Part shown: piece by piece, positions 1 through 60,712 of the stretch
Layout: the number at the start of each line of letters is the position of its first letter
Position numbering within the stretch: position 1 is the stretch's first letter
Assembly (NCBI GenBank): GCA_943356415.1
Contig: CALREW010000001.1
Coordinates: 289,900-350,611, forward strand
Origin: Candidatus Nomurabacteria bacterium
GTDB lineage: Bacteria > Patescibacteriota > Minisyncoccia > Phycocordibacterales > SBAW01
Direction: 5' to 3'
DNA: 60,712 nucleotides
Made by a program: the position numbers and the translations under genes
The notes under the pieces: generated by a model
Databases searched by the model: none
What the model was told of the DNA's origin: nothing
Seen by the model: only the letters and a program-made list of their open reading frames with translations

Positions 1-1
1 T

Positions 2-352
2 CCCAGGGAAATTCAGGAGCTGAAAGCTTCCACGGAGGCACTCAAGGCGGTCGACGCGCCTCTGAACTCCATGTTCCAGAGGACCGTGTCGGTCCTCCAG
101 GTACAGCAGAGGCTGCTCACCCTGCTCGCCACCCCCCAAGCGGGTGCGCCGATCAACGTGCGCCTGGAGATTGTCCAGCAGTGCATGTACGCGGCCTACG
201 CTCTCGGAACGCTGGTCGAGACGTGGATGCTCTCGGTCACGAACGTGCTGAGTGCTCAACGGGACCAACGAGTTGCCCACGAAGTCAGTGCGGAGCTCGA
301 CGCGCTGATTCAAAGTCGGCGCCAGAACCCAGGATCAGACACGCTGACCTGA
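2..352 (+). CDS. Hypothetical protein, 5'-partial (frame open to window edge), GC-rich codon usage
   Basis: Frame of ORF 71..352 has no stop back to position 2 (PREIQELKASTEALK...). It is followed by a terminator hairpin. Confidence 0.65.
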   Translation, partial: PREIQELKASTEALKAVDAPLNSMFQRTVSVLQVQQRLLTLLATPQAGAPINVRLEIVQQCMYAAYALGTLVETWMLSVTNVLSAQRDQRVAHEVSAELDALIQSRRQNPGSDTLT

Positions 353-369
353 CTCGGGTACGAATGTGC

Positions 370-410
370 GGAAAAACGGCGGCCCGCCTGTGGCCGCCCG
401 TTTTCCTTTT
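370..410 (+). terminator. Intrinsic terminator
   Basis: GGAAAAACGGCGGCC...GGCCGCCCGTTTTCC imperfect stem followed by TTTT, 18 nt after the stop codon. Confidence 0.7.
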
Positions 411-421
411 GCAAAACTTGT

Positions 422-449
422 TTGACAACTAACTCCCTCGCGCTAGGAT
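422..449 (+). promoter_or_regulatory. Sigma70-type promoter for the thrS leader
   Basis: TTGACA (422-427), 16 bp, TAGGAT (444-449); alternative -10 GATACT at 447-452. Confidence 0.7.
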
Positions 450-459
450 ACTGATTACA

Positions 460-640
460 GTGATTGTGGCGTCTACCAAACGCCAGTCCACATCGGACGC
501 TTCGGCCTAAGCTGTAACAATGAGAGCCGCGATTCTTTAAAGACAGCGCGGAAACTCGGTGGAACCACGGTCTCTGTAAGGAGAAGATCGTCCGAGTGAA
601 GATGTGACCCATGTCGTGTCTTCGCTCGGACGTTTTTATT
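460..640 (+). ncRNA. T-box riboswitch (Thr specifier ACC) with antiterminator and intrinsic terminator
   Basis: T-box sequence CTCGG-TGGAACC-ACG (555-568) pairs with CGT-CCGAG (589-596). The mutually exclusive terminator is CGTCCGAGTGAAGA...TCTTCGCTCGGACG-TTTTT (589-637). Stem III-like hairpin at 528-550 is preceded by AATGAGAG. Hairpin TGGCGT-ctACCaa-ACGCCA (467-485) displays a Thr codon. The element lies directly upstream of thrS. Confidence 0.85.
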
Positions 641-654
641 TATCTGAAATCACT

Positions 655-2388
655 ATGGCCTCACTTGAACACATCCGTCATTCCCTCGCCCACCTCCTGG
701 CCACGGCCGTGCTCGAGCACGATACTGGCGCCAAACTCGCTATTGGCCCTGTTATCGATACGGGCTTCTATTACGATATCCAATTTTCTTCAGGATTCTC
801 CGACGAGCACCTACCGAAAATTGAGGCGCGCATGCGCGAACTTGTTGGAAGCAAACTCCCTTTTGAGCGCATCGACGCAACTCCTGCGCAAGCTCGCGAA
901 CAGTTCAAAGACCAACCCTTCAAGCTTGAACTTATCGATGAGTTAGAAAAAGATGGTTCGGCCATAAGTCTCTATCAGACCGGCTCGTTCATAGATCTCT
1001 GTCGCGGCGGCCATGTAGACAACACGCAAGAAATCCCTGGCGATGCGTTCAAACTCGATAAGATTGCAGGAGCATACTGGCGCGGTGACTCTTCTCGAGA
1101 AATGCTCACTCGTATTTATGGACTCGCCTTCTCGTCTAAAGAAGAGCTCGACTGGTATATCGAAAAACGAGAAGAGGCCCTCAAGCGGGACCACCGCAAG
1201 CTTGGTCGTGAACTAGACCTCTTTACCTTCTCTGACCTTGTTGGCTCGGGTCTTCCTCTGTTTACCCCACGCGGCACGGTGTTGCGCGAAGAGATAAACA
1301 CGTTCAGTCAGAAACTGCGCGAGAAACGCGGATATCAAAAAGTGTGGATACCCCATATCACCAAAAAAGATCTCTACGAAACTTCGGGACATTGGGCAAA
1401 GTTTGGCGACGAACTCTTCTTGGTAAAAAGCCAAGAGACGAGCGACCAGTTGGTGATGAAGCCCATGAACTGCCCGCACCACCAACAGATTTACGCTTCG
1501 CAAAAGCGCAGTTACCGCGACTTGCCGATCAAGTATCTCGAGACCACGACCATTTACCGCGACGAGAAAGCAGGCGAACTACTTGGACTCTCGCGCGTAC
1601 GCTCCATCACTCAAGATGACAGCCATGTTTTCTGCACGCCCGAGCAACTCACCGAGGTATACGGAGAGGTGCTCGACGTCGTAAAAGAATTCTACGCAAC
1701 GCTCAAGATGCCCCTACGCATCCGCCTCTCCTTCTGCGACCCAAACAAGCCAGAGAATTATCTTGGTGAAGAATCACTCTGGCAGAAGGCTGAGGATATT
1801 CTGCGCGAGACTGCAACCGGTGCCGGCCTCGACTTCTACGAAGCGCCCGGTGAAGCAGCCTTCTATGGTCCAAAGATAGACTTCATGGCCACCGACTCTA
1901 TTGGTCGCGAGTGGCAGGTCGCTACCGGTCAACTGGATTTCGTACAACCTGCTCGTTTCGAAATCACCTATACCGACAAAGATGGTACGGAGAAAACTCC
2001 TATCATGATCCACTTTGCGGTGGCGGGTTCACTCGAACGTTTCCTCTCGGTGTACATTGAGCACACCGCGGGTAACTTCCCGCTCTGGCTTGCGCCACTA
2101 CAAGTTACCGTTCTTCCAGTCGGCGAAGCACATCACGCGTACGCGAAAGAAGTCACTGAAGCGCTTCGTGAAAAAGGGATGCGTGTTGAACTCTCCCTCG
2201 ATGACTCGCTCGGTAAACGCATCCGTGCTGCAAAAGTAATGAAAGTCCCTTATGTACTCGTGCTCGGCGACAAAGAGCTTGAAGCGCGCACCGTCACTCT
2301 CGAGAGCCGCGACAGAGGAAACCTTGGTGCCATTCCCCTTGCTGAAGCACTCTCACAGTTAAGAGACGAGGTAGAGACCCGAGCCTAG
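655..2388 (+). CDS. thrS: Threonyl-tRNA synthetase (no N-terminal TGS domain)
   Basis: RHSLAH editing motif, DLCRGGHV, RDHRKLG, KPMNCP, GEAAFYGPKID, QLDF, GSLERF. Start moved to ATG 655 because 604-654 lies inside the terminator. Confidence 0.98.
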   Translation: MASLEHIRHSLAHLLATAVLEHDTGAKLAIGPVIDTGFYYDIQFSSGFSDEHLPKIEARMRELVGSKLPFERIDATPAQAREQFKDQPFKLELIDELEKDGSAISLYQTGSFIDLCRGGHVDNTQEIPGDAFKLDKIAGAYWRGDSSREMLTRIYGLAFSSKEELDWYIEKREEALKRDHRKLGRELDLFTFSDLVGSGLPLFTPRGTVLREEINTFSQKLREKRGYQKVWIPHITKKDLYETSGHWAKFGDELFLVKSQETSDQLVMKPMNCPHHQQIYASQKRSYRDLPIKYLETTTIYRDEKAGELLGLSRVRSITQDDSHVFCTPEQLTEVYGEVLDVVKEFYATLKMPLRIRLSFCDPNKPENYLGEESLWQKAEDILRETATGAGLDFYEAPGEAAFYGPKIDFMATDSIGREWQVATGQLDFVQPARFEITYTDKDGTEKTPIMIHFAVAGSLERFLSVYIEHTAGNFPLWLAPLQVTVLPVGEAHHAYAKEVTEALREKGMRVELSLDDSLGKRIRAAKVMKVPYVLVLGDKELEARTVTLESRDRGNLGAIPLAEALSQLRDEVETRA

Positions 2389-2389
2389 A

Positions 2390-2423
2390 AAACAAAATCC
2401 CCGCATAAGCGGGGATTTTGTTT
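2390..2423. terminator. Bidirectional intrinsic terminator
   Basis: Perfect AAACAAAATCCCCGC-ataa-GCGGGGATTTTGTTT between convergent genes. Confidence 0.9.
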
Positions 2424-2439
2424 GGTATCTTATTTATTT

Positions 2440-4104
2440 TTACAGCATCGTTGCACGGTGTATCTGCGAGAGGATGAAATCATCCGCATGACCAACCGTA
2501 CGCTTTACCGCCGCAACTGCTGCAGTTACTGGCACTGCAACTTCATGCACTATCTCTGCAACCGTGTCTCCAACCGCGTGTTCGGTTGCAGCAATTTTCT
2601 CACTGAGCACTGAACCCTTTACGCCAAGCGCCTTAACGAGGGCGATTTTTGCAGAGGTGTATTCAGACCCATAGGAGCGATCGACTGCAGAAGCCAGCGC
2701 ATCGATAAGCTTCTCTACTTCACTGTTGCTCATCGAAGAGATGGCTGCGGCCGTGTGCTCGTTTGGCGTACCAGTATTGTCGATGCGGCAACGGTAGGCG
2801 TTATCAAGCTCACACACCGTCTTGGTCATGAAGTCTTCAGCAGATTTCTGCGTAACGCGAAGATTGCGGAGGAAGTCGAATGCTTTTTCACTCTGACCGT
2901 TTGCAATCCAGCTAATGAAAAGCGGAACTGCAGAAACATAGTCAGACGCCTCCGATGCACGCGACGCAGCAATGCTTACTGGCGTGCGGACAATTGGTTC
3001 CTCAACGCGAGGTGCAACCGGTGCAGTGCGGACAGGTGCCGTGTATGCAGGACGCTCCGTTGCAAGCGTAGAGCGCATCACCTTAATAGGAGACGGCGTC
3101 ACGCTTGAGACGTGGGTCATAGCAGATGCGTGTGTGTCGTGCTCATCTTCTGCAGCATCGAAGTGCGGCACGGTTACAGCTGAACTGCCGTTTATGTATT
3201 GCTCAACAAAACGCATCGGAAGGCGCTTTACGGCAACGAGATAGGCAACGACTGCAGAGAACGCAATGAGGAACATCCAGAAGAGTGCAACGCCAAGCGG
3301 ACCTGCTTCATACCCGGTATATGGTATTTGGCTCAGTGTCACGAATGCGAGTGGCTGCTCTCCCGGTTTATGGAAGAGAAAAACGTTTGGCGAATTGAGA
3401 CCGCCACCGCAACTAGAGCCGGAGCACGGCGGAGGGGTGCAGCTAGAGCCCGAGCACGGAGGGGTACAACTTGAACCAACGCAAGGTACCGAGCTCAGCG
3501 TAATAGTTGCAGCACAGTTAACCGTACCAGCGGGGCCAGTAAAGGTTGCAGTGTAAGTAGTCGTAGCATTTACCGTAACGGTTTGAGAACCGTTCGTTGC
3601 AATTGCTCCACCTGGTGAAAGTGTTGCACCAGTTGCACCCGTGCTCGTCCACGTAAGTGTCGCCGTTCCACCTGGAGCAACAATGCTTGCTGAAGGCGTA
3701 AGCGTACAAATAATGCCTGGAGGAGGCGGAACACAGTTACCGCTCGAGTCGATGATAAGACCTGCGGGCACCGAGGACTGCACACCTGCGATATTCGGAC
3801 AGTAGTCCGGAGGAGGAGGCGGGGGTGGGGGCGGAGGAGGCGGGGGTGGAGCGCCGCCACCACCGGAGTCACCACCACCTCCACCGCCAGTATCACCACC
3901 ACCGCAACAACCACCACCGTCACCGCCACCAGCGCCGTCGCCACCGCCGTCGCCACCAAAGGCCTGTGCGGTCGATGTTTCAAAACCAAACATGGGCGCA
4001 ACCGTGCGATCAACAACGACAAAAGCCACGAGAGCAAAAAGTGCTATCGCGAAAGTAAGGCCGAGGGCCTTAAAAATGAGTGTTGAATGGCTCTGTGCGG
4101 TCAT
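2440..4104 (-). CDS. Surface protein: signal peptide, Gly-rich and poly-Pro linkers, Cys-containing Ig-like segment, IPYTG motif + TM helix, C-terminal cytoplasmic domain
   Basis: Start at MTAQ (4104), since the promoter -10 overlaps the upstream ATG. Contains GGDGGG tract, P14 tract, DYCPNIAGVQ motif, SQIPYTG followed by a hydrophobic helix and KR. Confidence 0.8.
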   Translation of the reverse strand: MTAQSHSTLIFKALGLTFAIALFALVAFVVVDRTVAPMFGFETSTAQAFGGDGGGDGAGGGDGGGCCGGGDTGGGGGGDSGGGGAPPPPPPPPPPPPPPDYCPNIAGVQSSVPAGLIIDSSGNCVPPPPGIICTLTPSASIVAPGGTATLTWTSTGATGATLSPGGAIATNGSQTVTVNATTTYTATFTGPAGTVNCAATITLSSVPCVGSSCTPPCSGSSCTPPPCSGSSCGGGLNSPNVFLFHKPGEQPLAFVTLSQIPYTGYEAGPLGVALFWMFLIAFSAVVAYLVAVKRLPMRFVEQYINGSSAVTVPHFDAAEDEHDTHASAMTHVSSVTPSPIKVMRSTLATERPAYTAPVRTAPVAPRVEEPIVRTPVSIAASRASEASDYVSAVPLFISWIANGQSEKAFDFLRNLRVTQKSAEDFMTKTVCELDNAYRCRIDNTGTPNEHTAAAISSMSNSEVEKLIDALASAVDRSYGSEYTSAKIALVKALGVKGSVLSEKIAATEHAVGDTVAEIVHEVAVPVTAAVAAVKRTVGHADDFILSQIHRATML

Positions 4105-4129
4105 AATGCGGCGTGTGATTAACGAGACC

Positions 4130-4158
4130 ATAATATCAGGCTTAATAAGAAATGTCAA
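4130..4158 (-). promoter_or_regulatory. Sigma70-type promoter
   Basis: TTGACA-17 bp-TATTAT on minus strand, about 20 nt leader before ATG 4104. Confidence 0.8.
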
Positions 4159-4225
4159 TACCCTGCCCGGTTCATTCTTCACTACTACAAATACCACTCT
4201 GAGCATGAATTACTAGTGAAAATGG

Positions 4226-4280
4226 AAAAGGCGCCGACTCGAAAGTCGGCGCCCTTCGCCCGCGGCCCCCGAAGGGGCCG
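4226..4280 (-). terminator. Intrinsic terminator plus a second hairpin ending the lipoprotein island
   Basis: Minus strand CGGCCCC-TTCG-GGGGCCG, then GGCGCCGACT-TTCG-AGTCGGCGCC-TTTT. Both loops are UUCG tetraloops. Confidence 0.8.
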
Positions 4281-4285
4281 ATACT

Positions 4286-4912
4286 TCAACTCACGCCCAT
4301 CACCTCCTTGCGGAGCTTCAGGCATTCGCCTTGGCAGAGGATCTCATCATAGATGCAGTAGCCCTGCAGCGTGATGATCCTGAGCGACCAGTTCGAGCAC
4401 ACGTGGGGCCGGAACAGCACATAGAGTGTGCCATCCCTGTCACGGAACTCGTACCAGTCGGCCTGGCGCGTCTGGTCCGCCCGCCAGTGCTCAACGCCGG
4501 AGACAACGTTCGGCAGCACCACGCCATCCGCGTAGACCATGTTGGTCGAGCGGAAGTTCGGCGGGATGGGAGCGACGTCGTTGGGTCCAGCCTGAACCCG
4601 AGCGAGCAGGCCTGCAGTGACGCGAGCGCGCTTGGCGTCGTCCGGGATAAGCCCGCGATGGAGGAGCTTGCTCAGAGCCAGCTCCACTCCACGGTTTCCG
4701 AACGGTGCCACGTTGGCCGCATTCCAGCAGGTCTCCTTCTTGGGGTCACACTTGTCACCCGGCTTGGCAGTGTTCACCGCCAAACCGGACTCGTTCATCG
4801 AGGCGGCAGAAGGCATAGGAGCCCGCTGTCCGCCCGTCGTCTGCGATGGCAGGCATCCCGCCGCGAGCAAGCCCGCGACGAGGAGTGCCGCCAGTTGCGG
4901 TATCAAACGCAT
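4286..4912 (-). CDS. Putative lipoprotein, unknown function, Cys-rich C-terminus
   Basis: Hydrophobic leader ending LAAGC (lipobox); AGGAGG Shine-Dalgarno upstream; GC-rich. Confidence 0.75.
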   Translation of the reverse strand: MRLIPQLAALLVAGLLAAGCLPSQTTGGQRAPMPSAASMNESGLAVNTAKPGDKCDPKKETCWNAANVAPFGNRGVELALSKLLHRGLIPDDAKRARVTAGLLARVQAGPNDVAPIPPNFRSTNMVYADGVVLPNVVSGVEHWRADQTRQADWYEFRDRDGTLYVLFRPHVCSNWSLRIITLQGYCIYDEILCQGECLKLRKEVMGVS

Positions 4913-4924
4913 GTCTTGCCTCCT

Positions 4925-5749
4925 CTAGCTGGTGTACTTGCTGCCGGACGGCGGCGGAAGGACGATCGGTTTCGGCGTCTGGTGGTTCTGCTGCGGCACG
5001 GCGCCGAACAGGATCCACTTACCGCCATTCTTGATCGCCTCGCCCACTCGGGTGTAGCCCGGCCAGTTGCCCGGCAGGCCACACGAAGTGTTCTTCCAAC
5101 CGCTACGCGGACCGATGTCGAGCTTCGGAGCTTCGACATCGATACTCCAGGTGGCGCAAGCCAGGACCTGGGGGAAGCCTTCGAGAATCGCCCTCGGAAG
5201 GACGAAGCTCACCTGGCCAAGGTGTTCACCGCCGCGAAGCGGAAGACGGACGCGGATCTCGTTGGACGAGACGCGTTCGACTTTGGCATACCCGCGGCAG
5301 ATGCCGTCGCGGATGCCCGGAGGCTGGTTAGGCGCCGTGCCGGTGAGGTACGGGACCTCGTCCGGAGCGCCGGCGGCGTTAACGCCGAGAATCGTGAACA
5401 CGATCTCGGCATCGGCGCCGTCGTAGCGCGGCACGTGGCCGTCCTTCACGTCCCTGTAGAGGGGCATGAGGTAGTCGCCCGCCGGCGTACGATTGTCCAG
5501 GTGCTCGAGGGCGCGAGCGTTCCGATTCGGCGTCAGGACGTCGAAGCGGAACAAGCCGTTGATGCCTTCGAGCGAGAAGCGCTCGCCGACCCGGCAAGCC
5601 GGGACAGGCATCGGCGTCTTCATCGCCACGGCAGTGACGCCGCGGTTCGACCCAGACAGGGTCGATATCGCGTCGCCCGCTGTGGTGTTGCACGCAGAAA
5701 GCGAGCCTGCCAGCCCGAGGGCCAGCAGTAGGATTCGGATGATGTGCAT
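4925..5749 (-). CDS. Putative lipoprotein, unknown function
   Basis: Leader ending LSAC (lipobox); purine-rich RBS-like AAGAAGGG upstream; own promoter. Confidence 0.75.
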   Translation of the reverse strand: MHIIRILLLALGLAGSLSACNTTAGDAISTLSGSNRGVTAVAMKTPMPVPACRVGERFSLEGINGLFRFDVLTPNRNARALEHLDNRTPAGDYLMPLYRDVKDGHVPRYDGADAEIVFTILGVNAAGAPDEVPYLTGTAPNQPPGIRDGICRGYAKVERVSSNEIRVRLPLRGGEHLGQVSFVLPRAILEGFPQVLACATWSIDVEAPKLDIGPRSGWKNTSCGLPGNWPGYTRVGEAIKNGGKWILFGAVPQQNHQTPKPIVLPPPSGSKYTS

Positions 5750-5841
5750 CGCGCGGTTTCCCTTCTTGGAGTTGTGTGCCGCGGCGCGGCACTGGTGTGG
5801 AATGGTTGAACGTTAGAGTTGAAGTCAAAGAGTCCTTCAAA

Positions 5842-5871
5842 ATTATACACTATAAAAATACTCTTTGTCAA
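5842..5871 (-). promoter_or_regulatory. Consensus sigma70 promoter for the two-lipoprotein operon
   Basis: TTGACA (5871-5866), 18 bp, TATAAT (5847-5842), in an AT-rich patch. Confidence 0.8.
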
Positions 5872-5896
5872 GAGTAGCTAAAATCGTGACTCAGGT

Positions 5897-5930
5897 ACGA
5901 AAAACGGCCGCCCGGAGGCGGCCGTTTCGT
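5897..5930 (-). terminator. Intrinsic terminator
   Basis: ACGAAACGGCCGCC-tccg-GGCGGCCGTTTTTCGT on minus strand just after the 5953 stop. Confidence 0.8.
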
Positions 5931-5952
5931 CGAAGGTTTGCCGTGAGACCGA

Positions 5953-7011
5953 TCAGGTCTTCGGCGGCGTTGTCAGCGCCGGAGGCGGAGCAGCCGGAGT
6001 CGGCGTCGGCGCAGGCGGGGTTGCCGCAGGCGCAGGCGTCGGCGCAGGTGCCGGAGCCGTCGTGACCGGCGGTGCGGTCGGCGTCGGCGCAGGCGTCGGC
6101 GTCACCGTCGGCTGGGGAGCCGGGGTGGGAGCAGGCGCAGGTGCCGGAGCCGGAGCCGTCGTGACCGGCGGAGCAGCCGGCGTCGGCGTCGGCGCAGGCG
6201 GGGTTGCCGCAGGCGCAGGTGCCGGAACCGGAGTCGTAGCCGCCGGAGGAGGCGCAGGCGTCGGCGTCACCGTCGGCTGGGGAGCCGGGGTGGGAGCAGG
6301 CGTCTGCGGGGCGTGACCCGGATTCGGCGAAGCACCCGAGAGCTTGCCGAGGTCGGCAGCCTTGATGATGATGCCGGTGGGGTTGTTGCACCCATCGACA
6401 CCATCCGGCTGACCGTACTTCGGCACGAGGCCGATGAGTTCGGCATACTCGCCCACGATCACGACCACGTACGAGAACAGGACCTTGCGCGAGAAGGTGG
6501 CCTTGATCGGCCCCCACGCACTGCCCTTCCCGTAGCCCTGAATCGCGATGGCGTCGCCGTTGCCGATCATGGTGTGCCGGATACCACCGGCAACCCACTG
6601 ACCTTGCGCAGCAGACACCGTCGGAGCGGCGATGGCACCGCGGTTCCGCAGCAGGCCGAAGCTTTGCTGCGGCTTCGCCGGGTCGGCGAAGACGTGCGGG
6701 TCGCTGCCGACCGTACCCCAATTCTGGAGGTTGGTCGAACGGCCGATCGGGCCGGCGACGCAGTCGGGGGCGAAGGAGTCGACACCCTGGAAGGTGCCGA
6801 TCTTCTTCATCTCCCCCGTGCACTGCCACGCGGGCGCCGTCGGCGTCGGCGGAGTTGTAGCAACCGGACCACTCGTGGTCCGCTGCTCCACCGCACCCGT
6901 GCCCTGACGGGTCGGGTACGGCTCGTTGCCAGCAGGCGGCGACGGCGAACACGCCGTAACCACCAACGCGGCAGCCAACGCGGCTGTCGTCAAGATTTTG
7001 CTGAACTTCAT
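5953..7011 (-). CDS. Putative lipoprotein with repetitive Pro/Thr/Ala C-terminal tail
   Basis: MKFSKILTTAALAAALVVTAC lipobox leader (ATG 7011); about 110-aa PT/PA-repeat tail. Confidence 0.8.
   Translation of the reverse strand: MKFSKILTTAALAAALVVTACSPSPPAGNEPYPTRQGTGAVEQRTTSGPVATTPPTPTAPAWQCTGEMKKIGTFQGVDSFAPDCVAGPIGRSTNLQNWGTVGSDPHVFADPAKPQQSFGLLRNRGAIAAPTVSAAQGQWVAGGIRHTMIGNGDAIAIQGYGKGSAWGPIKATFSRKVLFSYVVVIVGEYAELIGLVPKYGQPDGVDGCNNPTGIIIKAADLGKLSGASPNPGHAPQTPAPTPAPQPTVTPTPAPPPAATTPVPAPAPAATPPAPTPTPAAPPVTTAPAPAPAPAPTPAPQPTVTPTPAPTPTAPPVTTAPAPAPTPAPAATPPAPTPTPAAPPPALTTPPKT
5975..6310 (-). repeat. Intragenic degenerate tandem repeats (Pro/Thr/Ala)
   Basis: PTPAPQPTVTPTPAP x2, PAPAATPPAPTPTPAAPP x2 and PPVTTAPAPAP x2, with matching nucleotide repeats. 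Confidence 0.85.
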
Positions 7012-7154
7012 GGAAGTATCCTGTTTTCGACGAACGTCATATCTGCAGTTACGGGCGCAGAACTCCCCGTTTGCTCCTTCCAACTTAGGAGCGTTACTCA
7101 AAACTTGTTGGCCGGTCTCGCTTTCCTTTCGCGAAGACCTATCCGACCAGGAAA

Positions 7155-7796
7155 TTAATTCCTGAGCGAATAGCTCTGCACGAACTCAGCCTCAACAACG
7201 AAGCGGTCTCCCTTGTCCGCAAACGAGTTGCAGGTGACAAGCGTAAGACGGCGCGTTCCGTTCTTTGAGAGATCAATTACGCCGTTGTCTACCTTTACGT
7301 ATTTAACGGACGTCACGCGATACTCGTACGCGGTCGTCGCCGAGTACACAGTGACTATCTCCCCCGTCTTCAGTTTCTGAATGTCATTGAACTCTTTGTA
7401 CGCCGGGTTAAGCGTCGTGCGCAGGTAGCTCGAGTGGCCGAAGAGAAGGACGTTGCCGTCTTCATTCAACATCGCCGAACCTGGATAGTGCACGGCACTC
7501 TTCATAAGAGCAGCGTCAAGCACGTGAATGTCCGAGCTCGCCGGATTACCAACGTTGTTATCAAGTTTGATACTCGACGCAACAACGCGCACAGGTTCCT
7601 CCGCAAGTGTTTGTGTCACCGACTCGCCGGCAACTTCACCCACTACGTCGGACTGTACCGAAAGCTCCGGCACTGCACCAATCGTGGCGAGCATGCCGAA
7701 GGAAACAAAAAAGACAGCAAAAAACGTCAAAGAAAATGCTCCTTTGCGCTCCGCAATCAGTCTTAGTATCGTTTTTGTGCTTCCGTTTTGAGCCAT
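7155..7796 (-). CDS. Sortase family protein
   Basis: N-terminal TM; HYPGS, LFGHSS (catalytic His), LTLVTC (catalytic Cys), downstream R in DRFVV. Confidence 0.92.
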   Translation of the reverse strand: MAQNGSTKTILRLIAERKGAFSLTFFAVFFVSFGMLATIGAVPELSVQSDVVGEVAGESVTQTLAEEPVRVVASSIKLDNNVGNPASSDIHVLDAALMKSAVHYPGSAMLNEDGNVLLFGHSSYLRTTLNPAYKEFNDIQKLKTGEIVTVYSATTAYEYRVTSVKYVKVDNGVIDLSKNGTRRLTLVTCNSFADKGDRFVVEAEFVQSYSLRN

Positions 7797-7831
7797 ATCG
7801 TAGGCACAACTGTGCCAAAGCGAACGGCCGC

Positions 7832-7918
7832 ACAGTACATGTAAATAACAGTATTGTCAAGTCTTACGTTTATCCAAATTTCTGGAGTACTTGACAAGTT
7901 TAATAGGTGTGATATTGT
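7832..7918. promoter_or_regulatory. Back-to-back divergent sigma70 promoters
   Basis: Minus: TTGACA(7860-7855)-17-TACTGT(7837-7832). Plus: TTGACA(7891-7896)-16-TATTGT(7913-7918) with TG extension, 6 nt before ATG 7925. Confidence 0.75.
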
Positions 7919-7924
7919 CTTGCC

Positions 7925-8983
7925 ATGCAAATCATGCAGCCAAAAAACCGCGATTTCCGTACGGCTTCACTTAAGGCACTCGCCGTAGTGGGTTTTATCG
8001 CCATACTTATATTTGGTATCTGGGGTGTCATCCAGGTAGGCCGCATGCTCCCAAATGTTTTCTCAGCTATTTCTTCTGCAGCTGTTTCCCTCTCTTCGAT
8101 ATTTGTTCCCGCTGAGCGCCTTGAGATTACTCTCCCCTCTGCAAATATTCCCTCAGGCGAACCGTTCACACTTACGTGGACACACGAAGGTAAGCGTGCA
8201 GACGGTACCTACAGTCTCTCGTTTGAGTGTCGCGACGGCCTCTCCGTAGAAGCTCCGGCACAAAGCGGCGTGTATCAGAAAGTTTTCTGCAACACTCCAT
8301 TCAACCTCACCAACGAAACGGCATCGATGAAGCTTATCGCTATATCGTCTGAGAGCCGTTACCTCGATGTGCCTATTAAACTCACGTTCACTCGCCTCTC
8401 AGACGCTAAAGTAACGGCGCAGACCGAAACGGCCATCACCGTTATCAACGAGAAAGTAGTAACAGGTGCCATTGCTACGACCACCACACCCGTAACAACC
8501 ACAACTACTAACCCTCGAACAACTACGACCACTACTCCTCGCCCAGGTACGTCTTCTCGCAATACGTATGTACTCACGCAGGCAGGCCGCGTCTCAGACC
8601 CGAACGGTCGTCCGGACCTCGCCGTTACCATCCTCGACACCGGCACTATCGACTCAAGCAATATCTACACGAAAGTAGGTTCTATCAATCGCAACGGTCG
8701 CGGCGCAGTACGCTTCATCGTTGAGAACCTCGGCACGAAGACCGTCGACAACTGGACGTTCAACGCAGTACTCCCGACGCTTCCGATGTACATCTTCTCC
8801 TCGCCGATGCAGCCGACACTCGGCCCTGGCGACAAGATTGAGTACACCCTCGCGTTTGACCAAGTCGACGGTGCTGCAACAGCAAACACGCTGACCATAA
8901 ACGCAGACCCAGCTAACACGCTCTGGAACGAAGTATCCGAGAACAACAACATCGCAAAAGTTATTCTCAACATTGTTCAATAA
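7925..8983 (+). CDS. Membrane-anchored protein with Thr-rich linker and C-terminal CARDB-like Ig domain
   Basis: N-terminal TM; poly-Thr; PDLAV...NLG...ADPAN...EVSENNN, typical of CARDB. Confidence 0.75.
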   Translation: MQIMQPKNRDFRTASLKALAVVGFIAILIFGIWGVIQVGRMLPNVFSAISSAAVSLSSIFVPAERLEITLPSANIPSGEPFTLTWTHEGKRADGTYSLSFECRDGLSVEAPAQSGVYQKVFCNTPFNLTNETASMKLIAISSESRYLDVPIKLTFTRLSDAKVTAQTETAITVINEKVVTGAIATTTTPVTTTTTNPRTTTTTTPRPGTSSRNTYVLTQAGRVSDPNGRPDLAVTILDTGTIDSSNIYTKVGSINRNGRGAVRFIVENLGTKTVDNWTFNAVLPTLPMYIFSSPMQPTLGPGDKIEYTLAFDQVDGAATANTLTINADPANTLWNEVSENNNIAKVILNIVQ

Positions 8984-8991
8984 GCAGTCTT

Positions 8992-9030
8992 AAACAAAAC
9001 CCCCGCCTCAAAAAGGCGGGGGTTTTGTTT
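8992..9030. terminator. Bidirectional intrinsic terminator
   Basis: AAACAAAACCCCCGCC...GGCGGGGGTTTTGTTT between convergent genes. Confidence 0.9.
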
Positions 9031-9045
9031 TTAAGCTATCAAACC

Positions 9046-11112
9046 TTATATATCGAGATTCGCGTGCTTCGCGTTTGATTGGATGAACGACTTGCGAGAG
9101 AAGACGTCCTCACCCATCAAGATATCGAACACTTTGTCTGCGTCTTGAACGTCATCGATAGTTACCTGCTTGAGCACGCGATTATTAATATCCATCGTGG
9201 TTTCACCAAGCTCATCAGCATTCATTTCACCGAGACCTTTGTAGCGCTGAATGTGTATCTTGGACTTCTTTGCTTTCGGTGTATCTTCTGCCTCGTCAAT
9301 TTCGTCACCCTCCTCTACCGGAGCTTCCTCTCCTTCTTCTGCGAGGTCTGCATCCTTACCAAGGAGCTTTGTCTTTTCTGCGTCAGAGTATGCATACATC
9401 GTTTCCTTGCCGCGTCGTATTTTATAGAGCGGCGGGTTGGCGATATAGAGAAAACCTCCATCAACAATAGGCTTGAAGTAGCGATAGAAAAGGGTAAGAA
9501 GCAGCGTGCGGATGTGCGCGCCGTCGACGTCTGCGTCGGTAGCGATAATGATCTTGTGATAGCGCAGCTTACCGATATCGAACGTGTCGCCGATGGCGGT
9601 ACCGAGTGCGAGCACCAAATTCTTCACCTGTTCAGAAGCGAGCATCTTGTCGAGGCGCGCACGCTCGACGTTCAATATCTTTCCTCGAAGTGGAAGCACT
9701 GCCTGCGTGCGACGATCACGACCCATCTTGGCCGAGCCACCTGCTGAATCTCCCTCTACGATAAAGAGTTCTGATTCTGCGGCATCTTTACTCTGGCAGT
9801 CTGCGAGTTTGCCCGGCAAGGTCATACCCTCGAGCGCACCCTTACGCAGCACGCTGTCCTTTGCAGCTTTTGCGGCTTTGCGAGCCTTAAGCGCAAGTAT
9901 CGATTTGCTTATGATGGCGCGCGCATCATCTGGGCTCTCCTCGAGAAACATCGTGAACGCTTCGCTAAATACCGTTTCCACGGCACCACGAGCTTCAACA
10001 GATCCGAGCTTTCCTTTCGTCTGACCCTCGAACTGTATCTCTCGCATCTTTACAGACACCACGCCAGTAAGGCCTTCGAGTACGTCATCGCCCGTGAAAT
10101 TCTCCTCAGAGTCCTTAACCAAGTTGTTCTTGCGGGCGTACGCATTCAGCGTGCGCGTAAGTGACGTCTTAAAACCAGTGACGTGCGTACCTCCTTCAAC
10201 GTTGTAGATATTGTTTGCAAAAGCTAGGAGTCGGCTGGAGATATCATCGGCGTATTGGAGCGCAACTTCAACAGCGACGCCCGCCTCTTCCTTCTCAACA
10301 TAGAAAATAGTCTTGTGGAGTGGCTTTTGGTGTTTGTTATAAAAACGAATAAGAGATTTCAAGCCGCCGTCAAAATAGAACGTCATGGACGGAGCGTGGG
10401 TAAGCTCCTCACGCATGTAGAACACGTCGCCCGCTTTTGGAACGCTGATATCAAGTTCGCGTGCGTCAATAACTGTGATGCGCAGACTCTTTACCAGGTA
10501 CGCCTGCTGACGCACGTGGTTCACAATGCGGTTGAAGTCATACTGCACGGTCGGAAATATCGTTGGGTCAGCCTCGAACGTTATTATTGTTCCGTTGAGT
10601 TTCGATGAACCTATTTTTTTCACCGGCCCCTTCTTTTTACCAACAGAGTACTCCTGCATGTGTACGCCGCCATCGCGGTGCACTTCTGCGCGGACAAACG
10701 TCGAAAGCGCGTTGACCACTGACGCACCTACGCCGTGAAGACCGCCTGAAACTTTGTACCCTTCACCGCCGAACTTACCTCCGGCGTGAAGTGTGGTCAT
10801 AATCGTCTCGAGTGCTGAAACTTTGGTCTGCTTGTGTACGTCAACCGGGATACCGCGGCCGTTATCTGCAACACGTATCATCTCGCCCGGCAAAAGCGTG
10901 ATCTCGATATCATTCGCAAAACCACCCATCGCTTCGTCGCGAGAGTTGTCAAAAATTTCCCAGATAAGGTGGTGCAGACCATCGGGCCCCGTGGTGCCGA
11001 TGTACATGCCCGGGCGCTTGCGAACAGGTTCAAGACCCTCAAGGACGGTGATGTCTTGCGCGCTATACGAGCCAGCTTTGGCGGACTTTTTATCTTCTTT
11101 TTCTTTGGCCAT
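9046..11112 (-). CDS. gyrB: DNA gyrase subunit B
   Basis: LEGLEPVRKRPGMYIG, DNGRGIP, SGGLHGVG, EGDSAGG, PLRGKILN, DADVDG, RYKGLGEMN; start at MAKE (11112). Confidence 0.97.
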   Translation of the reverse strand: MAKEKEDKKSAKAGSYSAQDITVLEGLEPVRKRPGMYIGTTGPDGLHHLIWEIFDNSRDEAMGGFANDIEITLLPGEMIRVADNGRGIPVDVHKQTKVSALETIMTTLHAGGKFGGEGYKVSGGLHGVGASVVNALSTFVRAEVHRDGGVHMQEYSVGKKKGPVKKIGSSKLNGTIITFEADPTIFPTVQYDFNRIVNHVRQQAYLVKSLRITVIDARELDISVPKAGDVFYMREELTHAPSMTFYFDGGLKSLIRFYNKHQKPLHKTIFYVEKEEAGVAVEVALQYADDISSRLLAFANNIYNVEGGTHVTGFKTSLTRTLNAYARKNNLVKDSEENFTGDDVLEGLTGVVSVKMREIQFEGQTKGKLGSVEARGAVETVFSEAFTMFLEESPDDARAIISKSILALKARKAAKAAKDSVLRKGALEGMTLPGKLADCQSKDAAESELFIVEGDSAGGSAKMGRDRRTQAVLPLRGKILNVERARLDKMLASEQVKNLVLALGTAIGDTFDIGKLRYHKIIIATDADVDGAHIRTLLLTLFYRYFKPIVDGGFLYIANPPLYKIRRGKETMYAYSDAEKTKLLGKDADLAEEGEEAPVEEGDEIDEAEDTPKAKKSKIHIQRYKGLGEMNADELGETTMDINNRVLKQVTIDDVQDADKVFDILMGEDVFSRKSFIQSNAKHANLDI

Positions 11113-11224
11113 GCAGCTAGATTGAACCGGGTTATACAAAAAAACACCGCCTTCTTCGGTACTCTTATTCTATCAAAATAGTCCTACTAAACCAAGCTAA
11201 AAAGGGGAAAAGTATGGCCTAAAA

Positions 11225-13120
11225 TCAACGTATTTCGTAGCCCTCCCCCGTGAGCGCTGCGTAGACTCCTTCCATTGCCGCATTTGCCTCTTCGTCCGTA
11301 AGCGTGCGGTCGTTGGCCTGAAAGATAACGCGGAAGCCATAAGAGATTTTGTCTCCCTTTTCGAAGCGATCAAACACGCCGACAAGAACCGCGAGCGGAC
11401 CTGCCGCATCGCCTATCATCTCAAACGGTTTTTCTGGCCCCGTACCTACCGGTGCCCAAAATGCGACATCGCGTGTGATGAACGGATAGCGGGAAAATGG
11501 GCGGTACCGCACATCACCGAGGGTCGGTAATTCTTTGTACGAAAGCGGATCTGGCGCTTGCATAACAAACGAATCAAAATCGAAATTTACAATCGCTGCA
11601 TCAGGAATCTCAGACGGCTGTTTTGCATCAAACTCTTTGATAAGTTCCGAGAGAAACACGCTTGCCTTTGGTGTCGTCTTGCCGCCAAGCGTGCCGAGTA
11701 CCAACACCATTTTCTCTTCCCCGTTTTTCCATACGGTTCCAATCTCAAAGAGCCGTGCATCTGGCACACCAAGCAAATCTCGGTTGCGATAATTTGTCTC
11801 AAGCGCTTCCTGTAAGTTCGGCCACACCTCTGAGCGCAGATAGGGCCTGTCGCTATCTACTTTATTGAGCACTTGGCGCTCACCGTTTAAAACGAAGACA
11901 CTCGTATATATTTCGGAAAATCCTTTGCTTGCCAACCACTCCCGTACACGGTCTATGTAGTAGAAACGTTTGTTGATGGCAGGAGCTACCGGTAAAGGTT
12001 CTGGCACAACGGTCGGTATCTTGTCATACCCGTATAGACGCCCGATATCTGCAACCACATCCTCAGGTATGGTCATGTCCAAACGTTCAAATGGAACTTC
12101 AACACTGAAGCGCCCGCCATTGTTGGTGTGGTTCCAAGCAAATCGCTTAATAAGACTTTCAACATCTCCGTCATTAAGCGACGTACCGAAAAGCCGATTG
12201 ACGTCCCCAGCTGTTACCTCAACCTGCTTTAGCTCAGGCTTGTTTGGGTATTCATCGACAAATCCAACCAACTCCCCGCCAGCCAGCTTCTGTATTAACT
12301 CGATAGCCGCAGAAGCCCCATACCCTGCAAGTTCAGGCGATATGACATTTTCATAACGCACCGAAGCGTCGGTACGTAGGTTGAGCGCTCTGCTCGTCCT
12401 GCGCGTCACCACACCGTCGAAGTTCGCGGACTCAAGGATGATGTCAGTTGTCGTTTCGGTAATGCCTGCGGGCGCGCCGCCCTTAACTCCCGCCAAACCA
12501 ATTGCCGCTCCATTGTGAGCATCGCAAATAACGAGCATCGAGTCTGCGAGTGTGTACTCCTTACCATCAAGTGCGAGCATTTTCTCACCTTCCTTTGCCT
12601 TGCGTACTGAGATGGCGTAGGTGCCATTGCGTTCGGTCATCTTGCCAGCATCGAACGCATGGAGCGGCTGTCCCATGTTGAACATCACGAAGTTCGTGGC
12701 ATCAACAACGTTGTTGACCGAGCGCTGCCCCATAGAAGCAAGGCGCTCGACCAACCACGCAGGCGACGGTCCTACTTTGACACCTCGCACATGCGCCGCA
12801 ACATAGCGCGCACAAAGCGTTGGTTCCTCAATAGTTACTTTTACGCTATCAGTCAGAGGCGAGAGGCTCGGCGGCACACCGAGCGGATCACTTGAAAGCG
12901 GCATATTCAAAATGGCCGAGACTTCTTTTGCAACACCGCGATACGAAAGGCAGTCGTGGGTGCGGTCTGGCAATACTTTGACGTCGAGTACCGAGTCGCT
13001 ACCGATCTCTTCTACCCCATCTATCTCAAATGCATGGAACGTTATGGCGCGAGAAAGTTCCTCAACCGATGGCAGCGGCGCATCAAAATACTTCTGTAAC
13101 CAAGCGTAAGAAATTTTCAT
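11225..13120 (-). CDS. pheT: Phenylalanyl-tRNA synthetase beta subunit (short, no B2 OB-fold)
   Basis: PDRTHDCLSYRG, NNVVDATN, GQPLHAFD, ILESANF, RTDASVRYE, C-terminal anticodon-binding (SRYP..RDVAF, RTLTDEE). Confidence 0.96.
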   Translation of the reverse strand: MKISYAWLQKYFDAPLPSVEELSRAITFHAFEIDGVEEIGSDSVLDVKVLPDRTHDCLSYRGVAKEVSAILNMPLSSDPLGVPPSLSPLTDSVKVTIEEPTLCARYVAAHVRGVKVGPSPAWLVERLASMGQRSVNNVVDATNFVMFNMGQPLHAFDAGKMTERNGTYAISVRKAKEGEKMLALDGKEYTLADSMLVICDAHNGAAIGLAGVKGGAPAGITETTTDIILESANFDGVVTRRTSRALNLRTDASVRYENVISPELAGYGASAAIELIQKLAGGELVGFVDEYPNKPELKQVEVTAGDVNRLFGTSLNDGDVESLIKRFAWNHTNNGGRFSVEVPFERLDMTIPEDVVADIGRLYGYDKIPTVVPEPLPVAPAINKRFYYIDRVREWLASKGFSEIYTSVFVLNGERQVLNKVDSDRPYLRSEVWPNLQEALETNYRNRDLLGVPDARLFEIGTVWKNGEEKMVLVLGTLGGKTTPKASVFLSELIKEFDAKQPSEIPDAAIVNFDFDSFVMQAPDPLSYKELPTLGDVRYRPFSRYPFITRDVAFWAPVGTGPEKPFEMIGDAAGPLAVLVGVFDRFEKGDKISYGFRVIFQANDRTLTDEEANAAMEGVYAALTGEGYEIR

Positions 13121-13122
13121 AG

Positions 13123-13872
13123 TTAAAACTGGTTGATGAAGCGCAGATCAGCCGAGTGCATCAAACGCACATCATCGATACCGAAGCGGAGCATGGCCAA
13201 GCGGTCTATGCCCATACCAAACGCAAACCCAGTGTATTTCTCTGGGTCTACACCTGCCGCACGAAGTACGTTGGGGTGTATCATGCCCGCGCCCATTATT
13301 TCTATCCAACGATCTTTCAACTTCTCAGGCACATTTGAACCCGTGAGGCGCATATCGACTTCAGCTCCCGGCTCAACAAATGGAAAGAAACTGGGGCGCA
13401 GACGTACCTCAACTGAACCTTTGAAAAGCTCGGTAAAGTACTGTGCAAGTACGCCGCGCAAATGCCCCATGTGCACGCCTTCTCCAACCATGAGTCCTTC
13501 AAGTTGGAAAAATTCTGCTTCATGTGTGATATCCGTTGCTTCATTGCGAAAGACTTTGCCAGGAACAATGATGCGATACGGCGGCTTAATCCCCGCTTTC
13601 ATCTGCGCTTCCATATAGCGCACCTGCACGTTACTGGTGTGCGTGCGCAGCACATACCCGGGAGCGTCTTTGATAAAGAACGTGTCCTGCATATCTCGCG
13701 CAGGATGGTCTTTGGGGACGTTTAGCGCATCGAAGTTATAGTGCTCGCTCTCCAAAAGTGGCCCTTCAGCAAAGGCAAAACCCATCTTGGCGAAGATCTG
13801 ATGCGTCTCGCGTATAAGCGAGGAAATAGGGTGCAAATGCCCCTTAGGAGCCTCCGTTCCGGCCACTTCCAT
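13123..13872 (-). CDS. pheS: Phenylalanyl-tRNA synthetase alpha subunit (no N-terminal coiled coil)
   Basis: GHLHP, NFDALN, HPARDMQDTF, LRTHTS, RPSFFPFVEP, GFAFGMGIDR. Confidence 0.97.
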   Translation of the reverse strand: MEVAGTEAPKGHLHPISSLIRETHQIFAKMGFAFAEGPLLESEHYNFDALNVPKDHPARDMQDTFFIKDAPGYVLRTHTSNVQVRYMEAQMKAGIKPPYRIIVPGKVFRNEATDITHEAEFFQLEGLMVGEGVHMGHLRGVLAQYFTELFKGSVEVRLRPSFFPFVEPGAEVDMRLTGSNVPEKLKDRWIEIMGAGMIHPNVLRAAGVDPEKYTGFAFGMGIDRLAMLRFGIDDVRLMHSADLRFINQF

Positions 13873-13953
13873 ATAGGGGCTATACTATCGCCCATTTCCC
13901 CCCAAAACAAACCGTATTTACCGACATCACACCTTCAAAACCTTGCATTAGAC

Positions 13954-13995
13954 CGGCACACTTAGTTGTACCTATAGGATCATTTGAGTGTGCCG
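13954..13995. repeat. Palindromic site 1 (42 bp, CCTATAGG core)
   Basis: CGGCACACTTAGTTGTA-CCTATAGG-ATCATTTGAGTGTGCCG; inverted near-copy of site 2. Confidence 0.9.
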
Positions 13996-14014
13996 TTTCT
14001 AGATCACAAAAAGA

Positions 14015-14575
14015 CTAAGGGAGGTTGAAGAGTTTTTTAAGAGGCGTGTCGTACTCGACCCTCTCTGCAACCACATACAAGAGACTCTTCCCAATCCGCT
14101 TTTCGGCTTTCAGAAGAGCCACATACTCTTCACATTCATACGGGTAAATCCAAACACTATCCTGCAATCTTATAAACCCCGCCCGTGACAATTCTCTTCG
14201 GATAGAGATTCGAATTGATCGCGCCTTCTCTGGAATATCGAAAGTGACAATGCGCCATTTCTTGTCCCACTTCTCTGGAAGTTTAAGGACTGCACCCACA
14301 TTCTCATATTCAGCAAGCTTTTTTCTACCTTCCTCCGTCAAGGATATATATTTTTGGCCATCCCGAAACTGAAATCCGATGAGTCCTTTCCGGTGGAGCC
14401 GGCTAACAGCATTCTTTATATTTGCTCTCGGATAGGGTTTCTTTTTCCCAATGCCAAAGAGTTTTAGCGCTGGTCCGATGCCAGGCGCTACGGCTGCGAT
14501 TGTAATAAGACCAACAACTGCAAGAGTGGCCAACAAAATCGATTCTATTGGGACCCGGGACGTTTCTCTCTTCAT
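14015..14575 (-). CDS. PaaX-like winged-helix regulator with Cas2-like central domain (CPR family)
   Basis: wHTH-like (IKNAVSRLHRKGLI...YISLTEEG) then WDKKWRIVTFDIPE...LQDSVWIYP; start at MKRE (14575). Confidence 0.85.
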   Translation of the reverse strand: MKRETSRVPIESILLATLAVVGLITIAAVAPGIGPALKLFGIGKKKPYPRANIKNAVSRLHRKGLIGFQFRDGQKYISLTEEGRKKLAEYENVGAVLKLPEKWDKKWRIVTFDIPEKARSIRISIRRELSRAGFIRLQDSVWIYPYECEEYVALLKAEKRIGKSLLYVVAERVEYDTPLKKLFNLP

Positions 14576-14590
14576 ATAAGTCTCTAGTAA

Positions 14591-14632
14591 AGGCACACTC
14601 AAATGATCCTATAGGTACAATTAAGTGTACCT
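14591..14632. repeat. Palindromic site 2 (42 bp)
   Basis: AGGCACACTCAAATGAT-CCTATAGG-TACAATTAAGTGTACCT, 16 bp upstream of the PaaX-like ATG. Confidence 0.9.
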
Positions 14633-14650
14633 CTTAATTATATGCGCAAC

Positions 14651-17482
14651 CTACTGTGAGACGCCCCACTTGAAACGGATAATTCCGTAACTCAGCGTCG
14701 GTGGCGCTGTTCCCGTCTGAAAGAAGTTTGTGAAAGCGGTCGTATCCTCGTCAACTGACCCAAAACGCGGCACAAAGATGACCGCAAACATATCCATCCC
14801 CTGCGTTGGACTGGTGAGTGCCGATTCAAATTCAAACTTCGATGTCGCAACACCCAAGTAATGGGACGAAACTGCAGTTGAGCTGCCAACGGTTCCAATA
14901 AACAAAGCCCCGAATCGATTCCCACCAAAGTTTGACGATTCGTACGTGCACCTGCCCTGTGTCCCATTTCCAAACTGATAATATCCACCTTCAATAAATG
15001 AAACGGTGTCTGGCTCACAGAAATACCCGATCGAGCTTAGAGACTGACTATTTTGCTTTTTAGGGCTGGCGTTTAGAGCTGCACCATTAGCATCGTTTCC
15101 ATTGCGCCAGAAACCATCATTGGGATTCCAGTTCGAAGGGGTACTTCCAAGTGTGTTTGGTTGTGTCCGCTCCATTGAGCGTCGAGCAGTGTCATTCGTT
15201 CCTCCACACCAGTTGCCACTACAGGCAGTCGCAACGGGAGTGCTATCGATGGTTGTGGTCGCTTGGCCACCAGGTGCGTACGCCAGCGCTATTGCGACTG
15301 GCATAGAGGTAAGCGCTTGGAATGGGTAGACGAAATCCGAAGCAACACTTGTGTCAGTTTCCGTTCGCTCAATGAGAAAAAAGGACTCTCCGGAGATAGT
15401 CCCGCTTAGTGATACAGGTTCTGCTGTTCCAATACTCAATGCAACACTGCTCAGCGAAATCGGATCAGAACTACGGTTATATAACTCAATCCATTGGGAA
15501 TCCGGGCTTGCGTTCGTTCCAGACCAAGCAACCTCGTTAATCGCGATTGGCATTTCCAATGATTCAACAGACACTGCAGTTGAAGTCGCAGTATTCCCTG
15601 CAGCGTCATACGCCACAACCGCGAGATTGTGCGATCCAGCTGCGAGGGATACTTGAATCTCTGAATTTGACGAGGTTGCTGTAGCGGTGCCATCAACCAA
15701 AGCGGCAAAATACCTCATGTCCAAACTGCTTGAGGCGATGCGTAAATGAGCTTGATTCATAACGGCGCATCCAGAAGTCTTAAGCGAATGACTACACTCA
15801 AATACTGAAAAGCCACTCACGTCAGGGGCAGTTCTATCTACCGAAAAAGAGCGAGTTGCGCCAACCGAGGTACGTCCATTCAAATCTACCGCTGTGACAC
15901 TTAACTGAATTTGTCCCTCTGTGGGCGTTATTGCAACAGACCAAGTACCATCGTTAGCTACTGTTGTAGTGGAAGATCTATCTGTTGCATTTTCTTGATA
16001 CGAAACACTGATGCCGAATCCAGCGTCAGAAGTTCCAGATACCAAAATTGATGCTTCATTGTGAGAACTGTCTGCGAGCGGCAAGCCGATTGTAGGAACT
16101 GTTACATCTTGTGGCTGCGTGCTTGTGCTAGCGGTAGTGGGAGCCCCGCCGCCTCCGCCTTGCGGCACTGGGAAAAGCTCTTGGTCTGTTTTCTTGGGCA
16201 GAATGACCGAAGGGGAGCTTGTTGCTGCATTTTGTACTGCTGTTCCTTTTGATGTTTCCTTAGATGGAACGTCCTTTATTTTTGACTCCTCTGTGGCTTT
16301 TTGTTTGCTTATTTGAAGCACTTTGGACGGCTCTTCCACAACAGATGGGTTTGGGAGGGCTTGGATAGCAGCAGCCGGGGATGAACCAGTTAATTCGGCC
16401 ACATCCTCTTCAGTAAGACTCGAACCATAAAGTTTTTTTACTAAGCTGAAGCCTTTAAGCGCTAAATTCTTTGCGCGACGCTCTGCCTCACTCGTATTTT
16501 TCTTCTCGATAGTGTGAGTCTTTTTCTCACGTTCCACTTCCCTAAAGAAAAAGTCGATGACGCCTACACCATTTCGTATTGCTTCGCGAGACAGGTAGGT
16601 CCAGTAGTCTTTTAGAACCAATCCTCCAGGATCATCCAAGGATTTATCGGTATAAGTAGGCTGACCGAAAGTGTCATGAGTGACTTGAACATAGGCAACC
16701 TTGTGCCCATCAATCCTGTCATATACAAAATTGTCGTCTCCTAGATTAAGGCTTGCGAGTGACGGACTCTCATAATTTTTAAAAAGAGTATCCTTGCTGA
16801 CAAAGCCCTGATTTGTATATAAAGCCATCGCTGAAATGTATTCATCCAGAGATTCATATTTTTGAATCGTCCCAAGGTTTTCTGGAACTTTTATCTGCCC
16901 GAGGCCAAACTGCCCTGAGAACTTCTCATATGAATCTGGGTCGCCAACTCCCTCATGATTCAAATGTTGATCGTTGCGCACATGCGCTGGAACTGACGAA
17001 TCCTGCAAAAGATGGAGGATATGCCCCAAACTTCTTAATCCTCGATTTTTATCACCATACACATATTCATATAAAGCCCTATCCCAGGAGTAGTCTGTTG
17101 CGGAACTAAAGTAGAGGTCGTTGTATCCGACGCGTTTTGAGCAAAAACCCCAGTCACAGTAATTAGCCTGCGCTTCTGTATTTTGCGCCCAAACACGCGA
17201 TGGTGGCCAAGTGTTAAAAAAGACTGAGAGACCTCGTCCGTTGATTGGGTCAAAAAAGTGATTCAAAGGGCGCGACCCGTCATCCTCATCAAAACTCCCC
17301 TGGACTATTTGTTCAGTTTGAAACGAATCGAAAGTCTCACCGCTTAGACTTTCATACGCTGCGACAGTTGCTTGAGAAATGCCCTTGTGAGTGTCTCTTT
17401 CATAAGCAAAAAGCAGGTGTGGTTGCAAAACTACACCTGCAATCAATGGGACAACTAATCCTATGGCTCTAGGATTTTCCAT
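14651..17482 (-). CDS. Large exported protein: Zn-dependent phospholipase C/P1-nuclease-like domain, Ig-like domains, lamin-tail domain
   Basis: Signal peptide; AY..TH, NHFFDP, LGHILHLLQD..VPAH..ND.H, DSYE metal-ligand pattern; DRTAP/YDAAGN Ig-like motifs; INEVAWSG...QWIELYN (LTD). Confidence 0.75.
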   Translation of the reverse strand: MENPRAIGLVVPLIAGVVLQPHLLFAYERDTHKGISQATVAAYESLSGETFDSFQTEQIVQGSFDEDDGSRPLNHFFDPINGRGLSVFFNTWPPSRVWAQNTEAQANYCDWGFCSKRVGYNDLYFSSATDYSWDRALYEYVYGDKNRGLRSLGHILHLLQDSSVPAHVRNDQHLNHEGVGDPDSYEKFSGQFGLGQIKVPENLGTIQKYESLDEYISAMALYTNQGFVSKDTLFKNYESPSLASLNLGDDNFVYDRIDGHKVAYVQVTHDTFGQPTYTDKSLDDPGGLVLKDYWTYLSREAIRNGVGVIDFFFREVEREKKTHTIEKKNTSEAERRAKNLALKGFSLVKKLYGSSLTEEDVAELTGSSPAAAIQALPNPSVVEEPSKVLQISKQKATEESKIKDVPSKETSKGTAVQNAATSSPSVILPKKTDQELFPVPQGGGGGAPTTASTSTQPQDVTVPTIGLPLADSSHNEASILVSGTSDAGFGISVSYQENATDRSSTTTVANDGTWSVAITPTEGQIQLSVTAVDLNGRTSVGATRSFSVDRTAPDVSGFSVFECSHSLKTSGCAVMNQAHLRIASSSLDMRYFAALVDGTATATSSNSEIQVSLAAGSHNLAVVAYDAAGNTATSTAVSVESLEMPIAINEVAWSGTNASPDSQWIELYNRSSDPISLSSVALSIGTAEPVSLSGTISGESFFLIERTETDTSVASDFVYPFQALTSMPVAIALAYAPGGQATTTIDSTPVATACSGNWCGGTNDTARRSMERTQPNTLGSTPSNWNPNDGFWRNGNDANGAALNASPKKQNSQSLSSIGYFCEPDTVSFIEGGYYQFGNGTQGRCTYESSNFGGNRFGALFIGTVGSSTAVSSHYLGVATSKFEFESALTSPTQGMDMFAVIFVPRFGSVDEDTTAFTNFFQTGTAPPTLSYGIIRFKWGVSQ

Positions 17483-17994
17483 TTATTTGTAAAAGTATTT
17501 TTAGTCAATCGAAATAAAAAAGGGATGGTGTCGCCCTTTGCATATACTCTGAGCTGGTAATTTCCTGTAGCTTTCAATTCTTCGCCTTCGACTCTTCCGC
17601 TTTTGTATGCATCAACAAGACCTTTCGTCCCGTCTATTTCCCTGCTTATTTCAAATTTTGAAAGTGCCGCCTTTTGGTCTTCAGGGATAAAGTACTTCGA
17701 AGCCAGATTAAAATCCTTTTTCTCTATCGCTTCAACAAATAGTCGGAGAGTTTCTTCAGGTGTATCACCACCGTAAGTGTCATTCTTGTATTGCTCGTCG
17801 AGTTGTTGGCTCTGGTAGTGGAGAAGCTGGGCAGCAAGACCGCGAGCGTATTCATCCGTATGCGAAAGATCGTAATCGCCGCGCCAATCAAAATACGACT
17901 TCAAGTAGAAGGTGCCCAAAATCAGAACTAGAAAGCCCAACCAAAACCACCAACGAAAATAGATGGGGCGGCGCGTGCCTGCAGCCGTTTTCAT
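17461..17994 (-). CDS. Membrane-anchored hypothetical protein, partner of the downstream PLC-like gene
   Basis: N-terminal TM; TYGGDTPEETLRLFVEA motif; 22-bp overlap with the next gene. Confidence 0.75.
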   Translation of the reverse strand: MKTAAGTRRPIYFRWWFWLGFLVLILGTFYLKSYFDWRGDYDLSHTDEYARGLAAQLLHYQSQQLDEQYKNDTYGGDTPEETLRLFVEAIEKKDFNLASKYFIPEDQKAALSKFEISREIDGTKGLVDAYKSGRVEGEELKATGNYQLRVYAKGDTIPFLFRLTKNTFTNKWKILEP

Positions 17995-18059
17995 GGAAAT
18001 AGTCTAGATCAATATTGAGCGTGCAAATCGAGATATCAACAGTTTCCGGTCGTGCCGAC

Positions 18060-18105
18060 AAAGGTACACTCATATGATCCTATAGGATCATATGAGTGTA
18101 CCTTT
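18060..18105. repeat. Palindromic site 3 (perfect 46-bp palindrome)
   Basis: AAAGGTACACTCATATGAT-CCTATAGG-ATCATATGAGTGTACCTTT. Confidence 0.92.
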
Positions 18106-18156
18106 TAGAAAAAATTTTGCGTAGAAAATTTTAGTTAAAAAATAAAAATCAGAAAC

Positions 18157-19065
18157 TTAGAGACCGGAGATCTGGTAGAGCCTGGTGCCATCTTTCACGA
18201 TAAGGTCTCCATCTATGATGCGGAAATCAACACCGCGACGAGAGAAGAGCGAAACAAGAAGCGGACGCGGGCGGATGTCACCTTCGATAAGATAGACGCC
18301 ACTTTCTTTAGTGGCATATACAATGCCACCACCATAGAAGCGTGCGGAGGTGGTCGTCTCTTTCCCCTTCTCTACCGTAATATCACGTACGCACGAAGAC
18401 GGCGTTAGGCAGAAGTTGCTCGGAATAGTCGTGGTTGAGCGGGCCCAGTGGAGGCGTACGTTACCGTTTTCGACATACAACTCCGAGCCGCCCTGCGCGT
18501 CATCTGGTAGAGGACCTAGTACCGCGAGTTCTTCATCGGTGGTCGTTGAAAGCCCGGCGCGGTCTGCAACTTTTTGGCGCGTCGTGGCAGATGTCGTCGC
18601 GACTGATTTGAACTCTTCAAGATAGCCATCGTAGGTGGTGCGCGAGACGCCGAGCGTGGTTGTCGATGTCGTAGTAGCGCCGCGCACCAGTTCAAAGGTC
18701 TCAAGCTGTTGGGGCACGAGAAGCGCGCTTGCGTCAGTTACCAGATACTTTTCAACAACGATTGTTTTGTACCACGGGTAGTATCCGTCAATTGAGACAT
18801 TCAAAACGTAGCTACCTGGAGCAAGATCTGCTTCATAAAACGCGCGATTGAAAAGACTGCTCTGTCCGAGTGCTTTGCCATTCAGTGTCACCTCAGCCCC
18901 TGAGAGTGGGACCGATACATACATTCCGCCCGTTGGTACAAGAGAAAAACCACCACCGAGGCGAAAGCCCGTAGCGTAAAGAATGGCAAGCGGAATAACG
19001 ATAATAAAAAAGACGATGAACAGCACAAAATAGCGCATGCGCGTCCTCGCTGAGAGCGGGTCCAT
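18157..19065 (-). CDS. PEGA-domain membrane protein
   Basis: N-terminal TM, GGMYVSVPLSGAEVTLNG, LAPGSYVLNVSIDGYYPW. Confidence 0.8.
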   Translation of the reverse strand: MDPLSARTRMRYFVLFIVFFIIVIPLAILYATGFRLGGGFSLVPTGGMYVSVPLSGAEVTLNGKALGQSSLFNRAFYEADLAPGSYVLNVSIDGYYPWYKTIVVEKYLVTDASALLVPQQLETFELVRGATTTSTTTLGVSRTTYDGYLEEFKSVATTSATTRQKVADRAGLSTTTDEELAVLGPLPDDAQGGSELYVENGNVRLHWARSTTTIPSNFCLTPSSCVRDITVEKGKETTTSARFYGGGIVYATKESGVYLIEGDIRPRPLLVSLFSRRGVDFRIIDGDLIVKDGTRLYQISGL

Positions 19066-19067
19066 GG

Positions 19068-19394
19068 CTATAGCTTATAGCCTTTAGCCAAGCGCTTCCA
19101 GCGAGTAGTTAGTTGCATTTCTCCAACCACATAGCGACACCCCTCAGGGCCTGCTGTCGCGTTGTGGCGTTCTCCTCGGTTTATTTCAATCTCCTGGCCT
19201 GGGTGGAGTGTGAAGTCCTCCATTTTATCGACCCTCAACACGTTAATTCTCATTTCACCCGCCACGATAACAAGCTTCGTTTCGAACGGATGTTCGTGTT
19301 CTTCTTCTATTTCGTCAGGTGGCGCATCCCACGCATACACATTGTCATAGCCCTCGAGTTTTAAATCAGCGACAATTGTTTCTTCGCTCTTCAT
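19068..19394 (-). CDS. Cupin-domain protein
   Basis: EHEHPFE...GEM and GERHNATAGPEGC cupin motifs. Confidence 0.8.
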   Translation of the reverse strand: MKSEETIVADLKLEGYDNVYAWDAPPDEIEEEHEHPFETKLVIVAGEMRINVLRVDKMEDFTLHPGQEIEINRGERHNATAGPEGCRYVVGEMQLTTRWKRLAKGYKL

Positions 19395-20932
19395 TATGAA
19401 GTTCGCGCTTTGGGTGTCACCCAGAATCCCATGTACTTTCCAATCATCAAACGCAATTGGGTTTCGAGCCCCGGTATCGCGCTAAAGGCCACCATCGTAA
19501 AGGGTACGAGTATCCACTGCCCCACCATAAGAAGGCTTCGGCGCCAGGTGTACGCTTCTGGACGCTCTGGGATAAGCGCCATACAAAACATAGCCGAGAA
19601 AATAAGACCGACCATGGCGAGCGTGAGGAATGCTTTCACCACGATAGGAAGGTTGTATGAGAGTACCGTCGAGTTAAACGCGTGCCCTCCAACGATAAGC
19701 GGCATCCACCCAACAAGAAAAAGAATGAGCGGGCTTGTTGCAAGAGACCAAAAGCCTTCGATCTGTACTCCAATGGCACGCCACTTTTTTGCACGTGGGA
19801 TGCGTGGGTTTTTGAGACAGTTGAACATGATGTATGGCACGTTCTCAACGCCCCACGTCCAGCGGCGATGTTGCTTGTAGAGATTTACCACTGTCTGCCA
19901 CCAGTTGGCACCAATGTTTGCGTCCATCGAAACTGGGTATGAGATCGGCACCACCTCGTAGTCGCCATCGTAGTGAACAAAAAGATTCCAATAGATGCGC
20001 GAATCTTCAGAGACAATGTTTTTCTGCCAATACCCTGCTTCGTGTAGTGCCTTAAAGGAGAGTGCGTGTGAGGAAAACGTAGCAAGCTTTTCAGGACGCT
20101 CCTGCTGCACCATCTGCCAGAAGGTTGAGGAGTAGGCCAAAACGCGGGAGAGCGTGGGTGCTTCCCAAATGTTGTTGTTGTAAAGAGGCACCGGCTGGAG
20201 CGACACGCGCTCGGGGCGCTCTGCGGTGAGGTAGTGCCAGGAGAGGCACGTAAAGTATTGCTCGTAGACAACGGTGTCTATATCGAACGCAGAAACCAAC
20301 ACATTTTCGTATGCGAGTTTATGTGCATCGAGTATGCGCGTGCGAGCTTCTCGAGCAGCGTAGGCAATATTGGAGCCCTTGCCAGCCAACTCTCCCGGAA
20401 CATCGGCAGGATGGATCGTAACGATAAGGTCAAGGAATTCTTTGCCAAACTCGCGACGAATGCGCTCTGCAATGGCGTGCGCTTCTTTGCCGGCACGCTC
20501 TTCTGATGCAATAACAACAGCAAGTTTCTTTTTATCCCAATCGCTCTTAACAAGTGCGCGGACACTTTCTGCAGCTACTTCGTAACTTTCTTTGTAAAAG
20601 GGGAAGATAACGAGATGCGTGAGTTGGTCGTACTTGACTGTCGCGAGCCTTTCGCGCCATTTAACCTCCATATTGTGACGAAGCCGTTTGAAGTTGTACC
20701 GCAAATGCATTGAGAGATAGAGCGTTTTGAGCAACCAATACACTGAGAATGCGATGGTGACATAGGCTGCATAGGTTGGCGCCAGAAAAGAGAGTGCGAT
20801 AAAAATACCGAGCGTTCCAAACGAAAGAACGCCTGGCAGAATCTCAAGCGCGCGATATAAAAAGCGGTCGCGTCCAACAAGGTCCCGTGCGGAACCGACG
20901 TGTATGTACGGATGCGTATTACTCGTCTGCAT
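19394..20932 (-). CDS. Processive-type family 2 glycosyltransferase (multi-TM)
   Basis: PFYKE, GKGSN, FDID, SED, QHRRW (D,D,D,QxxRW) with flanking TM helices. Confidence 0.88.
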   Translation of the reverse strand: MQTSNTHPYIHVGSARDLVGRDRFLYRALEILPGVLSFGTLGIFIALSFLAPTYAAYVTIAFSVYWLLKTLYLSMHLRYNFKRLRHNMEVKWRERLATVKYDQLTHLVIFPFYKESYEVAAESVRALVKSDWDKKKLAVVIASEERAGKEAHAIAERIRREFGKEFLDLIVTIHPADVPGELAGKGSNIAYAAREARTRILDAHKLAYENVLVSAFDIDTVVYEQYFTCLSWHYLTAERPERVSLQPVPLYNNNIWEAPTLSRVLAYSSTFWQMVQQERPEKLATFSSHALSFKALHEAGYWQKNIVSEDSRIYWNLFVHYDGDYEVVPISYPVSMDANIGANWWQTVVNLYKQHRRWTWGVENVPYIMFNCLKNPRIPRAKKWRAIGVQIEGFWSLATSPLILFLVGWMPLIVGGHAFNSTVLSYNLPIVVKAFLTLAMVGLIFSAMFCMALIPERPEAYTWRRSLLMVGQWILVPFTMVAFSAIPGLETQLRLMIGKYMGFWVTPKARTS

Positions 20933-20942
20933 GCGTTTTTAC

Positions 20943-21018
20943 TGGAGCCGCCTCTCGGGCTCGAACCGAGGACCCTCACTTTACAAAAGTGGCGCTCTAC
21001 CAACTGAGCTAAGGCGGC
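20943..21018 (-). tRNA. tRNA-Thr: tRNA-Thr (anticodon TGT), CCA encoded, discriminator U73
   Basis: 76-nt cloverleaf GCCGCCT...AGGCGGC-TCCA; D-arm AGCTCAGTTGGTAGAGC; loop TT-TGT-AA; T-arm GGTTCGAGCC. Confidence 0.97.
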
Positions 21019-21030
21019 GACTTCGCTATA

Positions 21031-21453
21031 TTACCCTTCCTGCTGTTCGACCGCTTCCCCCTCCCCTTTCTTCTCTTCTTTAGAAAGCAGGCGCTTGTAG
21101 GCTGCCACTTCACGTAAGAAGTGCGAGGCTTGGCCGCTTTGTTCAAGCTTGCGGGGTGCGCGGCGCAGGTGTTTTAACCCGCCCTCAAGCATGTTTTCAA
21201 GACCCATGAGCGCTTTGGCAATACCGAAGCTTGCATACGCACGAACGATGCGCGTCGTGAGCCGAGCAGCGCGCGCGGTCGCGTGCGGCATCGTCTTCTT
21301 TATATTTTCAAAGCGCTTATCGAGCGCTTCCCCTGCGCGTTGTCGCATGCCAGAGAAGAAAAAGCGACCAAACCGATCTTCGGCGGCTTTGAACCCAATA
21401 AGGCCGACGAGGCCTAGTATCGAGATGCCGAGGATTATTATTGCGATATACAT
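21031..21453 (-). CDS. Hypothetical membrane-anchored protein
   Basis: N-terminal TM; fits between tsf and the tRNA in the same orientation. Confidence 0.7.
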   Translation of the reverse strand: MYIAIIILGISILGLVGLIGFKAAEDRFGRFFFSGMRQRAGEALDKRFENIKKTMPHATARAARLTTRIVRAYASFGIAKALMGLENMLEGGLKHLRRAPRKLEQSGQASHFLREVAAYKRLLSKEEKKGEGEAVEQQEG

Positions 21454-21495
21454 TGCTGTGTGCGCACTATCTTCCTCTTTGGCGCAGCTTCTCTA

Positions 21496-22083
21496 CTAGC
21501 GGACCGTAAAGATGGCCAGATTGGTCACCTCGGTACGCTCGCCAAACTTCTGCACCGCCGCATCCGTGAGCGACTTGATGGTTTTCGAATCATCCTTGAT
21601 GTACGGCTGCTCGTTTAGCACAAGCATCGCAAGCTGTGCTGAAACCTTGCCTTCAAGGATTTTCTCCTGAATATCAGCGGGCTTGGTCGTATCAACCTCT
21701 TTGCGAAGCGATTCGCGTAGTTCGTTTAGCATCGACTCAGGAACATCCTCACGCTTGATATAGCGCGGTCGCATAGCAGCTGCGTGCATGGCGATGTCGT
21801 AGGCGAGGCGCGAAAACTCCTCGTTTTTCGCAACGAAATCCGTCTCACACGAAAGCGTTACCATGGCACCTATTTCTTTGTTCGAGTGGATGTACGAACC
21901 GACTACGCCAGCAGCAAGCGTGCGGTCAGTTTTCTTGCCTGCAATATCACGGCTCTTCATCGCCAAAATGGCGAGCGCCTTTTGCATGTCTCCCTGCGCT
22001 TCTTCAAGCGCCTTCTTGCACTGCATGACCGAAATGCCAGTCGAATCTCGTAGCTCCTTGATTGCTTCAGTGGTGATTTCCAT
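21496..22083 (-). CDS. tsf: Elongation factor Ts (short form)
   Basis: IKELRDSTG.SVMQCKKAL, SCETDFVAKN, QPYIKD; downstream of rpsB. Confidence 0.96.
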   Translation of the reverse strand: MEITTEAIKELRDSTGISVMQCKKALEEAQGDMQKALAILAMKSRDIAGKKTDRTLAAGVVGSYIHSNKEIGAMVTLSCETDFVAKNEEFSRLAYDIAMHAAAMRPRYIKREDVPESMLNELRESLRKEVDTTKPADIQEKILEGKVSAQLAMLVLNEQPYIKDDSKTIKSLTDAAVQKFGERTEVTNLAIFTVR

Positions 22084-22104
22084 AGGTACTTTTTTGTAAC
22101 TCAT

Positions 22105-22143
22105 TCAACGAACAAACGAAACGCCTCGATAGGCGTTCGTTGA
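22105..22143 (-). terminator. rpsB-tsf intergenic hairpin (attenuator-like)
   Basis: Minus strand AACGAACGCCT-atcg-AGGCGTTTCGTTTGTTCGTTGA, a GC stem with a U-rich tail. Confidence 0.55.
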
Positions 22144-22146
22144 GAC

Positions 22147-22887
22147 TTAAGCGCCTGTTGTCGGAAGCTCAGGGAGTGCCTCCTCGCGAAGCGGAACCTG
22201 CGCTTTCTTTCCTTCCTCCCATGCGGTCTTCAGGTGAGAGAGGAAGAACTCAATGGACTGCATCGTTGCGTCGTTTGCCGTAACTGGGTAGTCGATAATG
22301 CTTGCGTCGCAATCAGAGTTGAGGAGTGCCACAACTGGAATTTTCATTTTCTTTGCTTCAGTAACTGCAATCTTCTCGCGGCGTGGGTCGATGACAACCA
22401 TGGCTTTCGGAAGACCTGTGAGTGACTGGAGACCGCCGAACATAGACGTTAGGTCATCGATTTCGCGGTCGATAAGAAGGCGTTCAAGTTTGGTGAACTT
22501 GGCAAGCTCACCCTTCTCACGCTTGTCGGTGAGATCGCGGAGACGTTCGATGCGCTTCTTTATTTCAGACCAGTTGGTGAGAGAACCTCCGATAAAGCGG
22601 CCGGCCGAGTATGGGATATCAAGAGACTGTGCCGTGCGAACAACTGCTTCGCGTGCCTCCGCTTTACCACCTACGAGAAGGATAGTTTCACGGTCTGCGG
22701 CAACAGTACGTACAAAATTCATCGCTCGCTCGAGGAGTACGGCAGTCTGTTCAAGGTCAAAAATCTCCGAGCCTCCTTTCGCGCCGAAGAGGTACTTCGA
22801 GACGCTCGGGTGGCGGCGGGAACGGGTATAGCCGAAGTGTGCTCCGGCTTTGAAGAGATTATCTATGAGGCCCTGGTTTTCCGCCAT
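22147..22887 (-). CDS. rpsB: 30S ribosomal protein S2
   Basis: AGAHFG, IFDL, GGSLTNW, VIDP..EKIAV.EA, NDA; start at MAEN (22887). Confidence 0.97.
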   Translation of the reverse strand: MAENQGLIDNLFKAGAHFGYTRSRRHPSVSKYLFGAKGGSEIFDLEQTAVLLERAMNFVRTVAADRETILLVGGKAEAREAVVRTAQSLDIPYSAGRFIGGSLTNWSEIKKRIERLRDLTDKREKGELAKFTKLERLLIDREIDDLTSMFGGLQSLTGLPKAMVVIDPRREKIAVTEAKKMKIPVVALLNSDCDASIIDYPVTANDATMQSIEFFLSHLKTAWEEGKKAQVPLREEALPELPTTGA

Positions 22888-22950
22888 GACGCGGTCTACC
22901 GTATCACAAGGATTAGGCTTCCGCAACCTACGTAAGGCCCCAATAACGCC

Positions 22951-23925
22951 TTATTCTTCGTCTTCTGTAGGAGTTGAACCTCCGCCTTTTTCGATAAGCG
23001 CGTCGATAATGTCGCCTATCTCGCCTTTCATAATAGTCGGCAGATTGTGCCAAGACTCCTTGATGCGATGGTCGGTCACGCGATCCTGCAGCACGTTGTA
23101 CGTGCGTATTTTCTCAGAGCGGTCGCCTGCACCAAGAGACTCTTTGCGCTCTTGAGCAATTTTCCTCGCTTGCTCAGTCTCGTGCATCGTTTCGAGCTTT
23201 GCAGTAAGCACTTGCATCGCTTTCTCGCGGTTCTGCGCTTGGCTGCGTTCAGATGTGCAGCGCGCGTCGATACCCGTCGGCTTGTGAATAAGGCGCACTG
23301 CCGTTTCAACTTTGTTGACGTTCTGCCCACCCGCACCGCCCGAGCGTGAGAATTCGATCTCAATGTCTGCCGGGTTTATCTGTATCTTTGATTTCTTGCG
23401 GATGGGAAGAACGATGACGGAAGCTGCCGATGTGTGCACGCGGCCAGACTTTTCTGTCGCAGGCACCCGTTGCACGCGGTGCACGCCAGTCTCGAAGCGC
23501 AGACGCTCATAGACGCCGCGGCCACGCACCTCAAAGAGCGCTTCTTTATACCCACCAAGTGGACTCTTGGATTCATCGAGCGTTCGCACAGACCAGTCTT
23601 GCGTCGCCGCATACCCGCGATACATATTGGTGAGCTCTTCGGCAAAAAGAGCCGCTTCTTCGCCGCCGACACCTGCGCGTACTTCCAAAATTATCTCATT
23701 GGGAAAATCCTCTTCTGCCGCCTCTTTGGTAAGGATGCGTTCCATCTCATCGACGAGCACCTGCATATCGGCATTGATGCGTTTGAGTTCAGTGGCTGCA
23801 AGCTCGCCCATTTCGCCTTCCGCCATTGCCTTCACTTCATCTTCCTCGGCGACAAGACGCACCAAACTATCTGCAAGGTATGCAGTTTTTGGGTTTTCCT
23901 TATATTTGTTGAGGTCAATATCCAT
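22951..23925 (-). CDS. prfA: Peptide chain release factor 1 (N-terminally short)
   Basis: [17 protein letters not shown] (PxT), [20 protein letters not shown]. Confidence 0.96.
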
Positions 23926-23967
23926 AGACACGAACCTCGGCGAGCGCCGAGGTTCTAAAGGAGCAAT

Positions 23968-24189
23968 CTATTTACCCTGCTTTTTAGCAGAAGCGGCCTG
24001 GCGCGACTTGAAGCGCTCAACACGGCCAGCGGTATCCATAAGCTTATCGCCACCGGTGTAAAACGGGTGGCAGGCGCTGCAGATTTCAACGGAAATAGCC
24101 TCCTTCGTCGAGCCGACGACAAATGAGTTCCCACAGGCGCAAGTCACCTTGGACTCGGCTATGTATGCTGGGTGGACATCCGTTTTCAT
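23968..24189 (-). CDS. rpmE: 50S ribosomal protein L31
   Basis: [23 protein letters not shown]. Confidence 0.97.
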
Positions 24190-24231
24190 GCAGGCAAAAT
24201 ACCATCCGTTAGAAGCTTTTGCAAGAGCCGC

Positions 24232-25263
24232 CTAGGAGACTCTCTGGGAGAATGGTTGGGAGAGTGGCTGAGCCGAGGCCTCACGTTTAAGTGCTCCATA
24301 AATCTCGCGCATAGAGCCGAACACCGTTTTCTCCTCGTGGGGAATGCCGTGCGCTACACAATACGCTTTGACCACGTCTCGCGCCTGTCTAAATTTAAAA
24401 CGTGACACGCGCGTAAATACATGATGCTCTATCTGGAAGTTAAGGCCGCCGAAGAGATACGTGACGAGTCGTGACGGCCCAAGGTTTCTACTGAGAGTAA
24501 TCTGGTGCGTCCACAAAAATGGGTCTTCAGCGCTGAGGATATCCTGGCCCTTGTGGTTGGGTGCAAAAATGAGTCCCATGTATATCCCTGTTGTGGCGAT
24601 GGCGATACCAAGGAAAAGCATGACGACAGCAACCGGGAGACTCGAGAACAAAATAAAAAAGATGAGGAAGAAATGTACCGCGACGAGCAGAAGCTCGGAT
24701 ACGCGCGTCATATCCATGCGGGAAAAAATATGATCGAAGGATGCGCGCAGATAGCTTGGATACACTGCCGGCAGGACAATAAAAAAGATGATGTGCTGAT
24801 GCGAACGAAACAAACGATCGAGAAAATTCGTGCGACTACTACGCTGCTTCTCTGAAAAACAAAACGGTATATCAATATCTGGGTCGTCGCCTACTCGATT
24901 GGGATGTTTGTGGTGTGCGTTGTGCCATTCATACCACTTCTCTTGACTGAGGCCTGCAAAAAGACCCCAGGCAATGGTTCCAAAAATGGCGTTCAATCGA
25001 TCCGATGCAAATATCTGTTTATGCGAGAGGTCATGTCCGAGTGCGCCCCACTGAACCGTAAGGAATCCAAAGAAAATCGCATTCAGTGCCTGAAGTGGTA
25101 TTGAGTCACTTACCGTAAGAAAATAGAGACTTGCGCCATATCCGCAGACAAGAAGTACCGCCAGAAATCCATACCGCCATAGGGTTCTCTTGTAGAGACC
25201 AGTCTCCTCAGCTGCCGCTACAAGTTCGTCGTACGAAGGGGTGGTGAGAGACTCAGTCGTCAT
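24232..25263 (-). CDS. Membrane fatty-acid desaturase family protein
   Basis: Three His boxes HDLSH, HNAHH and QIEHH; GGLNFQIEHH; GDDPDI; multiple TM helices; start at MTTE (25263). Confidence 0.9.
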   Translation of the reverse strand: MTTESLTTPSYDELVAAAEETGLYKRTLWRYGFLAVLLVCGYGASLYFLTVSDSIPLQALNAIFFGFLTVQWGALGHDLSHKQIFASDRLNAIFGTIAWGLFAGLSQEKWYEWHNAHHKHPNRVGDDPDIDIPFCFSEKQRSSRTNFLDRLFRSHQHIIFFIVLPAVYPSYLRASFDHIFSRMDMTRVSELLLVAVHFFLIFFILFSSLPVAVVMLFLGIAIATTGIYMGLIFAPNHKGQDILSAEDPFLWTHQITLSRNLGPSRLVTYLFGGLNFQIEHHVFTRVSRFKFRQARDVVKAYCVAHGIPHEEKTVFGSMREIYGALKREASAQPLSQPFSQRVS

Positions 25264-25303
25264 TTTTGCAACCGTTGCATTGTAACTCAAAAGAGACAGC
25301 TGC

Positions 25304-26674
25304 CTAGTTATCCTTAAGGAAGTCGATGTCGCCCTGATACTTATCGGCAAAGGAAAGAACGCTCGCGGCATAATTGAGCCCGCTCTTCTGCCAGTTACCA
25401 CCAGCGTAGTAGCGCGCTGCAGCTTCACGCTCTGCGCTGTAGGTTCCTTTGTTCGCCCCAAGGTCTTTTAGATAGAGTGCGGTTGCGGTAATAGCGTCCT
25501 TAGCATTCCATGGGTCAGGCGTAGAAACGCCAAGCGCCGCCGAAAGCCGCTTCTCGTATATCTTCCACGTCGAAGGGATAAACTGCGACGGACCCATCGC
25601 ACCCCCGTACCCAACTGACTGCGGACACGAAACCACCGTCGAATACGGGTCGCGTCCCAGGCGATCGAGAAGATCGAGGAACGGTGGTATATCGCGATCT
25701 GCTTTCATTACATTGTTAAACACCGTGCCGGTATTCTTTCCTTTCCCAGCACCCGTTTCAGTATTGGTCACCAAACACTGACCAACATTCGCTCCGAGAT
25801 TAGTTTCCTGCCGTAAAATGGCGAGGATAAAAGCCGTGCGCACGCCAGTCGTCTGCGACGCAAACGATGCGTATTCAAGCGCTTTTGCAAAGGGTATTCC
25901 CTGCGCATCTCGCAGTTCGAACAATGCGTTTCGAATAGCCGCTGCACGTTTTTGCCGCTCAGCAAGCACTGCCTGGTAGGATTTCTCTTCGTTTGTGGTG
26001 ATGGTAAGGAGTTGTTTCTTTTCAGTCTCGTTTTTCTTTATCTGCGCCCGCTTTGCTTCTACTTCATACCGAGCGTCAAGTTCTTCATTCTTTTTCTCAT
26101 CGAGTGCGGCACGTTCATCTTCAGTCTCAGCTTTTACTGAACGAATTTCATTGAAGCGCTCCTGCAGGCTCTGGTTAACGGTATCTATCGCGTCAATATC
26201 AGCAAAGAATGAAGAGAGTCCTTCGCCGCCAAGCGCGATCGCCGCAAGTGGATACGTGTCGGACTCATTTTTTTGGCGCAACAATTTACCAAGCGACTCA
26301 CGCCCAGCAGAGAGACGTGACTCGAGTCCTGTAATGCGCTTCGTTTTCTCGTTTATCTCACCTGCGATGTTTGAGATGGAAATATTTTTGGCACGTATTT
26401 GTGTCTCAGCTTGCTTTATCTGAGCATTAAGTGCGGTAACGTCACCCGTGAGTGTCTTTTTCTTGGCACGCGTATCGTCGAGCACTTTCTGCCACTCGGC
26501 TATCTCTTGCTGCAGCTGGTCATACTCCGCGCGCAGTCGAGTTTTGTCTTCTTCGGTGAGCCCTTGGGCGTGAAGCGTAGGAGGTATCACCGCCGCATAC
26601 ATGCCGACCACTACAACAAGACTTGCAATCGCAAGGAAAAACAGGCGAAAAGAACTCGGGACCGAAAGCCGCAT
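25304..26674 (-). CDS. Exported coiled-coil protein with C-terminal lytic murein transglycosylase (SLT-like) domain
   Basis: Signal/TM, long heptads, AILRQET (catalytic E), GAMGPSQFIPSTW, DPWN..DAI. Confidence 0.88.
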   Translation of the reverse strand: MRLSVPSSFRLFFLAIASLVVVVGMYAAVIPPTLHAQGLTEEDKTRLRAEYDQLQQEIAEWQKVLDDTRAKKKTLTGDVTALNAQIKQAETQIRAKNISISNIAGEINEKTKRITGLESRLSAGRESLGKLLRQKNESDTYPLAAIALGGEGLSSFFADIDAIDTVNQSLQERFNEIRSVKAETEDERAALDEKKNEELDARYEVEAKRAQIKKNETEKKQLLTITTNEEKSYQAVLAERQKRAAAIRNALFELRDAQGIPFAKALEYASFASQTTGVRTAFILAILRQETNLGANVGQCLVTNTETGAGKGKNTGTVFNNVMKADRDIPPFLDLLDRLGRDPYSTVVSCPQSVGYGGAMGPSQFIPSTWKIYEKRLSAALGVSTPDPWNAKDAITATALYLKDLGANKGTYSAEREAAARYYAGGNWQKSGLNYAASVLSFADKYQGDIDFLKDN

Positions 26675-26754
26675 ATGCATCAGTATATCAAACCCGTGAG
26701 AGAGCTTTTTAATTCTGAGAGGCACTTCACACGAAGTCTCTCCTGAGGTAAACG

Positions 26755-26786
26755 AAAAAGGAGCGCATGTGCTACGCTCCTTTTTT
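26755..26786 (-). terminator. Intrinsic terminator after rplY
   Basis: AAAAAGGAGCG-loop-CGCTCCTTTTTT, symmetric. Confidence 0.8.
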
Positions 26787-26803
26787 CCCGTATCAGATTT
26801 TTC

Positions 26804-27448
26804 TTATGCCTCTTCAACAGGAGCTTCCTCCTCTTCCTTCTTACCGCGTTCAACGGACGTCTCGATGGCGCTTAGGTCAACAGGTGCGGCCGGTTCCTCA
26901 GGCTCATCCTTAGCGGTGTCTATCATCGCAACAAGTTCATCACCATCAAGCTGTAGTACTGCAGATTTCGGAAGCGTAAGGTCAGCAATCTTTACTTGAC
27001 TATCAAGCGTTGCGAGTGCAGAAATATCAACTTCAATCTCGTGAGGAAGTTCAGACGGATCAACTTCAATTTCAAGTTCGTGCATAACCTTAACCAAAAT
27101 ACCCCCGAGATCTTTCACCGCAGCAGAGACGCCAACGAAAGAAAGTGGCACCGAAACGGTCACCTTCTGACCCTTCTCAATCACATAAAAGTCGGCATGA
27201 CGGAGCGCGCCAGTTACCGGGTCCATATCAATATCATGGATGAGCGCCTGCTTGGGCTCTCCGAGACCCGAGAGCTCAATAACCGTTGACTCCCCTGCAG
27301 CCTTAAAAAGCTTGTCGAAATCCTTAAGGTTTACCTCAATCGGGGTCGAAGTTTCGCTACGGCCATAGATGACCGCAGGAAGGACGCCCTTGGCGCGAAG
27401 GGCTTGGGCTTTGCCTGTTGAGCGCTTGCGTACAGCAAGAGTAAGCAT
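26804..27448 (-). CDS. rplY: 50S ribosomal protein L25/Ctc
   Basis: LR.KG.LPAVIYG, DPVTG..RHADFY, LPHEIEVDIS; start at MLTL (27448). Confidence 0.96.
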   Translation of the reverse strand: MLTLAVRKRSTGKAQALRAKGVLPAVIYGRSETSTPIEVNLKDFDKLFKAAGESTVIELSGLGEPKQALIHDIDMDPVTGALRHADFYVIEKGQKVTVSVPLSFVGVSAAVKDLGGILVKVMHELEIEVDPSELPHEIEVDISALATLDSQVKIADLTLPKSAVLQLDGDELVAMIDTAKDEPEEPAAPVDLSAIETSVERGKKEEEEAPVEEA

Positions 27449-27493
27449 GCGGCGCATACTACAGAAAAATAGCTCAGAGGGCAAGCGCCCGCG

Positions 27494-28060
27494 CTACTGG
27501 CAAACGTACGCTGAGGTTGCGCCCGCGCTTCTAACCGGAGAAGCACCCAACTGACATCTCACGACCTGGCAGTACGTATATGCTGATGCAAAATCTGAAT
27601 TAACGACAAGCGAGCCGCTTGCACAGGATTCACCCGTTCCTTCAAGAGCGTAACGGATGTAATAACCATTACATGAGCTATCAGAGCACGCGTAGTTATA
27701 CCCGGTATACGTATCAAGCCCTCCTTCGTCTCCCGCTGGTGGTTCACCGCTGACGACTCCTCTAAACTGTGACAACAACGTATCGTCTCCGGCAATGCCG
27801 CCAAAGCACGTTTGGCTCGAGGTGCGGCCAAGACAGCGGTATGACGTGAGCGAGCCCGGGTACTGTCCGGCTGCATCAAAATAAATTTCGGCTGCTTTTG
27901 TATACGTGTTTACTTCTTGCAAACGGTTGGCGTTACGAGAGCGCACCCGCGCAATAGTAAGAGAGGAAACGACCACGGCTGATATAAGACCGATGATGGA
28001 AATAACAACAAGGAGTTCGAGGAGAGTAAAACCTGATGTCCGGGTGTGAGATGTATTCAT
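27494..28060 (-). CDS. Type IV pilin-like protein (prepilin cleavage/methylation motif)
   Basis: SG|FTLLELLVVISIIGLISAVV; ARVRSRNANRL; Cys-rich C-terminus. Confidence 0.9.
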   Translation of the reverse strand: MNTSHTRTSGFTLLELLVVISIIGLISAVVVSSLTIARVRSRNANRLQEVNTYTKAAEIYFDAAGQYPGSLTSYRCLGRTSSQTCFGGIAGDDTLLSQFRGVVSGEPPAGDEGGLDTYTGYNYACSDSSCNGYYIRYALEGTGESCASGSLVVNSDFASAYTYCQVVRCQLGASPVRSAGATSAYVCQ

Positions 28061-28070
28061 GGCGTACCTA

Positions 28071-28325
28071 TTATCGCCCACGCATGATTTCAAGCTGTAT
28101 TTCATCACGCTGCGCTGGAGTAAGTTTTGGCGGTGCTTTGGTTATATTCAAATAGAGATACGCAGTAAGTCCTAGCGCAATAAGTATTGCAAGAACCATC
28201 ACCCACTGAACCGTTGCCTGAGTCTTTCCGAGACCCAACTTCATAAAATAACTCGTCACCGCACCTACTTGCTGCGGGCGTTGTGTCGCCTTTATTGACC
28301 GACCCTCTTCAAATTCAACTCCCAT
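28071..28325 (-). CDS. Small single-TM hypothetical protein
   Basis: 84 aa with one hydrophobic helix, co-oriented with neighbours. Confidence 0.65.
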   Translation of the reverse strand: MGVEFEEGRSIKATQRPQQVGAVTSYFMKLGLGKTQATVQWVMVLAILIALGLTAYLYLNITKAPPKLTPAQRDEIQLEIMRGR

Positions 28326-28374
28326 AGGCTTTAATCAAAGCACGCCCTTCTCTTTAACGACAGCTCGCAATCCC

Positions 28375-29241
28375 CTAGAGCGAAACACGGTTGCTAAAAA
28401 GCATGATGCGACGATAGGCCACCTCCTCAACTGCATCGGCACCTGCTTTCAAAAACCTGTACGGCGCGACTTCTTCCGCATCGGCAGCAAGCCCCGCGTC
28501 GAGACCTTTGCGATATGCAACACGCAATTCTGTGTTGATATGCACCATACGGATACCTGCTTTGATAGCTGCGACAAAGTCTTCATCCAGTGTTCCTGAG
28601 CCACCGTGCAGCACGAGCGGCACCGAAGAGGCTGCGGCAAGTGCTTCAATACGACGTATGGAGAGTCGCGGCTCACCGCTCGCGATAATGCCGTGCACAT
28701 TCCCAACCGAAGGCGCAATGAGGTTCACCTGCGTTTCAGCAATAAAGCGTGAGAGTTCTTCAGGCGATGTCATGGCCTCTTCAGTGATAGCAACCCCCTC
28801 TGGCAGGGTCGCGTGAATCTTCGACGACGTACCGATGTAGCCAAGCTCTCCTTCTACTAACACTTCTTTTTCAGACCCCTTTGCATACGCTGCAAGTGCG
28901 CGCGTCATTGCGATATTTTCATCAAAACTGAGTTTTGCTCCATCGATGATGACTGAATCGAATCCGAGATCAATAGCGTGCTTTGCTCGTTCAATGCTGT
29001 AACTGTGATCGGCGTTAAGGTATACCCGCGCTCCTTCGTCGCGCGCCGCTTTAACCATGCCCGCCAAAACACCCATACCTATGAACTCGCCTTCTCCTTC
29101 AGAAACACCAATCGCAACCGGTTCATCTGCTCGTTTTGCTGCTCTCAGTACCGCATTAAATTGCGTCGAATCGGATACATTGAAATGTGCGATAGCCGAG
29201 CCATTGTCGCGTGCGCGTGCGAATTCATCTTTAAGCGTCAT
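28375..29241 (-). CDS. fba: Class II fructose-bisphosphate aldolase
   Basis: AHFN, NADH, DSV.ID, EGELG, GNVHG, VLHGGSG. Confidence 0.95.
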   Translation of the reverse strand: MTLKDEFARARDNGSAIAHFNVSDSTQFNAVLRAAKRADEPVAIGVSEGEGEFIGMGVLAGMVKAARDEGARVYLNADHSYSIERAKHAIDLGFDSVIIDGAKLSFDENIAMTRALAAYAKGSEKEVLVEGELGYIGTSSKIHATLPEGVAITEEAMTSPEELSRFIAETQVNLIAPSVGNVHGIIASGEPRLSIRRIEALAAASSVPLVLHGGSGTLDEDFVAAIKAGIRMVHINTELRVAYRKGLDAGLAADAEEVAPYRFLKAGADAVEEVAYRRIMLFSNRVSL

Positions 29242-29260
29242 AGGACTATTTTATCACGCA

Positions 29261-29289
29261 AAGAGGCGGGCCGCGCAGGCCCGCCTCTT
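29261..29289 (-). terminator. Intrinsic terminator
   Basis: Perfect 12-bp stem AAGAGGCGGGCC/GGCCCGCCTCTT after the 29302 stop. Confidence 0.75.
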
Positions 29290-29301
29290 CGAACCAGGAG
29301 T

Positions 29302-29679
29302 TCACCACTCGTGATCATCAACCTTCTTGAGGTCATACAAGAGACCCAAGGTCCCATTGTACTGATCGCGATACCGCACCACTTCCTTCGGCATTCCCAG
29401 AGATGCCGGATCAGTGATGACAATGCCGAGACTCCCACTCAATTTCTCGCGACGCTTTGCGCCGCCGACACGCACCGCCTCAAGACCCGCGTGCCTGCCA
29501 TGCAGCACGGCGGATGCAACGTGGCAGAGGATTCTTCGATTTTCCTTGTTCGGAACCCCTTTCACAAAAGGTGGCCGAACCCAGACGAAACATCCGCTTC
29601 TTGCCACAATGAATGGCAGCCCGTCTGCAATTTTGGCGACTGGAAGCGCCGGGTAGTCGACCGTTTCGTTGTCGGCCAT
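29302..29679 (-). CDS. Hypothetical protein (GC-richer orphan)
   Basis: 125-aa ORF with its own terminator, inserted between fba and the kinase. Confidence 0.55.
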   Translation of the reverse strand: MADNETVDYPALPVAKIADGLPFIVARSGCFVWVRPPFVKGVPNKENRRILCHVASAVLHGRHAGLEAVRVGGAKRREKLSGSLGIVITDPASLGMPKEVVRYRDQYNGTLGLLYDLKKVDDHEW

Positions 29680-29726
29680 TACATGTCACCCCAAAAAAAC
29701 TCAACCGTCCGTAGTATACTTTCAGC

Positions 29727-30725
29727 ATGTTTTGGAGCAAGAAAATTGACATCCTTGCCATTGGCGACACGACCGTTGACGCATTCATCCGTATCAAAGA
29801 CGCGCACCTCAATTGCAACGTTAACCGTGAATCCTGTGAGATTTGTTTCCGGTTTGCAGACAAAGTGCCGTACGAATCGGTAACCGTCGTAGCGGGCGTT
29901 GGTAACGCTGCCAATGCATCCGTCTCTGCAGCCCGTTTAGGCCTCAAAAGTGCTTTTCTTGGTGTGGTTGGTGAAGACAGAAACGGCCGAGAATGCATCG
30001 ATGCGCTAAAGAAAAGCGGCGTCGACGTGCGCTATATGACGGTCGAGAAAGGTAAGGAGACCAACTATCACTATGTGCTGTGGTACGAAGCAGATCGCAC
30101 CATTCTCATCAAACACCAGGAGTACACGTACACCATTCCTCGCGGCATTGCCCCATCATGGGTATATCTCTCTTCGCTCGGTGAAAATTCGCTTCCCTAC
30201 CACCGGGAACTTGCAACCTATCTCCGCGATAACCAAGAAGTGAAGCTGGCATTTCAGCCTGGCACGTTTCAAATGAAGCTCGGCACCGAGGCGCTAAAAG
30301 ATATTTATGCGCGCACTGAAGTTTTTTTCTGCAACGTTGAAGAGGCGCAGCGGATTCTTAAAACAGAATCTCGCGATATTCAGGAGCTACTCTCAGGTGT
30401 ACGCACGCTCGGGCCTCGTATCGCCGTTATTACTGACGGACGCAACGGTGCCTACGCAAGCGACGGCACGCTACGCATCCAGCAACCAATGTATCCCGAC
30501 CGCAAAGAGCCAGTGGAGCGCACCGGAGCAGGCGACGCGCTTGCCTCCACCGTTGTCTCGGCGCTCTGTCTTGGTAAACCTCTTGAAGAAGCGCTTGCCT
30601 GGGGTCCCATTAACTCAATGGCGGTCGTTGAAGAGATAGGCGCCCAAAAAGGATTGCTGGATCGCCCTGCGTTATTGAAACTTCTCGCGGCAGCGCCTAG
30701 CGATTATCGCGGCTCACGGCTATAA
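29727..30725 (+). CDS. PfkB/ribokinase-family carbohydrate kinase
   Basis: GG-like AGVGNAAN, RLGL, ITDGRNGA, ERTGAGD. Confidence 0.92.
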   Translation: MFWSKKIDILAIGDTTVDAFIRIKDAHLNCNVNRESCEICFRFADKVPYESVTVVAGVGNAANASVSAARLGLKSAFLGVVGEDRNGRECIDALKKSGVDVRYMTVEKGKETNYHYVLWYEADRTILIKHQEYTYTIPRGIAPSWVYLSSLGENSLPYHRELATYLRDNQEVKLAFQPGTFQMKLGTEALKDIYARTEVFFCNVEEAQRILKTESRDIQELLSGVRTLGPRIAVITDGRNGAYASDGTLRIQQPMYPDRKEPVERTGAGDALASTVVSALCLGKPLEEALAWGPINSMAVVEEIGAQKGLLDRPALLKLLAAAPSDYRGSRL

Positions 30726-30733
30726 TCTTCGCG

Positions 30734-31312
30734 ATGCTTCTTACGATTACCGGTCCCTCTGCCTCTGGCAAAACATCTCTTGCGCGCGCACTGATGACTC
30801 GAGTGCCGGCTATGACTATGCTACGTTCGGTTACCACTCGCGCATCCCGCCCTTCTGATTTGTTAGGTGAGTACCACTACGCGTCTGGAGTCGAGTTTGA
30901 CCAGCTCTTAACTGACCACGAATTTCTCTGGATGGTTGAGGTGCATGGCAACCGCTACGGTACACGCAAAGAAGATGTACGCGGAGCCGTCGAGCATGGC
31001 GGCATTATTTTGGGCATCCTTACGGTTGAAGCCACAAAACAACTACGCGAGTATTTAACGTCACTCGGCAAAGAAGACGAGTTGACGAGTGTCTACCTCG
31101 ATATATCCGATGAAGAATTGCTCCTCAAGCGCCTAATGAAGCGCGGGGACAGTCGTGAAGATATCGAATTGCGCATCAAACAGTGCCGCAGTTGGGCACA
31201 GGAACGCGACCGCTCCGGCGTTCCCTATATTATTTATGACGCCTCAGAGACGAGCGACGCACTCTCGGAGCGCGTGCTTTCTTTACTTGAAACCGAACAT
31301 CGTAAGGCGTGA
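30734..31312 (+). CDS. gmk: Guanylate kinase
   Basis: GPSASGKT P-loop, SVTTRASRP, V.VHGNRYGT. Confidence 0.85.
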   Translation: MLLTITGPSASGKTSLARALMTRVPAMTMLRSVTTRASRPSDLLGEYHYASGVEFDQLLTDHEFLWMVEVHGNRYGTRKEDVRGAVEHGGIILGILTVEATKQLREYLTSLGKEDELTSVYLDISDEELLLKRLMKRGDSREDIELRIKQCRSWAQERDRSGVPYIIYDASETSDALSERVLSLLETEHRKA

Positions 31313-31315
31313 ATC

Positions 31316-31555
31316 CTAATTCCCCGCCTCCTCTTCACGCACAAATCGCGGATGAAGCGTTCCTTCTGGACTCTTTGCTTCTCCAAGAAATGACTCTTTG
31401 GAGCGCACCCACATTTTTGAAACAGGATTATCGTAGAGCGCTTCGTACATAACAAACTCTTCAAGCGTCTTTACGTGCTTACCAACGGCAACAAGGCGGT
31501 ACCGCGTATTTGTTTTTACATGGCGGTACACCGCACCAACAACAAGGGGCATCAT
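31316..31555 (-). CDS. DUF1653-like protein
   Basis: G.VYRH.K...Y......H..T.EE.V.Y.ALY....MWVR....F pattern. Confidence 0.85.
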   Translation of the reverse strand: MMPLVVGAVYRHVKTNTRYRLVAVGKHVKTLEEFVMYEALYDNPVSKMWVRSKESFLGEAKSPEGTLHPRFVREEEAGN

Positions 31556-31740
31556 TTTTGTTCCGTTACCGTGGCGCGACCATACGCCTGTTCAAACGCC
31601 TCATCAACTCTGTCAGCAAGTGTTTTGAAATAACCTATTCGTTCGTCGACAAAATTGCTCGTAAAGTACACTACCGCAAGCGTCATAGCGGCAAGCAATG
31701 CGACGGCATAACGTGGATTTAAATATCGATCCCTAGGCAT
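31552..31740 (-). CDS. Small single-TM hypothetical protein
   Basis: Overlaps both neighbours by 4-8 bp (coupling-like); one TM. Confidence 0.55.
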   Translation of the reverse strand: MPRDRYLNPRYAVALLAAMTLAVVYFTSNFVDERIGYFKTLADRVDEAFEQAYGRATVTEQK

Positions 31741-32719
31741 CGCGTTTACGATGATACGCCTTTCGCGCCGCTGCCGCTATATAGGCAGCACTAAGACCGT
31801 ATTCGGTCAAAAGTTCCGACGGCGTGCCTGATTGTCCAAACCGATCCGACACTCCCACTAACTCAAGTGGCATCGGCGCAAAGGTGCCGAGACATTGGGC
31901 CACAGCAGAGCCAAATCCTCCGCGCAACTGGTGCTCTTCAACCGTGACAACTGCACCTGCCCGTTCAGCTTGTTTGAGTATCCCCGGTATATCAAGCGGT
32001 TTCAGGGTGTGGACATTTAAAACCGTAACAGCAAAATCATTTGCGAGTGCTTTTGCGGCAATAAGCGCTTGAGACACCAACGTACCCGTTGCAACAATAG
32101 CCACGTCTGGCTTTGCTGCATCAAGAAGCAAGTTTGCCTTCCCGAGAACAAACGGGGTGCGTTCAGTCGTTACGTTTGGCGACGTTTCGCGGGAGAAACG
32201 TAGGTACACGGGGCCATCATGCATTGCTGCTGCAAGTGTCGCTTTGCGCGCTTCAAGTGCGTCGGCAGGATTTATAACGGTCATATTCGGTAGCATGCAC
32301 ATAAGACCCAAGTCTTCGAGCATCTGATGGGTAGCGCCATCAGGACCGACGGAAATACCTGCATGCATACCAGCGATAATGACCTTCTGTCGATTGAGGG
32401 CGATCGTGGTTCGTATCTGTTCGTAGTTTCGCCCAGGAGAAAACGCAGCATACGATGCGACAAACGGAACTTTTCCCATCGCGGCAAACCCAGATGCCAG
32501 TGCGGCAAGATTCTGTTCAGCCACCCCAACTTCGATATAGCGGTCAGGATATTTTTCTTTAAAGGCAAGGGTGCGTGTTGACTCTGCCAAGTCAGCACAC
32601 AGTACAATTACGCGCGGATCGCTCTCACCAAGCGAAAGAAGTGCATCACCGAACCCGTCGCGCGTTGCGCGTTCTTTTTCATCTTTATGTTTTCTAAGTG
32701 GGACGTTTCTCTGAGGCAT
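31733..32719 (-). CDS. tkt: Transketolase, C-terminal subunit
   Basis: ATRDGFG, GVAEQN, GPDGATHQ, EEHQ..GGFG. Confidence 0.95.
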   Translation of the reverse strand: MPQRNVPLRKHKDEKERATRDGFGDALLSLGESDPRVIVLCADLAESTRTLAFKEKYPDRYIEVGVAEQNLAALASGFAAMGKVPFVASYAAFSPGRNYEQIRTTIALNRQKVIIAGMHAGISVGPDGATHQMLEDLGLMCMLPNMTVINPADALEARKATLAAAMHDGPVYLRFSRETSPNVTTERTPFVLGKANLLLDAAKPDVAIVATGTLVSQALIAAKALANDFAVTVLNVHTLKPLDIPGILKQAERAGAVVTVEEHQLRGGFGSAVAQCLGTFAPMPLELVGVSDRFGQSGTPSELLTEYGLSAAYIAAAARKAYHRKRDA

Positions 32720-32721
32720 AG

Positions 32722-33579
32722 CTATTCGTGTTCACCGCGCACCTTACCTCGCAAGCTTCTCAATTCTCGCAAAAATACCGCGGCCTCCTGTGCACTCGGC
32801 GGTTTTCCGTGCCAGCGGTAATCGAATTCTATTTCCGAAACACCCTTACCTGGTATGGTGTGGGCAATGATAACCGTTGGTTTTTCATAAATCGCTTTCG
32901 CCTCATCCACCGCATCGCATATCGCTTCAATATTGTGACCATCAACATCAAGGACGTGCCAGCCGAACGCTTGATATTTTGAACGGAGCGGCTCAAGAGG
33001 CATGACCGATTCGGTCATGCCGTTTATCTGGATATTGTTTCTATCAATAATGGCCGTAAGGTTCGAGAGGCGATTTGCACCCACGAACATCGCTGCCTCC
33101 CAAATATTGCCCGCGTCTTGTTCCCCATCAGACATGAAGCAATAAACTCTCATTTTTTGGTTATCCATCCGTGCGGCATACGCCATACCCGCCGCTTGCG
33201 AGAGGCCCGAGCCAAGCGGACCCGATGTTGTCTCAAGTCCGGGCAGACGGGTTCTCTCCGGATGTCCCTGGAGACGACTGCCAAATTTCCTCAGCGTGAG
33301 AAGTTCTTTGACAGGAAAATAGCCGGCGTGAGCCATAGTGGCATACCTCACCGGGACAATGTGTCCATTTGAAAGGACAAGCCTATCTCTATCTTTCCAT
33401 TCAGGTTTCTTCGGATTGTGATTGAGGATATGAAAATAAAAGGCAGCAAATACATCGGCCATACCTAAAGGACCTGCGGTATGCCCCGAACCCGCGGCAA
33501 CAAGCATCTCAATGATGCTCGCGCGGATTTTTGCGGCCATTGTTTCAATACGCAGGACCTGCGCATCAGTAACGCTCAT
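32722..33579 (-). CDS. tkt: Transketolase, N-terminal (ThDP-binding) subunit
   Basis: SGH, RDRLVLSNGH, LQGHP, TSGPLGSG, SDGE...WEA...N..IDRN. Confidence 0.95.
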   Translation of the reverse strand: MSVTDAQVLRIETMAAKIRASIIEMLVAAGSGHTAGPLGMADVFAAFYFHILNHNPKKPEWKDRDRLVLSNGHIVPVRYATMAHAGYFPVKELLTLRKFGSRLQGHPERTRLPGLETTSGPLGSGLSQAAGMAYAARMDNQKMRVYCFMSDGEQDAGNIWEAAMFVGANRLSNLTAIIDRNNIQINGMTESVMPLEPLRSKYQAFGWHVLDVDGHNIEAICDAVDEAKAIYEKPTVIIAHTIPGKGVSEIEFDYRWHGKPPSAQEAAVFLRELRSLRGKVRGEHE

Positions 33580-33633
33580 AGCACTAGTATAGGCGATGCC
33601 AGCATGCTCGCGGATACGCGCTGTGCATTGAGA

Positions 33634-34326
33634 TTACTGCGTGTGAGCGTTTACCGTCGTTCGCAGTATTCGATAGTTTTCTTTAGCGTCACCCTCAAAT
33701 ATAAAAGAGCCAGCAACCAATCTCGATGCGCCAGCCTCGACAAGCGCAGGACCCGTTATATCGTCAACGCCACCATCGACTGAAATGATATGTGAAGGAA
33801 ACCGGTCGCGCATCTCACGGACGCGTGCGAGTGTGCGGGAATCAAATGGTTCACCTTGTTTGCCGATATGTGAAATGCCCATAACTTGAATGAAACTTCC
33901 AAGGTGGGCGAGGCTGTCGAGTTTCTCTATTGGGGTGTCGAGTGAAATGGCGAGTCCAACTTCGACACTCGCCTCGCCTTCACGATATATCTGGAGTGCT
34001 TCAAGTGCGCCGCGATCATCAGGACTTTCTATATGGATGACGATACGCGAAGCCCCGGCGCGCACCCACTCGAGCGCTGCTTCTTTTGATGCCTCAACCA
34101 TCAAATCGACTTCAAATTCAAAGTCTTCCCACTGCGGCATTCCCTCTTCTTCGCGCAAGATCCGCTCAAACGAATCTCGATCACGATATGGCCAGGTCGC
34201 CATAGGAGCAAATACTCCGTCGACGACATCTATTTGCACCGCACGCGCAAATCCTTTCACGCGCTCAAGATGCGATACAAGTTCGTCGAAGGTCGCAGGC
34301 AATATCGCAGGGATGATTTCTCTCAT
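33634..34326 (-). CDS. rpe: Ribulose-phosphate 3-epimerase
   Basis: IPAIL, QIDVVDG.F, DLMV, ISVDGG, LVAGS. Confidence 0.9.
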   Translation of the reverse strand: MREIIPAILPATFDELVSHLERVKGFARAVQIDVVDGVFAPMATWPYRDRDSFERILREEEGMPQWEDFEFEVDLMVEASKEAALEWVRAGASRIVIHIESPDDRGALEALQIYREGEASVEVGLAISLDTPIEKLDSLAHLGSFIQVMGISHIGKQGEPFDSRTLARVREMRDRFPSHIISVDGGVDDITGPALVEAGASRLVAGSFIFEGDAKENYRILRTTVNAHTQ

Positions 34327-34760
34327 TGCTCCAGTTTTCCTAGTCGACGCATATGCCGTTCATCGTGACCAAATGGGGTGTCAATAAACATCCGAATTGC
34401 TTCTTCAGCCTCACCGCTCTCAATAAAACGTGCGCCGAGACTCAAAATATTTGCGTTGTTATGTTCGCGTGCAAGTCGTACGACGTCCAGATTGCCGCCG
34501 TAATACACTGCAGCGCGTGCGCCAAGTACTCGGTTGGCCGCGATTGCTTCCCCTTGCCCTGATCCTCCAATAACAATGCCGAGACTCCCTCCTTTGGCCA
34601 CCTCGCGCGCCAGCGGAAAAATAAAGTCAGGGTAATCGTCCTGCGGGTCAAGCGTGTGAGCACCTAAATCTACCGCTTGGTGCCCCAGAAGATTGAGATA
34701 CGGCACCAATGCGTGCTTGAGTTCAAAACCCGCATGATCCGAGGCTACATAGACTTTCAT
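34323..34760 (-). CDS. rpiB: Ribose-5-phosphate isomerase B
   Basis: ASDHAG, DDYPD, GGSGQG, REHNNAN, RH.RR. Confidence 0.95.
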   Translation of the reverse strand: MKVYVASDHAGFELKHALVPYLNLLGHQAVDLGAHTLDPQDDYPDFIFPLAREVAKGGSLGIVIGGSGQGEAIAANRVLGARAAVYYGGNLDVVRLAREHNNANILSLGARFIESGEAEEAIRMFIDTPFGHDERHMRRLGKLEQ

Positions 34761-34779
34761 AGCCTTAGTTTAGCGCTTT

Positions 34780-34989
34780 TTATTGAAAGAGGTAGGAGAG
34801 GAGCAGACACAACGCAGCACCCCAAAAGAGCGTCCAAAATGCCTGGTACTTTAAACCATGCCATTCAGGCCAAAAATGTAACTTCCGTTTGAGGAAAAAA
34901 TGTTCCCATCCGAACAAGTAAATAATGTGAATAAGTAGGTCGTACGCAACCATACCTACCAGAAAATACAGCAGGAATTCTTTACTCAT
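34780..34989 (-). CDS. Small two-TM hypothetical protein
   Basis: 69 aa, tightly packed between gap and rpiB. Confidence 0.6.
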   Translation of the reverse strand: MSKEFLLYFLVGMVAYDLLIHIIYLFGWEHFFLKRKLHFWPEWHGLKYQAFWTLFWGAALCLLLSYLFQ

Positions 34990-34992
34990 CGC

Positions 34993-36045
34993 CTACGTCA
35001 AACGCCTGGCCGCTGAGCGCACATGCCGAAGCAGTGTATGCGCGTACCCCATTTCGTTGTCATACCAGGCAAGCACTTTTACCAAATTTCCTCCCACCAC
35101 ACGTGTAAAGGCGAGGTCAGCGATAGCTGCATGTGGTTCACCAATAATATCCCCCGATACGAGGTCTTCTTTTGTAACCGCAAATATTCCCTTCCAACGC
35201 TCTTCAGTTGCCGCCTGCTCAAGCATTAAATTCACCTCTTCCGCCGTTGTGTCTCGCGAGCTTACAAACGTGATGTCGACGAGCGATCCAGTTATTACCG
35301 GCACGCGAATGGAGATGCCGTCAAACTTTGAGACAAGCGAAGGGTAGGCTTTCGTTACTGCAACAGCAGCACCCGTTGATGACGGGACGATATTCTGCGC
35401 TGCTGCGCGACCGCGTCTGAAATCGCTTCCTTTTACTGGAGAATCGACAATCGACTGCGTCGCCGTATAGGCATGCACTGTTGAAAGTAGTGCCTTCTCA
35501 ACACCGAGACGATCGCCCAGTATTGCGATAAGGGGACTCGCAGCGTTGGTGGTGCACGAAGCGTTTGAACTTACTTCGCATGTGGAAAGACGCTCTTCGT
35601 TGAGGCCTACAAGTACGGTCGCGCCGTTTTGCGCCTCGTCTTTTACCGGAGCTGTAATGACCACATGAGACGCGCCACCGCGCAAATGCCCGCTCGCTTT
35701 TTCATAGCTTTCAAAAACACCCGTTGATTCCACAACTACTGAAACGCCTAAGCTTTTCCACGGTATAGCCGCTGGATCTTTTTCTGATATCACCTGAACT
35801 TTCTTGCGCCCTGCCATAAGAAATCCTTCACCGTGTGTCACCGCAAAGTCTGCTTTGCGGTACGCAGAGTCATACTGCAATAGATACGCGAGGTTCTTTA
35901 CGTCGCCCAAATCGTTGATTGCAACGATATCGATATCTTTTTGTGTTTGTGCTGCGCGAAAAAACGCACGCCCGATACGTCCAAATCCGTTTATACCTAC
36001 GGTTACTTTTTCTCCAGCCCCGAACGCGGTGAGCAGACTTTTCAT
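34993..36045 (-). CDS. gap: Glyceraldehyde-3-phosphate dehydrogenase (type I)
   Basis: GINGFGRIGR, ESTG, SNASCTTN, TVHAYTATQ, WYDNEMGY; start at MKSL (36045). Confidence 0.97.
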   Translation of the reverse strand: MKSLLTAFGAGEKVTVGINGFGRIGRAFFRAAQTQKDIDIVAINDLGDVKNLAYLLQYDSAYRKADFAVTHGEGFLMAGRKKVQVISEKDPAAIPWKSLGVSVVVESTGVFESYEKASGHLRGGASHVVITAPVKDEAQNGATVLVGLNEERLSTCEVSSNASCTTNAASPLIAILGDRLGVEKALLSTVHAYTATQSIVDSPVKGSDFRRGRAAAQNIVPSSTGAAVAVTKAYPSLVSKFDGISIRVPVITGSLVDITFVSSRDTTAEEVNLMLEQAATEERWKGIFAVTKEDLVSGDIIGEPHAAIADLAFTRVVGGNLVKVLAWYDNEMGYAHTLLRHVRSAARRLT

Positions 36046-36096
36046 ACCTTTATTGTACTGCCTCAAAGGTCAGCACGAGCACAATCTCCACACGCA

Positions 36097-36996
36097 CTAT
36101 TGCGCAGGAGTAGTTGACGCTTCAACCGTCGTACCACTTCCAACAATCACCGTACGAGTAGCCGTACCGACATGTCCCGCGCCGTCAGTAGCCTTATAGG
36201 TGATGACGTAGGTAGCATCGCTCGTAGTAGGTATTTTAATTTGCGAAACTTCTACCCCATCAAGGAGCGTCTTATACCCTAAATCTGCCCCAGAATCATC
36301 GGTCACCAGTACGCCGAGGTCAGCGTATACCTCTCCGAAACTGAGGCGTGCAGGGTTGTTTCCAAGCACTTGTAATTGCGGAGCGCCCGCACCTCCAGTT
36401 GCTTGAATACCCGTATGAGGCTCTTCTTGGGACGCAACGCCTCCTGCAGAATCTGCTGGTGGTGGAACGTATTCCGGTACGACTTCAGTACGATCGTCGA
36501 TAAAGGTACCAATAAGACCGCTATACGTTACGGCAACAGTCTTTTGTGTCACTTCCTTGCGTTCTATCCCCTGAACTTCAACAAGGAGTGCCATCTCACG
36601 GTCAACGCGCTGCTTGAGTTCGCGGGTTACATAAAAACCGAGGCTCCCTCCTTCAAGTGCATCTTTCCCGACTTTCAATGTCTCTTCCTTTTCTACATCT
36701 TGCCAAACCGAATCTTTCAAATCGATGGTGCGTAGCAGGTAGTCAACATAATACGTGTCGACGTCTTCTGTTACTGCACGTATTTCAACACGTGGCGTGT
36801 ATGATGCTAAATCTTTCCCAACAATATAGGTATTGTCGATGGATTGTACCGTCTGCTGAGAGGAAAGGAGCGAGTCCGCAACGTCGCTTCGTATCTCAGG
36901 GCTCGCGGCAAGGGTCGTGCCGAAAGAAAGGAGCACGAGCGATATCACAATAGGAACCGCATTGTTGTACTTGAGGAACTTCCAAAAAGACGACAT
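36097..36996 (-). CDS. Membrane-anchored protein with C-terminal DUF5011-like Ig domain
   Basis: N-terminal TM; LGNNP..L..GEVYADLG...TY.ITY.ATD..G....ATRTV. Confidence 0.75.
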   Translation of the reverse strand: MSSFWKFLKYNNAVPIVISLVLLSFGTTLAASPEIRSDVADSLLSSQQTVQSIDNTYIVGKDLASYTPRVEIRAVTEDVDTYYVDYLLRTIDLKDSVWQDVEKEETLKVGKDALEGGSLGFYVTRELKQRVDREMALLVEVQGIERKEVTQKTVAVTYSGLIGTFIDDRTEVVPEYVPPPADSAGGVASQEEPHTGIQATGGAGAPQLQVLGNNPARLSFGEVYADLGVLVTDDSGADLGYKTLLDGVEVSQIKIPTTSDATYVITYKATDGAGHVGTATRTVIVGSGTTVEASTTPAQ

Positions 36997-37002
36997 ACCC
37001 TT

Positions 37003-37530
37003 CTACGATACCATGCGACTTCCCTTGCGACGGCGGTACGTATAGGAAAGTCCCAACGCAAAAGCTGCACCGATAAGCGCTGCGGCAATATAGGGCAACC
37101 ATTTATAAAGCACCCCGCTACCCTGCTTTTCAAGTACGGTGACTTCAAACGTCGTTTCTGCACGTGTTTCGGCGGCGGCCTCGTAGCGGGCATATACCGT
37201 ATACGTTCCCGGCGTTTCAAAGGTATACAGAAGGCCCGTATTCCCAATTTCTGCATGATGTATGCCCGTTGCAAAGAGGGTGCTCGAAGCACTCACGATG
37301 CGAAGCCACACGTCAGAGTATTCCGCAGCGCCTGCTGGTGTCTTTTTCCAAAGTTTAAAATCGAGATACGCAGGCTCCCCCGCAACGATAGGGTCAGACA
37401 AGCCAACATCAATAAGATAGGCTCCGGCATCGCGTTCGACGCTGCGACCGGTGACGTGACCTGATGCTATAAACGGTGAAATTGCAGCTAAAAGTAAAGT
37501 CAGCGCAACAATACTTCGGGGAGCTCTCAT
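37003..37530 (-). CDS. Exported Ig-like protein with C-terminal TM anchor
   Basis: Signal peptide ending ASG-H; FETPGTY.V motif; C-terminal TM followed by RRRK. Confidence 0.75.
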   Translation of the reverse strand: MRAPRSIVALTLLLAAISPFIASGHVTGRSVERDAGAYLIDVGLSDPIVAGEPAYLDFKLWKKTPAGAAEYSDVWLRIVSASSTLFATGIHHAEIGNTGLLYTFETPGTYTVYARYEAAAETRAETTFEVTVLEKQGSGVLYKWLPYIAAALIGAAFALGLSYTYRRRKGSRMVS

Positions 37531-37548
37531 AATTTTACTGTATCAGAG

Positions 37549-39060
37549 TTAGAGACCTCTCCGTGGATCTTCGCAGTAAGGACGGTATTTCTCATCAATG
37601 GTAGGACACACGTTTTGGTACTTCTCAGGTGCATACACAGATTTTGCCGTAGCAAACACCGCACGCACACATCCTATACGCTCATCCTCGGTAAGGGAGG
37701 CTTGCGAGCAGAATCGAAGTGCGATGCGGTACTCATTCCCCACGGTTAATCGCTCAAGAATGCCGGTGGGGATTCCGGTGATGCACGGGTCGACAAGATC
37801 CGACCGAGCACCGTGGCATGCATTAACAATCGATGCAAAAGCATCGGTCGAAAAATCCCTCATTGTAACGCCAAGGACGCGGGAGATCCCCTCCATGGCC
37901 AATCTTGAGTCAATTCGATTTTCGATACGTTCAACAAGGATTATCGACTTAGTGAAATCCGACCCGGTCTGCCTGAACACAGGCAGATTCATCTCGGAGA
38001 GGCATGGGGTTCGTATCCTACTCTCCTTCCAAGATGCACATACGCCATACAGATCGGCAACTGCAAGACGTAGACCGTATGCGTTGTTTATGTACAACAG
38101 GGCAAGAGAATCGAACGCGCCTGAAGCGCATCTGAAGAAATGTGGTTCAGTCGGATCAACACGTTCGCACAGCGCAAGTCCAGGTGCGATAAGTTTCTTT
38201 GGATCTTCCCAATCTCGTGGGTCAGCACCATCGACCGCGCCATGGCCGATTCCGTGATAACAGGCGCCTTCCACATTTCCTGCACCACCAGAGAGCGAAC
38301 GTGCCGCTTCAGCGCAAAAGCGCTTTGCTGCAGCGACATCGCCTGACTCCTGCAACATCGTTTCCATGAACCCATGATAGAACCCGAATCCGCAGTATGA
38401 AGCCTTATCCAAAAGCGGCATTGTCCCCTCCCGTGCAAATATCCGATACGCCGCTTCGCCAAGTGTATGGGCCGATGCGTGACACCAATCAGCGAACGCT
38501 GGATTTGTCTCATAGAGGCGCGACATTTCATTGAGCGCGGCTTCAAGCCCACGGTCAGCGAGTACGCCATTGATATGCTCCGCAAAACATTCGCCCGTGG
38601 GAGCATCCTTGTCCGTACACGTTTTTTGTACAACCGCCCCTCGTTGGTCAAGAACGATTATTTCTCCAACACGGCCAGGAACGAGGTGGTCATGGTATTG
38701 CCACAGACCGGGCGTAATAAACGTAAATGTCCAAGTGTCTCCAGGCGGTACCGGCCTCCTTGGATCAAAAGCGGCATAAATATTGTGCGTGGGATGGGGA
38801 TCAGATGCAGGCCACGCTTCTTTTCCTGTCGCATTCACAAACTGAACAGTGTCTCCCTGCTTTACGACGAGGCGTTGCGGGGAAAAGCCTTCTTCGGTGA
38901 GCGTAACGGTCCTGCCCTCAGAGAGCGTGTACTGGTCACCCGCTGAGAAAAGCGAGCTCCTGATGCCAGAAGCAAAGTAGAGAAGCGCGATGAGGACCGC
39001 TAGTGCACAAATGGAAACTGGGAGAGTCTTTTGCTTCCATATGGAGGAAATCAAGGTCAT
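37549..39060 (-). CDS. Cupredoxin-like domain + Cys/His-motif domain protein (paralogue 1)
   Basis: TM; FSP..L.V..GD.V.F.N, WPASDPHPTH, G.WQYHDH; WCHASAH.LG, CGFGFYHG, CYHGIGHG, CASGAF. Confidence 0.8.
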   Translation of the reverse strand: MTLISSIWKQKTLPVSICALAVLIALLYFASGIRSSLFSAGDQYTLSEGRTVTLTEEGFSPQRLVVKQGDTVQFVNATGKEAWPASDPHPTHNIYAAFDPRRPVPPGDTWTFTFITPGLWQYHDHLVPGRVGEIIVLDQRGAVVQKTCTDKDAPTGECFAEHINGVLADRGLEAALNEMSRLYETNPAFADWCHASAHTLGEAAYRIFAREGTMPLLDKASYCGFGFYHGFMETMLQESGDVAAAKRFCAEAARSLSGGAGNVEGACYHGIGHGAVDGADPRDWEDPKKLIAPGLALCERVDPTEPHFFRCASGAFDSLALLYINNAYGLRLAVADLYGVCASWKESRIRTPCLSEMNLPVFRQTGSDFTKSIILVERIENRIDSRLAMEGISRVLGVTMRDFSTDAFASIVNACHGARSDLVDPCITGIPTGILERLTVGNEYRIALRFCSQASLTEDERIGCVRAVFATAKSVYAPEKYQNVCPTIDEKYRPYCEDPRRGL

Positions 39061-39069
39061 ACAAAATTT

Positions 39070-40284
39070 TCAATTCGACAAGAGCGTACATTTCTTCGCA
39101 TACTCCGGAGGGAGCGCAGCGCACAGTGCTTGTCTACTGGGACTCCCCTCGACGAGATTGAACCGCATCATAGAAAGCAGGTAGGTATAGCAGCCATCTT
39201 GATACTCCGGAGACGCCAGCGCGCAGGCTGCTGACGCATCGGCTCCTTTTGTTCTATCTTCTTCAATAAACGCATTGGCAAGTATGCCGATACACTCAGG
39301 CACTCGTCCTTTCGGCATTTGCTCGCAAAGAGAAACTCGCGCTGAAGGATTACTGATACCGAAACGCGCACCGATACTAAAGACCGTTCGATAGCAGATT
39401 TCTTGTATCTTTGAATCTTTGCTCGATTGGCAGAATGCCTGTGTACCTGTAGCAGTTTGAAGTTCGTCTCTAAAAAGAGGCCAGCCTTCACTGAAGCATT
39501 GCCCTCGCTTTTGTTCAGTGTTGTAGGCAGCACAAAATGTCAGAAGCGTCTCTTTGGTCGGCTTAACGGGCAGTCGTTCGATGAGAGCGTAATCTTCAGG
39601 CTCAAGAGGCTGAAAAATCTGCATAAACACACCCGAGACACACGTTGGCACATACGCTTCTCTTCCCCGTCGTTGTGCGATTGCCCCACAATAATCCGCC
39701 GCCAAAGAGAGGTCTGCGTTCGTTAAGTGGGTCAATACGTGTCCAAGTGCGTGATAACACATAGCGCGATCGAGGTCCGACGGCTCCCACCCTGGAGCTC
39801 GCTCGCACGCTTCTGCGAAGTCGGGAACAATAGCGTCAATCTGCTCCTCGGAGAGGACCGCGTAGTTGAAACGCCCTACGATGATTCCATGAAGAAAACC
39901 ATTTGAGCAGAGACCGTCGGGCGGGTTTCTATGCATCAGGTCAACCCATTGATCCGGATTCTGCTTTACCAAAGCGGCTCCAAGCTCGTGACCGAGCACA
40001 TGGCAAAAACGGTACGAAGTATCTTCACGCTGTAGTGCCCGCACTACTGAAAACACTCCTTCGATAGGACTCACATAGAGGAGAAGCGGCACGTTCTCTT
40101 CGTAACAAAGCGGTTTGTCATTCCTCTCCGCACAATGCGTAACAATGACATGAGCCGCTGCGCGCGCAACACGCGAAGAGAGTCCTGGGAAAGAAGCAAC
40201 GACGACGTACAGAAACGCGCACACACCAAACAAAATGGCGAGTATGGTTCCTATCGTGCGAAGTACAGTGCGAGGTGTTTTCAT
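39070..40284 (-). CDS. Cys/His-motif exported protein (paralogue 2)
   Basis: TM; FCHVLGHELG, CSNGFLHG, CYHALGH, CVSGVFM. Confidence 0.8.
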   Translation of the reverse strand: MKTPRTVLRTIGTILAILFGVCAFLYVVVASFPGLSSRVARAAAHVIVTHCAERNDKPLCYEENVPLLLYVSPIEGVFSVVRALQREDTSYRFCHVLGHELGAALVKQNPDQWVDLMHRNPPDGLCSNGFLHGIIVGRFNYAVLSEEQIDAIVPDFAEACERAPGWEPSDLDRAMCYHALGHVLTHLTNADLSLAADYCGAIAQRRGREAYVPTCVSGVFMQIFQPLEPEDYALIERLPVKPTKETLLTFCAAYNTEQKRGQCFSEGWPLFRDELQTATGTQAFCQSSKDSKIQEICYRTVFSIGARFGISNPSARVSLCEQMPKGRVPECIGILANAFIEEDRTKGADASAACALASPEYQDGCYTYLLSMMRFNLVEGSPSRQALCAALPPEYAKKCTLLSN

Positions 40285-40290
40285 GTGCGT

Positions 40291-41793
40291 CTATTTGGAA
40301 GGGTCAATGCACATAGCTTTCAAATCAGATTCAACCCGGCTACAAATGGCCGCGTGTTTGTCCGCAGAATAAAATGCCTTTTCAGTTGCAAACGCAGCAC
40401 GCATACAAGCTACATGCTCATCATGCGTGAGAGACGACGTGGAACAAAACTCGAATGCTTTTTTGTATTCCTCCCCCGGTACCCCACCCTCATACATACC
40501 TCCAGGGATTCCACTGAGACACGGCACAACAAGGTCACGGCGAGCACTGTGACAGGCAGCAACCGCTGACACAAAGGCGTCTGGAGATGCCGATACTAAT
40601 TGTGCACCAACCACTCCAGCAAGGCTCTGCATAGCCATCGCTGCGTGGGGCATGCCATCAATACGCTCAATAGTCTGTATCGCTTTCTGTAAATCTCGAC
40701 CACTCTGTCGGAATACCGGTATATTCATCTCGTAGTAACACGGGATGCGTATTCGGTCCTCCGACCAACGCTCGCAAATACCGTACAGATCTGCCGTATC
40801 CAGTCGCAGTCCATAGGTATTGCTTATATACATGAGTGCCAGGGAGTTGAATGCCCCCGAAGCACATCTGAAGAAATGCGGTTCAGTTGGGTCAACACGC
40901 TCGCATAGCGCAAGTCCAGGTTCGATAAGTTTCTTTGGATCCTCCCAATCTCGAGGATCGGCTCCATCGACTGCACCGTGCCCAATGCCGTGGAAACACG
41001 CACCTTCGGCATTTTGTGTCTCATTACCGAGTATCTCTTGTGCGTGGGCACAGAAATCACGAGCCTTCCCCACATCTCCCGTTGACTGAAGCATGGCTTC
41101 CATAAATCCGTGATAGAAACCGAATCCGCAATACGACGTCTTCCCGGTAAGCTCCAAAGTGCCATCCTTCTCGTAGATGCGATACGCCTCTTCTCCAAGC
41201 GTGTGACTTACCGAATGGCACGAGTCCTTAAATCCTGGAACTTTCTCATACAGACGCGCCATTTCATTTAACGCAGCTTCAAGCCCCCTTTCTTTAAGAA
41301 CGTCTTTTACATCAGCTTCAAAACAACTGGCAGACTCTCTGTTAGCACTCGTGCATGCAGTTTTTACAACTGCACCTCGATAATCGAGAACGATAATCTC
41401 ACCTGTTTTATCTGATGCAAGATGATCGTGATATTGCCACACGCCGGGATTAGTAAATGTAAACTCCCAAGAACCTCCAGGCGCTATCGGCGCTCTGGGA
41501 TCAAACGCTGGATAAATAGTGTGGTTTGGATGCGAATCGGATGCTGGCCAAAACTCATGCGTCGTCGCGTTGTCGAAGTGAACCGTATCTCCTTGTCTGA
41601 CAACAAGTCGTGCCGGAGAAAAGCCCTCGTCAGTGCGCGTGATAGTTCTCTCTTCAGAAAGCTCGAACCGCTCGTCTGCAACGAAAAGTGAACGAGCCGC
41701 ACCGGAGGTAGCAACAAAAGACAGGAAGAAGGTACATGCAATAATGACCGATGCGATCGTGAGGGGCTTTAGTTTTGAAAATAAATTTTTCAT
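40291..41793 (-). CDS. Cupredoxin-like domain + Cys/His-motif domain protein (paralogue 3)
   Basis: Co-linear with 37549..39060; WPASDSHPNH, YHDH; SCHSVSH.LG, CGFGFYHG, CFHGIGHG. Confidence 0.8.
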   Translation of the reverse strand: MKNLFSKLKPLTIASVIIACTFFLSFVATSGAARSLFVADERFELSEERTITRTDEGFSPARLVVRQGDTVHFDNATTHEFWPASDSHPNHTIYPAFDPRAPIAPGGSWEFTFTNPGVWQYHDHLASDKTGEIIVLDYRGAVVKTACTSANRESASCFEADVKDVLKERGLEAALNEMARLYEKVPGFKDSCHSVSHTLGEEAYRIYEKDGTLELTGKTSYCGFGFYHGFMEAMLQSTGDVGKARDFCAHAQEILGNETQNAEGACFHGIGHGAVDGADPRDWEDPKKLIEPGLALCERVDPTEPHFFRCASGAFNSLALMYISNTYGLRLDTADLYGICERWSEDRIRIPCYYEMNIPVFRQSGRDLQKAIQTIERIDGMPHAAMAMQSLAGVVGAQLVSASPDAFVSAVAACHSARRDLVVPCLSGIPGGMYEGGVPGEEYKKAFEFCSTSSLTHDEHVACMRAAFATEKAFYSADKHAAICSRVESDLKAMCIDPSK

Positions 41794-42869
41794 AACGCAG
41801 GAGGGCGCGCGCCCTTAGGCGAAATGACCACTGCGGCGTGTATATAGAATGCACAATAGTCCTTATCCGCCTGAGGGAGTCCTTCGCATATTGCCATCGC
41901 CTTTGTACGGATGGTGCTCTCGGCAAACGCGCTACTTGCAGCGGCTGCGCGGCATAGCGTTTCTTCGTATTGGCGCGATGCAGCATCCTGACAGAGCGCA
42001 ATAGTCTTCTGCATGTCGTATGCGACCAACATCGGTGCCACGTAGCCAATACCTTCAAAACAAGGTTCTCTCAGCGCTGAGGGTGCGCTCCGACACCACC
42101 TACCCATTTGCGTAAAAATCACCGAGAACGTGACGCCGGGATAGTGCGTCGGTTGCGCCCACCACTGAGGCTGCCAAAATAAACAGACACGCGAATCTTC
42201 CTTAGAGAGCTCGAGACAAGGGAAAAAAGGATCATCTCCAAGCGGTCGGAGTCCTTCGTCACCTGGACCTCGCATCGTGTGCAAGTTGTATTCCATGATG
42301 GCCCCATTGATACAGTCTCCAAGTGGATCGTGGCTAAGTTCTTTGCACGTTGTAAGCGCCTTCTTTAGTCCTTCGACGTTGTAGCCTAGGTACAACTGTA
42401 TCCCGTGGCCAATACCATGGTTGCATCCCACGACATTAACGGCATCGAATGTCTCAAAACATTTTTGACCAAGCGCGGCGATCCCTGAAAGTCCTTGCGC
42501 TTGTATCACATATCCAAAAAGAGAGTGGAAACAGCCATATTGAAACGACGAGTCGCAGACTGCCAACCCATCGATACCCACACGCTCCGAGAGTGCTTCA
42601 CCGAAGAGATGTCCGGCTGCGTGTTGTTGGGGCAGCGTTAAGTTTGCGTAGGCTTGAAGAAATTCTGCGTAGGCTTCAGTGCCACCGAGCCGCTCTATTT
42701 CCCCCATCCAAAATTGATGGCCTCTCGACACTCCCTCTGGCGTTGTTATGTCAGGTGCCACAAAGTGAACGTTGGGAGAACCAATGTAGGGAATCAAAAA
42801 GAATCCAGCTGCGAGCGCTGCAAGTATAAGCGCAGCTACTATCTGTCTTTTCACTTCGCGCCGCGACAT
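41790..42869 (-). CDS. Cys/His-motif exported protein (paralogue 4)
   Basis: TM; QHAAGHLFG, CFHS, CNHGIGHG, CINGAIM. Confidence 0.78.
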   Translation of the reverse strand: MSRREVKRQIVAALILAALAAGFFLIPYIGSPNVHFVAPDITTPEGVSRGHQFWMGEIERLGGTEAYAEFLQAYANLTLPQQHAAGHLFGEALSERVGIDGLAVCDSSFQYGCFHSLFGYVIQAQGLSGIAALGQKCFETFDAVNVVGCNHGIGHGIQLYLGYNVEGLKKALTTCKELSHDPLGDCINGAIMEYNLHTMRGPGDEGLRPLGDDPFFPCLELSKEDSRVCLFWQPQWWAQPTHYPGVTFSVIFTQMGRWCRSAPSALREPCFEGIGYVAPMLVAYDMQKTIALCQDAASRQYEETLCRAAAASSAFAESTIRTKAMAICEGLPQADKDYCAFYIHAAVVISPKGARPPAL

Positions 42870-44101
42870 ATGGTTTGTGCGTCCTCAGGCAAGAGTTTGC
42901 AGAGTGGTTCGCGCTCCTCGCTTTTCGGCGCATATCGAGCCATAAGATGAGCGAGGTCATCGACGCACGCGTCGCCGTATTCTTTATTTTTGTTTGCGAG
43001 TACGTGGCAGTACCTAACCGACACCTGGGGCTCATTCTCTCCACCCCAATAGATGGAATGGAGCACGCTGAGAAGACAAAGCGTGGTGTCATGTTCGTTC
43101 CCTGAAAGGGCACACCACTGCCCCATCCGCTCAAATTCTTCATCGGTGATGGTCACAACGGTTCGCCTATCACTTTGGCGTGCGTAATTGAGTATTTCTT
43201 TTCCAAACGACGCAACACACGTATTTCGATCGGGGTCGTTGGGCGCAAGCACACGGCAGTACGAAAATGCTTTCGGATATACCGCTGGATTTGGACTATT
43301 CATGTCACCACCAGCAACTTCGATAAGGTGCGGAGTTATGTAGCTGTAGCAATAGGTTTTAACTTCAGCAGGCATAAATGCGGCGTCACACGGATAGAGC
43401 GGGTCTGCAGCATACAAATAATGTGGCCGCATCGATGCCCAAATACCAGGATTGTGACCCCCGCCAGAAATGGTCTCCATAACCGCCCCTCCAACACATT
43501 GTCCAAATTCCTGTCGATCATATTCGGCCGTCGCCGTTTTCTTGCACAGAGCGATGGTTTTCTCGAGATTGTAATCGGTGAACGCTAATATGCCGTGACC
43601 AAGCCCATGGAAACACATGGTGTACGCGCCGAGCCCTCCAGGCGCTTTCTTGCATGCGGCCTGTATGTCGTTGGTTGCCGCTTCGCCGTAATCGAGCATG
43701 AGACCGACAACAACGGTGTGCGAACAGGCATTTCGAAATTCGCTCGTACAGTAGGAAATCGCGTCCTTGCCATATTCTTTGTATAGCTGGTCGCCGATAA
43801 CGTGTCCGAGCAAGTGAACATCAGTTTTTGGCGGCAAGTCCACACGTCTCAATATTTCGTAGGCATAGAGCGCCCCTTTTTTTTCTGCGATATCTTGAAA
43901 ATAATCTCTCAGCTCGTTGAAGTCGCGCTGGTGCGATGCGATATCTCGCAATTCCGGATACGCAGTGGCTTTCTTCGTATATGCCACATATCCGTAACTG
44001 AGAAATGCTGCAAGTACTACCAACGTCGCAATAGCCACCACGCGATTATTCGTCACTCGCGCGGTACACGTTAAAAGAAAGTTACTGTATTTCTTCAGCA
44101 T
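42851..44101 (-). CDS. Cys/His-motif exported protein (paralogue 5)
   Basis: Start at MLKK (44101); TM; VHLLGHVIG, CSH, CFHGLGHG, CVGGAVM. Confidence 0.78.
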   Translation of the reverse strand: MLKKYSNFLLTCTARVTNNRVVAIATLVVLAAFLSYGYVAYTKKATAYPELRDIASHQRDFNELRDYFQDIAEKKGALYAYEILRRVDLPPKTDVHLLGHVIGDQLYKEYGKDAISYCTSEFRNACSHTVVVGLMLDYGEAATNDIQAACKKAPGGLGAYTMCFHGLGHGILAFTDYNLEKTIALCKKTATAEYDRQEFGQCVGGAVMETISGGGHNPGIWASMRPHYLYAADPLYPCDAAFMPAEVKTYCYSYITPHLIEVAGGDMNSPNPAVYPKAFSYCRVLAPNDPDRNTCVASFGKEILNYARQSDRRTVVTITDEEFERMGQWCALSGNEHDTTLCLLSVLHSIYWGGENEPQVSVRYCHVLANKNKEYGDACVDDLAHLMARYAPKSEEREPLCKLLPEDAQTICRGAK

Positions 44102-44168
44102 AAAAGGCAGACGGGATTTAGTATGCCAGAGGCACAACGCCCCGCCTACGTATCGTATACTAAGATAC

Positions 44169-44573
44169 ATGCCAGCCGCGCTTGCGCTACTTGTCACGAT
44201 TGGGTTTGCTGCAGGTGCAGGGGCAGCGCTCTACGCATCACCCCTTATCGAGGAAGGAAGCAGCTACTCAACGTGGGTCCTCGGGTCACGTTCAAATCTC
44301 CTGTCCCTAGGCGGAAGTGTGGAAGCAATCGGGGATAATTTTTTTGTACTGAAAGAAGAAGGTGGCGATATGCGCATCCATATGGCCTATGACGCGCAAA
44401 CGCTCTCCCTTGCCTTATCTGAAAAAGAGGAATCCGGCGTCATAACCGGCACGCGACTCTTGGTTGTCCCGCCGCAAGAATACTTACAAACAGGAGCGCT
44501 TGTGCGAATCGTACTGCGCTCGACACCAGAGACGAGCGCACCGTACGCGGCACTTATTACCCTAACACCCTGA
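44169..44573 (+). CDS. Small exported beta-rich protein (DUF5666/OB-like, tentative)
   Basis: Signal/TM; G.V..IGDNFF.L...T...G..V.I pattern; TATACT 7 nt upstream. Confidence 0.65.
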   Translation: MPAALALLVTIGFAAGAGAALYASPLIEEGSSYSTWVLGSRSNLLSLGGSVEAIGDNFFVLKEEGGDMRIHMAYDAQTLSLALSEKEESGVITGTRLLVVPPQEYLQTGALVRIVLRSTPETSAPYAALITLTP

Positions 44574-44574
44574 T

Positions 44575-45042
44575 ATGTTCTCTGTACCAAAAGAAACATA
44601 CATATACGTTGGTTGCATCGCTATCCTTGCCATACTCTTGGGTGCAAGCGTTGTTTGGAATATCTTTCAATTGCGCGCTGCTCAGCTGGCCTCACTGCAG
44701 CAAGACAAAGCAGTGATAGCGGCTCTCAATGAAAACTTGCGACGCCGCGGCACCGTTATTGGAAACGACCCGATTACAAAAAAAATACGCATTGCGTACG
44801 TGGCAGCCGGCACCACGGTTAAGAAACGCATGGAAATCACTCTTAGTCCTGCCGCGAACATCCAACGCACCAGTGCAATAAAAAATAGTGAAGGTGTTAT
44901 TGTCGGCGTGAAAGCAGCGCGAATACTTCAGGAAAATGTACGTATCGGAGAGGATATCTATCTCATCACGAAGCCTACGACTGTCGGCGAATCATTTGAA
45001 ACATCGACCGTTTTTGTTGGAGATATTCTTCAGCGTCAGTAA
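44575..45042 (+). CDS. Small membrane-anchored protein (OB-like, tentative)
   Basis: N-terminal TM; RGTVIG...IGEDIYL pattern; 1 nt after the previous stop. Confidence 0.65.
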   Translation: MFSVPKETYIYVGCIAILAILLGASVVWNIFQLRAAQLASLQQDKAVIAALNENLRRRGTVIGNDPITKKIRIAYVAAGTTVKKRMEITLSPAANIQRTSAIKNSEGVIVGVKAARILQENVRIGEDIYLITKPTTVGESFETSTVFVGDILQRQ

Positions 45043-45047
45043 GTGAC

Positions 45048-46328
45048 TTATCGTGCGATATGCAGACGCTTTCGTTTGTTGAAATTCGGCATTCGCGTTT
45101 GCGCCTCAGAAAGTAGCTCAACGGTAAGCGGTGCAACGAGTCCTTTTTCGACAAGATCAGCGTAGGTATGTATGGAACTTACCTTGAGCGCAGCCGCGAG
45201 CGTAGAAGCGCTGTTGTGAATTGAAGCGTCGGTATACAGCGTGATACTAAGAGAAGGCAATGTTCCATTGTCCTGCCACAGCGCACTGAAATCGAAAACT
45301 GGGTGAGGTAACGAGTAAACCGCCTCTTCTAAAGCAGCAACGCTTATCCCTCCGAGCGGCACCTTGACCTTATCGAGCGTAGCCCGCCCGAGTATTTCCA
45401 TAAGTGGCTCTGTGCTTCCGCAGACACACGGTACAACCTGGTGGACAACCGCATAGTCACCAGTCCGGTAGCGAATAAGCGGAAATCCCATAGGCACAAG
45501 CGCAGTGAGTACCATCTCGCCTTCCACCCCTGCATCAATTTCAAGCAACGCTCCAGTCTCAGGATCAATAAGTTCGATGGCGTACGTTGAGAATGGGTGG
45601 ATATGGTTGGGAGCCTCCCTCAAGCGCTTCGGGCACGTATGCGCGGCCATACCTTGCGATTCAGTAGAGGCGTACATGGTGGCTATTTGCGCTCGCGGAA
45701 ACGCGTCCGCTATCTTATTGCGCTGCAGAGCCGTAAGACGTTCCCCCAGCAGAAGGATGAACCGTATGTTCTCCCGCAAGGACGAGGCTTCAAAGTGTGG
45801 CAATATGCTTACCAAAGGCGACGGGAATGAAAAGATGGAGTCAGTCTTAGCCTCTTCACCTAGGCGGACAGAAAGTTCTGGATCATGAAAATCACCGACG
45901 ACAACCGGCATGCCGTCTGTTGCTTGCAAATGCGCCTCGTGGATAACGCTCGCAGCGGAAAACATGAGCAACGAGTAAGGATCTTCTTTCTTAAAATACG
46001 GACCAAAATAGCGACCGGCGAGGTCCGAGTCCTCGTTAAATCCGACCGATTGCCGATAGCGCATAAGTTCGGGTTCCTCAAGGACCGGAAAACCTATCAC
46101 GCGTCTTCCTGACGACCCAGACGTTGCTCGAACAAAACGCATCATTTCTCGCGGGACAAACACACGATCGAAGAATGGCGTGGCGTCAATCTCCTCTCGC
46201 GTGAGAAGTGGTATGGAAGGAAGTGGTCTTTCAATGATCCTCGCATAATCCGTGCCGTACTTGCGTCGGTAAAAATCCGAATACGGATTATTGATCGCAA
46301 AGGAAAGTATCTGCGAAAGCTTTCTCAT
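45048..46328 (-). CDS. PaaK/coenzyme F390 synthetase-like adenylate-forming (ANL) enzyme, copy A
   Basis: FYRRKY, TSGSSG P-loop, YASTE, GEMVLT, LIRYRTGD, GR hinge. Confidence 0.88.
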   Translation of the reverse strand: MRKLSQILSFAINNPYSDFYRRKYGTDYARIIERPLPSIPLLTREEIDATPFFDRVFVPREMMRFVRATSGSSGRRVIGFPVLEEPELMRYRQSVGFNEDSDLAGRYFGPYFKKEDPYSLLMFSAASVIHEAHLQATDGMPVVVGDFHDPELSVRLGEEAKTDSIFSFPSPLVSILPHFEASSLRENIRFILLLGERLTALQRNKIADAFPRAQIATMYASTESQGMAAHTCPKRLREAPNHIHPFSTYAIELIDPETGALLEIDAGVEGEMVLTALVPMGFPLIRYRTGDYAVVHQVVPCVCGSTEPLMEILGRATLDKVKVPLGGISVAALEEAVYSLPHPVFDFSALWQDNGTLPSLSITLYTDASIHNSASTLAAALKVSSIHTYADLVEKGLVAPLTVELLSEAQTRMPNFNKRKRLHIAR

Positions 46329-46777
46329 AGCGCTTCATCGTAGTACGTCTCCCCCGACGGTGCGACAAATGAAGGGCGCGCGCCTTTTGGATGAACGACA
46401 AGCCACCCGCGTACACGCGACTCCAATCCCATGCGCACAACATCGCGCGCAAAATCCTGCAGCGCTTCTTCTGTACCAACCACCGCTTCGATCGGCACTT
46501 CTTCCATAAGGCCCGTAAGAGCAGCGGCATGTGTGGTTAGTGCCAGACCGGTCACAATAGAACGAGTGCGGGCCTCGAGATATGCCGTTCGATGCAATTG
46601 CGTTATAAACGGCAAGAGTAGGCCGAGCGCTCGTGGACGCACCTCATCGAGCATGCGTCCGAGAACTTTCCATGAAGCATCCACGGGTCGTAGGTCAATA
46701 CGAACAGATCCATCGGAGTGACGCACTGGCGTCGGACGCAGCATGGGTGCTGCTGCAGCAGATCTTACATCCATCAA
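46325..46777 (-). CDS. 150-aa hypothetical protein, copy A
   Basis: Homologous to 58696..59148 (W.VLG..L.E, LG..LPF, AY.EA, ALTGLM..V.I.AV); 4-bp overlap with the ligase gene. Confidence 0.8.
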   Translation of the reverse strand: MMDVRSAAAAPMLRPTPVRHSDGSVRIDLRPVDASWKVLGRMLDEVRPRALGLLLPFITQLHRTAYLEARTRSIVTGLALTTHAAALTGLMEEVPIEAVVGTEEALQDFARDVVRMGLESRVRGWLVVHPKGARPSFVAPSGETYYDEAL

Positions 46778-46793
46778 TCTCTCTATCTATGTG

Positions 46794-46982
46794 CTAATAG
46801 ATTCCTCCGCACCAGATCTGATATACCCTATTAAATTTTTCTGCGTGCACTTCTTCTCCACTCGTCATTACTCCAAGCTCTGGATCGGTACAGTTAAGAA
46901 GCTGTTCTTGTTTTGTGGGAAAAGAACCCAATCCAACAATCGAAAAAAGGAGAGCAACTGCCGTGAGTACTTTCTTTTGCAT
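46794..46982 (-). CDS. Small exported peptide, copy A (62 aa, ends RVYQIWCGGIY)
   Basis: Hydrophobic N-terminus, LGSF, L.CT.PE and C-terminal CGGIY are conserved with 59174..59371; TATACT 9 nt upstream. Confidence 0.8.
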   Translation of the reverse strand: MQKKVLTAVALLFSIVGLGSFPTKQEQLLNCTDPELGVMTSGEEVHAEKFNRVYQIWCGGIY

Positions 46983-47067
46983 GTGTATTTCTAGTATACA
47001 GAAAGTGCTCACTCCTATCTACTTACCGATTCTTTCCGCCAGGACAGAGCATCGGTATACTTCGCTC

Positions 47068-48669
47068 ATGGACAACGCATGGCCTTTCTGGCTTCGCACC
47101 GCTCTGATTCTTGCCGCAGCGGCGCTCTTCTTCTATCTACTCCACGGACACACGCCTCTGCAGCAACCTGGATTGGAAGGGTATATCGGCATACACGAGC
47201 ACAATCCGATGCTCGCATTCCCTGGAACTTCACTTCCTGACATGCAACTCGCCGTGGATGAACTCTCGATTAGCGCTAAAGCGGCGGTCTTGCCTTTTCG
47301 GGACGATCCGAGCGGGATTCTCCATACGGAGACCTACCCGGTCGCTTTCCTGATGGCGATACCAAATACCGAGAGAGCTCGGCGGACGATGCTTTCAACG
47401 CGTACAGAGCAGAGCGCAGAGACATACCACAAAACACTGCTCTCTCTCATCGAAGCTTACGAGGAGGCACTTTCGCAGGCGATCACCTTGCTTTCAACCG
47501 GGACGCCCACCGTGCTTTCTTCTTTTATGGGCACGAGTGATTCAGCACATATCGCGAAAATCTTGCGCGAGGGTCAAAACACGCTCACGCAAATGAAGAT
47601 GGAGGAGATGCGCAGGCACTCGTGCGCAACAGGAGGAGGTACGGCCTGCAGTGATCGACCATACTGGGACAATGTGCCGATGTACGCGACTAAATCTACG
47701 CTGACGCCTGCAACGCCATTACCAGACGACATTGTTTTGAAACGTGATGCCCTAAGAAAGTACGCATCGCACTCTGGCGTATCAATGGAGGACGTACACA
47801 CCTTCGAACTATCCGATTCCTCCTGTTATCCTTCCTACGCTCCAATCTACTACGACGTATCCACAAATCGATCGACTCTCTCCTCCGCTACCATGGCCCA
47901 TATCACCTTGTTGAGCGATGTTTTCTTCTACGATCTCGAGAAGATCCGTGGGGCATTCAGCCGCGCACTGTATCAAGCTGGTAGCCCGTATTCCTATCAG
48001 CCATTTAATGCATATATCTGCCAGGATTCAGGAGAAGAGTTCGGCGACTTGCTCGCCATGCGTTATGCCCGCAATGAGCTGGCGGCGCATCCTATAACAG
48101 CGGCAAGCAATGACACAAAGTTATTGGACGAGCTCCTCGCCGCACAAAAAGAATTCCTGGCTGAAAATCCGACACGCGAAGTGTCCTACCGACATCTTAT
48201 GTCAGAGGCGGAACGCCTCTTGCGTATCAAAGACGCCAAGCTCGTCGAGCTTCTCGGATCACAAGAGCGTGTTACGGCCTTACGAGAGCTTGCACTTAGT
48301 GCTCGAACACGCAGCGCAGGACTCGAGCTTGTTGTAGGTTATTTTGACGATATGCAGGCAGGCTCATATATGACCGCCCGCTTTGACGCGTATCGGACTA
48401 ACGTTTTTGCGCTGCTCCGATCAGGCATATCCCCACTCTTACTTGTAGCCAACGAGACCGGACCATTCAAAAAGAGTACGTCTCTCTTATCCAACGTTTC
48501 CAAAGAAGAGCTTGCACCAACTGATTATTCCCTGCTCTCATACAATCGCGATTTACGCGAACGCTATACACTCGAAAAATTGCTTTCGTTCCATCTCATC
48601 GCTCGCGAACAAGTCATAGAACCAATCGTCAAAGATCTTACCGCCCGTCGGGCGGCACTTTCTCACTGA
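47068..48669 (+). CDS. Large membrane-anchored hypothetical protein (paralogue X1)
   Basis: Start at MDNA (47068) after TATACT; shares AFPG, ELS.S.CYPS, FYDL and YSYQPFNAY.C.D.GE with 49932..51668. Confidence 0.8.
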   Translation: MDNAWPFWLRTALILAAAALFFYLLHGHTPLQQPGLEGYIGIHEHNPMLAFPGTSLPDMQLAVDELSISAKAAVLPFRDDPSGILHTETYPVAFLMAIPNTERARRTMLSTRTEQSAETYHKTLLSLIEAYEEALSQAITLLSTGTPTVLSSFMGTSDSAHIAKILREGQNTLTQMKMEEMRRHSCATGGGTACSDRPYWDNVPMYATKSTLTPATPLPDDIVLKRDALRKYASHSGVSMEDVHTFELSDSSCYPSYAPIYYDVSTNRSTLSSATMAHITLLSDVFFYDLEKIRGAFSRALYQAGSPYSYQPFNAYICQDSGEEFGDLLAMRYARNELAAHPITAASNDTKLLDELLAAQKEFLAENPTREVSYRHLMSEAERLLRIKDAKLVELLGSQERVTALRELALSARTRSAGLELVVGYFDDMQAGSYMTARFDAYRTNVFALLRSGISPLLLVANETGPFKKSTSLLSNVSKEELAPTDYSLLSYNRDLRERYTLEKLLSFHLIAREQVIEPIVKDLTARRAALSH

Positions 48670-49874
48670 CTATTTGGAGATCGCACCGAAGCACATTTTA
48701 GAGCGTACGGTGGCGGAAGCTTGGCACACAATTCAAGGCGTAGATGTTCTTCCTGCATAAAGGAGTATGGAATCATAATTGAAAGCGCCTGATAGCACTG
48801 GTCACCAACGCCCGCTGTTGCGGCACGTCCGCAGTAGGTAAACGATTGATCATAGTCGTGTCCGGCCATGAACGCATAGGAACCGGCAGATGCGTAGCAC
48901 CAGCCTCGTTTCTCCTGCGGGTAGGTAGCGCAATAGGCATCCGCAGCGTCCATATTGAAATAGGTGTCGCGAGCAAAGAGACGAAGTTGGGTGCCTCGAC
49001 ACAAATCTCGGCGCGAAACATCAAGCACGCCACAATCAAGCGGATGCGGCGGGCCCTTGCTTAATTCTTTGTAGAACAAGGATGCGCTTCGCGCGACACA
49101 CGCGGCCTCTACTGCTCCAGAAAATGTTTTGCAAAATGCTCCAACCGTTTCCTTTGTCTGTCCATTGTTTCCAATAAGCGCATAATCTTCCGGTTCATGC
49201 GGTTCAAAAAGTTGCATAAATATTCCGTCGTAACAGGAAAGTTCTTGACCATCCCGCGTAACCCCACCAGCGTCTTTAAAGCGAACTGCTGCACATAGAC
49301 CGATCGACCGCTCAAGCGCTCCGTCGGTGATGAACATGAATAAATGACCCAGTCCGTGGGAACACATAAATAAAACGGCAGGAGAAGACGGCGCCTGCGG
49401 GTCAAAATCACAAAATCCTTGTACCTCCTCTAAGAACGCGGGAACCTTCTCAAGTGCTAAAAAGTCGGTCTTGAAGCGTTCTTGAAATGCTCCATGCAAT
49501 CCTCCGCTTAAGCACACCCCTTGCGGCGTGCGCCGGGCAACCTCTTTCCACTTAGACGGATCCTTTGCAACTTCGGTTGCCCCTAAACGATGTCCAATGT
49601 TGTGACAATATTCGCCGCTGGTATCAAGGCGCTGTATCTCTTCAGCTATCGCAAAAGTGTCTTCAAATGAGACTCCGCGGTCAAGCAACTTTGGAACTTC
49701 ATTCTCGTAACAGAGCGACCGGTTTTGCGCCTGTGCACATTGATCAACCACCGCATGCGCATACCTCTCTAAGGACACCGGAGCGGCACTGTAGACACGC
49801 AACGCCACCATGACTAGTGCCACAATCAAAAAACCTCCCAAAAATGACATCGTTCGTCGTGGATTCACCTTCAT
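48663..49874 (-). CDS. Cys/His-motif exported protein (paralogue 6)
   Basis: Start at MKVN (49874) after TATACT; YCHNIGHRLG, CLSGGLHG, CSHGLGH, CYDGIFM. Confidence 0.8.
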   Translation of the reverse strand: MKVNPRRTMSFLGGFLIVALVMVALRVYSAAPVSLERYAHAVVDQCAQAQNRSLCYENEVPKLLDRGVSFEDTFAIAEEIQRLDTSGEYCHNIGHRLGATEVAKDPSKWKEVARRTPQGVCLSGGLHGAFQERFKTDFLALEKVPAFLEEVQGFCDFDPQAPSSPAVLFMCSHGLGHLFMFITDGALERSIGLCAAVRFKDAGGVTRDGQELSCYDGIFMQLFEPHEPEDYALIGNNGQTKETVGAFCKTFSGAVEAACVARSASLFYKELSKGPPHPLDCGVLDVSRRDLCRGTQLRLFARDTYFNMDAADAYCATYPQEKRGWCYASAGSYAFMAGHDYDQSFTYCGRAATAGVGDQCYQALSIMIPYSFMQEEHLRLELCAKLPPPYALKCASVRSPNSQ

Positions 49875-49931
49875 GTCGACAGTATATCCCTCAGACACAG
49901 CAGCGGGCTCTTTAGTATACTCAGGGACGAA

Positions 49932-51668
49932 ATGAAGGCGACGTACGCCATGCTGGGGTTTCTTGCGATTGTCAGCTTTGCCGTTGCAACGTACGGAATA
50001 GTGAGCCAAGCGCGTTTTTTTCCTTCTGCAATCACATCCAATCCAAAGGATCGTCTTGCTCAGTATGTCGAAGCACATCGACTTGACCCAATATTTGCAT
50101 TCCCGGGCATTGATGTCGAAGCAATGCGACAAGTGGTAAAAGAATTCACGATAAGTGCCCGCGTCGCCATGCCGCCGTACAATAATCAGGAGGCGATACG
50201 GGAATCGCTTTTCCCTTTTCAATTTCTTGCAGCCGTAGCAGACGCAGAGGAAGCCCGCGTCAAGCTTTTTGCGGAGCCTAGTCGTGAACATGCTGATGTC
50301 TATCACCGCTCACTTATGCATCTCATGGAAAACTACAAGGAGGATAGCTCCCACGCGCGCGATATCTTAGAACACGCAAGCACGACAACTCGCATATTCT
50401 TTTTCATCGGAGAGACGAGCCCCGCGCGCATCAAAACCGTACTCGCCGAGGCGGAGGTGCACGCGAATGCCCTTATGGAAAAAGAGGAGCGGCGTTTTGA
50501 TTGTCTTTTGGGTTTAGCCGCACAATGCGAGTCAATCGATTCTCTTATCCTTCAATTTGGCGATATGAGCACCGGGACACGTTTGGATACTTTGCCGACT
50601 GAGAAACTCACTAAAGTCGCCGAGGAAAATTTCAGCACCCTTGCCGCACTCAACTCACAACTTGCGTCAAGCACCCTCGTCGAACTCTCTCATTCTGCCT
50701 GCTATCCGAGCGCGCCTACCTACTACGCAGTAACAACAAAGATATCGAGGCTCTCCGGTCTTCCCTCTGCTGATATCACGTACCTCAACGATCTGTACTT
50801 CTACGATCTCAAGCGTACAAGCAAGCAACCGTACTTTGACGAGCTACAAAAGGCAGGGGCGCAGTACTCATACCAACCATTTAACGCGTATCTTTGTCTT
50901 GATGCTGGGGAAGATATGGGACGTTTAATGACCATTATCCATACGCGCATATCTCTCGCTCACACTCCTTTGAAGGCCCGAGGCGGTTACATTCCACCGT
51001 TGATTAAAGAGGTACTAGAAGCGCAAGAACAATTCCTCGCAGGGACTACCGTGCGCTCAGATGCCTACGATAGGTTGATACGCAACGCATCCCTTGCCGT
51101 ACGAACGTATGGAATGACCGGTGTGTCTTCATATTTTTCTGATGCCACCGCAGGGGAACAACTCGTCGACTTGGTTATACTCTCGAGAACTCAAAGTGCT
51201 GATTTCGAGAAAATAGTCGCCTATTTTGACGACCTGCAAGTAGGAACATTCCTCCCCTATCATTTCAATCCCTCTCCTCTGTATGCGTTCCTCATGACGC
51301 GCGGTGGCCTCTCTCCGCTGCTTGCACTTGAAAACCGAACCGGCGCTCTACCCCAGGCGCTCTCACTTTTGGAGACCAATGTGCCACACAAGAACCCGTA
51401 TGCCTATATGCACATAAGCCTACGCTCTTATGAAAACGACCTTCACGCGACACGTGCGCGTGGCACGCTGATACAGACCCTCCTTGACGAACGTCGCGCG
51501 CACGACAAAGCATTCGGGTTGCTCATAAGCGATCTACAAATTGCACGACAATCGTATAAAAAAATGCTTGAAACATGCGGCGGGTCCGTGGCACTACATA
51601 CTGAAGAATCACCTATCCGACGAATCTGGAATATGACATGCACTCCAGCTCCCACACCTGGCTCTTAG
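49932..51668 (+). CDS. Large membrane-anchored hypothetical protein (paralogue X2)
   Basis: Co-linear homology with 47068..48669; N-terminal TM. Confidence 0.8.
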   Translation: MKATYAMLGFLAIVSFAVATYGIVSQARFFPSAITSNPKDRLAQYVEAHRLDPIFAFPGIDVEAMRQVVKEFTISARVAMPPYNNQEAIRESLFPFQFLAAVADAEEARVKLFAEPSREHADVYHRSLMHLMENYKEDSSHARDILEHASTTTRIFFFIGETSPARIKTVLAEAEVHANALMEKEERRFDCLLGLAAQCESIDSLILQFGDMSTGTRLDTLPTEKLTKVAEENFSTLAALNSQLASSTLVELSHSACYPSAPTYYAVTTKISRLSGLPSADITYLNDLYFYDLKRTSKQPYFDELQKAGAQYSYQPFNAYLCLDAGEDMGRLMTIIHTRISLAHTPLKARGGYIPPLIKEVLEAQEQFLAGTTVRSDAYDRLIRNASLAVRTYGMTGVSSYFSDATAGEQLVDLVILSRTQSADFEKIVAYFDDLQVGTFLPYHFNPSPLYAFLMTRGGLSPLLALENRTGALPQALSLLETNVPHKNPYAYMHISLRSYENDLHATRARGTLIQTLLDERRAHDKAFGLLISDLQIARQSYKKMLETCGGSVALHTEESPIRRIWNMTCTPAPTPGS

Positions 51669-52876
51669 TTCAGAATCTCTTTTGTGCCCGCACAATACTG
51701 GTATTCTTCCGAATCTGACTTTGTAAACATAAGACACTTCTCTGCGCGTTTGCCTGGGTACCACCGCGCTAAATCTTCTCCAGAAAGAGCGAGACATACT
51801 GCTTTATCTTTCTCCGGAGCGGCATTGCAAAGGTCGGCATATCCCTGCACGTCTCCTCCCGTTGCAAATCCTTTGAATATGGTCGCTTGCTCAAAGCACG
51901 ACTCGCGGTCTTCAGCTCTCTCAATGCCGGAGCACACCGATGCAACGTACGTCATATCATCTGAGAGCAGCACCGCCTGCGCTCCAAATGTTCCATAACA
52001 ATCTGTCCTGAACGCAGGCGGTATACGGTTGCAAAAGAGACTCGTCTTCGCATAGTCAGCTCGCGATTGCTGCAGCACGAATGTGGAGCGCGACGCGTAG
52101 CATTGATGCTGGTACTTTGCCGCAAGTTCCGTACACGGATATTCAGGGTTGTCTTTGTCGACCGTTGAGTTTCCCTTACCTCCGTTAAATGAAAACGTGT
52201 CCTCCATAAAAACCCCCGTATAGCAAATACCCTGGTCGTGCGTATCGGCAATGTAATCGCAAAAAGGGAGCGCCTTAGCAATGTCATTATTGGTTTGAAG
52301 CATGGCGGCGTGACCAAGCCCATGGATGCACGCATCGTACGTGACACGATTCCCCGCTTCCTCTTCCTTGCACGCATTTTGAATCACCTCCTTAGTCACC
52401 GCTCCCCCATGCGCTTGAAGATATCCTTCGAGCGTCCCGTGGAAGCACCCCTCACCGCAGGCAATGTCGGTCGAGCACGCAAGGAAACTCTGAGAGATAC
52501 TGCCTGTCTTTTTAAACTCACGCTGTCCGAGTACATGCCCAAACGCATGACACCAACCGCGTATTTGCGGTTCATCTTGTATCTCAGCGAGGCCTTTAAG
52601 TGCAGCGGGCAATTCAAAATGGGCAGTCACCCGATTTCCTAATTCCTGATAACAATCACTGCGCCATACATTGTCACGGTATTCCTCGGTGCCGTAACAC
52701 GTAAGAAATTCAGTACGCAGATATGACGCAACACTTTCAAATGGAAACGGGTTCCGTAAACCATATTTGCCAAACAGTTGGCTGTAGAGAAAAAATGGAC
52801 CAAGGATACAAAGAAAAATTCCCGCGAGAATAAGATTCCTTTTCTGTGTTCGCACAAACAAACGCAGCGTGTGCAT
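51665..52876 (-). CDS. Cys/His-motif exported protein (paralogue 7)
   Basis: TM; WCHAFGHVLG, CGEGCFHG, CIHGLGH, CYTGVFM. Confidence 0.8.
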   Translation of the reverse strand: MHTLRLFVRTQKRNLILAGIFLCILGPFFLYSQLFGKYGLRNPFPFESVASYLRTEFLTCYGTEEYRDNVWRSDCYQELGNRVTAHFELPAALKGLAEIQDEPQIRGWCHAFGHVLGQREFKKTGSISQSFLACSTDIACGEGCFHGTLEGYLQAHGGAVTKEVIQNACKEEEAGNRVTYDACIHGLGHAAMLQTNNDIAKALPFCDYIADTHDQGICYTGVFMEDTFSFNGGKGNSTVDKDNPEYPCTELAAKYQHQCYASRSTFVLQQSRADYAKTSLFCNRIPPAFRTDCYGTFGAQAVLLSDDMTYVASVCSGIERAEDRESCFEQATIFKGFATGGDVQGYADLCNAAPEKDKAVCLALSGEDLARWYPGKRAEKCLMFTKSDSEEYQYCAGTKEILN

Positions 52877-52885
52877 GGCTTAGCA

Positions 52886-53641
52886 CTATCTACCGAACAA
52901 ACCATTGATAAGACTGACAAACGGCAGTCCGAAAGAACCGGTGCCCACATCTGCGACGGGCGCGTAGAGGTACGACCCCCTATCAACAAGCGCGTCCTTG
53001 CCTTTAGCAACCTCAACAACAATTGGATGTGCCAAAATGTAAGGGTCATGGCGTGTGCCAGTTACTTGCCACGAAACCGTGCCGCCTGCTACTCCACCTG
53101 CAACGCGGAAGCGATTATCTTTCACGCCATCGCGAATATAGAGATTCGGCATGGGCTGACCTATCGGTTTTAATTGATAGCGAAAATCTTTATTGAGCGC
53201 TTCAAAGTATGCCGGCAGCTGCACTACTGCTTCACCAGCGTTATCGAGCTTCGCCACACCATCGTACATATTTTTTACATCAGGACTCTCCACGAACGAG
53301 TGATACAGCAGTTTGTTTGCAGGGTCGAGTGGATGGTCGATGACGAACGTTCCGCTACCTTTAGAAATATTTCCAGTGACGTTAAAGTTGAGCGCCGCGG
53401 TCGCATTTTGTGTAAACGTAAGTTGATACGACGGCTGATAATAGCTCTGGTAATACCCCTGGTAGTAGCCTTGGTAGTACCCCTGGTAATACCCCTGGTA
53501 ATAGCCTTCGTAATACCCTTGGCCATAACAAGTGCCACCTCCTCCACCGGCAAATGCCGCCACCGGAAGCAAGAGCCCGCCTGAAAGCATCGCAGCCAAA
53601 AGGCGTAGCACGTGTCGCTTAGTGTTTTTCATAGCCTTCAT
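52886..53641 (-). CDS. Exported FVIDHPLDP-domain protein with N-terminal Gly5 and (YYQG)n tract
   Basis: Signal peptide ending AFA|GGGGG; seven YYx[G/S/P] units; FVIDHPLDPANKLLYHSFVESPDVKN.YDG; start may be 53632. Confidence 0.8.
   Translation of the reverse strand: MKAMKNTKRHVLRLLAAMLSGGLLLPVAAFAGGGGGTCYGQGYYEGYYQGYYQGYYQGYYQGYYQSYYQPSYQLTFTQNATAALNFNVTGNISKGSGTFVIDHPLDPANKLLYHSFVESPDVKNMYDGVAKLDNAGEAVVQLPAYFEALNKDFRYQLKPIGQPMPNLYIRDGVKDNRFRVAGGVAGGTVSWQVTGTRHDPYILAHPIVVEVAKGKDALVDRGSYLYAPVADVGTGSFGLPFVSLINGLFGR
53252..53353. repeat. 102-bp exact direct repeat, copy 1 (copy 2 at 53934..54035; 51-bp core also at 54549..54599)
   Basis: Base-by-base identity checked by eye; encodes GTFVIDHPLDPANKLLYHSFVESPDVKNMYDGVA. 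Confidence 0.9.
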
Positions 53642-54179
53642 AGAGGTACGCTCCTTTTTTCACGAGTGCATCTTCACCTTTATCGACTTCCACACGAGTA
53701 TCAATTTGCAGAATAGCAGGGTCGTGACGATTGCCCGTTATCTGCCACGATACACGGTTTCCTGGTGTACCGCCGGCAATAACAAAACGATTTTTCGTAA
53801 CATCTGCACCTTCCTTCAGATACAAGTTCGGATCTGCGCTATCGAGCGGAAAAAATTGATACCTGAAATCTTTGTTAAGTGCATCGAAGTATGGTGGCAG
53901 CGAAATAATTACTTCGCCTTTCGCATCAACAAGCGCCACACCATCGTACATATTTTTTACATCAGGACTCTCCACGAACGAGTGATACAGCAGTTTGTTT
54001 GCAGGGTCGAGTGGATGGTCGATGACGAACGTTCCTGTGGTTTTCGTCAACGTCCCAGATATGGAAAGGCTCCCACTAAAGCGTGTTCCTACGGTGATGG
54101 TGACCGCAGTCACGGCCACCGGCGTAATAAGAAGCGCGAAAGTGGCAAGCCCGGTGATAATCTGTTGTTTATTTACCAT
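53619..54179 (-). CDS. Exported FVIDHPLDP-domain protein (paralogue 2)
   Basis: Signal peptide; same domain (SWQITG.RHD). Confidence 0.82.
   Translation of the reverse strand: MVNKQQIITGLATFALLITPVAVTAVTITVGTRFSGSLSISGTLTKTTGTFVIDHPLDPANKLLYHSFVESPDVKNMYDGVALVDAKGEVIISLPPYFDALNKDFRYQFFPLDSADPNLYLKEGADVTKNRFVIAGGTPGNRVSWQITGNRHDPAILQIDTRVEVDKGEDALVKKGAYLYEGYEKH
53934..54035. repeat. 102-bp exact direct repeat, copy 2
   Basis: Identical to 53252..53353. Confidence 0.9.
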
Positions 54180-54744
54180 AGGCTTCAGGCGTCAGATATT
54201 CTCCCTTCTTTACCGGCGTTGAATCGTCCTTGGTCACTTCAGTCACGATAGGGTTATCCATAATGAACTTGTCATGGCGGATTCCCGTTATCTGCCAGGA
54301 GACCGAACCCCCTGCCACTCCACCGGTAATTGTAAATCGTATGGGTCCAAACAACCCGAACCAGCGACGATGCACTTCTTTTTTAAGATGGAGATTCGGC
54401 ATGGGCTGCCCGATAGGCGTCGCGAGGTAACGGAAATCTTTGTTAAGTGCTAAAAAATATGATGGGAGCGGTATCTCTGCCTCGCCGTTTTCATCAAGCT
54501 CAATAATCCCATCGTAAATATTTTTAACGTCAGGGCTTTCTACAAAAAAGTGATACAGCAGTTTGTTTGCAGGGTCGAGTGGATGGTCGATGACGAACGA
54601 TCCGGCAACCTTTGAGAGAGCCCCGACGACGTTGGTGCCCTGTATAGCGACCGTTGAGTTAAAGGTAACCGCGTCTACCACCGTTGCCGACACCCCCCAC
54701 AAGAGGAGTGCCCCGAACGCCGCCACAAACCCTCGCTTCAACAT
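54169..54744 (-). CDS. Exported FVIDHPLDP-domain protein (paralogue 3)
   Basis: Signal peptide; same domain; TG-extended TATCCT 6 nt upstream. Confidence 0.82.
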   Translation of the reverse strand: MLKRGFVAAFGALLLWGVSATVVDAVTFNSTVAIQGTNVVGALSKVAGSFVIDHPLDPANKLLYHFFVESPDVKNIYDGIIELDENGEAEIPLPSYFLALNKDFRYLATPIGQPMPNLHLKKEVHRRWFGLFGPIRFTITGGVAGGSVSWQITGIRHDKFIMDNPIVTEVTKDDSTPVKKGEYLTPEAYGK

Positions 54745-54766
54745 ACCTGCAGGATACCACAGCGTC

Positions 54767-56245
54767 TTATTTCCTTTCTAGACCGACTCGTAAATCCTTT
54801 GCTTCAGCATACGCGGGCCTCAATTGAAGCGCCTCGTCAAGCATCTTCTTCGCTTCGGGACGCTTCCGAGCCAAGATGTACAGCTGGGCTGCAAAAAAAC
54901 GAGCTGACGGATCACTTGGAGATCGTGCAATCGCTTGATTGAACGCTTCGACACCCGACTGGAGAAGTTCCTTGTCTGGCTTCATGGCGTATCTCTCTGC
55001 AATGGTAATACCTAGCATTTTCCAGTTCTGCGCGTTGTATGGGTCGCGAGCGGCAATATCTTTTGCAACAAGAAAGGCGTCATGGAAGAGCGGTGAGACC
55101 GCATCGACCGTAGCGTTATGTTGGGACAGCTCGCGCGCTTCAGCGCGGAGAATCTGAGCGTACAATCGCCCCGCTCGGGAGTTGGCATCCATTCCGTACG
55201 AGAGCTGCATTCTGACCCGAGCGTTTGGAAGATCGCCAGTTGCCGCCGTTGAAAATGCACTGACGTACAGAATCGTCGCAAAAAGAAAGTACACAGTGCC
55301 CGCTGCACCTATGTAGAAGAAGATAGTTGCGCCTCGCGCTACGTATGGATGTGGTACGAGGGTGTGAGAAGAAATTCGTTTGCATGTGCCGAGTACGACA
55401 AAAGAAAGGAGAACGACGGCTACTGAAGGTTCTGCAAATGCGAGGGATGCTACCGACACCAGAAGGAGTACGGGCCCCAGCAAAGCCGAGAGGCGATGCA
55501 TGTGTGTAGACGTGCGCCAACGAGTAATACCATCCACGGTCGTCTCAGCAAACACGGCGAAGAATGCAACGACCAGTAGAAAGGTGCCAAGCAACCCTAT
55601 TTCAATAACGAGCGTCGGTAGTATGCCGGAGCCGGTGGTAAAATCTTCACTCCAGAAAGGCGTGAGATTCACGCTCTGCGGCCGATACTGCTGCCACGCG
55701 CGCACAAACGCGCCCGGACTCTCACCGACCAACAACGCGCGTGTGCCGTGTTCAAAAAAGAAACTCGACGCAATAGACGTCGTCATCGACAACGAAGGAC
55801 GGACGTGTGGAATCGTTCGTAAATATGGAACGGAAACGATACCGATAAGGAGCGTGCCCGCTACAACAAGAAGTGCGCGTCGTGGGATATCCGGGAGCGC
55901 ACTACACACCCAGGAGAGCGCCGCGCATAGTAGGAGCATGAACGCTGAAGTCATATCAAAAGCGAGACTTGAAAATACTTCCGCAATACTGCCGGAACAT
56001 GCCGCGGAGACAACAACAATCACACAAAACAGAAAGAGGCTCGCCTGTGCAAACGACGTCTTTCTCACGTCAGGCACGTATCCACGACGTATTGACCAGA
56101 TAAAAAGAGAAATACCGCACAAAAAAAGAGCTGCCGCGGCAACGCTCTCAGCTGCCGGACCCTCCACAAAAAGAGAAACGGCCACGTAGACGGCGGCCGG
56201 AACAAGACATATACCAAGTGCAGCGTATGGAACAACCTTGCTCAT
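54767..56245 (-). CDS. Multi-TM protein with C-terminal TPR-like repeats (O-antigen-ligase-like, tentative)
   Basis: About 10 TM helices; G.SPG.F...W..Y.P..VN.T.FW and E.G.LG motifs; TPR-like tail; start at MSKV (56245). Confidence 0.7.
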   Translation of the reverse strand: MSKVVPYAALGICLVPAAVYVAVSLFVEGPAAESVAAAALFLCGISLFIWSIRRGYVPDVRKTSFAQASLFLFCVIVVVSAACSGSIAEVFSSLAFDMTSAFMLLLCAALSWVCSALPDIPRRALLVVAGTLLIGIVSVPYLRTIPHVRPSLSMTTSIASSFFFEHGTRALLVGESPGAFVRAWQQYRPQSVNLTPFWSEDFTTGSGILPTLVIEIGLLGTFLLVVAFFAVFAETTVDGITRWRTSTHMHRLSALLGPVLLLVSVASLAFAEPSVAVVLLSFVVLGTCKRISSHTLVPHPYVARGATIFFYIGAAGTVYFLFATILYVSAFSTAATGDLPNARVRMQLSYGMDANSRAGRLYAQILRAEARELSQHNATVDAVSPLFHDAFLVAKDIAARDPYNAQNWKMLGITIAERYAMKPDKELLQSGVEAFNQAIARSPSDPSARFFAAQLYILARKRPEAKKMLDEALQLRPAYAEAKDLRVGLERK

Positions 56246-56287
56246 TGCCTTCACAGTATACGGTACTGAAAAACTCTCGGAGGCCGT

Positions 56288-57397
56288 TTAGTGTTGAACG
56301 TTGATAGCTTCGCAACGCTTGGTGAGTTCCTTTTGCAGCGTCTTACAAAAATCCTTTTTTTGAGCCGCCTTCCCCGCAAATCCTCGCTTTACCGCAGTAG
56401 CTACATTGAGGAGGCATTGTTCTTCAAACGGTCCCGCCGTCGCGCATCGTTTATGCATTGTATCGAAATCGGTTCCACTATCGGTGATAGAAATAGATGC
56501 GACTTGTTCTCGACACGAGAAGGCATTCTCTGCTACATCGAGTTTGGCGCACGCTGCAAAGGCGCCGGCAAAATCCCCTCGGTGAGTGTTGAGGTAAGAG
56601 CGTCCAACAAAAAGTGAACATTCGGTCTTAAAAACCGTAAGTCCATTGCACAGCGAGAGCATGCTGTCCCCTTCCTGCTGTTTCGGCAATTTCAGTGAAT
56701 TGATGTAATCAACGCTATAGAGATAGCTCTTCTCCATGAGTGCTCCGTACGCACATCGACCACGCATCCATTCGTATGGCAGCCGCGAACAGATAGGAAG
56801 CACATCACTTACCTTGTTCTCATAGGCATACATAAGGCCGTGACCTACCGCATGGAAACACTGCATATTTGCCGTCCAGGAAAAATCTTCCGTCATCGGG
56901 TTCGTCGGCACCCAGTGGTCGGCACAACTTTCATGAATGAGTTGGTCAATCGGCGTACGACTTCTCTCTACTTTGAAATATTCCATCAGGAGCCCGTGCT
57001 GAAAACCTTCGTAGGTAAGGTAGTTGGCATACGTTGGCGCTTCAGGCGGCAACGTGTCCATCGCCGCTTTGCGAGAACCAAGCTGGTCATAGGCTTGCAT
57101 GCCGACCATGTGCATCGCGAGATGCGCGGTGTTGCGGTTGTATGGAGCTACTACTTCAGCGGTATAGCGAATTGCGCCAATAACATCACCGCTCATCGCG
57201 ATATAGTGCGCTTTATCACGCATACACACGCGAACATTCTCCTCTGAAAAACACGAGTCTTTGGGACTCAGGTAGAACACGACGTCCGCGCGATACACGT
57301 ACAGCACGATGGCACCAAGTACACCAAACGCGACGAGTGCAGCGCGTACATCACGCTTTGCCAACATAGAGAGGAGCCATTGCTTGGCGTGTTTCAT
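56288..57397 (-). CDS. Cys/His-motif exported protein (paralogue 8)
   Basis: TM; AHLAMHMVG, EGFQHG, CFHAVGHG, CAYGALM. Confidence 0.78.
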   Translation of the reverse strand: MKHAKQWLLSMLAKRDVRAALVAFGVLGAIVLYVYRADVVFYLSPKDSCFSEENVRVCMRDKAHYIAMSGDVIGAIRYTAEVVAPYNRNTAHLAMHMVGMQAYDQLGSRKAAMDTLPPEAPTYANYLTYEGFQHGLLMEYFKVERSRTPIDQLIHESCADHWVPTNPMTEDFSWTANMQCFHAVGHGLMYAYENKVSDVLPICSRLPYEWMRGRCAYGALMEKSYLYSVDYINSLKLPKQQEGDSMLSLCNGLTVFKTECSLFVGRSYLNTHRGDFAGAFAACAKLDVAENAFSCREQVASISITDSGTDFDTMHKRCATAGPFEEQCLLNVATAVKRGFAGKAAQKKDFCKTLQKELTKRCEAINVQH

Positions 57398-57406
57398 TAT
57401 TCAAGA

Positions 57407-58699
57407 CTATAGCAAACGTTTCTTTTTGCTCCATCCAATCCACGCTTCAACCGGGCGACACTCAATCACAATGGGACGCACCGACCCTTCTGCGACAATA
57501 TCAGCGTACGAAAGCGCCGGGGCTATTTTGATCCCCTCACTGAGGGTTTTTGCAATCGCTTCATCAAGTTCCCCATCTCCTTCATCCATATAGAGCGTGA
57601 TTGAAAGCCCTGGCACTTCTCCCGCGGCGTCCCAAGAGGCAGCAAACTCTTTTATCTCAATAGAAAGGCCCGCAACCGCCTGATCAACTGCAGCGATGGT
57701 AAGCACCCCGCGCGGCACACGTATGCGATCGAGCGTGAGTCTGCCCATACATTCAAACAAGAGCGGGCTACCCTCGCACGAACATGTCTCGGAGCGAATG
57801 CGGGCAAAATCGCCGGTACGATAACGAATAAGTGGAAATGCCTGGGGCTCATGTGTGGTGATGACGAGCTCTCCTTCCGTACCGGCCGTAAGCGGCAGAC
57901 TCTCCCCTGTCTCTGGACTAATAAGCTCAATGAATAAGGAGCCTTCAGCAACATGGAACGCTTTCGGGTCACTGCTCATTTTCTCTGGGCACGTATAGCC
58001 GACAAAGCCTTGCGATTCAGTGAGTCCGTACTGAGATGCAATCTTAGCGTTCGGAAAAAACTCTTGTAATTTCGTAAACTGCAATGTGGTAGCTAACTCC
58101 CCCACAGCGACCACAAGACGCACCGCTCTGCATCCATCCAGTGCTTTCAAAAAAGGAGCAAAAGAGACGAGACCGCTAGGACTTCCCACTACGGCATCAA
58201 CTTGTGCTTCTGCGGCAAGTCGTGCGGTAAGCTTCGGTTGCGTAAAATCACCAGATATAAACATTCGCCCCTCCATGCCTCGCACACGCACTTCATGTAC
58301 AAATGACCCTGCAGAGAAAAGCAACTGCGACTTAATGTTCATTGACGAGAAGTATGGCTCGAAATAGCGAGACAATTGCCCCGACACGGGCACGTGGCCA
58401 ATGCTTTTCAAATATTCTTGGTACAGTCCCTCCTCAAGCATCGGAAAGCCAATGACATTTTTCCCCGTTGAACCGGATGTCGAGCGTATAAAGCGCACCA
58501 TAGTTTGTGGCACAAATACGCGTGAGCGTAACGGCACTGCTTCAATCTCAGGCCTTGTGAGAAACGGTACCGCAGCGACAGACTGTGAGAGAAGCGCTTC
58601 GAACTCTGCGCCGTACTTGCGGCGATAGAAATCGGAGTGGGGATTATGGAGCGCAAACGTAAGCGCCCGATGCATGAGCGTCTCTATCTTTTCTTTCAT
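57407..58699 (-). CDS. PaaK/coenzyme F390 synthetase-like adenylate-forming (ANL) enzyme, copy B
   Basis: DFYRRKYG, TSGSTG, YGLTE, GELVIT, LIRYRTGD; co-linear with 45048..46328. Confidence 0.88.
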   Translation of the reverse strand: MKEKIETLMHRALTFALHNPHSDFYRRKYGAEFEALLSQSVAAVPFLTRPEIEAVPLRSRVFVPQTMVRFIRSTSGSTGKNVIGFPMLEEGLYQEYLKSIGHVPVSGQLSRYFEPYFSSMNIKSQLLFSAGSFVHEVRVRGMEGRMFISGDFTQPKLTARLAAEAQVDAVVGSPSGLVSFAPFLKALDGCRAVRLVVAVGELATTLQFTKLQEFFPNAKIASQYGLTESQGFVGYTCPEKMSSDPKAFHVAEGSLFIELISPETGESLPLTAGTEGELVITTHEPQAFPLIRYRTGDFARIRSETCSCEGSPLLFECMGRLTLDRIRVPRGVLTIAAVDQAVAGLSIEIKEFAASWDAAGEVPGLSITLYMDEGDGELDEAIAKTLSEGIKIAPALSYADIVAEGSVRPIVIECRPVEAWIGWSKKKRLL

Positions 58700-59148
58700 G
58701 GCAATAGGTCGTGCACAACGATGGCGCCGGGGACGTCAAAAGAACTTTGCTCTTCCTTTGTAGAGAGAACGACCCAAAGTCGTATACGCTCAAGCATGCG
58801 AACCTCAGTTAAATCTGCCAGGAGATTGCGGGCGCCCACATCGTTCGTAATCACCGCATCTATTTCAACGTTGCGCATGAGACCCGTGAGTGCTGAGACA
58901 TTGGTCGGCATGGCCACCGCAGTGATGACGCCGCGTTTATTTGCTTCCTGGTACGCAGCAAAGTGTTGCTGCCATGCAAACGGCAACACAATGCCGAGAC
59001 CTTGTATGTTTGCTTCTTCAAGCGCCTTCCCAAGTACTGGCCACGTGAGGCTCACTTCCGCTGTCTGCGCAACAGGAACAGCAAACGTTTCCCCGTAGGC
59101 GCGCGGAACGATGCGCCATAGTTTTGGGTCATGCTCCGGCACGCGCAT
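58696..59148 (-). CDS. 150-aa hypothetical protein, copy B
   Basis: ATG 59148 gives exactly the length of copy A and avoids overlap with the peptide gene; shared motifs. Confidence 0.78.
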   Translation of the reverse strand: MRVPEHDPKLWRIVPRAYGETFAVPVAQTAEVSLTWPVLGKALEEANIQGLGIVLPFAWQQHFAAYQEANKRGVITAVAMPTNVSALTGLMRNVEIDAVITNDVGARNLLADLTEVRMLERIRLWVVLSTKEEQSSFDVPGAIVVHDLLP

Positions 59149-59173
59149 AGCAAACTGCTTCAAAATAATCGGT

Positions 59174-59371
59174 CTAGAAAAGCCCCCCGCATCCGACGTA
59201 ATACACCCGTTCATCTGAGTCCTTTTGAGCCTGCGTATCGCCATTCTGTTCAGGAGACGTACACTGGAGCGCCGAAACATCTCCAGACGCGTGCCAAAGG
59301 CCAAACGAGCCAAGAACCGCAACGGCCGCAAGTGACATAAGTGAGAAAGCTCCTTTTAAAAACCGCTTCAT
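59174..59371 (-). CDS. Small exported peptide, copy B (65 aa, ends RVYYVGCGGLF)
   Basis: TG-C-TATACT 7 nt before ATG 59371; LGSF, L.CT.PE and CGGLF motifs. Confidence 0.8.
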   Translation of the reverse strand: MKRFLKGAFSLMSLAAVAVLGSFGLWHASGDVSALQCTSPEQNGDTQAQKDSDERVYYVGCGGLF

Positions 59372-59416
59372 ACAGAGAAGTATAGCAAACCATGGCCAAG
59401 CGCCTACCTTGGACAT

Positions 59417-60712
59417 TTAGAACGAGGCGCTATTGAACGGCTGCTCTTTCTTCACTGAGGAGACTGGTACCCCCTGCCCATCTTCAGTGGTCTTCAACTC
59501 ATGGCCAAGATACTCGGTGTCGTCTTGGTCAGGACGTAGGTTAGGCCATTTGGCGGCATCATAGCGGTTAGCGATGAAGCGTGCCGAGACTTCGCCTGCC
59601 TTAGTTGCCGACACGATAACTGCAGCCTCGTTCGGCATTTTCTTGTAGAAGACACGGCCGTCAAATGATGCGGTGAGATTGATGACGAGATTCTTCCAAT
59701 CTGCACCGAAGTCGGTCACTTGGTAGAAGAGCCATAGGTCGCTTCCCTCCTCCAAATCGTTGAAAGAGAGTTTCTTTTCGTAGTAACCCGTCTTCGCGTT
59801 GTACTGCTCAAGTTCAAGCGCAGCAACGGCCTCTTCTTTAATGCCGATGGTCGAATGACCGTATGTCGCATATTTCACTCCGTCGATGGTGTAAACCGGG
59901 TCGATGGTTGAGACGTCAAGTTTACCGACAATCTTTATGTCGCCCTGGAAGGTTGACGTTGCGGTTCCAAGACCTGTTGCGCCACCTGCACCAACGAAGA
60001 GGCGGTCAGAGATGGAAAGTTGTTGCGTTGGAGTCGACGTACCGATGCCGACCTTACCGTTGTTGTCGACGATAAATACTTTTTGGTTCGAGGTCGTCGC
60101 AATCTGGAAGAGGTTATCGGTCGTGTTAGTAGAATTGATGGTGAGGAGGTATTGCGGTGTTGTGGTACCGATGCCAATCTTATTCTCAACAATAATGTTG
60201 CCGTTGCCAGTTGGCGTGCCCGACGGGCAGGAACCACCGGTGCAGATCCAGAGGTTGGTATCGTTAGAGAAAATATCAGAGCCTTGCGGGGTGATGGTAA
60301 GATCTCCGACTGAACTCGTGAGGAAGTCCGTGTAGCGCGTCGTGTCATATGCGATGGTGACTTGCGCGGTTGAAACAGCATCTTGTACCGATATTTTGCG
60401 CGCAGGAGTGGTACTACCGATACCGACGTTTCCACCATTGTCGATGACGAAGCGAGTGAGTGTTGATGAGCCCACCACAAACGCTGGGCCCGTTATACCG
60501 TTTGGATTAACTGACAAGAGTCCCCATGGGGTGGACGTTCCAACGCCAAGGCTTCCCGTGGTATTAAGCGCTGCAGCAGTGATAGTACCGGTGAAGGTAG
60601 GAGACGCAGAGAGCACCATGTTCCCTGTTCCGGTCACGGCATTAGAGAGGGTTACACCACCGTATGTGAGTGCGCCTGAGAGTGTGGTGGCGCCAGTGAC
60701 GGAGAGGGTTGA
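59417..60712 (-). CDS. C-terminal part of a large fibre/adhesin-like surface protein (5'-partial)
   Basis: Frame open to window edge; repeated G(N/K)VGIG(T/S)(T/S)TP units; C-terminal IDPVYTIDG.KYATY domain. Confidence 0.8.
   Translation of the reverse strand, partial: STLSVTGATTLSGALTYGGVTLSNAVTGTGNMVLSASPTFTGTITAAALNTTGSLGVGTSTPWGLLSVNPNGITGPAFVVGSSTLTRFVIDNGGNVGIGSTTPARKISVQDAVSTAQVTIAYDTTRYTDFLTSSVGDLTITPQGSDIFSNDTNLWICTGGSCPSGTPTGNGNIIVENKIGIGTTTPQYLLTINSTNTTDNLFQIATTSNQKVFIVDNNGKVGIGTSTPTQQLSISDRLFVGAGGATGLGTATSTFQGDIKIVGKLDVSTIDPVYTIDGVKYATYGHSTIGIKEEAVAALELEQYNAKTGYYEKKLSFNDLEEGSDLWLFYQVTDFGADWKNLVINLTASFDGRVFYKKMPNEAAVIVSATKAGEVSARFIANRYDAAKWPNLRPDQDDTEYLGHELKTTEDGQGVPVSSVKKEQPFNSASF

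What the first reader, a model, noticed from the sequence alone, without database searches (positions are those of the whole stretch)
460..640. Compact T-box riboswitch before thrS: terminal-loop Thr specifier combined with an intrinsic terminator
Seen: antiterminator CUCGG-UGGAACC-ACG/CGU-CCGAG, an overlapping terminator of about 20 bp with U-tract, a Stem III-like hairpin and a promoter. There is no room for a classical ~100-nt Stem I. Instead a 6-bp hairpin (467-485) carries ACC (Thr) followed by a purine in its 7-nt loop. The bulge UGGA would pair with a tRNA 3' end U73-CCA, and the tRNA-Thr in this window has U73 (though it is the TGT isoacceptor, and ACC needs GGU). Established: ultrashort Stem I with a terminal-loop specifier is known from actinobacterial ileS T-boxes, which act on translation, whereas terminator-type T-boxes typically have long Stem I. 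Inference: this is a minimal transcriptional T-box in a lineage with very little regulation. Two small hairpins at 486-512 sit where Stem II/IIA should be, but I cannot assign them.
Basis: partly seen in the sequence, partly recalled or inferred. Interest (0 to 1): 0.85.

Follow-up and report, generated by a model that had tools for sequence, protein, structure and literature searches.

The report
Minimal tRNA-Thr T-box leader of thrS
The leader of the threonyl-tRNA synthetase gene in this lake-water CPR (Patescibacteria) bacterium is a real but much reduced T-box riboswitch that public RNA models miss, and it belongs to a large family that pairs a tiny tRNA-decoding domain with a strong transcription terminator.

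Summary

Rfam's T-box model does not detect it (18.3 bits against a threshold of 93, matching only the Stem III and antiterminator half). Comparative data nevertheless show a conserved family:
- About 24 of 80 CPR thrS loci, chosen only by ThrRS similarity, carry a T-box.
- All 23 with a recognisable Stem I have ACC-A in its terminal loop.
- A covariance model built here hits the window at 93 bits.
- A motif scan (which fixes ACC, GAUUG and UGGAACC) plus that model gave about 110 metagenome matches. 80 of 81 assessable leaders precede thrS, and most have strong terminators.

New here: the specifier hairpin is one arm of a compact junction closed by a covarying long-range helix P1 (455-466 with 508-517). 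P1 starts at the transcription start and carries invariant GAUUG and CUAA elements. The two unassigned hairpins (486-498, 499-506) are the other arms. No K-turn, elbow-binding platform, Stem II S-turn or IIA/B pseudoknot was found.

Best explanation: tRNA-Thr-sensing transcription attenuation. Verdict: a new structural variant of a known kind. It is untested experimentally, and the cognate tRNA-Thr(GGU) was not seen.

The parts
422..449 (+). Sigma-70-type promoter: -35 TTGACA 422-427 and -10 TAGGAT 444-449. The inferred transcription start is about 455-457.
   Evidence: 10 of 12 consensus matches. In 62 of 90 family members a -10-like box ends 12-15 nt before GAUUG.
455..461 (+). P1a 5' strand (UUACAGU). 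It pairs with 511-517; the core is A457-U461 with G511-U515.
   Evidence: Predicted by MFE and by RNAalifold on an unfitted MAFFT alignment. All 5 core pairs show compensatory changes in 94 sequences and in the 12 loci chosen by protein alone.
462..466 (+). Conserved GAUUG. G462-A463 are unpaired. U464-U465-G466 lie opposite U508-A509-A510, either as helix P1b or as a non-Watson-Crick internal loop.
   Evidence: Invariant in seed alignment A1. In 10 of the 12 protein-selected loci. GAUUG was fixed by the metagenome search pattern, but its CUAA partner was not.
467..485 (+). Ultrashort Stem I: a 6-bp stem (467-472 with 480-485) and the loop CUACCAA (473-479). Thr specifier ACC is 475-477 and the conserved purine is A478.
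   Evidence: All 6 pairs covary. ACC-A is conserved in 23 of 23 protein-selected T-box leaders with a recognisable Stem I.
486..498 (+). Junction hairpin A (GUCC-ACAUC-GGAC). It sits where Stem II would be, is variable in length and is absent in some relatives. No S-turn was recognised.
   Evidence: In the family the region between Stem I and UAA is 17-54 nt with 1 or 2 hairpins.
499..507 (+). Junction hairpin B (GC-UUCG-GC, 499-506) plus unpaired C507. It sits where Stem IIA would be.
   Evidence: the last hairpin ends 0-2 nt before UAA in 72 of 94 sequences (1 nt in 66), and the nucleotide just before UAA is C in the listed cases.
508..517 (+). UAA (508-510), which with C507 forms the F-box-like CUAA, then the P1a 3' strand GCUGUAA (511-517).
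   Evidence: UAA is invariant in 93-94 of 94 sequences although it was not part of the search pattern. The spacing UAA + 11 nt + AGAG + Stem III equals the Rfam consensus UUA + 11 nt + AGuG + Stem III.
518..526 (+). Purine-rich linker CAAUGAGAG. GAGAG 522-526 fits the RRRNG element that precedes Stem III.
   Evidence: The motif definition is quoted in PMC7778990. It aligns to 'AGuG' of RF00230.
527..553 (+). Stem III (527-531 with 547-551; inner helix 534-536 with 541-543), followed by A552-A553.
   Evidence: Present in 62 of the 94 family members.
554..597 (+). Antiterminator: A1 is 554-559 with 592-597, the T-box bulge UGGAACC is 560-566, and A2 is 567-575 with 582-591.
   Evidence: -15.6 kcal/mol. 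A1 and A2 covary. The bulge is invariant. Strain variants keep A2 paired (A585G gives U-G).
589..637 (+). Intrinsic terminator: a 20-bp stem (589-608 with 613-632), loop CCAU, and U-run 633-637. It overlaps the 3' half of the antiterminator.
   Evidence: -30 kcal/mol. At least 68 of 94 relatives have an equivalent terminator (median -28 kcal/mol). Strain variation is confined to the loop, 609-611.
655..2388 (+). Regulated gene thrS (ThrRS, 577 aa from ATG 655). It has no N-terminal TGS domain.
   Evidence: the best relatives align from residue 1; Pfam tRNA_SAD, tRNA-synt_2b, HGTP_anticodon.
20943..21018 (-). tRNA-Thr(UGU) gene with discriminator U73 and encoded CCA. It belongs to the ligand family, but the isoacceptor that matches ACC exactly (GGU) is not in the window.

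Best explanation
This is a T-box-type, tRNA-Thr-sensing transcription attenuator of thrS.

Proposed mechanism:
1. Transcription starts at about 455-457.
2. The first ~60 nt fold into a compact junction. Helix P1 (455-466 with 508-517, carrying the conserved GAUUG and CUAA elements) closes three arms. One arm is a 6-bp Stem I that presents the Thr codon ACC plus a purine in its apical loop.
3. The anticodon of tRNA-Thr pairs with ACC.
4. If the tRNA is uncharged, its 3' end U73-C-C-A pairs with U560-G-G-A563 of the T-box bulge. This stabilises the weak antiterminator (554-597, about -16 kcal/mol) on top of Stem III, and RNA polymerase reads through into thrS.
5. If the tRNA is charged or absent, the 20-bp terminator (589-632 plus the U-run, about -30 kcal/mol) forms and transcription stops at about 637.

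Shown here: the sequence elements, the mutually exclusive folds, covariation of P1, Stem I, A1 and A2, conservation of ACC-A and UGGA, and the linkage to thrS.

Inferred: tRNA binding, the identity of the isoacceptor, and the idea that the P1-closed junction replaces the tRNA-elbow platform and the Stem II/IIA-B contacts of classical T-boxes.
For: Discriminator half:
- It is canonical. RF00230 aligns Stem III, AA, the GGUGGNACCxCG box and A1/A2.
- There is one exact T-box box in 60.7 kb.
- The terminator overlaps the antiterminator.

Family:
- Model R1 gives the window 93.4 bits, E about 1e-19, and hits 11 further loci among 80 CPR thrS loci selected only by protein.
- R1 also matched 98 and 94 places in two overlapping sets of loci, mostly metagenome loci found by a motif scan.

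Covariation:
- In 94 distinct sequences, 92.8% of cells are paired, against 68.8% shuffled and 46% or less with partners slid. 21 of 26 pairs show compensatory changes.
- In the unbiased 12, the figures are 93.7% against 73.4%, and 17 of 26 pairs.
- RNAalifold finds P1, Stem I, A1 and A2 on its own.

Specifier and gene linkage:
- ACC-A is in the terminal loop of every protein-selected leader with a recognisable Stem I.
- 80 of 81 leaders with at least 400 nt of downstream sequence precede ThrRS on the same strand.
- UGGA matches U73 in both CPR tRNA-Thr genes at hand.

Other:
- At least 68 of 94 relatives have strong terminators.
- The -10 spacing places the 5' end at P1.
- Close strains vary only in the A2 apex, the terminator loop and the spacer.
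Against: - There is no experimental or RNA-seq evidence; no RNA runs hold the sequence.
- Rfam's T-box model is far below threshold in the window and in 20 related loci.
- The only tRNA-Thr in the window is UGU, which mismatches the third specifier position. No GGU isoacceptor is in any DNA held.
- The elements held to be needed by transcriptional T-boxes are absent: the elbow-binding IDTM, and Stem II when Stem I is short (review PMC7583486). Whether tRNA capture is fast enough for co-transcriptional control is therefore open.
- The element is patchy. About 56 of 80 CPR thrS loci lack it, including the two closest ThrRS relatives (L001, L018).
- The metagenome set was ascertained with a pattern that fixes ACC, GAUUG and UGGAACC.
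Confidence: 0.85

Rival explanations
1. It is a decayed T-box relic. The terminator and T-box box persist, but the leader no longer senses tRNA and acts as a constitutive or otherwise controlled attenuator. The ACC loop would be a coincidence of descent.
For: The classical tRNA-binding modules are missing. One relative (L030) keeps the discriminator but has no recognisable specifier hairpin. About 30 of 94 members even lack Stem III. Distribution is patchy.
Against: A relic would not keep ACC-A, UGGA, GAUUG and CUAA invariant while the stems covary across about 100 diverged lineages. It would also not stay linked to thrS in 80 of 81 cases.
Confidence: 0.07
2. It is a functional T-box, but its ligand is tRNA-Thr(UGU), or all Thr isoacceptors, rather than GGU. 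It would tolerate a C-U mismatch at the third specifier position because there is no Stem II S-turn to check G34.
For: UGU is the only isoacceptor seen, in the window and in L134, and both copies have U73-CCA. The review attributes the preference for G34 and a third-position C to Stem II contacts, which were not found here.
Against: Third-position C is strictly conserved in the unbiased set. ACC and ACU make up 443 of 951 Thr codons in the window's ORFs, so a GGU-type tRNA is expected elsewhere in the genome.
Confidence: 0.15
3. It is a ThrRS-binding operator, as in E. coli thrS autoregulation. The 467-485 hairpin would mimic the tRNA-Thr anticodon arm and be bound by the synthetase.
For: The gene regulated is thrS, and the hairpin has a 7-nt loop of anticodon-loop size.
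Against: The loop carries the codon ACC, not an anticodon (GGU, UGU or CGU). The T-box bulge and the terminator/antiterminator switch are conserved. The element does not overlap the start codon.
Confidence: 0.02
4. It is a classical long-Stem-I T-box, or a translational ileS-like T-box, that has been misread.
For: RF00230 gives a weak partial hit.
Against: An upstream terminator (378-398) and the promoter (422-449) leave only about 100 nt before the antiterminator, and the -10 spacing is conserved. The expression platform is a 20-bp stem with a U-run that ends 18 nt before the ATG, with no Shine-Dalgarno sequence inside it.
Confidence: 0.02

Closest known systems
Classical transcriptional T-box leaders (Rfam RF00230; for example Bacillus subtilis thrS, tyrS, glyQS)
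   Same: - The T-box sequence lies in a 7-nt bulge between A1 and A2.
- Stem III has purine-rich flanks.
- A terminator competes with the antiterminator.
- The specifier codon matches the regulated aaRS and is followed by a purine.
- UGGN matches the tRNA discriminator base.
- ACC is the Thr specifier (recalled for the B. subtilis thrS and thrZ leaders).
   Different: - There is no ~90-nt Stem I, no K-turn, no specifier internal loop, and no AG-bulge/distal-loop platform for the tRNA elbow.
- No Stem II S-turn and no IIA/B pseudoknot were found.
- A long-range helix P1 closes the decoding domain.
- The leader scores 18 bits against a threshold of 93.
Actinobacterial ileS translational T-boxes with 'ultrashort' Stem I (Mycobacterium ileS, PDB 6UFG; as described in PMC7583486 and PMC11297988)
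   Same: The specifier sits in the apical loop of a very short Stem I, and there is no elbow-binding platform. The hairpin followed by CUAA resembles Stem IIA plus the F-box (CGUCA or CCGUUA) in sequence and position.
   Different: - Those act on translation by sequestering the Shine-Dalgarno sequence, depend on a Stem II S-turn and the IIA/B-linker pseudoknot, and regulate ileS.
- This one uses an intrinsic terminator and has only a 4-bp hairpin where Stem II would be.
- It pairs the post-F-box nucleotides with the 5' end (P1) instead of with the IIA loop.
- It regulates thrS in CPR bacteria.
glyQS-type minimal transcriptional T-boxes
   Same: Both are transcriptional, lack a Stem II domain, and have the order decoding element, short linker, Stem III, antiterminator.
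   Different: glyQS keeps the full long Stem I with its K-turn and elbow platform. Here Stem I is 6 bp and sits inside a junction.
Second CPR thrS T-box architecture found here (Saccharimonadia-type; for example L027, L052, L056, L062, L070)
   Same: It has the same specifier (ACC-A in an apical loop), the same UGGAACC bulge, terminators, and the same gene, thrS.
   Different: Its Stem I is a K-turn hairpin (GAGC-NNN-GA-5 bp-9-nt loop-5 bp-GA-GCUC) with no P1 junction. Model R1 detects it only weakly.

Membership tests
T-box riboswitch (tRNA-sensing leader, RF00230) | The conserved T-box sequence (AGGGUGGNACCGCG) forms a 7-nt bulge UGGNACC between helices A1 and A2. | tested here: met
   CUCGGUGGAACCACG at 555-569. 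The bulge is 560-566, and A1 and A2 covary.
T-box riboswitch (tRNA-sensing leader, RF00230) | The expression platform (terminator or sequestrator) is mutually exclusive with the 3' half of the antiterminator. | tested here: met
   Terminator 589-632 plus the U-run shares 589-597 with A2 and A1. The same arrangement occurs in at least 68 of 94 relatives.
T-box riboswitch (tRNA-sensing leader, RF00230) | The specifier codon matches the amino acid of the regulated gene and is followed by a purine. | tested here: met
   ACC-A at 475-478 upstream of thrS. It is conserved in 23 of 23 protein-selected leaders with a recognisable Stem I. thrS lies downstream in 80 of 81 leaders.
T-box riboswitch (tRNA-sensing leader, RF00230) | The fourth bulge base (UGGN) is complementary to the discriminator base of the cognate tRNA. 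| tested here: met
   UGGA against U73-CCA in the two CPR tRNA-Thr genes available, both of them UGU isoacceptors. The GGU isoacceptor was not available.
T-box riboswitch (tRNA-sensing leader, RF00230) | Stem III is flanked by RRRNG on the 5' side and AA on the 3' side. | tested here: met
   GAGAG, then Stem III (527-551), then AA. It is absent in about 30 of 94 relatives.
T-box riboswitch (tRNA-sensing leader, RF00230) | A long Stem I with a K-turn, a specifier internal loop, and an AG-bulge/distal-loop platform. | tested here: not met
   Only about 100 nt lie between the start and the antiterminator. RF00230 matches only model positions 115-219. No G-A tandem could be placed by inspection.
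T-box riboswitch (tRNA-sensing leader, RF00230) | The score reaches Rfam's gathering threshold. | tested here: not met
   There was no hit at gathering or at E<=10 on 501 nt. The score was 18.3 bits against 93 on 191 nt. None of 20 related loci passed.
T-box riboswitch (tRNA-sensing leader, RF00230) | Uncharged cognate tRNA binds and causes read-through. | not testable with these tools
   This needs in vitro transcription or binding assays. No RNA-seq runs hold the locus.
Actinobacterial ileS-type (class II, translational) T-box | An ultrashort Stem I with the specifier in the apical loop. | tested here: met
   A 6-bp stem and a 7-nt loop at 467-485.
Actinobacterial ileS-type (class II, translational) T-box | A Stem II with an S-turn, plus a Stem IIA/B-linker pseudoknot. 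| tested here: not met
   Hairpin A has 4 bp and is variable or absent in relatives. By inspection, the hairpin B loop (UUCG) has no complement downstream. The post-CUAA nucleotides pair with the 5' end instead.
Actinobacterial ileS-type (class II, translational) T-box | Regulation by Shine-Dalgarno sequestration, with no terminator. | tested here: not met
   There is a 20-bp stem followed by UUUUU, and no Shine-Dalgarno sequence inside the helix.
E. coli-type thrS operator (ThrRS-binding tRNA mimic) | An anticodon-like loop (Thr anticodon) in a hairpin next to or overlapping the ribosome-binding site. | tested here: not met
   The loop carries the codon ACC, and the hairpin lies 170 nt upstream of the ATG.

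The most novel reading that the evidence does not exclude
CPR bacteria carry a previously undescribed structural class of T-box riboswitch.

- A ~60-nt decoding domain is closed by a long-range helix P1. It contains an apical specifier loop and invariant GAUUG and CUAA junction elements.
- This domain would replace the K-turn, the tRNA-elbow platform, the Stem II S-turn and the IIA/B pseudoknot. In a third of members Stem III is gone as well.
- The class still works co-transcriptionally through strong terminators.

That would contradict the current view that terminator-type T-boxes need the elbow-binding long Stem I for fast tRNA capture. It would also define the smallest natural tRNA-sensing transcriptional switch, at about 107-145 nt to the end of the antiterminator.
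Probability: 0.6. Interest if true: 0.8.

Novelty: new variant of a known kind. Interest (0 to 1): 0.72.

Why it matters
**For the T-box field.** T-boxes are the model for RNA-RNA recognition of tRNA identity and charging. The field's view (review PMC7583486) is that transcriptional T-boxes need the long Stem I with the elbow-binding platform. Ultrashort Stem I is tied to slow, reversible translational control and to an essential Stem II domain. This family has an ultrashort Stem I with strong terminators and without those modules. It therefore poses a directly testable question: how does a ~60-nt junction capture tRNA fast enough during transcription?

**For CPR biology and annotation.** The family shows that CPR bacteria, thought to have very little regulation, keep an RNA sensor on thrS. 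In the full-text library searched, no paper mentioned T-boxes together with CPR. Standard annotation misses these leaders: Rfam does not call them, and gene callers run thrS into the terminator.

**As a tool.** The compact element could serve as a small tRNA-responsive part. Its K-turn cousin occurs in Saccharibacteria-labelled genomes, a group with cultivable members (recalled).

Tried and rejected
- Rfam at gathering threshold on the window and on 20 related loci found no T-box. At E<=10 on 501 nt there was also nothing. Only a 191-nt query gave a sub-threshold partial hit.
- In that hit, cmscan aligned Rfam's Stem IIA to the specifier hairpin. I rejected this as an artefact, because ACC is conserved and hairpin B plus CUAA fits the IIA/F-box position and spacing better.
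- I tried by inspection to place a K-turn in the junction type, in both orientations. No G-A/A-G tandem fits, whereas the Saccharimonadia type has a clear one.
- I looked by inspection for an IIA/B-like pseudoknot between the hairpin B loop and downstream sequence. There is no complement.
- The invariant GAU opposite UAA recalls the 'UAA/GAN' internal-loop motif. This is from memory only, and the literature search could not verify it.
- Looking for tRNA-Thr(GGU), ARAGORN on all held DNA found only two tRNA-Thr genes, both UGU.
- There is no RNA-seq evidence: no RNA runs hold the sequence.
- Looking for the same class with other specifiers or genes, model R1 found only thrS-linked copies in the held CPR DNA (three searches of 0.42, 0.68 and 0.63 Mb, the last two overlapping). 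The window's pheST has none.
- The first terminator-scoring script was misled by T-runs inside terminator loops and was redone.
- Sherwood et al. 2015 could not be opened, so the review was used instead.
- The ThrRS look-up with the ATG-655 product failed. It succeeded with the GTG-604 product.

Full report
**1. Observation**

The region lies between the end of an upstream ORF (stop at 352, followed by a bidirectional terminator-like hairpin at 378-398) and thrS. thrS is read here from ATG 655. This start is supported because the best relatives align from residue 1. A public gene call starts at GTG 604, inside the terminator.

- Promoter: TTGACA 422-427, 16-nt spacer, TAGGAT 444-449.
- Hairpin 467-485: 6 bp, with loop CUACCAA (ACC 475-477, A478).
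- Stem III: 527-551, flanked by GAGAG and AA.
- Antiterminator: A1 is 554-559 with 592-597, the bulge UGGAACC is 560-566, and A2 is 567-575 with 582-591.
- Terminator: 20 bp, 589-632, followed by UUUUU.

The terminator (-30 kcal/mol) shares 589-597 with the antiterminator (-15.6 kcal/mol). The whole leader folds far better than shuffles, with z = -5.07. The window's tRNA-Thr(UGU) has U73 and an encoded CCA.

**2. What Rfam says**

The T-box model RF00230 does not detect the leader at its gathering score, nor at E<=10 on 501 nt. Given only 450-640, it yields 18.3 bits (threshold 93, E = 0.024) for model positions 115-219. That region covers Stem III, AA, the GGUGGNACCxCG box and A1/A2. The discriminator half is therefore canonical, and the decoding half does not fit the model. 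None of 20 related loci passed either.

**3. Relatives**

A ThrRS-based scan of one genome per species returned 80 loci. Nearly all are labelled Patescibacteria/CPR, and the best identity is 63-66%. About 24 of the 80 have xGGUGGAACC 100-240 nt upstream of thrS. The two closest relatives (L001, L018) have none.

Two architectures appear.

(a) **Junction type.** It includes the window and L010, L012, L013, L017, L024, L025, L026, L035, L039 and L044. The order of elements is: GAUUG, stem, loop (C/U)UACCAA, stem, one or two short hairpins, CUAA, complement of the 5' end.

(b) **Saccharimonadia type.** Stem I is a textbook K-turn hairpin, GAGC-NNN-GA-(5 bp)-nUUCACCAA-(5 bp)-GA-GCUC. Both of its stems covary by eye.

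In all 23 protein-selected leaders with a recognisable Stem I, ACC-A sits in the terminal loop. One divergent member, L030, lacks a recognisable specifier hairpin.

The pattern was GATTG-N8-ACCAA-N45-75-AA-N4-GGTGGAACC. About 95% of the hits are true members. The five chance hits (L102, L113, L172, L192, L199) were not matched by the model.

**4. Structure**

I built covariance model R1 from an 18-sequence MAFFT alignment (A1) and a hand-written structure. R1 gives the window 93.4 bits.

Support for the structure:
- On 94 distinct aligned matches, 92.8% of cells are paired, against 68.8% when shuffled and 46% or less when partners are slid. 21 of 26 pairs show compensatory changes.
- The 12 loci chosen by protein alone, which are free of the pattern's ascertainment bias, give 93.7% against 73.4%, with 17 of 26 pairs compensatory.
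- RNAalifold on the unfitted alignment A1 independently predicts P1a, Stem I, A1 and A2.

The new feature is helix P1.
- P1a (window 455-461 with 511-517) covaries strongly, for example ACAGA/UCUGU, GUAGA/UCUAC, UCAGA/UCUGA and ACUUG/CAAGU.
- P1a is anchored by invariant GAUUG on the 5' side and CUAA on the 3' side. CUAA was not in the search pattern, yet its UAA is present in 93-94 of 94 sequences.
- U464-U465-G466 can pair with U508-A509-A510 (P1b), leaving G462-A463 bulged. Because these bases never vary, a non-Watson-Crick motif is equally possible.

The helices abut without linkers. Stem I follows G466 directly. Hairpin A follows Stem I with 0 nt between them in 74 of 94 sequences. The last hairpin ends one nucleotide before UAA in 66 of 94. 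In the window this gives a four-way junction of P1, Stem I (467-485), hairpin A (486-498) and hairpin B (499-506, a C(UUCG)G tetraloop), with C507 unpaired. RNAalifold also suggests an alternative G486-C506 closing pair, which would make a three-way junction. This point is unresolved.

Hairpin A is variable (the mid region is 17-54 nt) and sometimes absent, and I recognised no S-turn motif in it. I therefore do not assign it as Stem II.

Hairpin B plus CUAA resembles Stem IIA plus the F-box (CCGUUA; CGUCA in M. tuberculosis). The spacing UAA + 11 nt + AGAG + Stem III equals that of the Rfam consensus. However, the nucleotides after it pair with the 5' end of the RNA rather than with the hairpin loop. 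This homology is an inference.

**5. Boundaries and expression platform**

A -10-like box ends 12-15 nt before GAUUG in 62 of 90 relatives, and 12 nt before it in the window. The RNA therefore begins at P1 and there is no room for a long Stem I.

At least 68 of 94 relatives have a terminator whose 5' arm starts in the antiterminator's 3' strand (median -28 kcal/mol). Most of the rest visibly have one too.

80 of 81 leaders with enough downstream sequence precede ThrRS on the same strand.

62 of 94 relatives have Stem III and about 30 lack it ('AAAGAACAAA' linkers).

**6. Population data**

The sequence comes from lake and freshwater metagenomes. Contigs of close strains differ in the leader only at these places:
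- position 412, in the spacer;
- position 585, where U-A becomes U-G in A2;
- positions 609-611, in the terminator loop;
- small deletions in the A2 apex.

The decoding junction, Stem III, the bulge, A1 and the terminator stems are unchanged. The sample is small, but this is consistent with constraint.

**7. Ligand**

UGGA pairs with U73-CCA. ACC pairs perfectly only with the anticodon GGU.

Only UGU isoacceptors were found in the DNA held. ACC and ACU together make up 443 of 951 Thr codons in the window's ORFs, so a GGU-type tRNA is expected elsewhere in the genome. This is not shown.

**8. Mechanism**

The best-supported reading is classical T-box antitermination by uncharged tRNA-Thr, with a new and very small decoding domain.

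P1 and Stem I share a continuous 5' strand. They may stack into a helix of about 16 bp that presents the codon at its tip and sets the distance to the discriminator through the 9-nt linker. This last point is speculation.

**9. Comparison with what is known**

The review PMC7583486 states that:
- ultrashort Stem I's are a feature of translational (mostly actinobacterial) T-boxes;

TBDB searched for class II T-boxes only in Actinobacteria and used RF00230 for class I (PMC7778990), so this family would have escaped it. Full-text searches that combined T-box or riboswitch terms with CPR taxon names found nothing relevant. Subscription literature was not covered.

**10. Verdict**

I extend it with the P1-closed junction, the family-wide evidence and a second CPR architecture. 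This is a new structural variant of a known kind of riboswitch. Function is inferred and has not been tested.

Noticed in passing
window 604-654: A public gene call for thrS starts at GTG 604 (594 aa), inside the terminator stem. Relatives align from the ATG at 655 (577 aa). The longer call hides the terminator and leader from annotation.
   Followed up: partly
window 378-398: A GC-rich 7-bp hairpin has T-runs on both strands. It looks like a bidirectional terminator between the upstream ORF (stop at 352) and the thrS promoter.
   Followed up: no
L171 562-687 and 1485-1646; L139 533-658 and 973-1103: Two copies of the junction-type Thr T-box lie on one contig. In L171 the first copy has its own terminator and no obvious ORF for about 800 nt, and the second copy precedes thrS. 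In L139 the second hit is weak (27.7 bits).
   Followed up: partly
L039, L044, L025, L035 and about 30 metagenome loci (for example L166, L140, L147): A sub-class of the family lacks Stem III altogether. Its linker reads AAAGA(A/C)CAAA directly before A1, giving leaders of only about 107-120 nt up to the end of the antiterminator.
   Followed up: partly
L027, L052, L056, L059, L060, L062, L070, L078, L079, L055 (about 70-100 nt upstream of UGGAACC): A second thrS T-box architecture occurs in loci mostly labelled Saccharibacteria/Saccharimonadales. It is a K-turn hairpin with ACC-A in a 9-nt apical loop, then one hairpin, AAGAGUAAA, the antiterminator and a terminator. It has no P1 junction.
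   Followed up: partly
L030 1326-1441: This divergent member has a canonical discriminator and GAUUG, but no recognisable ACC specifier hairpin. It may be decayed or may use a different decoding arrangement.
   Followed up: no
window 11225-13872 (-): PheRS beta chain (pheT) lies at 11225-13120, with a probable pheS at 13123-13872. No T-box precedes them, and thrS has the only T-box hit in the 60.7-kb window.
   Followed up: partly
window 655-2388: ThrRS starts directly at the second additional domain (HxxxH motif). It has no N-terminal TGS domain, like its CPR relatives.
   Followed up: no
L001 and L018 (upstream of position 1501): The two closest ThrRS relatives (63-66% identity) have no T-box leader. 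The element is patchily distributed within CPR, in about 24 of 80 loci.
   Followed up: partly
window 2440-4206 (-), 37549-39060 (-), 46915-48669 (+), 48663-50306 (-): Four ORFs of 500-590 aa have no Pfam match at E<=0.001. The first lies directly downstream of thrS, convergent with it.
   Followed up: no
Stem III loops of L010, L017, L161, L171, L174, L137: Many family members share a GGCAUACC-like sequence at the apex of Stem III. The window's Stem III apex differs (UUCUUUAAAGA).
   Followed up: no

What the first reader, a model, noticed from the sequence alone, without database searches (positions are those of the whole stretch)
13954..18105. Three 42-46 bp palindromes with interchangeable half-sites delimit two accessory modules
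Seen: sites at 13954, 14591 and 18060 share GG(C/T)ACACT-8-CCTATAGG-8-AGTGT(G/A)CC. Two half-site types occur: A (..TA[G/A]TTGTA) and B (..CA[A/T]ATGAT). Site 1 is A|B, site 2 is B|A, and site 3 is a perfect B|B. Sites 1 and 2 are therefore inverted repeats around the PaaX-like gene, with similarity extending inward (GTGCCGTTTCTAGA vs GTGCCTTTACTAGA). Sites 2 and 3 bracket the PLC-like operon. The segment looks AT-richer than its flanks. Inference 1: recombination sites of a cassette or invertible system; B|B is the junction expected from joining two B ends. Inference 2: operators of the PaaX-like wHTH protein, since each lies upstream of a minus-strand gene (pheS, itself, the PLC operon). No recombinase is in the window.
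Basis: partly seen in the sequence, partly recalled or inferred. Interest (0 to 1): 0.8.

Follow-up and report, generated by a model that had tools for sequence, protein, structure and literature searches.

The report
Regulator gene bracketed by its operators
The three palindromes are most likely the DNA-binding sites of the small PaaX-like protein encoded between two of them, an arrangement found in every relative checked among the tiny-genome CPR (Patescibacteria) bacteria, which gives a testable regulator-and-site pair in a group whose gene control is almost unknown.

Summary
Three 40-bp sites (13955-13994, 14592-14631, 18063-18102) match GGYACACT-N8-CCTATAGG-N8-AGTGTRCC, with none expected by chance. 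Sites 1 and 2 form a 49-nt, 92% inverted repeat around a 195-aa gene for a winged-helix plus Cas2-fold (PaaX_M) protein.

- **Distribution.** The core ACACT-N8-CCTATAGG-N8-AGTGT occurs in public genomes only in Patescibacteria.
- **Bracketing.** All 15 distinct homologous genes found through the motif have one site at the start codon and one just past the stop.
- **Co-variation.** Eleven homologues fetched by protein alone carry other ~40-bp quasi-palindromes in the same two places. Two paralogues in one genome each have their own class. A motif-free flank test separates these genes from 194 controls.
- **DNA, not RNA.** Arm mismatches show no G:U bias, and 3' sites lack T-runs.
- **Geometry.** The site resembles the E. 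coli PaaX operator (6-N27-6).
- **Promoter overlap.** The 5' site carries a -10 box placed for a leaderless mRNA.

Best reading: these are cognate operators. The 5' site autorepresses, the 3' site is auxiliary, and site 3 sits before the neighbouring surface-protein operon. The recombination-cassette idea finds no support, because synteny is kept in a relative whose sites have co-varied. What the 3' and solo sites do is inferred, not shown. I found no published description.

The parts
13955..13994 (.). Site 1, the 3' site of the PaaX-like gene, of type A|B. It starts 20 nt past the stop codon and lies 82 nt upstream of the pheS ATG.
   Evidence: A sister strain shows the paired change 13957 C>T with 13992 G>A, at symmetric positions 3 and 38.
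14592..14631 (.). Site 2, the 5' site of the PaaX-like gene, of type B|A. It contains the candidate TTG (14602) and GTG (14596) starts and lies 16 nt upstream of the ATG at 14575. It starts 19 nt past the stop of the 943-aa gene.
   Evidence: In the family alignment, homologues start at the ATG that ends the palindrome.
18060..18105 (.). Site 3, a perfect 46-bp palindrome of type B|B (core 18063-18102). It lies 68 nt upstream of the ATG of the 177-aa gene and 54 nt past the stop of the PEGA gene.
   Evidence: (I4). An equivalent site with a different sequence sits at the same place in L077. Logan contigs break inside it in all four assemblies laid, which is an assembly artefact.
14015..14602 (-). 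Gene for the PaaX-like protein: winged helix-turn-helix plus a Cas2-fold (PaaX_M) domain, without the PaaX C-terminal domain. The start codon is uncertain: TTG 14602, GTG 14596 or ATG 14575.
   Evidence: Pfam PF20803, E = 1.2e-21. AlphaFold2 model with pLDDT above 90 for residues 57-195. Foldseek top hits are PaaX 8A39, Rv0674 3KFW and then Cas2 proteins. The family holds at least 1393 clusters at 90% identity and 754 clusters at 50% identity with E <= 1e-30.
14651..17994 (-). Two overlapping genes bracketed by sites 3 and 2: 177 aa (17461-17994, membrane anchor) and 943 aa (14651-17482, Ig-like and lamin-tail domains). This is the candidate local target operon.
   Evidence: The same gene pair lies upstream of the PaaX-like gene in L077, and a comparable pair in Yonathbacteria L089. 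Segments 16609-16864 and 17333-17693 are highly divergent between strains.
18001..18006 (-). A -10-like TAGACT, 6 nt upstream of the ATG of the 177-aa gene. This is an inferred leaderless promoter. It places the centre of site 3 near -87.
   Evidence: Read directly from the sequence. The same geometry is present in L077. Across the window, TAnnnT peaks 12-15 nt before ATG and there is no Shine-Dalgarno peak.
13882..13887 (-). A -10-like TAGTAT, 9 nt upstream of the pheS ATG. This is an inferred leaderless promoter. It places the centre of site 1 near -100.
   Evidence: Read directly from the sequence. L077 has TAGGAT at the same spacing.

Best explanation
The three palindromes are the cognate DNA-binding sites (operators) of the adjacent PaaX-like protein. 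This protein is a minimal relative of PaaX: a winged-helix DNA-binding domain plus a Cas2-fold dimerisation domain, with no ligand-binding C-terminal domain.

A dimer would read the two outer ACACT boxes, about three helical turns apart. The invariant centre CCTATAGG would lie under the dimer core.

- **Site 2 (5' site)** covers the promoter and start of the protein's own gene, which is probably transcribed as a leaderless or near-leaderless mRNA. Binding there would shut off its own synthesis.
- **Site 1 (3' site)**, just past the stop codon, is a second, family-wide operator. It most likely cooperates with the 5' site by looping the ~600-bp gene, or acts as a bound roadblock or insulator.
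- **Site 3**, the perfect symmetric version, lies upstream of the neighbouring 177-aa/943-aa surface-protein operon, so that operon is bracketed by sites 3 and 2 and is probably co-controlled.

**Shown:** the sites exist. They bracket every family member examined. They co-vary with the protein. The 5' site overlaps the start codon and a -10 box. They behave as DNA sites, not RNA sites.

**Inferred:** that this protein is the binder, the sign of regulation, looping, and any control of neighbouring genes.
For: 1. The core motif occurs in 19 stretches of 185,579 species genomes. All 19 are Patescibacteria, and several genomes hold 3-5 sites. A further 50 metagenome loci carry it.
2. All 15 distinct PaaX-like genes in those loci have a site (at most 4 of 18 core positions changed) at the 5' end and another from 2 nt inside to 144 nt past the stop codon.
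3. Eleven homologous genes on ten loci, fetched through the protein alone (44-63% identity to the window protein), have other ~40-bp quasi-palindromes at both ends. Examples are ACATACTCCCTGTCTCTA|TAGAG.., GTCACTAAGTGTAACGA|CCGTT.. and GCACACTCCTATGTCCGA|TCGG... Two paralogues 7 kb apart in L090 each have their own class.
4. A motif-free test took the best 30-nt match between the 5' and 3' flanks. It scored 20-30 for 12 PaaX-like genes, with 11 of 12 at 24 or more. For 194 control genes the mean was 18, the 95th percentile 20 and the maximum 24.
5. In L077 the synteny matches the window, and all three site positions are kept while the sequences differ.
6. In most ACACT-class loci the ATG that ends the 5' palindrome is the start codon. 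The gene-proximal N8 holds TAnnnT at -12 to -7 in 10 of 15 5' sites, against 1 of 15 at the same place in 3' sites. Where only one site of a pair has a perfect core, it is always the 3' one.
7. The window's genes show a -10-like peak 12-15 nt before ATG and no Shine-Dalgarno peak.
8. Arm mismatches in 67 sites are G:T 30, A:C 32 and other 121, which is the random 1:1:4 ratio. The sequence blocks are conserved rather than the pairing.
9. The 3' sites are not followed by T-runs.
10. The fold and profile match PaaX 8A39. E. coli PaaX binds TGATTC-N27-GAATCA and represses its own promoter by blocking RNA polymerase (PMC9493321).
Against: - No binding data exist, so another co-evolving protein could be the binder.
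- The window's own 5' site lacks a clear -10 at the family position, and its start codon is uncertain.
- Sites 1 and 3 are centred about 100 and 87 bp upstream of the inferred pheS and 177-aa starts. This is outside the core promoters, so repression of those genes by occlusion is unlikely.
- Many 3' sites lie between convergent genes, where there is no promoter to control.
- Genes next to solo sites have no common function.
- The protein has no obvious sensor domain. Its N-terminal 55 residues are hydrophobic and modelled with low confidence.
- The Cas2 catalytic-type Asp (FDIPE) is invariant. A pure dimerisation role does not require it.
Confidence: 0.6

Rival explanations
1. The sites are bound by the PaaX-like protein, but the role is architectural rather than gene-regulatory. 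A sensor-less DNA-bridging, insulator or centromere-like protein would mark a few intergenic positions and bridge or anchor them, and the bracketed gene would be one consequence of this.
For: - There is no ligand domain.
- Sites occur at variable distances from promoters and in convergent intergenic regions.
- Neighbouring genes are unrelated housekeeping genes.
- Paired sites about 600 bp apart are well placed for bridging.
- The N-terminus is hydrophobic.
- From my own knowledge, not tested here: plasmid partition loci such as pB171 par2 have centromere sites on both sides of the genes.
Against: - No partner ATPase or other partition gene is adjacent.
- Only a handful of sites were found per genome, and only three in this 60-kb window, all within 4 kb.
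- The 5' site specifically acquires a -10 box and the start codon, which fits promoter control.
Confidence: 0.14
2. The palindrome-gene-palindrome unit is a small selfish or domesticated mobile module. It would be analogous to a RAYT gene flanked by REP sequences, or to a free-standing homing endonuclease. The Cas2-fold domain would act as a nuclease on the palindromes, and solo sites would be spread copies or scars.
For: - The gene is always flanked by its own palindromes.
- All solo copies seen are intergenic.
- Site sequences are specific to each genome.
- The invariant Asp in FDIPE matches the Cas2 beta1 Asp, which E. coli PaaX lacks.
- In L090 an ~800-bp unit holding a second paralogue lies 8 nt from the 3' end of tRNA-Leu. 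It is absent from the syntenic L081.
- The gene sits in different neighbourhoods in different lineages.
Against: - Copy number is low, at 3-5 sites per genome with the exact core.
- One gene was seen per locus, except in L090, which has two.
- Site positions are kept in place while their sequences co-vary with the protein.
- The borders of the L090/L081 indel lie 82 and about 40 bp outside the palindromes, not at them.
- No target-site duplication is visible at the window's sites.
- The flanking pair has no fixed orientation.
- The family is nearly absent from viral contigs.
Confidence: 0.12
3. The palindromes act as RNA (or single-strand) hairpins. They would be terminators, 3'-end stabilisers or RNase III-type processing sites that separate transcripts of adjacent minus-strand genes.
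For: - All three would fold if transcribed: -20.2, -21.6 and -34.6 kcal/mol, with z-scores of -4 to -9.6.
- Each lies 19-54 nt past the stop codon of a gene.
- Some sites lie between convergent genes.
Against: - There is no excess of G:U-type mismatches: 30, 32 and 121 against the expected 1:1:4 ratio.
- The inner arm positions pair in only 61-76% of sites, while the sequence blocks ACACT and CCTATAGG were invariant by the search design and are also conserved in sister classes.
- There is no T-run after the 3' sites or after the window's sites on the transcribed strand.
- No Rfam family matches.
- If the mRNA is leaderless, the 5' site lies upstream of the start codon and is not transcribed.
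Confidence: 0.07
4. The sites are recombination sites of a cassette or invertible system that delimit two accessory modules.
For: - Sites 1 and 2 are a 92% inverted repeat around a gene.
- Half-sites look interchangeable.
- The segment is AT-richer than its flanks.
- The 177-aa and 943-aa genes are hypervariable between strains.
Against: - The same modules, in the same order, occur in L077, whose protein is 63% identical, and with co-varied sites.
- Contigs of four metagenomes show only the reference arrangement.
- Bracketing is a universal property of the protein family, and the orientation of the pair is not fixed.
- The PaaX-like protein is a winged-helix/Cas2-fold protein, not a known recombinase.
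- The contig breaks at site 3 are explained by a perfect palindrome longer than the assembler's word size.
Confidence: 0.05

Closest known systems
E. coli/Pseudomonas PaaX, the phenylacetyl-CoA-responsive repressor (PDB 8A39)
   Same: - Both have an N-terminal winged helix followed by a Cas2-like central domain (Pfam PaaX_M 1e-21; profile and fold matches).
- Both have a long operator made of two short inverted boxes about three helical turns apart: TGATTC-N27-GAATCA against (YAT)ACACT-N24-AGTGT(ATR).
- PaaX represses its own promoter by occlusion.
   Different: - The C-terminal ligand-binding domain is missing (195 aa against 316 aa).
- The TIGR02277 score is 46.9, against a cut-off of 264.6.
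- There are no paa genes nearby.
- The site has an invariant 8-bp centre.
- A second operator just past the stop codon is found in every family member examined.
- The Cas2-type Asp is retained.
Cas2, the CRISPR adaptation protein
   Same: - The ferredoxin-like fold is the same (Foldseek hits to many Cas2 structures).
- The FDIP...QDSVW signature resembles Cas2 (YDI...Q.SVF), with an invariant Asp.
- From my own knowledge: Cas2 is a dimer that lies on duplex DNA within the Cas1-Cas2 complex.
   Different: - It is fused to a winged helix.
- The window has no CRISPR-like repeat array and no cas1 was seen among the genes looked at, and none appears among the called genes of the related loci.
- The Pfam and TIGR Cas2 scores fall below their cut-offs.
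- Database names that call these proteins 'CRISPR-associated endonuclease Cas2' are automatic.
REP elements with their RAYT gene (REPtrons; Nunvar 2010, Bertels and Rainey 2011, cited from my own knowledge)
   Same: A gene is flanked by copies of a genome-specific extragenic palindrome, and further solo copies lie in intergenic regions.
   Different: - The protein is not an HUH/Y1 transposase.
- There are only a few copies per genome rather than tens to hundreds.
- The orientation of the flanking pair is not fixed.
- Positions are conserved between divergent genomes.
Auxiliary-operator looping systems (lac O1/O2, gal OE/OI, lambda CI OL-OR; cited from my own knowledge)
   Same: A weaker operator overlaps the promoter, and a stronger operator lies a few hundred bp away. 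This offers cooperative autorepression through a DNA loop.
   Different: - Here the second operator lies just past the regulator's own stop codon, and this holds across the whole family.
- Oligomerisation beyond a dimer is unproven.

Membership tests
PaaX family repressor (TIGR02277 / PaaX N, M and C domains) | [quoted passage not shown] | tested here: met
   The AlphaFold2 model shows a recognition helix at 59-71 and a beta wing at 75-88 with pLDDT above 90. The profile aligns to PaaX residues 55-146. Helices 1-2 (residues 1-55) are modelled with low confidence.
PaaX family repressor (TIGR02277 / PaaX N, M and C domains) | Central Cas2-like (PaaX_M) domain | tested here: met
   PF20803 scores E = 1.2e-21 at 77 bits, against a cut-off of 24. 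Foldseek finds PaaX 8A39 and 3KFW as top hits.
PaaX family repressor (TIGR02277 / PaaX N, M and C domains) | C-terminal helical ligand (phenylacetyl-CoA) domain, and a full-length equivalog score | tested here: not met
   The protein ends at residue 195, right after the Cas2-like fold. TIGR02277 scores 46.9 bits against a cut-off of 264.55.
PaaX family repressor (TIGR02277 / PaaX N, M and C domains) | Association with paa catabolic genes | tested here: not met
   The neighbours are pheST, a surface-protein operon, ligA/gatC, gyrA, aaRS genes and others.
PaaX family repressor (TIGR02277 / PaaX N, M and C domains) | Operator of two short inverted boxes about 27 bp apart that overlaps its own promoter | tested here: inconclusive
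   The geometry is alike: 8-N24-8 against 6-N27-6. The 5' site overlaps the start codon and a -10 box. No binding experiment exists.
Cas2 (CRISPR adaptation) | Cas2 fold with the conserved beta1 Asp | tested here: met
   Foldseek gives TM-scores of about 0.5-0.63 when normalised to the Cas2 chains. D122 in FDIPE is invariant.
Cas2 (CRISPR adaptation) | Encoded next to cas1 and a CRISPR array | tested here: not met
   The window has no CRISPR-like array. No cas1 appears among the called genes of 13 related loci. Not every window ORF was annotated.
REP/RAYT (REPtron) | The flanked gene encodes an IS200/IS605-type HUH tyrosine transposase | tested here: not met
   The domains are a winged helix plus PaaX_M only.
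REP/RAYT (REPtron) | Many dispersed copies of the palindrome per genome | tested here: not met
   There are 3 sites in 60.7 kb, all within 4 kb. With the exact core there are 3-5 sites per MAG. Whole genomes could not be scanned with relaxed patterns.
Site-specific recombination cassette or invertible segment | A recombinase, and alternative arrangements in a population | tested here: inconclusive
   No rearranged contigs appear in 4 assemblies, and synteny is kept in L077. Only contigs were available, not raw reads, and the window was not scanned exhaustively for recombinases.
Intrinsic (Rho-independent) terminator | A GC-rich hairpin followed by a U-run on the transcribed strand | tested here: not met
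   The mean is 2.1 T in the 8 nt after 15 3' sites. The window's sites are followed by GGUCUAAU, UUUACUAG and UUUGUCGG.

The most novel reading that the evidence does not exclude
The palindrome-gene-palindrome unit could be an autonomous ~0.7-0.8-kb module built around a DNA-binding Cas2-fold protein that recognises ~40-bp palindromic repeats flanking its own gene. It would be gained and lost as a cassette, as with the L090 paralogue next to a tRNA. It could be a selfish or domesticated element, and possibly a living relative of the kind of repeat-recognising Cas2 ancestor from which CRISPR adaptation modules drew their Cas2.
Probability: 0.1. Interest if true: 0.85.

Novelty: new variant of a known kind. 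Interest (0 to 1): 0.6.

Why it matters
- **A first regulator-site pair for CPR bacteria.** Almost nothing is known about transcription control in CPR/Patescibacteria, which cannot easily be grown. This work gives a large, unnamed protein family (at least 754 clusters at 50% identity) a predicted DNA motif, a predicted autoregulatory circuit and lineage-specific site variants.
- **It can be tested without culturing.** EMSA or DAP-seq and reporter assays with synthetic DNA would test the prediction directly. No culture of the organism is needed.
- **A natural specificity data set.** The co-variation of protein and site across hundreds of lineages offers a natural data set for working out how this winged-helix/Cas2-fold scaffold reads DNA.
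- **An unusual circuit.** A second operator right after the regulator's own stop codon, found family-wide, is an uncommon layout.
- **Annotation.** Many of these genes are currently named 'CRISPR-associated endonuclease Cas2', which is probably wrong.

Tried and rejected
- **Rfam.** A scan of 13-19 kb found only spurious below-threshold microRNA hits on the palindrome.
- **Sigma-54 promoter.** I considered GGCAC...TTG as a sigma-54-type promoter by eye. The spacing is off by one, and the GGC ends are specific to this lineage, so I dropped it.
- **Promoter inside every palindrome.** The symmetric bidirectional-promoter idea fails because only the 5' sites carry TAnnnT at the right place.
- **Conserved divergent small gene.** An apparent divergent ORF at the 5' site (L005, L008, L027) was the antisense shadow of a plus-strand gene. 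My greedy ORF contexts therefore contain errors, and I give the counts of convergent, divergent and co-directional sites little weight.
- **Functional theme.** Genes next to solo sites share no function. They include aaRS genes, MreB, IscS, GrpE, HtpX, RpoB, DnaX, PurN/PurT and a histidine kinase.
- **Membrane anchor.** The N-terminal hydrophobic stretch has positive charges on both sides. Its pattern parallels PaaX helices 1-2, but the model confidence is low, so this stays open.
- **RNA data.** No RNA runs hold the region.
- **DNA reads.** The DNA runs are available only as contigs, so rare inversions or circles could not be sought.
- **PLC-like label.** I could not support this label for the 943-aa protein.
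- **Literature.** Searches for PaaX with CPR, Cas2-like or Cas2 found nothing.
- **Recognition code.** Comparing recognition-helix residues with site class gave no simple code from 18 proteins.

Full report
**1.

The pattern GGYACACT-N8-CCTATAGG-N8-AGTGTRCC matches at 13955-13994, 14592-14631 and 18063-18102. No further match appears even with 3 mismatches allowed, and none appears in 100 shuffles. The central octamer CCTATAGG occurs nowhere else in the 60.7-kb window.

The two half-site types are real. Type B occurs four times and type A twice, and neither occurs outside the sites. Site 1 is A|B, site 2 is B|A and site 3 is B|B.

Sites 1 and 2 form a 49-nt inverted repeat, 92% complementary. 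Site 3 extends to a perfect 46-bp palindrome, 18060-18105, the only palindrome of 24 nt or more in the window. The 14-18 kb stretch has 44-49% GC, against about 50-53% around it.

All genes here are on the minus strand:
- pheT and pheS (13123-13872)
- a 195-aa gene (14015-14602)
- a 943-aa gene with Ig-like and lamin-tail domains (14651-17482)
- an overlapping 177-aa gene (17461-17994)
- a PEGA-domain gene, a cupin and a glycosyltransferase

**2. The protein between sites 1 and 2**

Pfam finds the PaaX central Cas2-like domain at E = 1e-21, plus a sub-threshold Cas2 match. An AlphaFold2 model built on 56 homologues is confident for residues 57-195. It shows a recognition helix, a beta wing and then a ferredoxin-like Cas2 fold. 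The hydrophobic first 55 residues are uncertain.

Foldseek's best PDB hits are E. coli PaaX (8A39) and Rv0674 (3KFW), followed by many Cas2 proteins. A profile search of PDB sequences also puts PaaX first.

The protein lacks the PaaX C-terminal domain and falls far below the PaaX equivalog cut-off. Unlike E. coli PaaX, it keeps an invariant Asp in an FDIPE motif that resembles the Cas2 beta1 Asp.

The family is large:
- at least 1393 clusters at 90% identity with E <= 1e-5
- 754 clusters at 50% identity with E <= 1e-30

Where named, members come from Yonath-, Kaiser- and Taylorbacteria, under automatic names such as 'Cas2', 'PaaX' or 'PadR'. Three literature searches found no paper on it.

**3. 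The motif elsewhere**

I scanned one genome from each of 185,579 species for ACACT-N8-CCTATAGG-N8-AGTGT. This gave 19 stretches, all in Patescibacteria MAGs (Kaiser-, Taylor-, Zambryskii-, Saccharibacteria, Paceibacterota and Parcubacteria), with 3-5 sites in several genomes. A metagenome scan added 50 loci.

The folded half-site consensus is C-A-T-ACACT-T-A-T-T-W-T-W-T-CCTA. Position 10 is A in 90% of half-sites, and the N8 part is specific to each genome.

**4. The key comparative result**

Every PaaX-like gene in these loci (15 distinct proteins) is bracketed by two sites. One lies at the 5' end. The other lies from 2 nt inside to 144 nt past the stop codon.

This does not depend on the motif. 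Eleven homologous genes on ten loci, fetched through the protein alone, carry other ~40-bp quasi-palindromes at both ends of the gene:

| Locus | Half-site (centre shown as a bar) |
|---|---|
| L077 | ACATACTCCCTGTCTCTA\|TAGAG.. |
| L073 | CCACTAATTCTCACGG\|TCGTG.. |
| L074 | GTCACTAAGTGTAACGA\|CCGTT.. |
| L079 | GTAGTACTTAAATTAGCTA\|TAGC.. |
| L081 and L090, first paralogue | TTCTTAT..CCGG\|TCGG..ATAAGAA |
| L083 | CATTACACTCTCTTCCGT\|TCGG.. |
| L085 and L091 | ..ATTACGCTA\|TAGCGTAAT.. |
| L089 | GCACACTCCTATGTCCGA\|TCGG.. |

L090 carries two paralogues, 44% identical and 7 kb apart. Each has its own palindrome class at both of its ends.

A motif-free statistic makes the same point. I took the best 30-nt match, direct or inverted, between 140 nt around the start and 210 nt around the stop. 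It scores 20-30 for 12 PaaX-like genes, with 11 of 12 at 24 or more. For 194 control genes from the same loci the mean is 18, the 95th percentile 20 and the maximum 24.

**5. Sites evolve in place with the protein**

L077 encodes a 63% identical protein and has the same gene order as the window: 177 aa, 963 aa, PaaX-like, pheS. Its 5' site, its 3' site and the site before the 177-aa gene all carry the new sequence.

A sister strain about 97% identical shows a paired change at symmetric positions of site 1: 13957 C>T together with 13992 G>A. An IscS-like gene, 79% identical between two genomes, has a site upstream in both, with different N8 sequences.

This is the behaviour of a binding protein and its sites, and it argues against recently inserted cassettes.

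**6. The sites act as DNA, not RNA**

Among 67 distinct sites, mismatches between the arms are G:T 30, A:C 32 and other 121. This is the 1:1:4 ratio expected with no selection for wobble pairing. Inner arm positions pair in only 61-76% of sites, while the sequence blocks are fixed.

The 3' sites are not followed by T-runs, and the window's sites have none on the transcribed strand. They would fold if transcribed, at -20 to -35 kcal/mol, so a secondary role as 3' hairpins cannot be ruled out. Rfam has nothing real.

**7. The 5' site is a promoter-operator hybrid**

In most loci of the ACACT class the site reads CAT-ACACT...AGTGT-ATG, and that final ATG is the start codon of the gene. The N8 next to the gene holds a TAnnnT hexamer (TATAAT, TATACT, TATGAT, TAGAAT and others) exactly at -12 to -7 from that ATG. 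This is true in 10 of 15 5' sites, against 1 of 15 at the same position in 3' sites.

Where only one of the two sites has a perfect core, it is always the 3' site. In every such pair the 5' site carries the core mismatches. In L083, L085 and L073 a TATAAT lies 6-9 nt before the ATG, at or just beyond the palindrome edge.

The window's own genes show a TAnnnT peak 12-15 nt before the ATG and no Shine-Dalgarno peak. Leaderless mRNAs therefore seem common in this organism. Examples are pheS (TAGTAT, 9 nt, ATG) and the 177-aa gene (TAGACT, 6 nt, ATG).

A protein on the 5' palindrome would thus cover positions -37 to +3 of its own promoter. E. coli PaaX does the same at its Px promoter, and its operator, TGATTC-N27-GAATCA, has the same long-spaced layout (PMC9493321).

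The window is a slightly deviant case. Its palindrome ends in GCC rather than ATG. The start may be TTG 14602 or GTG 14596, both inside the site, or ATG 14575, which is 16 nt beyond it. A candidate -10 is TAGGAT, formed by the centre plus the B half. This point is unresolved.

**8. What the 3' and solo sites do is inferred**

The 3' site is present whatever lies downstream. That includes convergent genes verified by Pfam: SecF in L014, a response regulator in L008, and L006. Its role therefore belongs to the PaaX-like gene itself.

I favour cooperative binding with the weaker 5' site through a ~600-bp loop, or a bound roadblock or insulator. No data bear on this.

In the window, sites 1 and 3 are centred about 100 and 87 bp upstream of the inferred pheS and 177-aa starts. 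That is too far for simple occlusion. In L073 and L074 the 3' site ends 8 nt from the -35 box of gatC, which is an activator-like position.

Genes facing solo sites are unrelated housekeeping genes. My classification of site contexts relies on greedy ORF calls and contains errors.

**9. Mobility**

The orientation of the flanking pair is not fixed: direct 6, inverted 4, equal 5. The window's inverted repeat is therefore a feature of this lineage, probably produced by gene conversion.

The family is nearly absent from 2.9 million viral contigs. The window has no CRISPR-like repeat array.

One observation does favour cassette-like gain or loss. The second paralogue of L090, with both of its palindromes, lies in an ~800-bp segment 8 nt from the 3' end of tRNA-Leu(tag). 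This segment is missing from the syntenic L081. However, the indel borders lie 82 and about 40 bp outside the palindromes, so the palindromes are not the element's ends.

All public runs holding this region are available only as contigs. These show one arrangement in four metagenomes. They break inside site 3, as expected for a perfect palindrome longer than the assembler's word. No RNA run holds the region.

**10. Verdict**

This is a CPR-wide family of minimal PaaX-like proteins (winged helix plus Cas2 fold) whose genes are bracketed by their own co-evolving ~40-bp palindromes.

The recombination hypothesis has no support. The protein is not a member of the PaaX equivalog family or of Cas2 proper, though it most likely works like PaaX at its own promoter.

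I rate it a new variant of a known kind, with an interest of 0.6.

Confidence in the main readings:

| Reading | Confidence |
|---|---|
| Cognate operators with autoregulation | 0.6 |
| Architectural role for the same protein-site pair | 0.14 |
| Selfish, REPtron-like module | 0.12 |
| RNA hairpins | 0.07 |
| Recombination sites | 0.05 |

Noticed in passing
window 5001-7101 (ORF 5953-7101, minus strand): GC rises to 63-71% here, against about 51% elsewhere. The ORF encodes a Pro/Ala/Thr-rich repeat protein (PAPTPAP... tail) next to a gene at 7155-7796, whose counterpart in the sister-strain locus L070 is called a sortase (Pfam). It is probably a sortase-anchored surface protein.
   Followed up: partly
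window, all genes: -10-like TAnnnT hexamers peak 12-15 nt upstream of ATG starts, and there is no Shine-Dalgarno peak. This suggests widespread leaderless mRNAs in this organism. Relatives such as L081 do show GGAGG before the start.
   Followed up: partly
window 16609-16864 and 17333-17693: These two segments lie in the 943-aa gene and across the 943-aa/177-aa overlap. In a strain otherwise about 97% identical they are replaced by sequence of almost the same length but too divergent to align, so these are hypervariable surface-protein regions.
   Followed up: no
L090 17245-18043 versus L081 17506-17523: A second PaaX-like paralogue with its own palindromes sits in an ~800-bp segment 8 nt from the 3' end of tRNA-Leu(tag). 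The segment is absent from the syntenic relative.
   Followed up: yes
L085 4837-4876; L083 16105-16144: These are further 40-bp palindromes, 20/20 and 17/20, of sequence unrelated to the local PaaX-like sites. They lie in intergenic regions next to aminoacyl-tRNA synthetase genes. They may be sites of another paralogue encoded elsewhere.
   Followed up: no
window 17461-17994 and 14651-17482; L077 86-3489; L089 6107-8748: A small membrane-anchored protein overlapping a large secreted multi-domain protein lies directly upstream of the PaaX-like gene. This is seen in the window, in a relative with a 63% identical protein, and (with Laminin_G_3 domains) in a Yonathbacteria genome.
   Followed up: no
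window 18060-18105; starts of L070, L071 and L077: Logan contigs from independent runs all end inside the perfect palindrome. This is an assembly break that could be mistaken for a structural boundary.
   Followed up: yes
L088 1822-1861: A 200-kb contig filed as viral carries a perfect site, TATACACT ACCGGATA CCTATAGG TATCCGGT AGTGTAT. It may be a CPR genome fragment or a CPR phage.
   Followed up: no
window 14612-14631 and 13955-13974 (A-type half-sites): The A half is itself a small palindrome, GGTACA-CTTAAT-TGTACC. It repeats the outer box in inverted form where the B half has GATCC. Both A halves face away from the PaaX-like gene.
   Followed up: partly

What the first reader, a model, noticed from the sequence alone, without database searches (positions are those of the whole stretch)
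37003..59371. A 22-kb cluster that may be one extracytoplasmic peptide/protein-modification system
Seen: interleaved families of 8 Cys/His proteins, 2 peptide+partner+ANL operons, 2 X paralogues, 3 FVIDHPLDP proteins, 2 small OB-like proteins and a TPR membrane protein. Nearly all carry signal peptides or TM anchors, with no housekeeping genes among them. Operon B runs directly into a Cys/His paralogue. Inference: cytoplasmic activation of exported peptides plus extracellular metal-dependent tailoring or sensing. I know of no described pathway with this composition.
Basis: inference. Interest (0 to 1): 0.75.

Follow-up and report, generated by a model that had tools for sequence, protein, structure and literature searches.

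The report
Conserved CPR cell-envelope gene cluster
This 24-kb stretch of a lake-water ultra-small (CPR/Patescibacteria) bacterium is a real gene cluster, conserved across relatives, that combines phage-tail-fibre-like surface proteins, an array of new metal-site-like membrane proteins and an ATP-using enzyme paired with a tiny membrane peptide; no described system has this make-up and its function is still only inferred.

Summary
Of the 24 complete products, 20 have an N-terminal hydrophobic helix.

The families are not a random hotspot. In 45 related loci with tandem FVID genes, 34 also carry Cys/His genes, 21 X and 14 ANL. In 28 single-FVID loci, mostly other phyla, the counts are 2, 1 and 1.

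I resolve three modules:
- **Fibre module:** a giant fibre-like protein plus three FVID proteins whose fold matches phage tail-fibre C-terminal domains.
- **Cys/His array:** TM-anchored, disulfide-stapled alpha-solenoids (pLDDT 94.8, no PDB relative) with 5 invariant His and a Glu. It comes with a 4-His cupredoxin-like domain and a protein whose mature N-terminus is His.
- **Peptide module:** a PaaK-like adenylating enzyme, a catalytically dead ANL paralogue (the "partner"), a 60-80 aa membrane microprotein ending in invariant C-G-G-hydrophobic-aromatic, and protein X.

Peptide tail type co-varies with ANL clade. My inferred mechanism is that the enzyme puts a thioester on the tail cysteine, for use outside the cell. 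No biochemical function was tested.

The parts
36097..36996 (-). hyp299: TM-anchored protein with a C-terminal bacterial surface Ig-like domain; left edge of the cluster
   Evidence: Pfam PF16403, E 2.7e-8. Homologues sit at the cluster edge in L002, L004, L009, L032, L048 and L069. The left neighbour is GAPDH at 34993-36066.
37003..37530 (-). SPTM175: signal peptide, about 120-aa beta-rich domain whose predicted mature N-terminus is an invariant His, then a C-terminal TM anchor
   Evidence: Alignment A3 shows an invariant His25 directly after an AxA-type cleavage site in 8 of 8 sequences. There are two hydrophobic segments. PDB profile search gives only weak Ig-like filamin hits. In related loci it closes the Cys/His array and faces X.
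37549..39060 (-). CH1: TM helix + cupredoxin-like 4-His domain + Cys/His alpha-solenoid
   Evidence: BLASTP paralogy. Pfam Cupredoxin_1 is below cut-off. The motif WPAS..H..H...FD...W..HDH is conserved in 46 copies.
39070..40284 (-). CH2: TM-anchored Cys/His alpha-solenoid
40291..41793 (-). CH3: TM helix + cupredoxin-like domain + Cys/His solenoid (58% identical to CH1)
41790..42869 (-). CH4: TM-anchored Cys/His alpha-solenoid
42851..44101 (-). CH5: TM-anchored Cys/His alpha-solenoid (the ORF extends to 44197; the likely start is the Met at 44101)
44169..44573 (+). smallA: 134-aa TM-anchored protein of unknown fold
   Evidence: Found with smallB and the TPR membrane protein in L001, L004, L007, L008 and L009. 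No family hit.
44575..45042 (+). smallB: 155-aa TM-anchored protein of unknown fold
   Evidence: Same evidence as smallA.
45048..46328 (-). ANL1: cytoplasmic PaaK-like adenylate-forming enzyme with all core motifs intact
   Evidence: Pfam AMP-binding. NCBIfam matches DVU_1553/PaaK-like models, all far below cut-offs. PDB hits AjiA1 at 7.9e-14 and PaaK at 3.6e-8. Motifs are shown in A6.
   Evidence: hhalign of partner vs the 241-aa relatives gives prob 97.8, E 1e-12. Those relatives vs ANL residues 139-306 give prob 94, E 1e-7. The direct comparison gives E 2e-4.
46794..46982 (-). Microprotein 1 (62 aa): basic N-terminus, hydrophobic helix, mid Cys, acidic linker, C-terminus VYQIWCGGIY-stop
47068..48669 (+). 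X1: single N-terminal TM helix plus about 500-aa extracytoplasmic domain with 4 invariant Cys, E..R and two Tyr
   Evidence: The family has 520 representative clusters, all 350-640 aa. No PDB, Pfam or NCBIfam match.
48663..49874 (-). CH6: TM-anchored Cys/His alpha-solenoid (the longest ORF, to 50306, overlaps X2 and over-extends)
49932..51668 (+). X2: paralogue of X1 (33% identical)
51665..52876 (-). CH7: the modelled Cys/His protein, a TM helix plus an all-alpha solenoid of Cys-stapled helix pairs
   Evidence: AlphaFold2 model with pLDDT 94.8 and pTM 0.90. Foldseek PDB gives only generic ARM/HEAT/TPR hits at TM about 0.2. Invariant residues are H110, H114, H146, H185 and H189, with E225 nearly invariant and about 7 Cys pairs.
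52886..53641 (-). FVIDc: signal peptide, Gly and YYQ-repeat stretch, FVID domain
53619..54179 (-). FVIDb: signal peptide + FVID domain
54169..54744 (-). FVIDa: signal peptide + FVID domain (modelled)
   Evidence: Model pLDDT 71, with a confident beta-sandwich at residues 73-156. Foldseek finds phage tailspike and R-pyocin fibre C-terminal domains, and phage minor tail / tail-fibre-like proteins at E down to 8e-8.
54767..56254 (-). TPRmem: multi-pass membrane domain of unknown family plus C-terminal TPR
56288..57397 (-). CH8: TM-anchored Cys/His alpha-solenoid, 9 bp downstream of ANL2
57407..58699 (-). ANL2: second PaaK-like adenylating enzyme (42% identical to ANL1)
58696..59148 (-). pseudo-ANL2
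59174..59371 (-). Microprotein 2 (65 aa): C-terminus VYYVGCGGLF-stop, 45 bp downstream of the giant fibre gene
59417..60712 (-). C-terminal 431 aa of a giant fibre-like repeat protein (surfrep); the gene continues beyond the window
   Evidence: The frame is open to the window end. PHROG tail-fibre hit at 3.8e-5. Homologues of 800-3100 aa share a conserved 200-aa C-terminal domain and sit upstream of the FVID trio in most related loci.

Best explanation
This is one conserved cell-envelope supra-operon of Paceibacteria-type CPR bacteria (Kaiserbacteria/Adlerbacteria relatives). It is built from three co-inherited modules.

**(1) Fibre module.** It consists of a giant secreted repeat protein plus three secreted proteins that each carry a phage-tail-fibre C-terminal-type domain. 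These probably form a heterotrimeric tip.

**(2) Membrane-anchored array.** It holds 3-9 disulfide-stapled alpha-solenoid proteins. Each displays a patch of five invariant His and a Glu. Accessory parts are a 4-His cupredoxin-like domain and a protein with an N-terminal His. I read these as extracytoplasmic metal sites.

**(3) Charging module, the only ATP-using part.**
- A cytoplasmic PaaK-like adenylating enzyme works with a catalytically dead ANL paralogue.
- It acts on a 60-80 aa microprotein while that protein is still cytoplasmic. The protein is too short to be targeted co-translationally.
- The enzyme converts the invariant tail C-G-G-hydrophobic-aromatic into a thioester on the Cys. 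This resembles LuxE acyl-protein synthetase acting in trans. The acyl group is either a small carboxylic acid or the peptide's own C-terminus.
- The microprotein then inserts N-in/C-out. The activated tail is exposed outside the membrane, where there is no ATP.
- There the TM-anchored protein X, and in the second copy the neighbouring fibre protein, would use it.

**What is shown and what is inferred**
- Shown: gene content, paralogy, conservation of the neighbourhood, folds, intact ANL motifs, degeneracy of the partner, invariance of the peptide tail, and its co-variation with the ANL clade.
- Inferred: topology, metal binding, the thioester chemistry, the role of X, and the overall purpose (building or arming a surface structure).
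For: **Co-occurrence**
- Among 45 tandem-FVID loci, CH is present in 34, X in 21 and ANL in 14.
- Among the 28 of these with at least 8 kb of flank, the counts are 22, 16 and 14.
- Among 28 single-FVID loci the counts are 2, 1 and 1.
- Module order and orientation differ between L001, L002, L004, L007, L023 and L048, yet the modules stay adjacent.

**ANL-anchored search**
- The eight closest metagenomic ANL relatives (L083-86, 89, 92, 95, 100) all show the order ANL, peptide, X.
- L083, L086, L089 and L100 also carry CH genes; L083, L086 and L089 also carry SPTM175.
- About 70 more distant PaaK-like loci carry no such peptide; two of them (L111/L112) show only a weak X-like match.

**Peptide family**
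- There are 25 distinct sequences. All have Cys at position -5 followed by Gly-Gly and two hydrophobic or aromatic residues.
- All 25 have a hydrophobic N-terminal helix, and an acidic linker precedes the tail.
- 24 of 25 have a further Cys upstream, and in 22 of them it lies 19-36 residues from the end.

**Co-variation of tail with ANL clade**
- VGCGGLF goes with the ANL2 clade (3 of 3).
- [VI]WCGG[VI][YF] goes with the ANL1 clade (6 of 6).
- [ST]CGGxx goes with the L002 clade (12 loci).

**Enzyme and partner**
- The ANL keeps the P-loop, YxxxE, RYRTGD, the hinge GR..D and the terminal Lys.
- The partner is an ANL-derived protein without these catalytic motifs.

**Precedents**
- LuxE, a PaaK-related enzyme, moves acyl-AMP onto a Cys in a flexible C-terminal motif without CoA (PMC9157457).
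- The closest solved relative, AjiA1, belongs with NatL2. NatL2 is an adenylating enzyme that makes an ester without CoA.
- DltX is a membrane microprotein whose extracytoplasmic C-terminal motif shuttles an acyl group (PMC12148441).

**Compartment and operon structure**
- 20 of 24 products are predicted to be membrane-anchored or secreted.
- Gaps are 45 bp or less within the long co-directional runs.

**His-site evidence:**

**Fibre evidence:**
Against: - No experiment and no transcript data exist; only DNA runs were found.
- No ANL enzyme is known to me that acts on a ribosomal microprotein.
- The ANL is an ordinary-looking PaaK-like enzyme. It could simply make an aryl-CoA.
- The peptide tail is predicted to end up outside the cell while the ANL is inside. 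Charging therefore has to precede export.
- X has no recognisable catalytic triad. Its invariant residues are E, R, two Tyr, two Pro and four Cys. No structure could be predicted for it.
- Some tandem-FVID loci lack CH genes (11 of 45). Many lack X or ANL within the sequence available, so the modules are separable.
- A DctP-like carboxylate-binding protein often accompanies the L002-type module but is absent here. Its role is unexplained.
- I could not inspect model coordinates, so clustering of the His residues in space is deduced from repeat register only.
Confidence: 0.35

Rival explanations
1. The microprotein is a RiPP-like precursor. The ANL adenylates its free C-terminal carboxylate and the Cys five residues upstream attacks. 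This gives a five-residue thiolactone like a staphylococcal autoinducing peptide. The product is released or displayed as a signal, and X is its receptor or processing partner. This is a special case of the charging model with a different purpose, namely signalling.
For: - Cys is at position -5 in 25 of 25 peptides, followed by two small and then two hydrophobic residues. This is the AIP ring pattern.
- There is no C-terminal extension after the ring.
- The last residue is aromatic, as suits a PaaK-type aryl pocket.
- ATP-dependent C-terminal adenylation leading to thiolactone or imide rings is known for ThiF-like enzymes.
- The N-terminal hydrophobic helix resembles AgrD membrane targeting.
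Against: - No AgrB, AgrC or AgrA equivalents, or any sensor kinase, are in the cluster.
- The enzyme superfamily differs from every known peptide C-terminus-activating enzyme.
- One family member ends in CGGFLN, so the distance to the C-terminus is not absolutely fixed.
- No signal-peptidase or leader-cleavage site is evident.
- CPR bacteria with two or three such modules beside surface-fibre genes fit a structural role better.
Confidence: 0.15
2. The neighbourhood is conserved but is not one pathway. It holds three independent envelope functions kept together by shared regulation or descent: a tail-fibre-like adhesin, a family of membrane receptors or metal proteins, and a PaaK-like ligase making a CoA thioester for envelope or lipid metabolism. 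The microprotein would merely be a membrane subunit of X.
For: - FVID and CH occur alone in other phyla.
- 11 of 45 tandem-FVID loci have no CH. Others have FVID + X + ANL without CH (L026, L040, L045, L056, L057, L071).
- The smallA/smallB/TPR set is present only in a subset.
- The window sits in conserved synteny with GAPDH, as in L004 and L009, which points to vertical inheritance.
Against: - Adjacency survives rearrangement at ANL and X identities of only about 15-30%.
- The ANL, peptide, X trio is invariant, and peptide tails co-vary with ANL clades.
- Genes of different modules are interleaved within single tight co-directional runs. The order is peptide, pseudo-ANL, ANL, CH, TPR, FVID x3, CH, with gaps of 45 bp or less.
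Confidence: 0.25
3. It is an extracytoplasmic copper (or other metal) acquisition or handling system. CH solenoids, cupredoxin-like domains and the N-terminal-His protein would bind the metal. The Cys-containing peptide would act as a small metal-binding (chalkophore-like) factor matured by the ANL.
For: - Five invariant His and a Glu in CH.
- Four conserved His in 46 cupredoxin-like domains.
- An invariant His at the predicted mature N-terminus of SPTM175, with a C-terminal TM anchor as in YcnI-type copper proteins (the comparison is from my own knowledge).
- Two conserved Cys in the peptide.
Against: - No metal transporter, P-type ATPase, chaperone or metal regulator is in the cluster or in related loci.
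- CH cysteines come in regularly spaced pairs that look like disulfides, not thiolate ligands.
- There is no Pfam match to CopC, YcnI or a type-1 copper site.
- This reading does not explain the fibre module.
Confidence: 0.1
4. It is a prophage or tailocin remnant, or an insertion hotspot of unrelated genes.
For: The FVID fold and the giant repeat protein resemble phage tail fibres. One FVID gene lies beside conjugation genes in L005.
Against: - No capsid, sheath, baseplate, integrase or replication genes are present.
- GC content is uniform with the flanks.
- The same chromosomal position next to GAPDH recurs in other genera.
- The cluster is conserved in dozens of genomes.
Confidence: 0.03

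Closest known systems
LuxE acyl-protein synthetase (bacterial luciferase fatty-acid reductase complex)
   Same: It is a PaaK-related adenylating enzyme that transfers the acyl-AMP to a Cys next to Gly in a flexible C-terminal peptide motif, without CoA. The tail then carries the thioester to a partner protein (PMC9157457).
   Different: In LuxE the Cys tail belongs to the enzyme itself and the C-terminal ANL subdomain is missing. Here the ANL keeps its C-terminal subdomain and Lys. The Cys tail is on a separate membrane microprotein. There is no LuxC and no Pfam LuxE match.
Dlt pathway and MBOAT-SGNH envelope acylation (DltA, DltB, DltC, DltD, DltX)
   Same: It has an ANL enzyme in the cytoplasm, a membrane microprotein with an invariant extracytoplasmic C-terminal motif that shuttles an activated acyl group, and a TM-anchored extracytoplasmic partner (PMC12148441).
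   Different: The motif is FXYXXF with an acyl-Tyr, not CGG-hydrophobic-aromatic. The window has no MBOAT, no carrier protein and no SGNH protein. The ANL is PaaK-like rather than DltA-like. Only one related genome (L002/L045) has an MBOAT and a DltA-like gene beside an X paralogue.
Agr autoinducing peptides (AgrD/AgrB)
   Same: It uses a small peptide with an N-terminal membrane-targeting helix. A Cys lies five residues before the mature C-terminus, followed by hydrophobic residues.
   Different: AgrD has a C-terminal tail removed by AgrB, which forms the thiolactone without ATP. Here there is no tail, no AgrB and no AgrC/AgrA, and an ATP-dependent enzyme sits beside the peptide.
ThiF-like adenylyltransferase RiPPs (MccB, PaaA, EnfB, streptococcal thiolactone cyclase)
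   Same: They use ATP-dependent activation of a carboxylate of a ribosomal peptide encoded next door, giving macrocycles that include thiolactones.
   Different: The enzyme is an E1/ThiF-fold protein with an RRE domain. Here it is an ANL-fold enzyme with a dead ANL paralogue. The peptide carries a membrane helix instead of a soluble leader.
Phenylacetate-CoA ligase PaaK and NatL2/AjiA1
   Same: The fold and motifs match. The best PDB sequence matches are AjiA1 at 7.9e-14 and PaaK-like ligases at 1e-12 to 5e-8. The N-terminal YRRKYG motif and the CxCG motif are present.
   Different: Scores are far below every NCBIfam equivalog cut-off, for example 36.9 vs 646 bits for PaaK. There is no paa catabolic or benzoxazole context. 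The enzyme always sits beside a microprotein and X.
Phage tail-fibre / tailspike / R-pyocin fibre C-terminal domains
   Same: The FVID beta-sandwich matches them in Foldseek: PDB prob 0.96-0.99, and BFVD E down to 8e-8 at 22-27% identity. Outside CPR the domain sits at the C-terminus of long secreted proteins.
   Different: Here it forms three short stand-alone secreted paralogues in a chromosomal operon with no phage genes. The signature FVIDHPLDP...LLYHSFVESPD is not covered by any Pfam, PHROG or NCBIfam model.
Bufferins / MNIO-modified RiPPs with Sec signal peptides
   Same: They combine a Cys-containing precursor that has an export signal, a modifying enzyme with a non-catalytic partner, and a link to extracytoplasmic copper (from my own knowledge).
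   Different: The enzyme family differs (MNIO/DUF692 with DUF2063). None of these families is present here.

Membership tests
ANL superfamily, PaaK-like branch (ANL1, ANL2) | Core adenylation motifs: P-loop [ST]SG[ST]xG[RK], Yxx[ST]E, RxGD, hinge GRxxD, C-terminal catalytic Lys | tested here: met
   All are present and conserved in 13 family members (A6). Pfam AMP-binding E 2.7e-7 and 1.9e-6: ANL1 just reaches the gathering score (30.2 vs 29.9 bits), ANL2 falls just below it (27.4 bits).
ANL superfamily, PaaK-like branch (ANL1, ANL2) | Sequence similarity to solved PaaK-like enzymes | tested here: met
   AjiA1 7.9e-14, PaaK-like ligase 1.5e-12, PaaK 3.6e-8.
Phenylacetate-CoA ligase PaaK proper (equivalog) | Score above the NCBIfam equivalog cut-off, and a paa catabolic gene context | tested here: not met
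   TIGR02155 scores 36.9 bits against a cut-off of 646.3. NF045666 scores 77 against 300. No paa genes were found among the window genes scanned.
LuxE acyl-protein synthetase | PaaK-like N-domain without the C-terminal subdomain, own C-terminal Cys motif, LuxC partner | tested here: not met
   The ANL retains the C-terminal subdomain and Lys. There is no Pfam LuxE or LuxC hit. The Cys motif lies on a separate microprotein.
LuxE-like chemistry (acyl-AMP to Cys thioester on a C-terminal tail) | Covalent acyl-Cys intermediate | not testable with these tools
   This needs mass spectrometry of the co-expressed peptide and ANL.
Dlt / MBOAT-SGNH acyl shuttle | Microprotein or MBOAT C-terminus with an FXYXXF motif | tested here: not met
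   The tail is [IV][YF]x[VIL]xCGG[IVLFM][FY] in 24 of 25 (one ends in L). The motif definition comes from PMC12148441.
Dlt / MBOAT-SGNH acyl shuttle | MBOAT protein, carrier protein and SGNH/DltD transferase in the cluster | tested here: not met
   No such Pfam or NCBIfam hits in the window. An MBOAT and a DltA-like gene occur only in L002/L045.
Agr quorum-sensing system | AgrB peptidase, AgrC/AgrA two-component system, AgrD with a cleavable C-terminal tail | tested here: not met
   No matching families. The peptides end directly after the five-residue motif.
ThiF-like adenylyltransferase RiPP clusters | E1/ThiF-fold adenylating enzyme with an RRE domain | tested here: not met
   The enzyme has an ANL fold. 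No ThiF hit in the cluster.
Phage tail-fibre C-terminal domain (FVID proteins) | Fold similarity to tail-fibre or tailspike C-terminal domains | tested here: met
   PDB hits 4ru5, 6ct8, 6cl6 and 4mtm have prob 0.96-0.99 but E only 0.015-0.04. BFVD gives 15 hits at E<=1e-3, the best 8e-8, to minor tail and tail-fibre-like proteins. Caveat: model pLDDT is 71 and the signature-motif region is below 50.
Phage tail-fibre C-terminal domain (FVID proteins) | Trimeric assembly at the tip of a fibre | not testable with these tools
   No multimer prediction was available. Three paralogues always in tandem and the low monomer confidence in the motif region are only suggestive.
Type-1 (blue) copper cupredoxin | His-Cys-His-Met ligand set in a cupredoxin fold | tested here: not met
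   Pfam Cupredoxin_1 scores 22.4 and 16.9 bits, below the cut-off of 27. There is no conserved Cys or Met; four conserved His take their place.
YcnI/CopC-type histidine-brace copper proteins (SPTM175) | Mature N-terminal His after signal-peptide cleavage | tested here: met
   An invariant His directly follows an AxA-type site in 8 of 8 sequences. Cleavage itself is predicted, not shown.
YcnI/CopC-type histidine-brace copper proteins (SPTM175) | Sequence or profile match to DUF1775/CopC families or solved structures | tested here: not met
   No Pfam, NCBIfam or PHROG hit. The PDB profile search gives only filamin Ig repeats at E 0.5-1.6.
Known anti-phage defence systems | Match to a PADLOC model | tested here: not met
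   No hits for ten cluster proteins.

The most novel reading that the evidence does not exclude
CPR bacteria use a new way to carry chemical energy across the membrane. A PaaK-like enzyme, helped by a dead paralogue, charges the C-terminal CGG-hydrophobic-aromatic tail of a Sec-inserted microprotein with a thioester; this could be a self-thiolactone. Outside the cell, where there is no ATP, that thioester is spent by protein X and by the fibre proteins. It would covalently ligate or anchor surface structures, for example tethering the giant tail-fibre-like adhesin to the membrane. The disulfide-stapled His-cluster solenoids would act as a new class of extracytoplasmic metalloproteins in the same apparatus.
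Probability: 0.15. Interest if true: 0.9.

Novelty: categorically new. Interest (0 to 1): 0.72.

Why it matters
CPR/Patescibacteria are a large part of bacterial diversity. They have tiny genomes and live attached to other cells, yet most of their envelope proteins have no known function. This cluster takes up more than 24 kb of a genome whose contig is only about 426 kb, and it recurs in many lineages, so it is likely central to their surface biology.

It offers concrete, testable entry points:
- A new, confidently modelled protein fold family with an invariant 5-His/Glu site.
- Domesticated tail-fibre tip domains arranged as a trio.
- An adenylating enzyme tied to a ribosomal microprotein with an invariant Cys tail.

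If the enzyme charges that tail, this would be a new class of peptide or protein modification. It would also be a new solution to doing energy-requiring chemistry outside the membrane. That would interest RiPP enzymology, envelope biogenesis and symbiont-host attachment research.

Tried and rejected
**Family libraries**
- Pfam, NCBIfam, PHROGs and PADLOC scans of all cluster proteins gave only weak AMP-binding, cupredoxin and TPR hits, one surface Ig-like domain (hyp299) and one weak tail-fibre hit.

**PDB sequence and profile searches**
- FVID, SPTM175, X, partner and CH gave nothing meaningful.
- The 8etq hit for the partner is a designed repeat protein matching 23 residues. I discarded it.

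**Protein X**
- The word-indexed homologue search saturated and returned only 2 proteins.
I therefore did not model X.

**Structure searches**
- Foldseek of the CH model gave only generic helical-repeat hits at TM about 0.2. I do not call it ARM, HEAT or TPR.

**Ideas tested and dropped**
- A Dlt-like shuttle with an MBOAT: the MBOAT and DltA-like genes occur in a single genome only.
- The peptides as lipoproteins: the mid Cys lies 10-35 residues after the hydrophobic helix and has no lipobox.

**Expression evidence**
- The promoter and terminator scan was not above chance for promoters (9 found vs 14 expected), so I did not use it.
- No RNA runs contain this sequence, so co-expression could not be tested.

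**Literature**
- Searches found no description of this cluster.

Full report
**What is in the sequence**

The region 36097 to the window end is a dense block of 25 genes (24 complete, one running off the end) with no detectable housekeeping function. Central-carbon genes lie to its left: GAPDH 34993-36066, then RpiB, Rpe, transketolase and aldolase.

- Eight Cys/His (CH) proteins.
- Two PaaK-like ANL enzymes, 42% identical.
- Two "partners", 36% identical.
- Two X proteins, 33% identical.
- Three FVIDHPLDP proteins, 50-63% identical.
- Two small TM proteins and a multi-pass membrane protein with TPR repeats.

Twenty of the 24 complete products begin with a hydrophobic helix. Only the ANLs and partners do not. 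CH proteins carry 14-21 Cys and 9-18 His each.

Genes are packed with gaps of 45 bp or less in two long minus-strand runs:
- Fibre gene, peptide 2, partner 2, ANL2, CH8, TPR protein, FVIDa, FVIDb, FVIDc, CH7.
- CH5, CH4, CH3, CH2, CH1, SPTM175, hyp299.

A surface Ig-like protein (36097-36996) belongs to it on the left. On the right, a giant fibre-like repeat protein continues beyond the window.

Pfam, NCBIfam, PHROGs, PADLOC and PDB sequence searches recognise almost nothing. The only hits are AMP-binding, a sub-threshold cupredoxin, TPR, one surface Ig-like domain (hyp299) and one weak tail-fibre hit.

**Organism**

Homologues are annotated, where annotated at all, as hypothetical proteins of Candidatus Kaiserbacteria, Adlerbacteria and other Patescibacteria. 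The window's own contig is 425,570 bp. The sequence is found in lake-water metagenomes, in DNA runs only.

**Is it one conserved unit or a hotspot?**

I anchored on three different families.

*(a) FVID anchor.* An FVID alignment scanned against one genome per species found 370 stretches, and I examined 75 loci. I annotated them with HMMs built from the families here.

| Locus type | n | with CH | with X | with ANL |
|---|---|---|---|---|
| Tandem FVID (CPR genomes) | 45 | 34 (up to 9 copies) | 21 | 14 |
| Tandem FVID with at least 8 kb of flank | 28 | 22 | 16 | 14 |
| Single FVID (Chloroflexota, Ignavibacteria, Hyphomicrobiales, Acidobacteriota and others) | 28 | 2 | 1 | 1 |

The recurrent order is: giant fibre gene, FVID x3, CH x n, SPTM175, then, convergently, X, peptide, ANL.

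*(b) ANL anchor.* An ANL alignment scanned against metagenome contigs returned 80 loci.
- The eight closest relatives (L083-86, 89, 92, 95, 100) all show ANL, peptide, X.
- The four with enough flank also show CH genes, and three of those show SPTM175.
- The other 70 or so, generic PaaK-like genes, carry no such peptide. Two of them (L111/L112) show only a weak X-like match.

*(c) CH anchor.* Close relatives sit in syntenic clusters (L001, L002). Distant CH relatives in Binatia-like genomes are single genes in unrelated contexts.

Order, orientation and copy number differ between loci (compare L001, L002, L004, L007, L023, L048). Identities are low: ANL 25-65%, X 15-43%. Yet the modules remain neighbours. 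FVID and CH do exist independently elsewhere.

**Module 1: fibre**

The giant gene's relatives are 800-3100 aa. They share a highly conserved 200-aa C-terminal domain and tail-fibre-like GxGTxxP repeats.

The FVID family is very conserved, at 47-70% identity across phyla, with 42 invariant columns. Outside CPR bacteria the domain is the C-terminal domain of 400-1000-aa secreted proteins with Laminin_G_3 or Gly-rich domains.

The AlphaFold2 model has a confident beta-sandwich at residues 73-156. The signature motif region has pLDDT below 50.

Foldseek results:
- In the PDB it finds phage phi297 tailspike, R2-pyocin fibre and AP22 gp53 fibre C-terminal domains. Probabilities are 0.96-0.99 but E-values are weak.
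- Among predicted viral structures it finds minor tail and tail-fibre-like proteins, with 15 hits at E<=1e-3, the best 8e-8, at 22-27% identity.

I conclude that FVID is a tail-fibre-tip-type domain. The trio, always in tandem, suggests a heterotrimer; that is an inference.

**Module 2: Cys/His array**

The CH7 model is excellent, with pLDDT 94.8 and pTM 0.90. It shows an N-terminal TM helix followed by about 20 helices. No PDB structure matches beyond generic ARM/HEAT/TPR solenoids at TM about 0.2.

In 61 sequences the invariant residues are H110, H114, H146, H185 and H189. E225 is nearly invariant, and there are about seven Cys pairs spaced 8-14 residues apart. Each pair brackets a short-helix/long-helix hairpin. 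The His and Glu occupy equivalent positions near the start of four consecutive long helices. I therefore infer a contiguous His-lined patch, meaning a metal site. I could not open the coordinates to measure distances.

Two of the eight CH proteins carry an N-terminal cupredoxin-like domain, which is a separate gene in some loci. Across 46 copies the motif WPAS..H..H...FD...W..HDH is at least 90% conserved and there is no Cys. It is therefore not a blue-copper site, but a 4-His site is plausible.

SPTM175 has an invariant His exactly at the predicted signal-peptidase cleavage point, and a C-terminal TM anchor. The architecture recalls YcnI/CopC-type histidine-brace proteins. That comparison is from my own knowledge, and no sequence match supports it.

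**Module 3: ANL, pseudo-ANL, microprotein, X**

*ANL.* It is a complete PaaK-like adenylating enzyme with all catalytic motifs. It falls far below every NCBIfam equivalog cut-off. Its closest solved relative is AjiA1. AjiA1 belongs with NatL2, an adenylating enzyme that forms an ester without CoA (PMC7204872).

*Partner.* It is not a new fold. Profile comparison links it to 241-aa proteins that occupy the same position in L002-type loci (prob 97.8, E 1e-12). Those in turn match ANL residues 139-306, including the PLxRY...CxCG segment (prob 94, E 1e-7). Both lack the P-loop and the C-terminal subdomain. The partner is therefore a catalytically dead ANL paralogue.

*Microprotein.* I found 25 distinct members. 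Each has:
- A hydrophobic helix (the members read in full also start with a basic N-terminus).
- A further Cys upstream in 24 of 25, 19-36 residues from the end in 22 of them, followed by an acidic stretch.
- The tail [IV]-[YF]-x-[VIL]-x-C-G-G-[IVLFM]-[FY]-stop in 24 of 25. C, G and G are invariant in all 25 and Cys is always fifth from the end.

One further variant ends in CGGFLN.

*Distance to the ANL.* The peptide lies 17-80 bp from the ANL in nearly all L002-type loci. In window-type loci the distance is 310-475 bp, because the pseudo-ANL lies between them.

*Co-variation.*
- VGCGGLF goes with the ANL2 clade (3 of 3). In those loci the peptide directly follows the giant fibre gene.
- [VI]WCGG[VI][YF] goes with the ANL1 clade (6 of 6), flanked by X.
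- [ST]CGGxx goes with the L002 clade (12 loci).

*X.* It has one N-terminal TM helix and an extracytoplasmic domain of about 500 aa. Its invariant residues are E..R, two Tyr, two Pro and four Cys. It forms a family of 520 representative clusters of uniform length, with no known relative.

**How it most likely works**

Shown:
- The ANL, peptide, X trio is an evolutionary unit.
- The ANL looks active and the partner inactive.
- The peptide's Cys-Gly-Gly tail is the most constrained feature.

Inferred:
- The basic N-terminus and acidic C-terminal part predict an N-in/C-out topology. A 60-80-aa protein must be targeted after translation. The cytoplasmic ANL can therefore meet the tail before export.
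- ANL enzymes normally finish by making a thioester. LuxE, a PaaK relative, does so on a Cys next to Gly in a flexible C-terminal tail, without CoA (PMC9157457).
- I therefore propose that the ANL/pseudo-ANL pair charges the tail Cys with a thioester. The acyl group is either an external acid (LuxE-like) or the peptide's own C-terminus. The second option gives a five-residue thiolactone, as in AIPs. ATP-driven peptide thiolactones are known from ThiF-like enzymes.
- Once outside, the activated tail would serve X or the fibre. This is analogous to the DltX acyl shuttle (PMC12148441).

My confidence levels are:
- About 0.8 that the cluster is one functionally linked envelope system.
- About 0.5 that the microprotein is the ANL's direct substrate or partner.
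- About 0.35 for the whole statement, including thioester chemistry.

**Rivals**
- An AIP-like signal: 0.15.
- Independent modules merely kept together: 0.25.
- A metal-handling system with a chalkophore-like peptide: 0.1.
- A phage remnant or hotspot: 0.03, contradicted.

**Comparison with known systems**

Every membership test against a named system fails on a defining feature. This covers PaaK catabolism, LuxCDE, Dlt/MBOAT-SGNH, Agr, ThiF-type RiPPs, blue-copper cupredoxins, YcnI/CopC and defence systems. The resemblances are mechanistic analogies only. I found no description of this cluster in the literature held. I therefore rate it as lying outside known kinds of system, while stressing that its function is inferred and not demonstrated.

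Noticed in passing
window 4331-7796: A sortase gene (7155-7796, Pfam Sortase 8.5e-19) sits beside two ORFs of unknown function (4331-5731 +, 5953-7101 -). This stretch has markedly higher GC (0.60-0.61 against about 0.50 elsewhere). The two ORFs may be sortase substrates or acquired DNA.
   Followed up: partly
window 25304-28108: A lytic transglycosylase-like protein (SLT_2, 25304-26725) and a type IV pilin-like protein with an N-terminal methylation motif (27494-28108) flank ribosomal protein L25.
   Followed up: no
L002 16216-21173 and L045 262-2918: In one Kaiserbacteria genome an X paralogue lies directly downstream of an MBOAT gene and a DltA-like AMP-binding gene, followed by the 241-aa pseudo-ANL. 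This is the only link found between X and a classical envelope acylation pathway.
   Followed up: partly
L002 15118-16179; also L083, L085, L086, L089, L091, L100, L050, L052, L021, L065: A TM-anchored DctP-family (TRAP-type, carboxylate-binding) solute-binding protein, with no DctQM partners seen, recurs beside or between the pseudo-ANL and ANL genes of the L002-type module. It is absent from the window.
   Followed up: partly
window 52886-53641 (FVIDc); also P0169 and P0163: The third FVID paralogue carries a Gly run and a Tyr/Gln repeat (GYYQGYYQGYYQ...) between the signal peptide and the domain. Similar repeats recur in distant homologues.
   Followed up: no
L004 12066-12400 (= L010): In one Adlerbacteria MAG the pseudo-ANL gene is split into two short ORFs (60 and 51 aa). 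The related L009 has it intact. This is a frameshift or an assembly error.
   Followed up: no
L005 6007-10525: In a non-CPR contig an FVID-domain gene lies next to conjugation or mobilisation genes (TrwB-like coupling protein, relaxase, MT-A70 methylase) and a TacA/acetyltransferase toxin-antitoxin pair.
   Followed up: no
L164 2175-16673: A distant CH-containing locus holds three CH-like genes among PMT_2-type glycosyltransferases, a TPR membrane protein, DUF7282 proteins and a Hint-domain protein. This hints at a link between CH proteins and protein glycosylation or processing.
   Followed up: no
L062 8612-10486, L043 8381-10474: In Hyphomicrobiales MAGs the FVID domain ends proteins that carry Laminin_G_3 lectin-like domains, one of which also matches the clostridial neurotoxin receptor-binding N-domain family.
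   Followed up: no
window 48663-50306 vs 49932-51668: The longest ORF for CH6 overlaps the start of X2 by 375 bp on the opposite strand. The likely CH6 start (49874) removes the overlap. X1/CH6 and X2/CH7 are convergent pairs whose stop regions overlap by 7 and 4 bp.
   Followed up: yes
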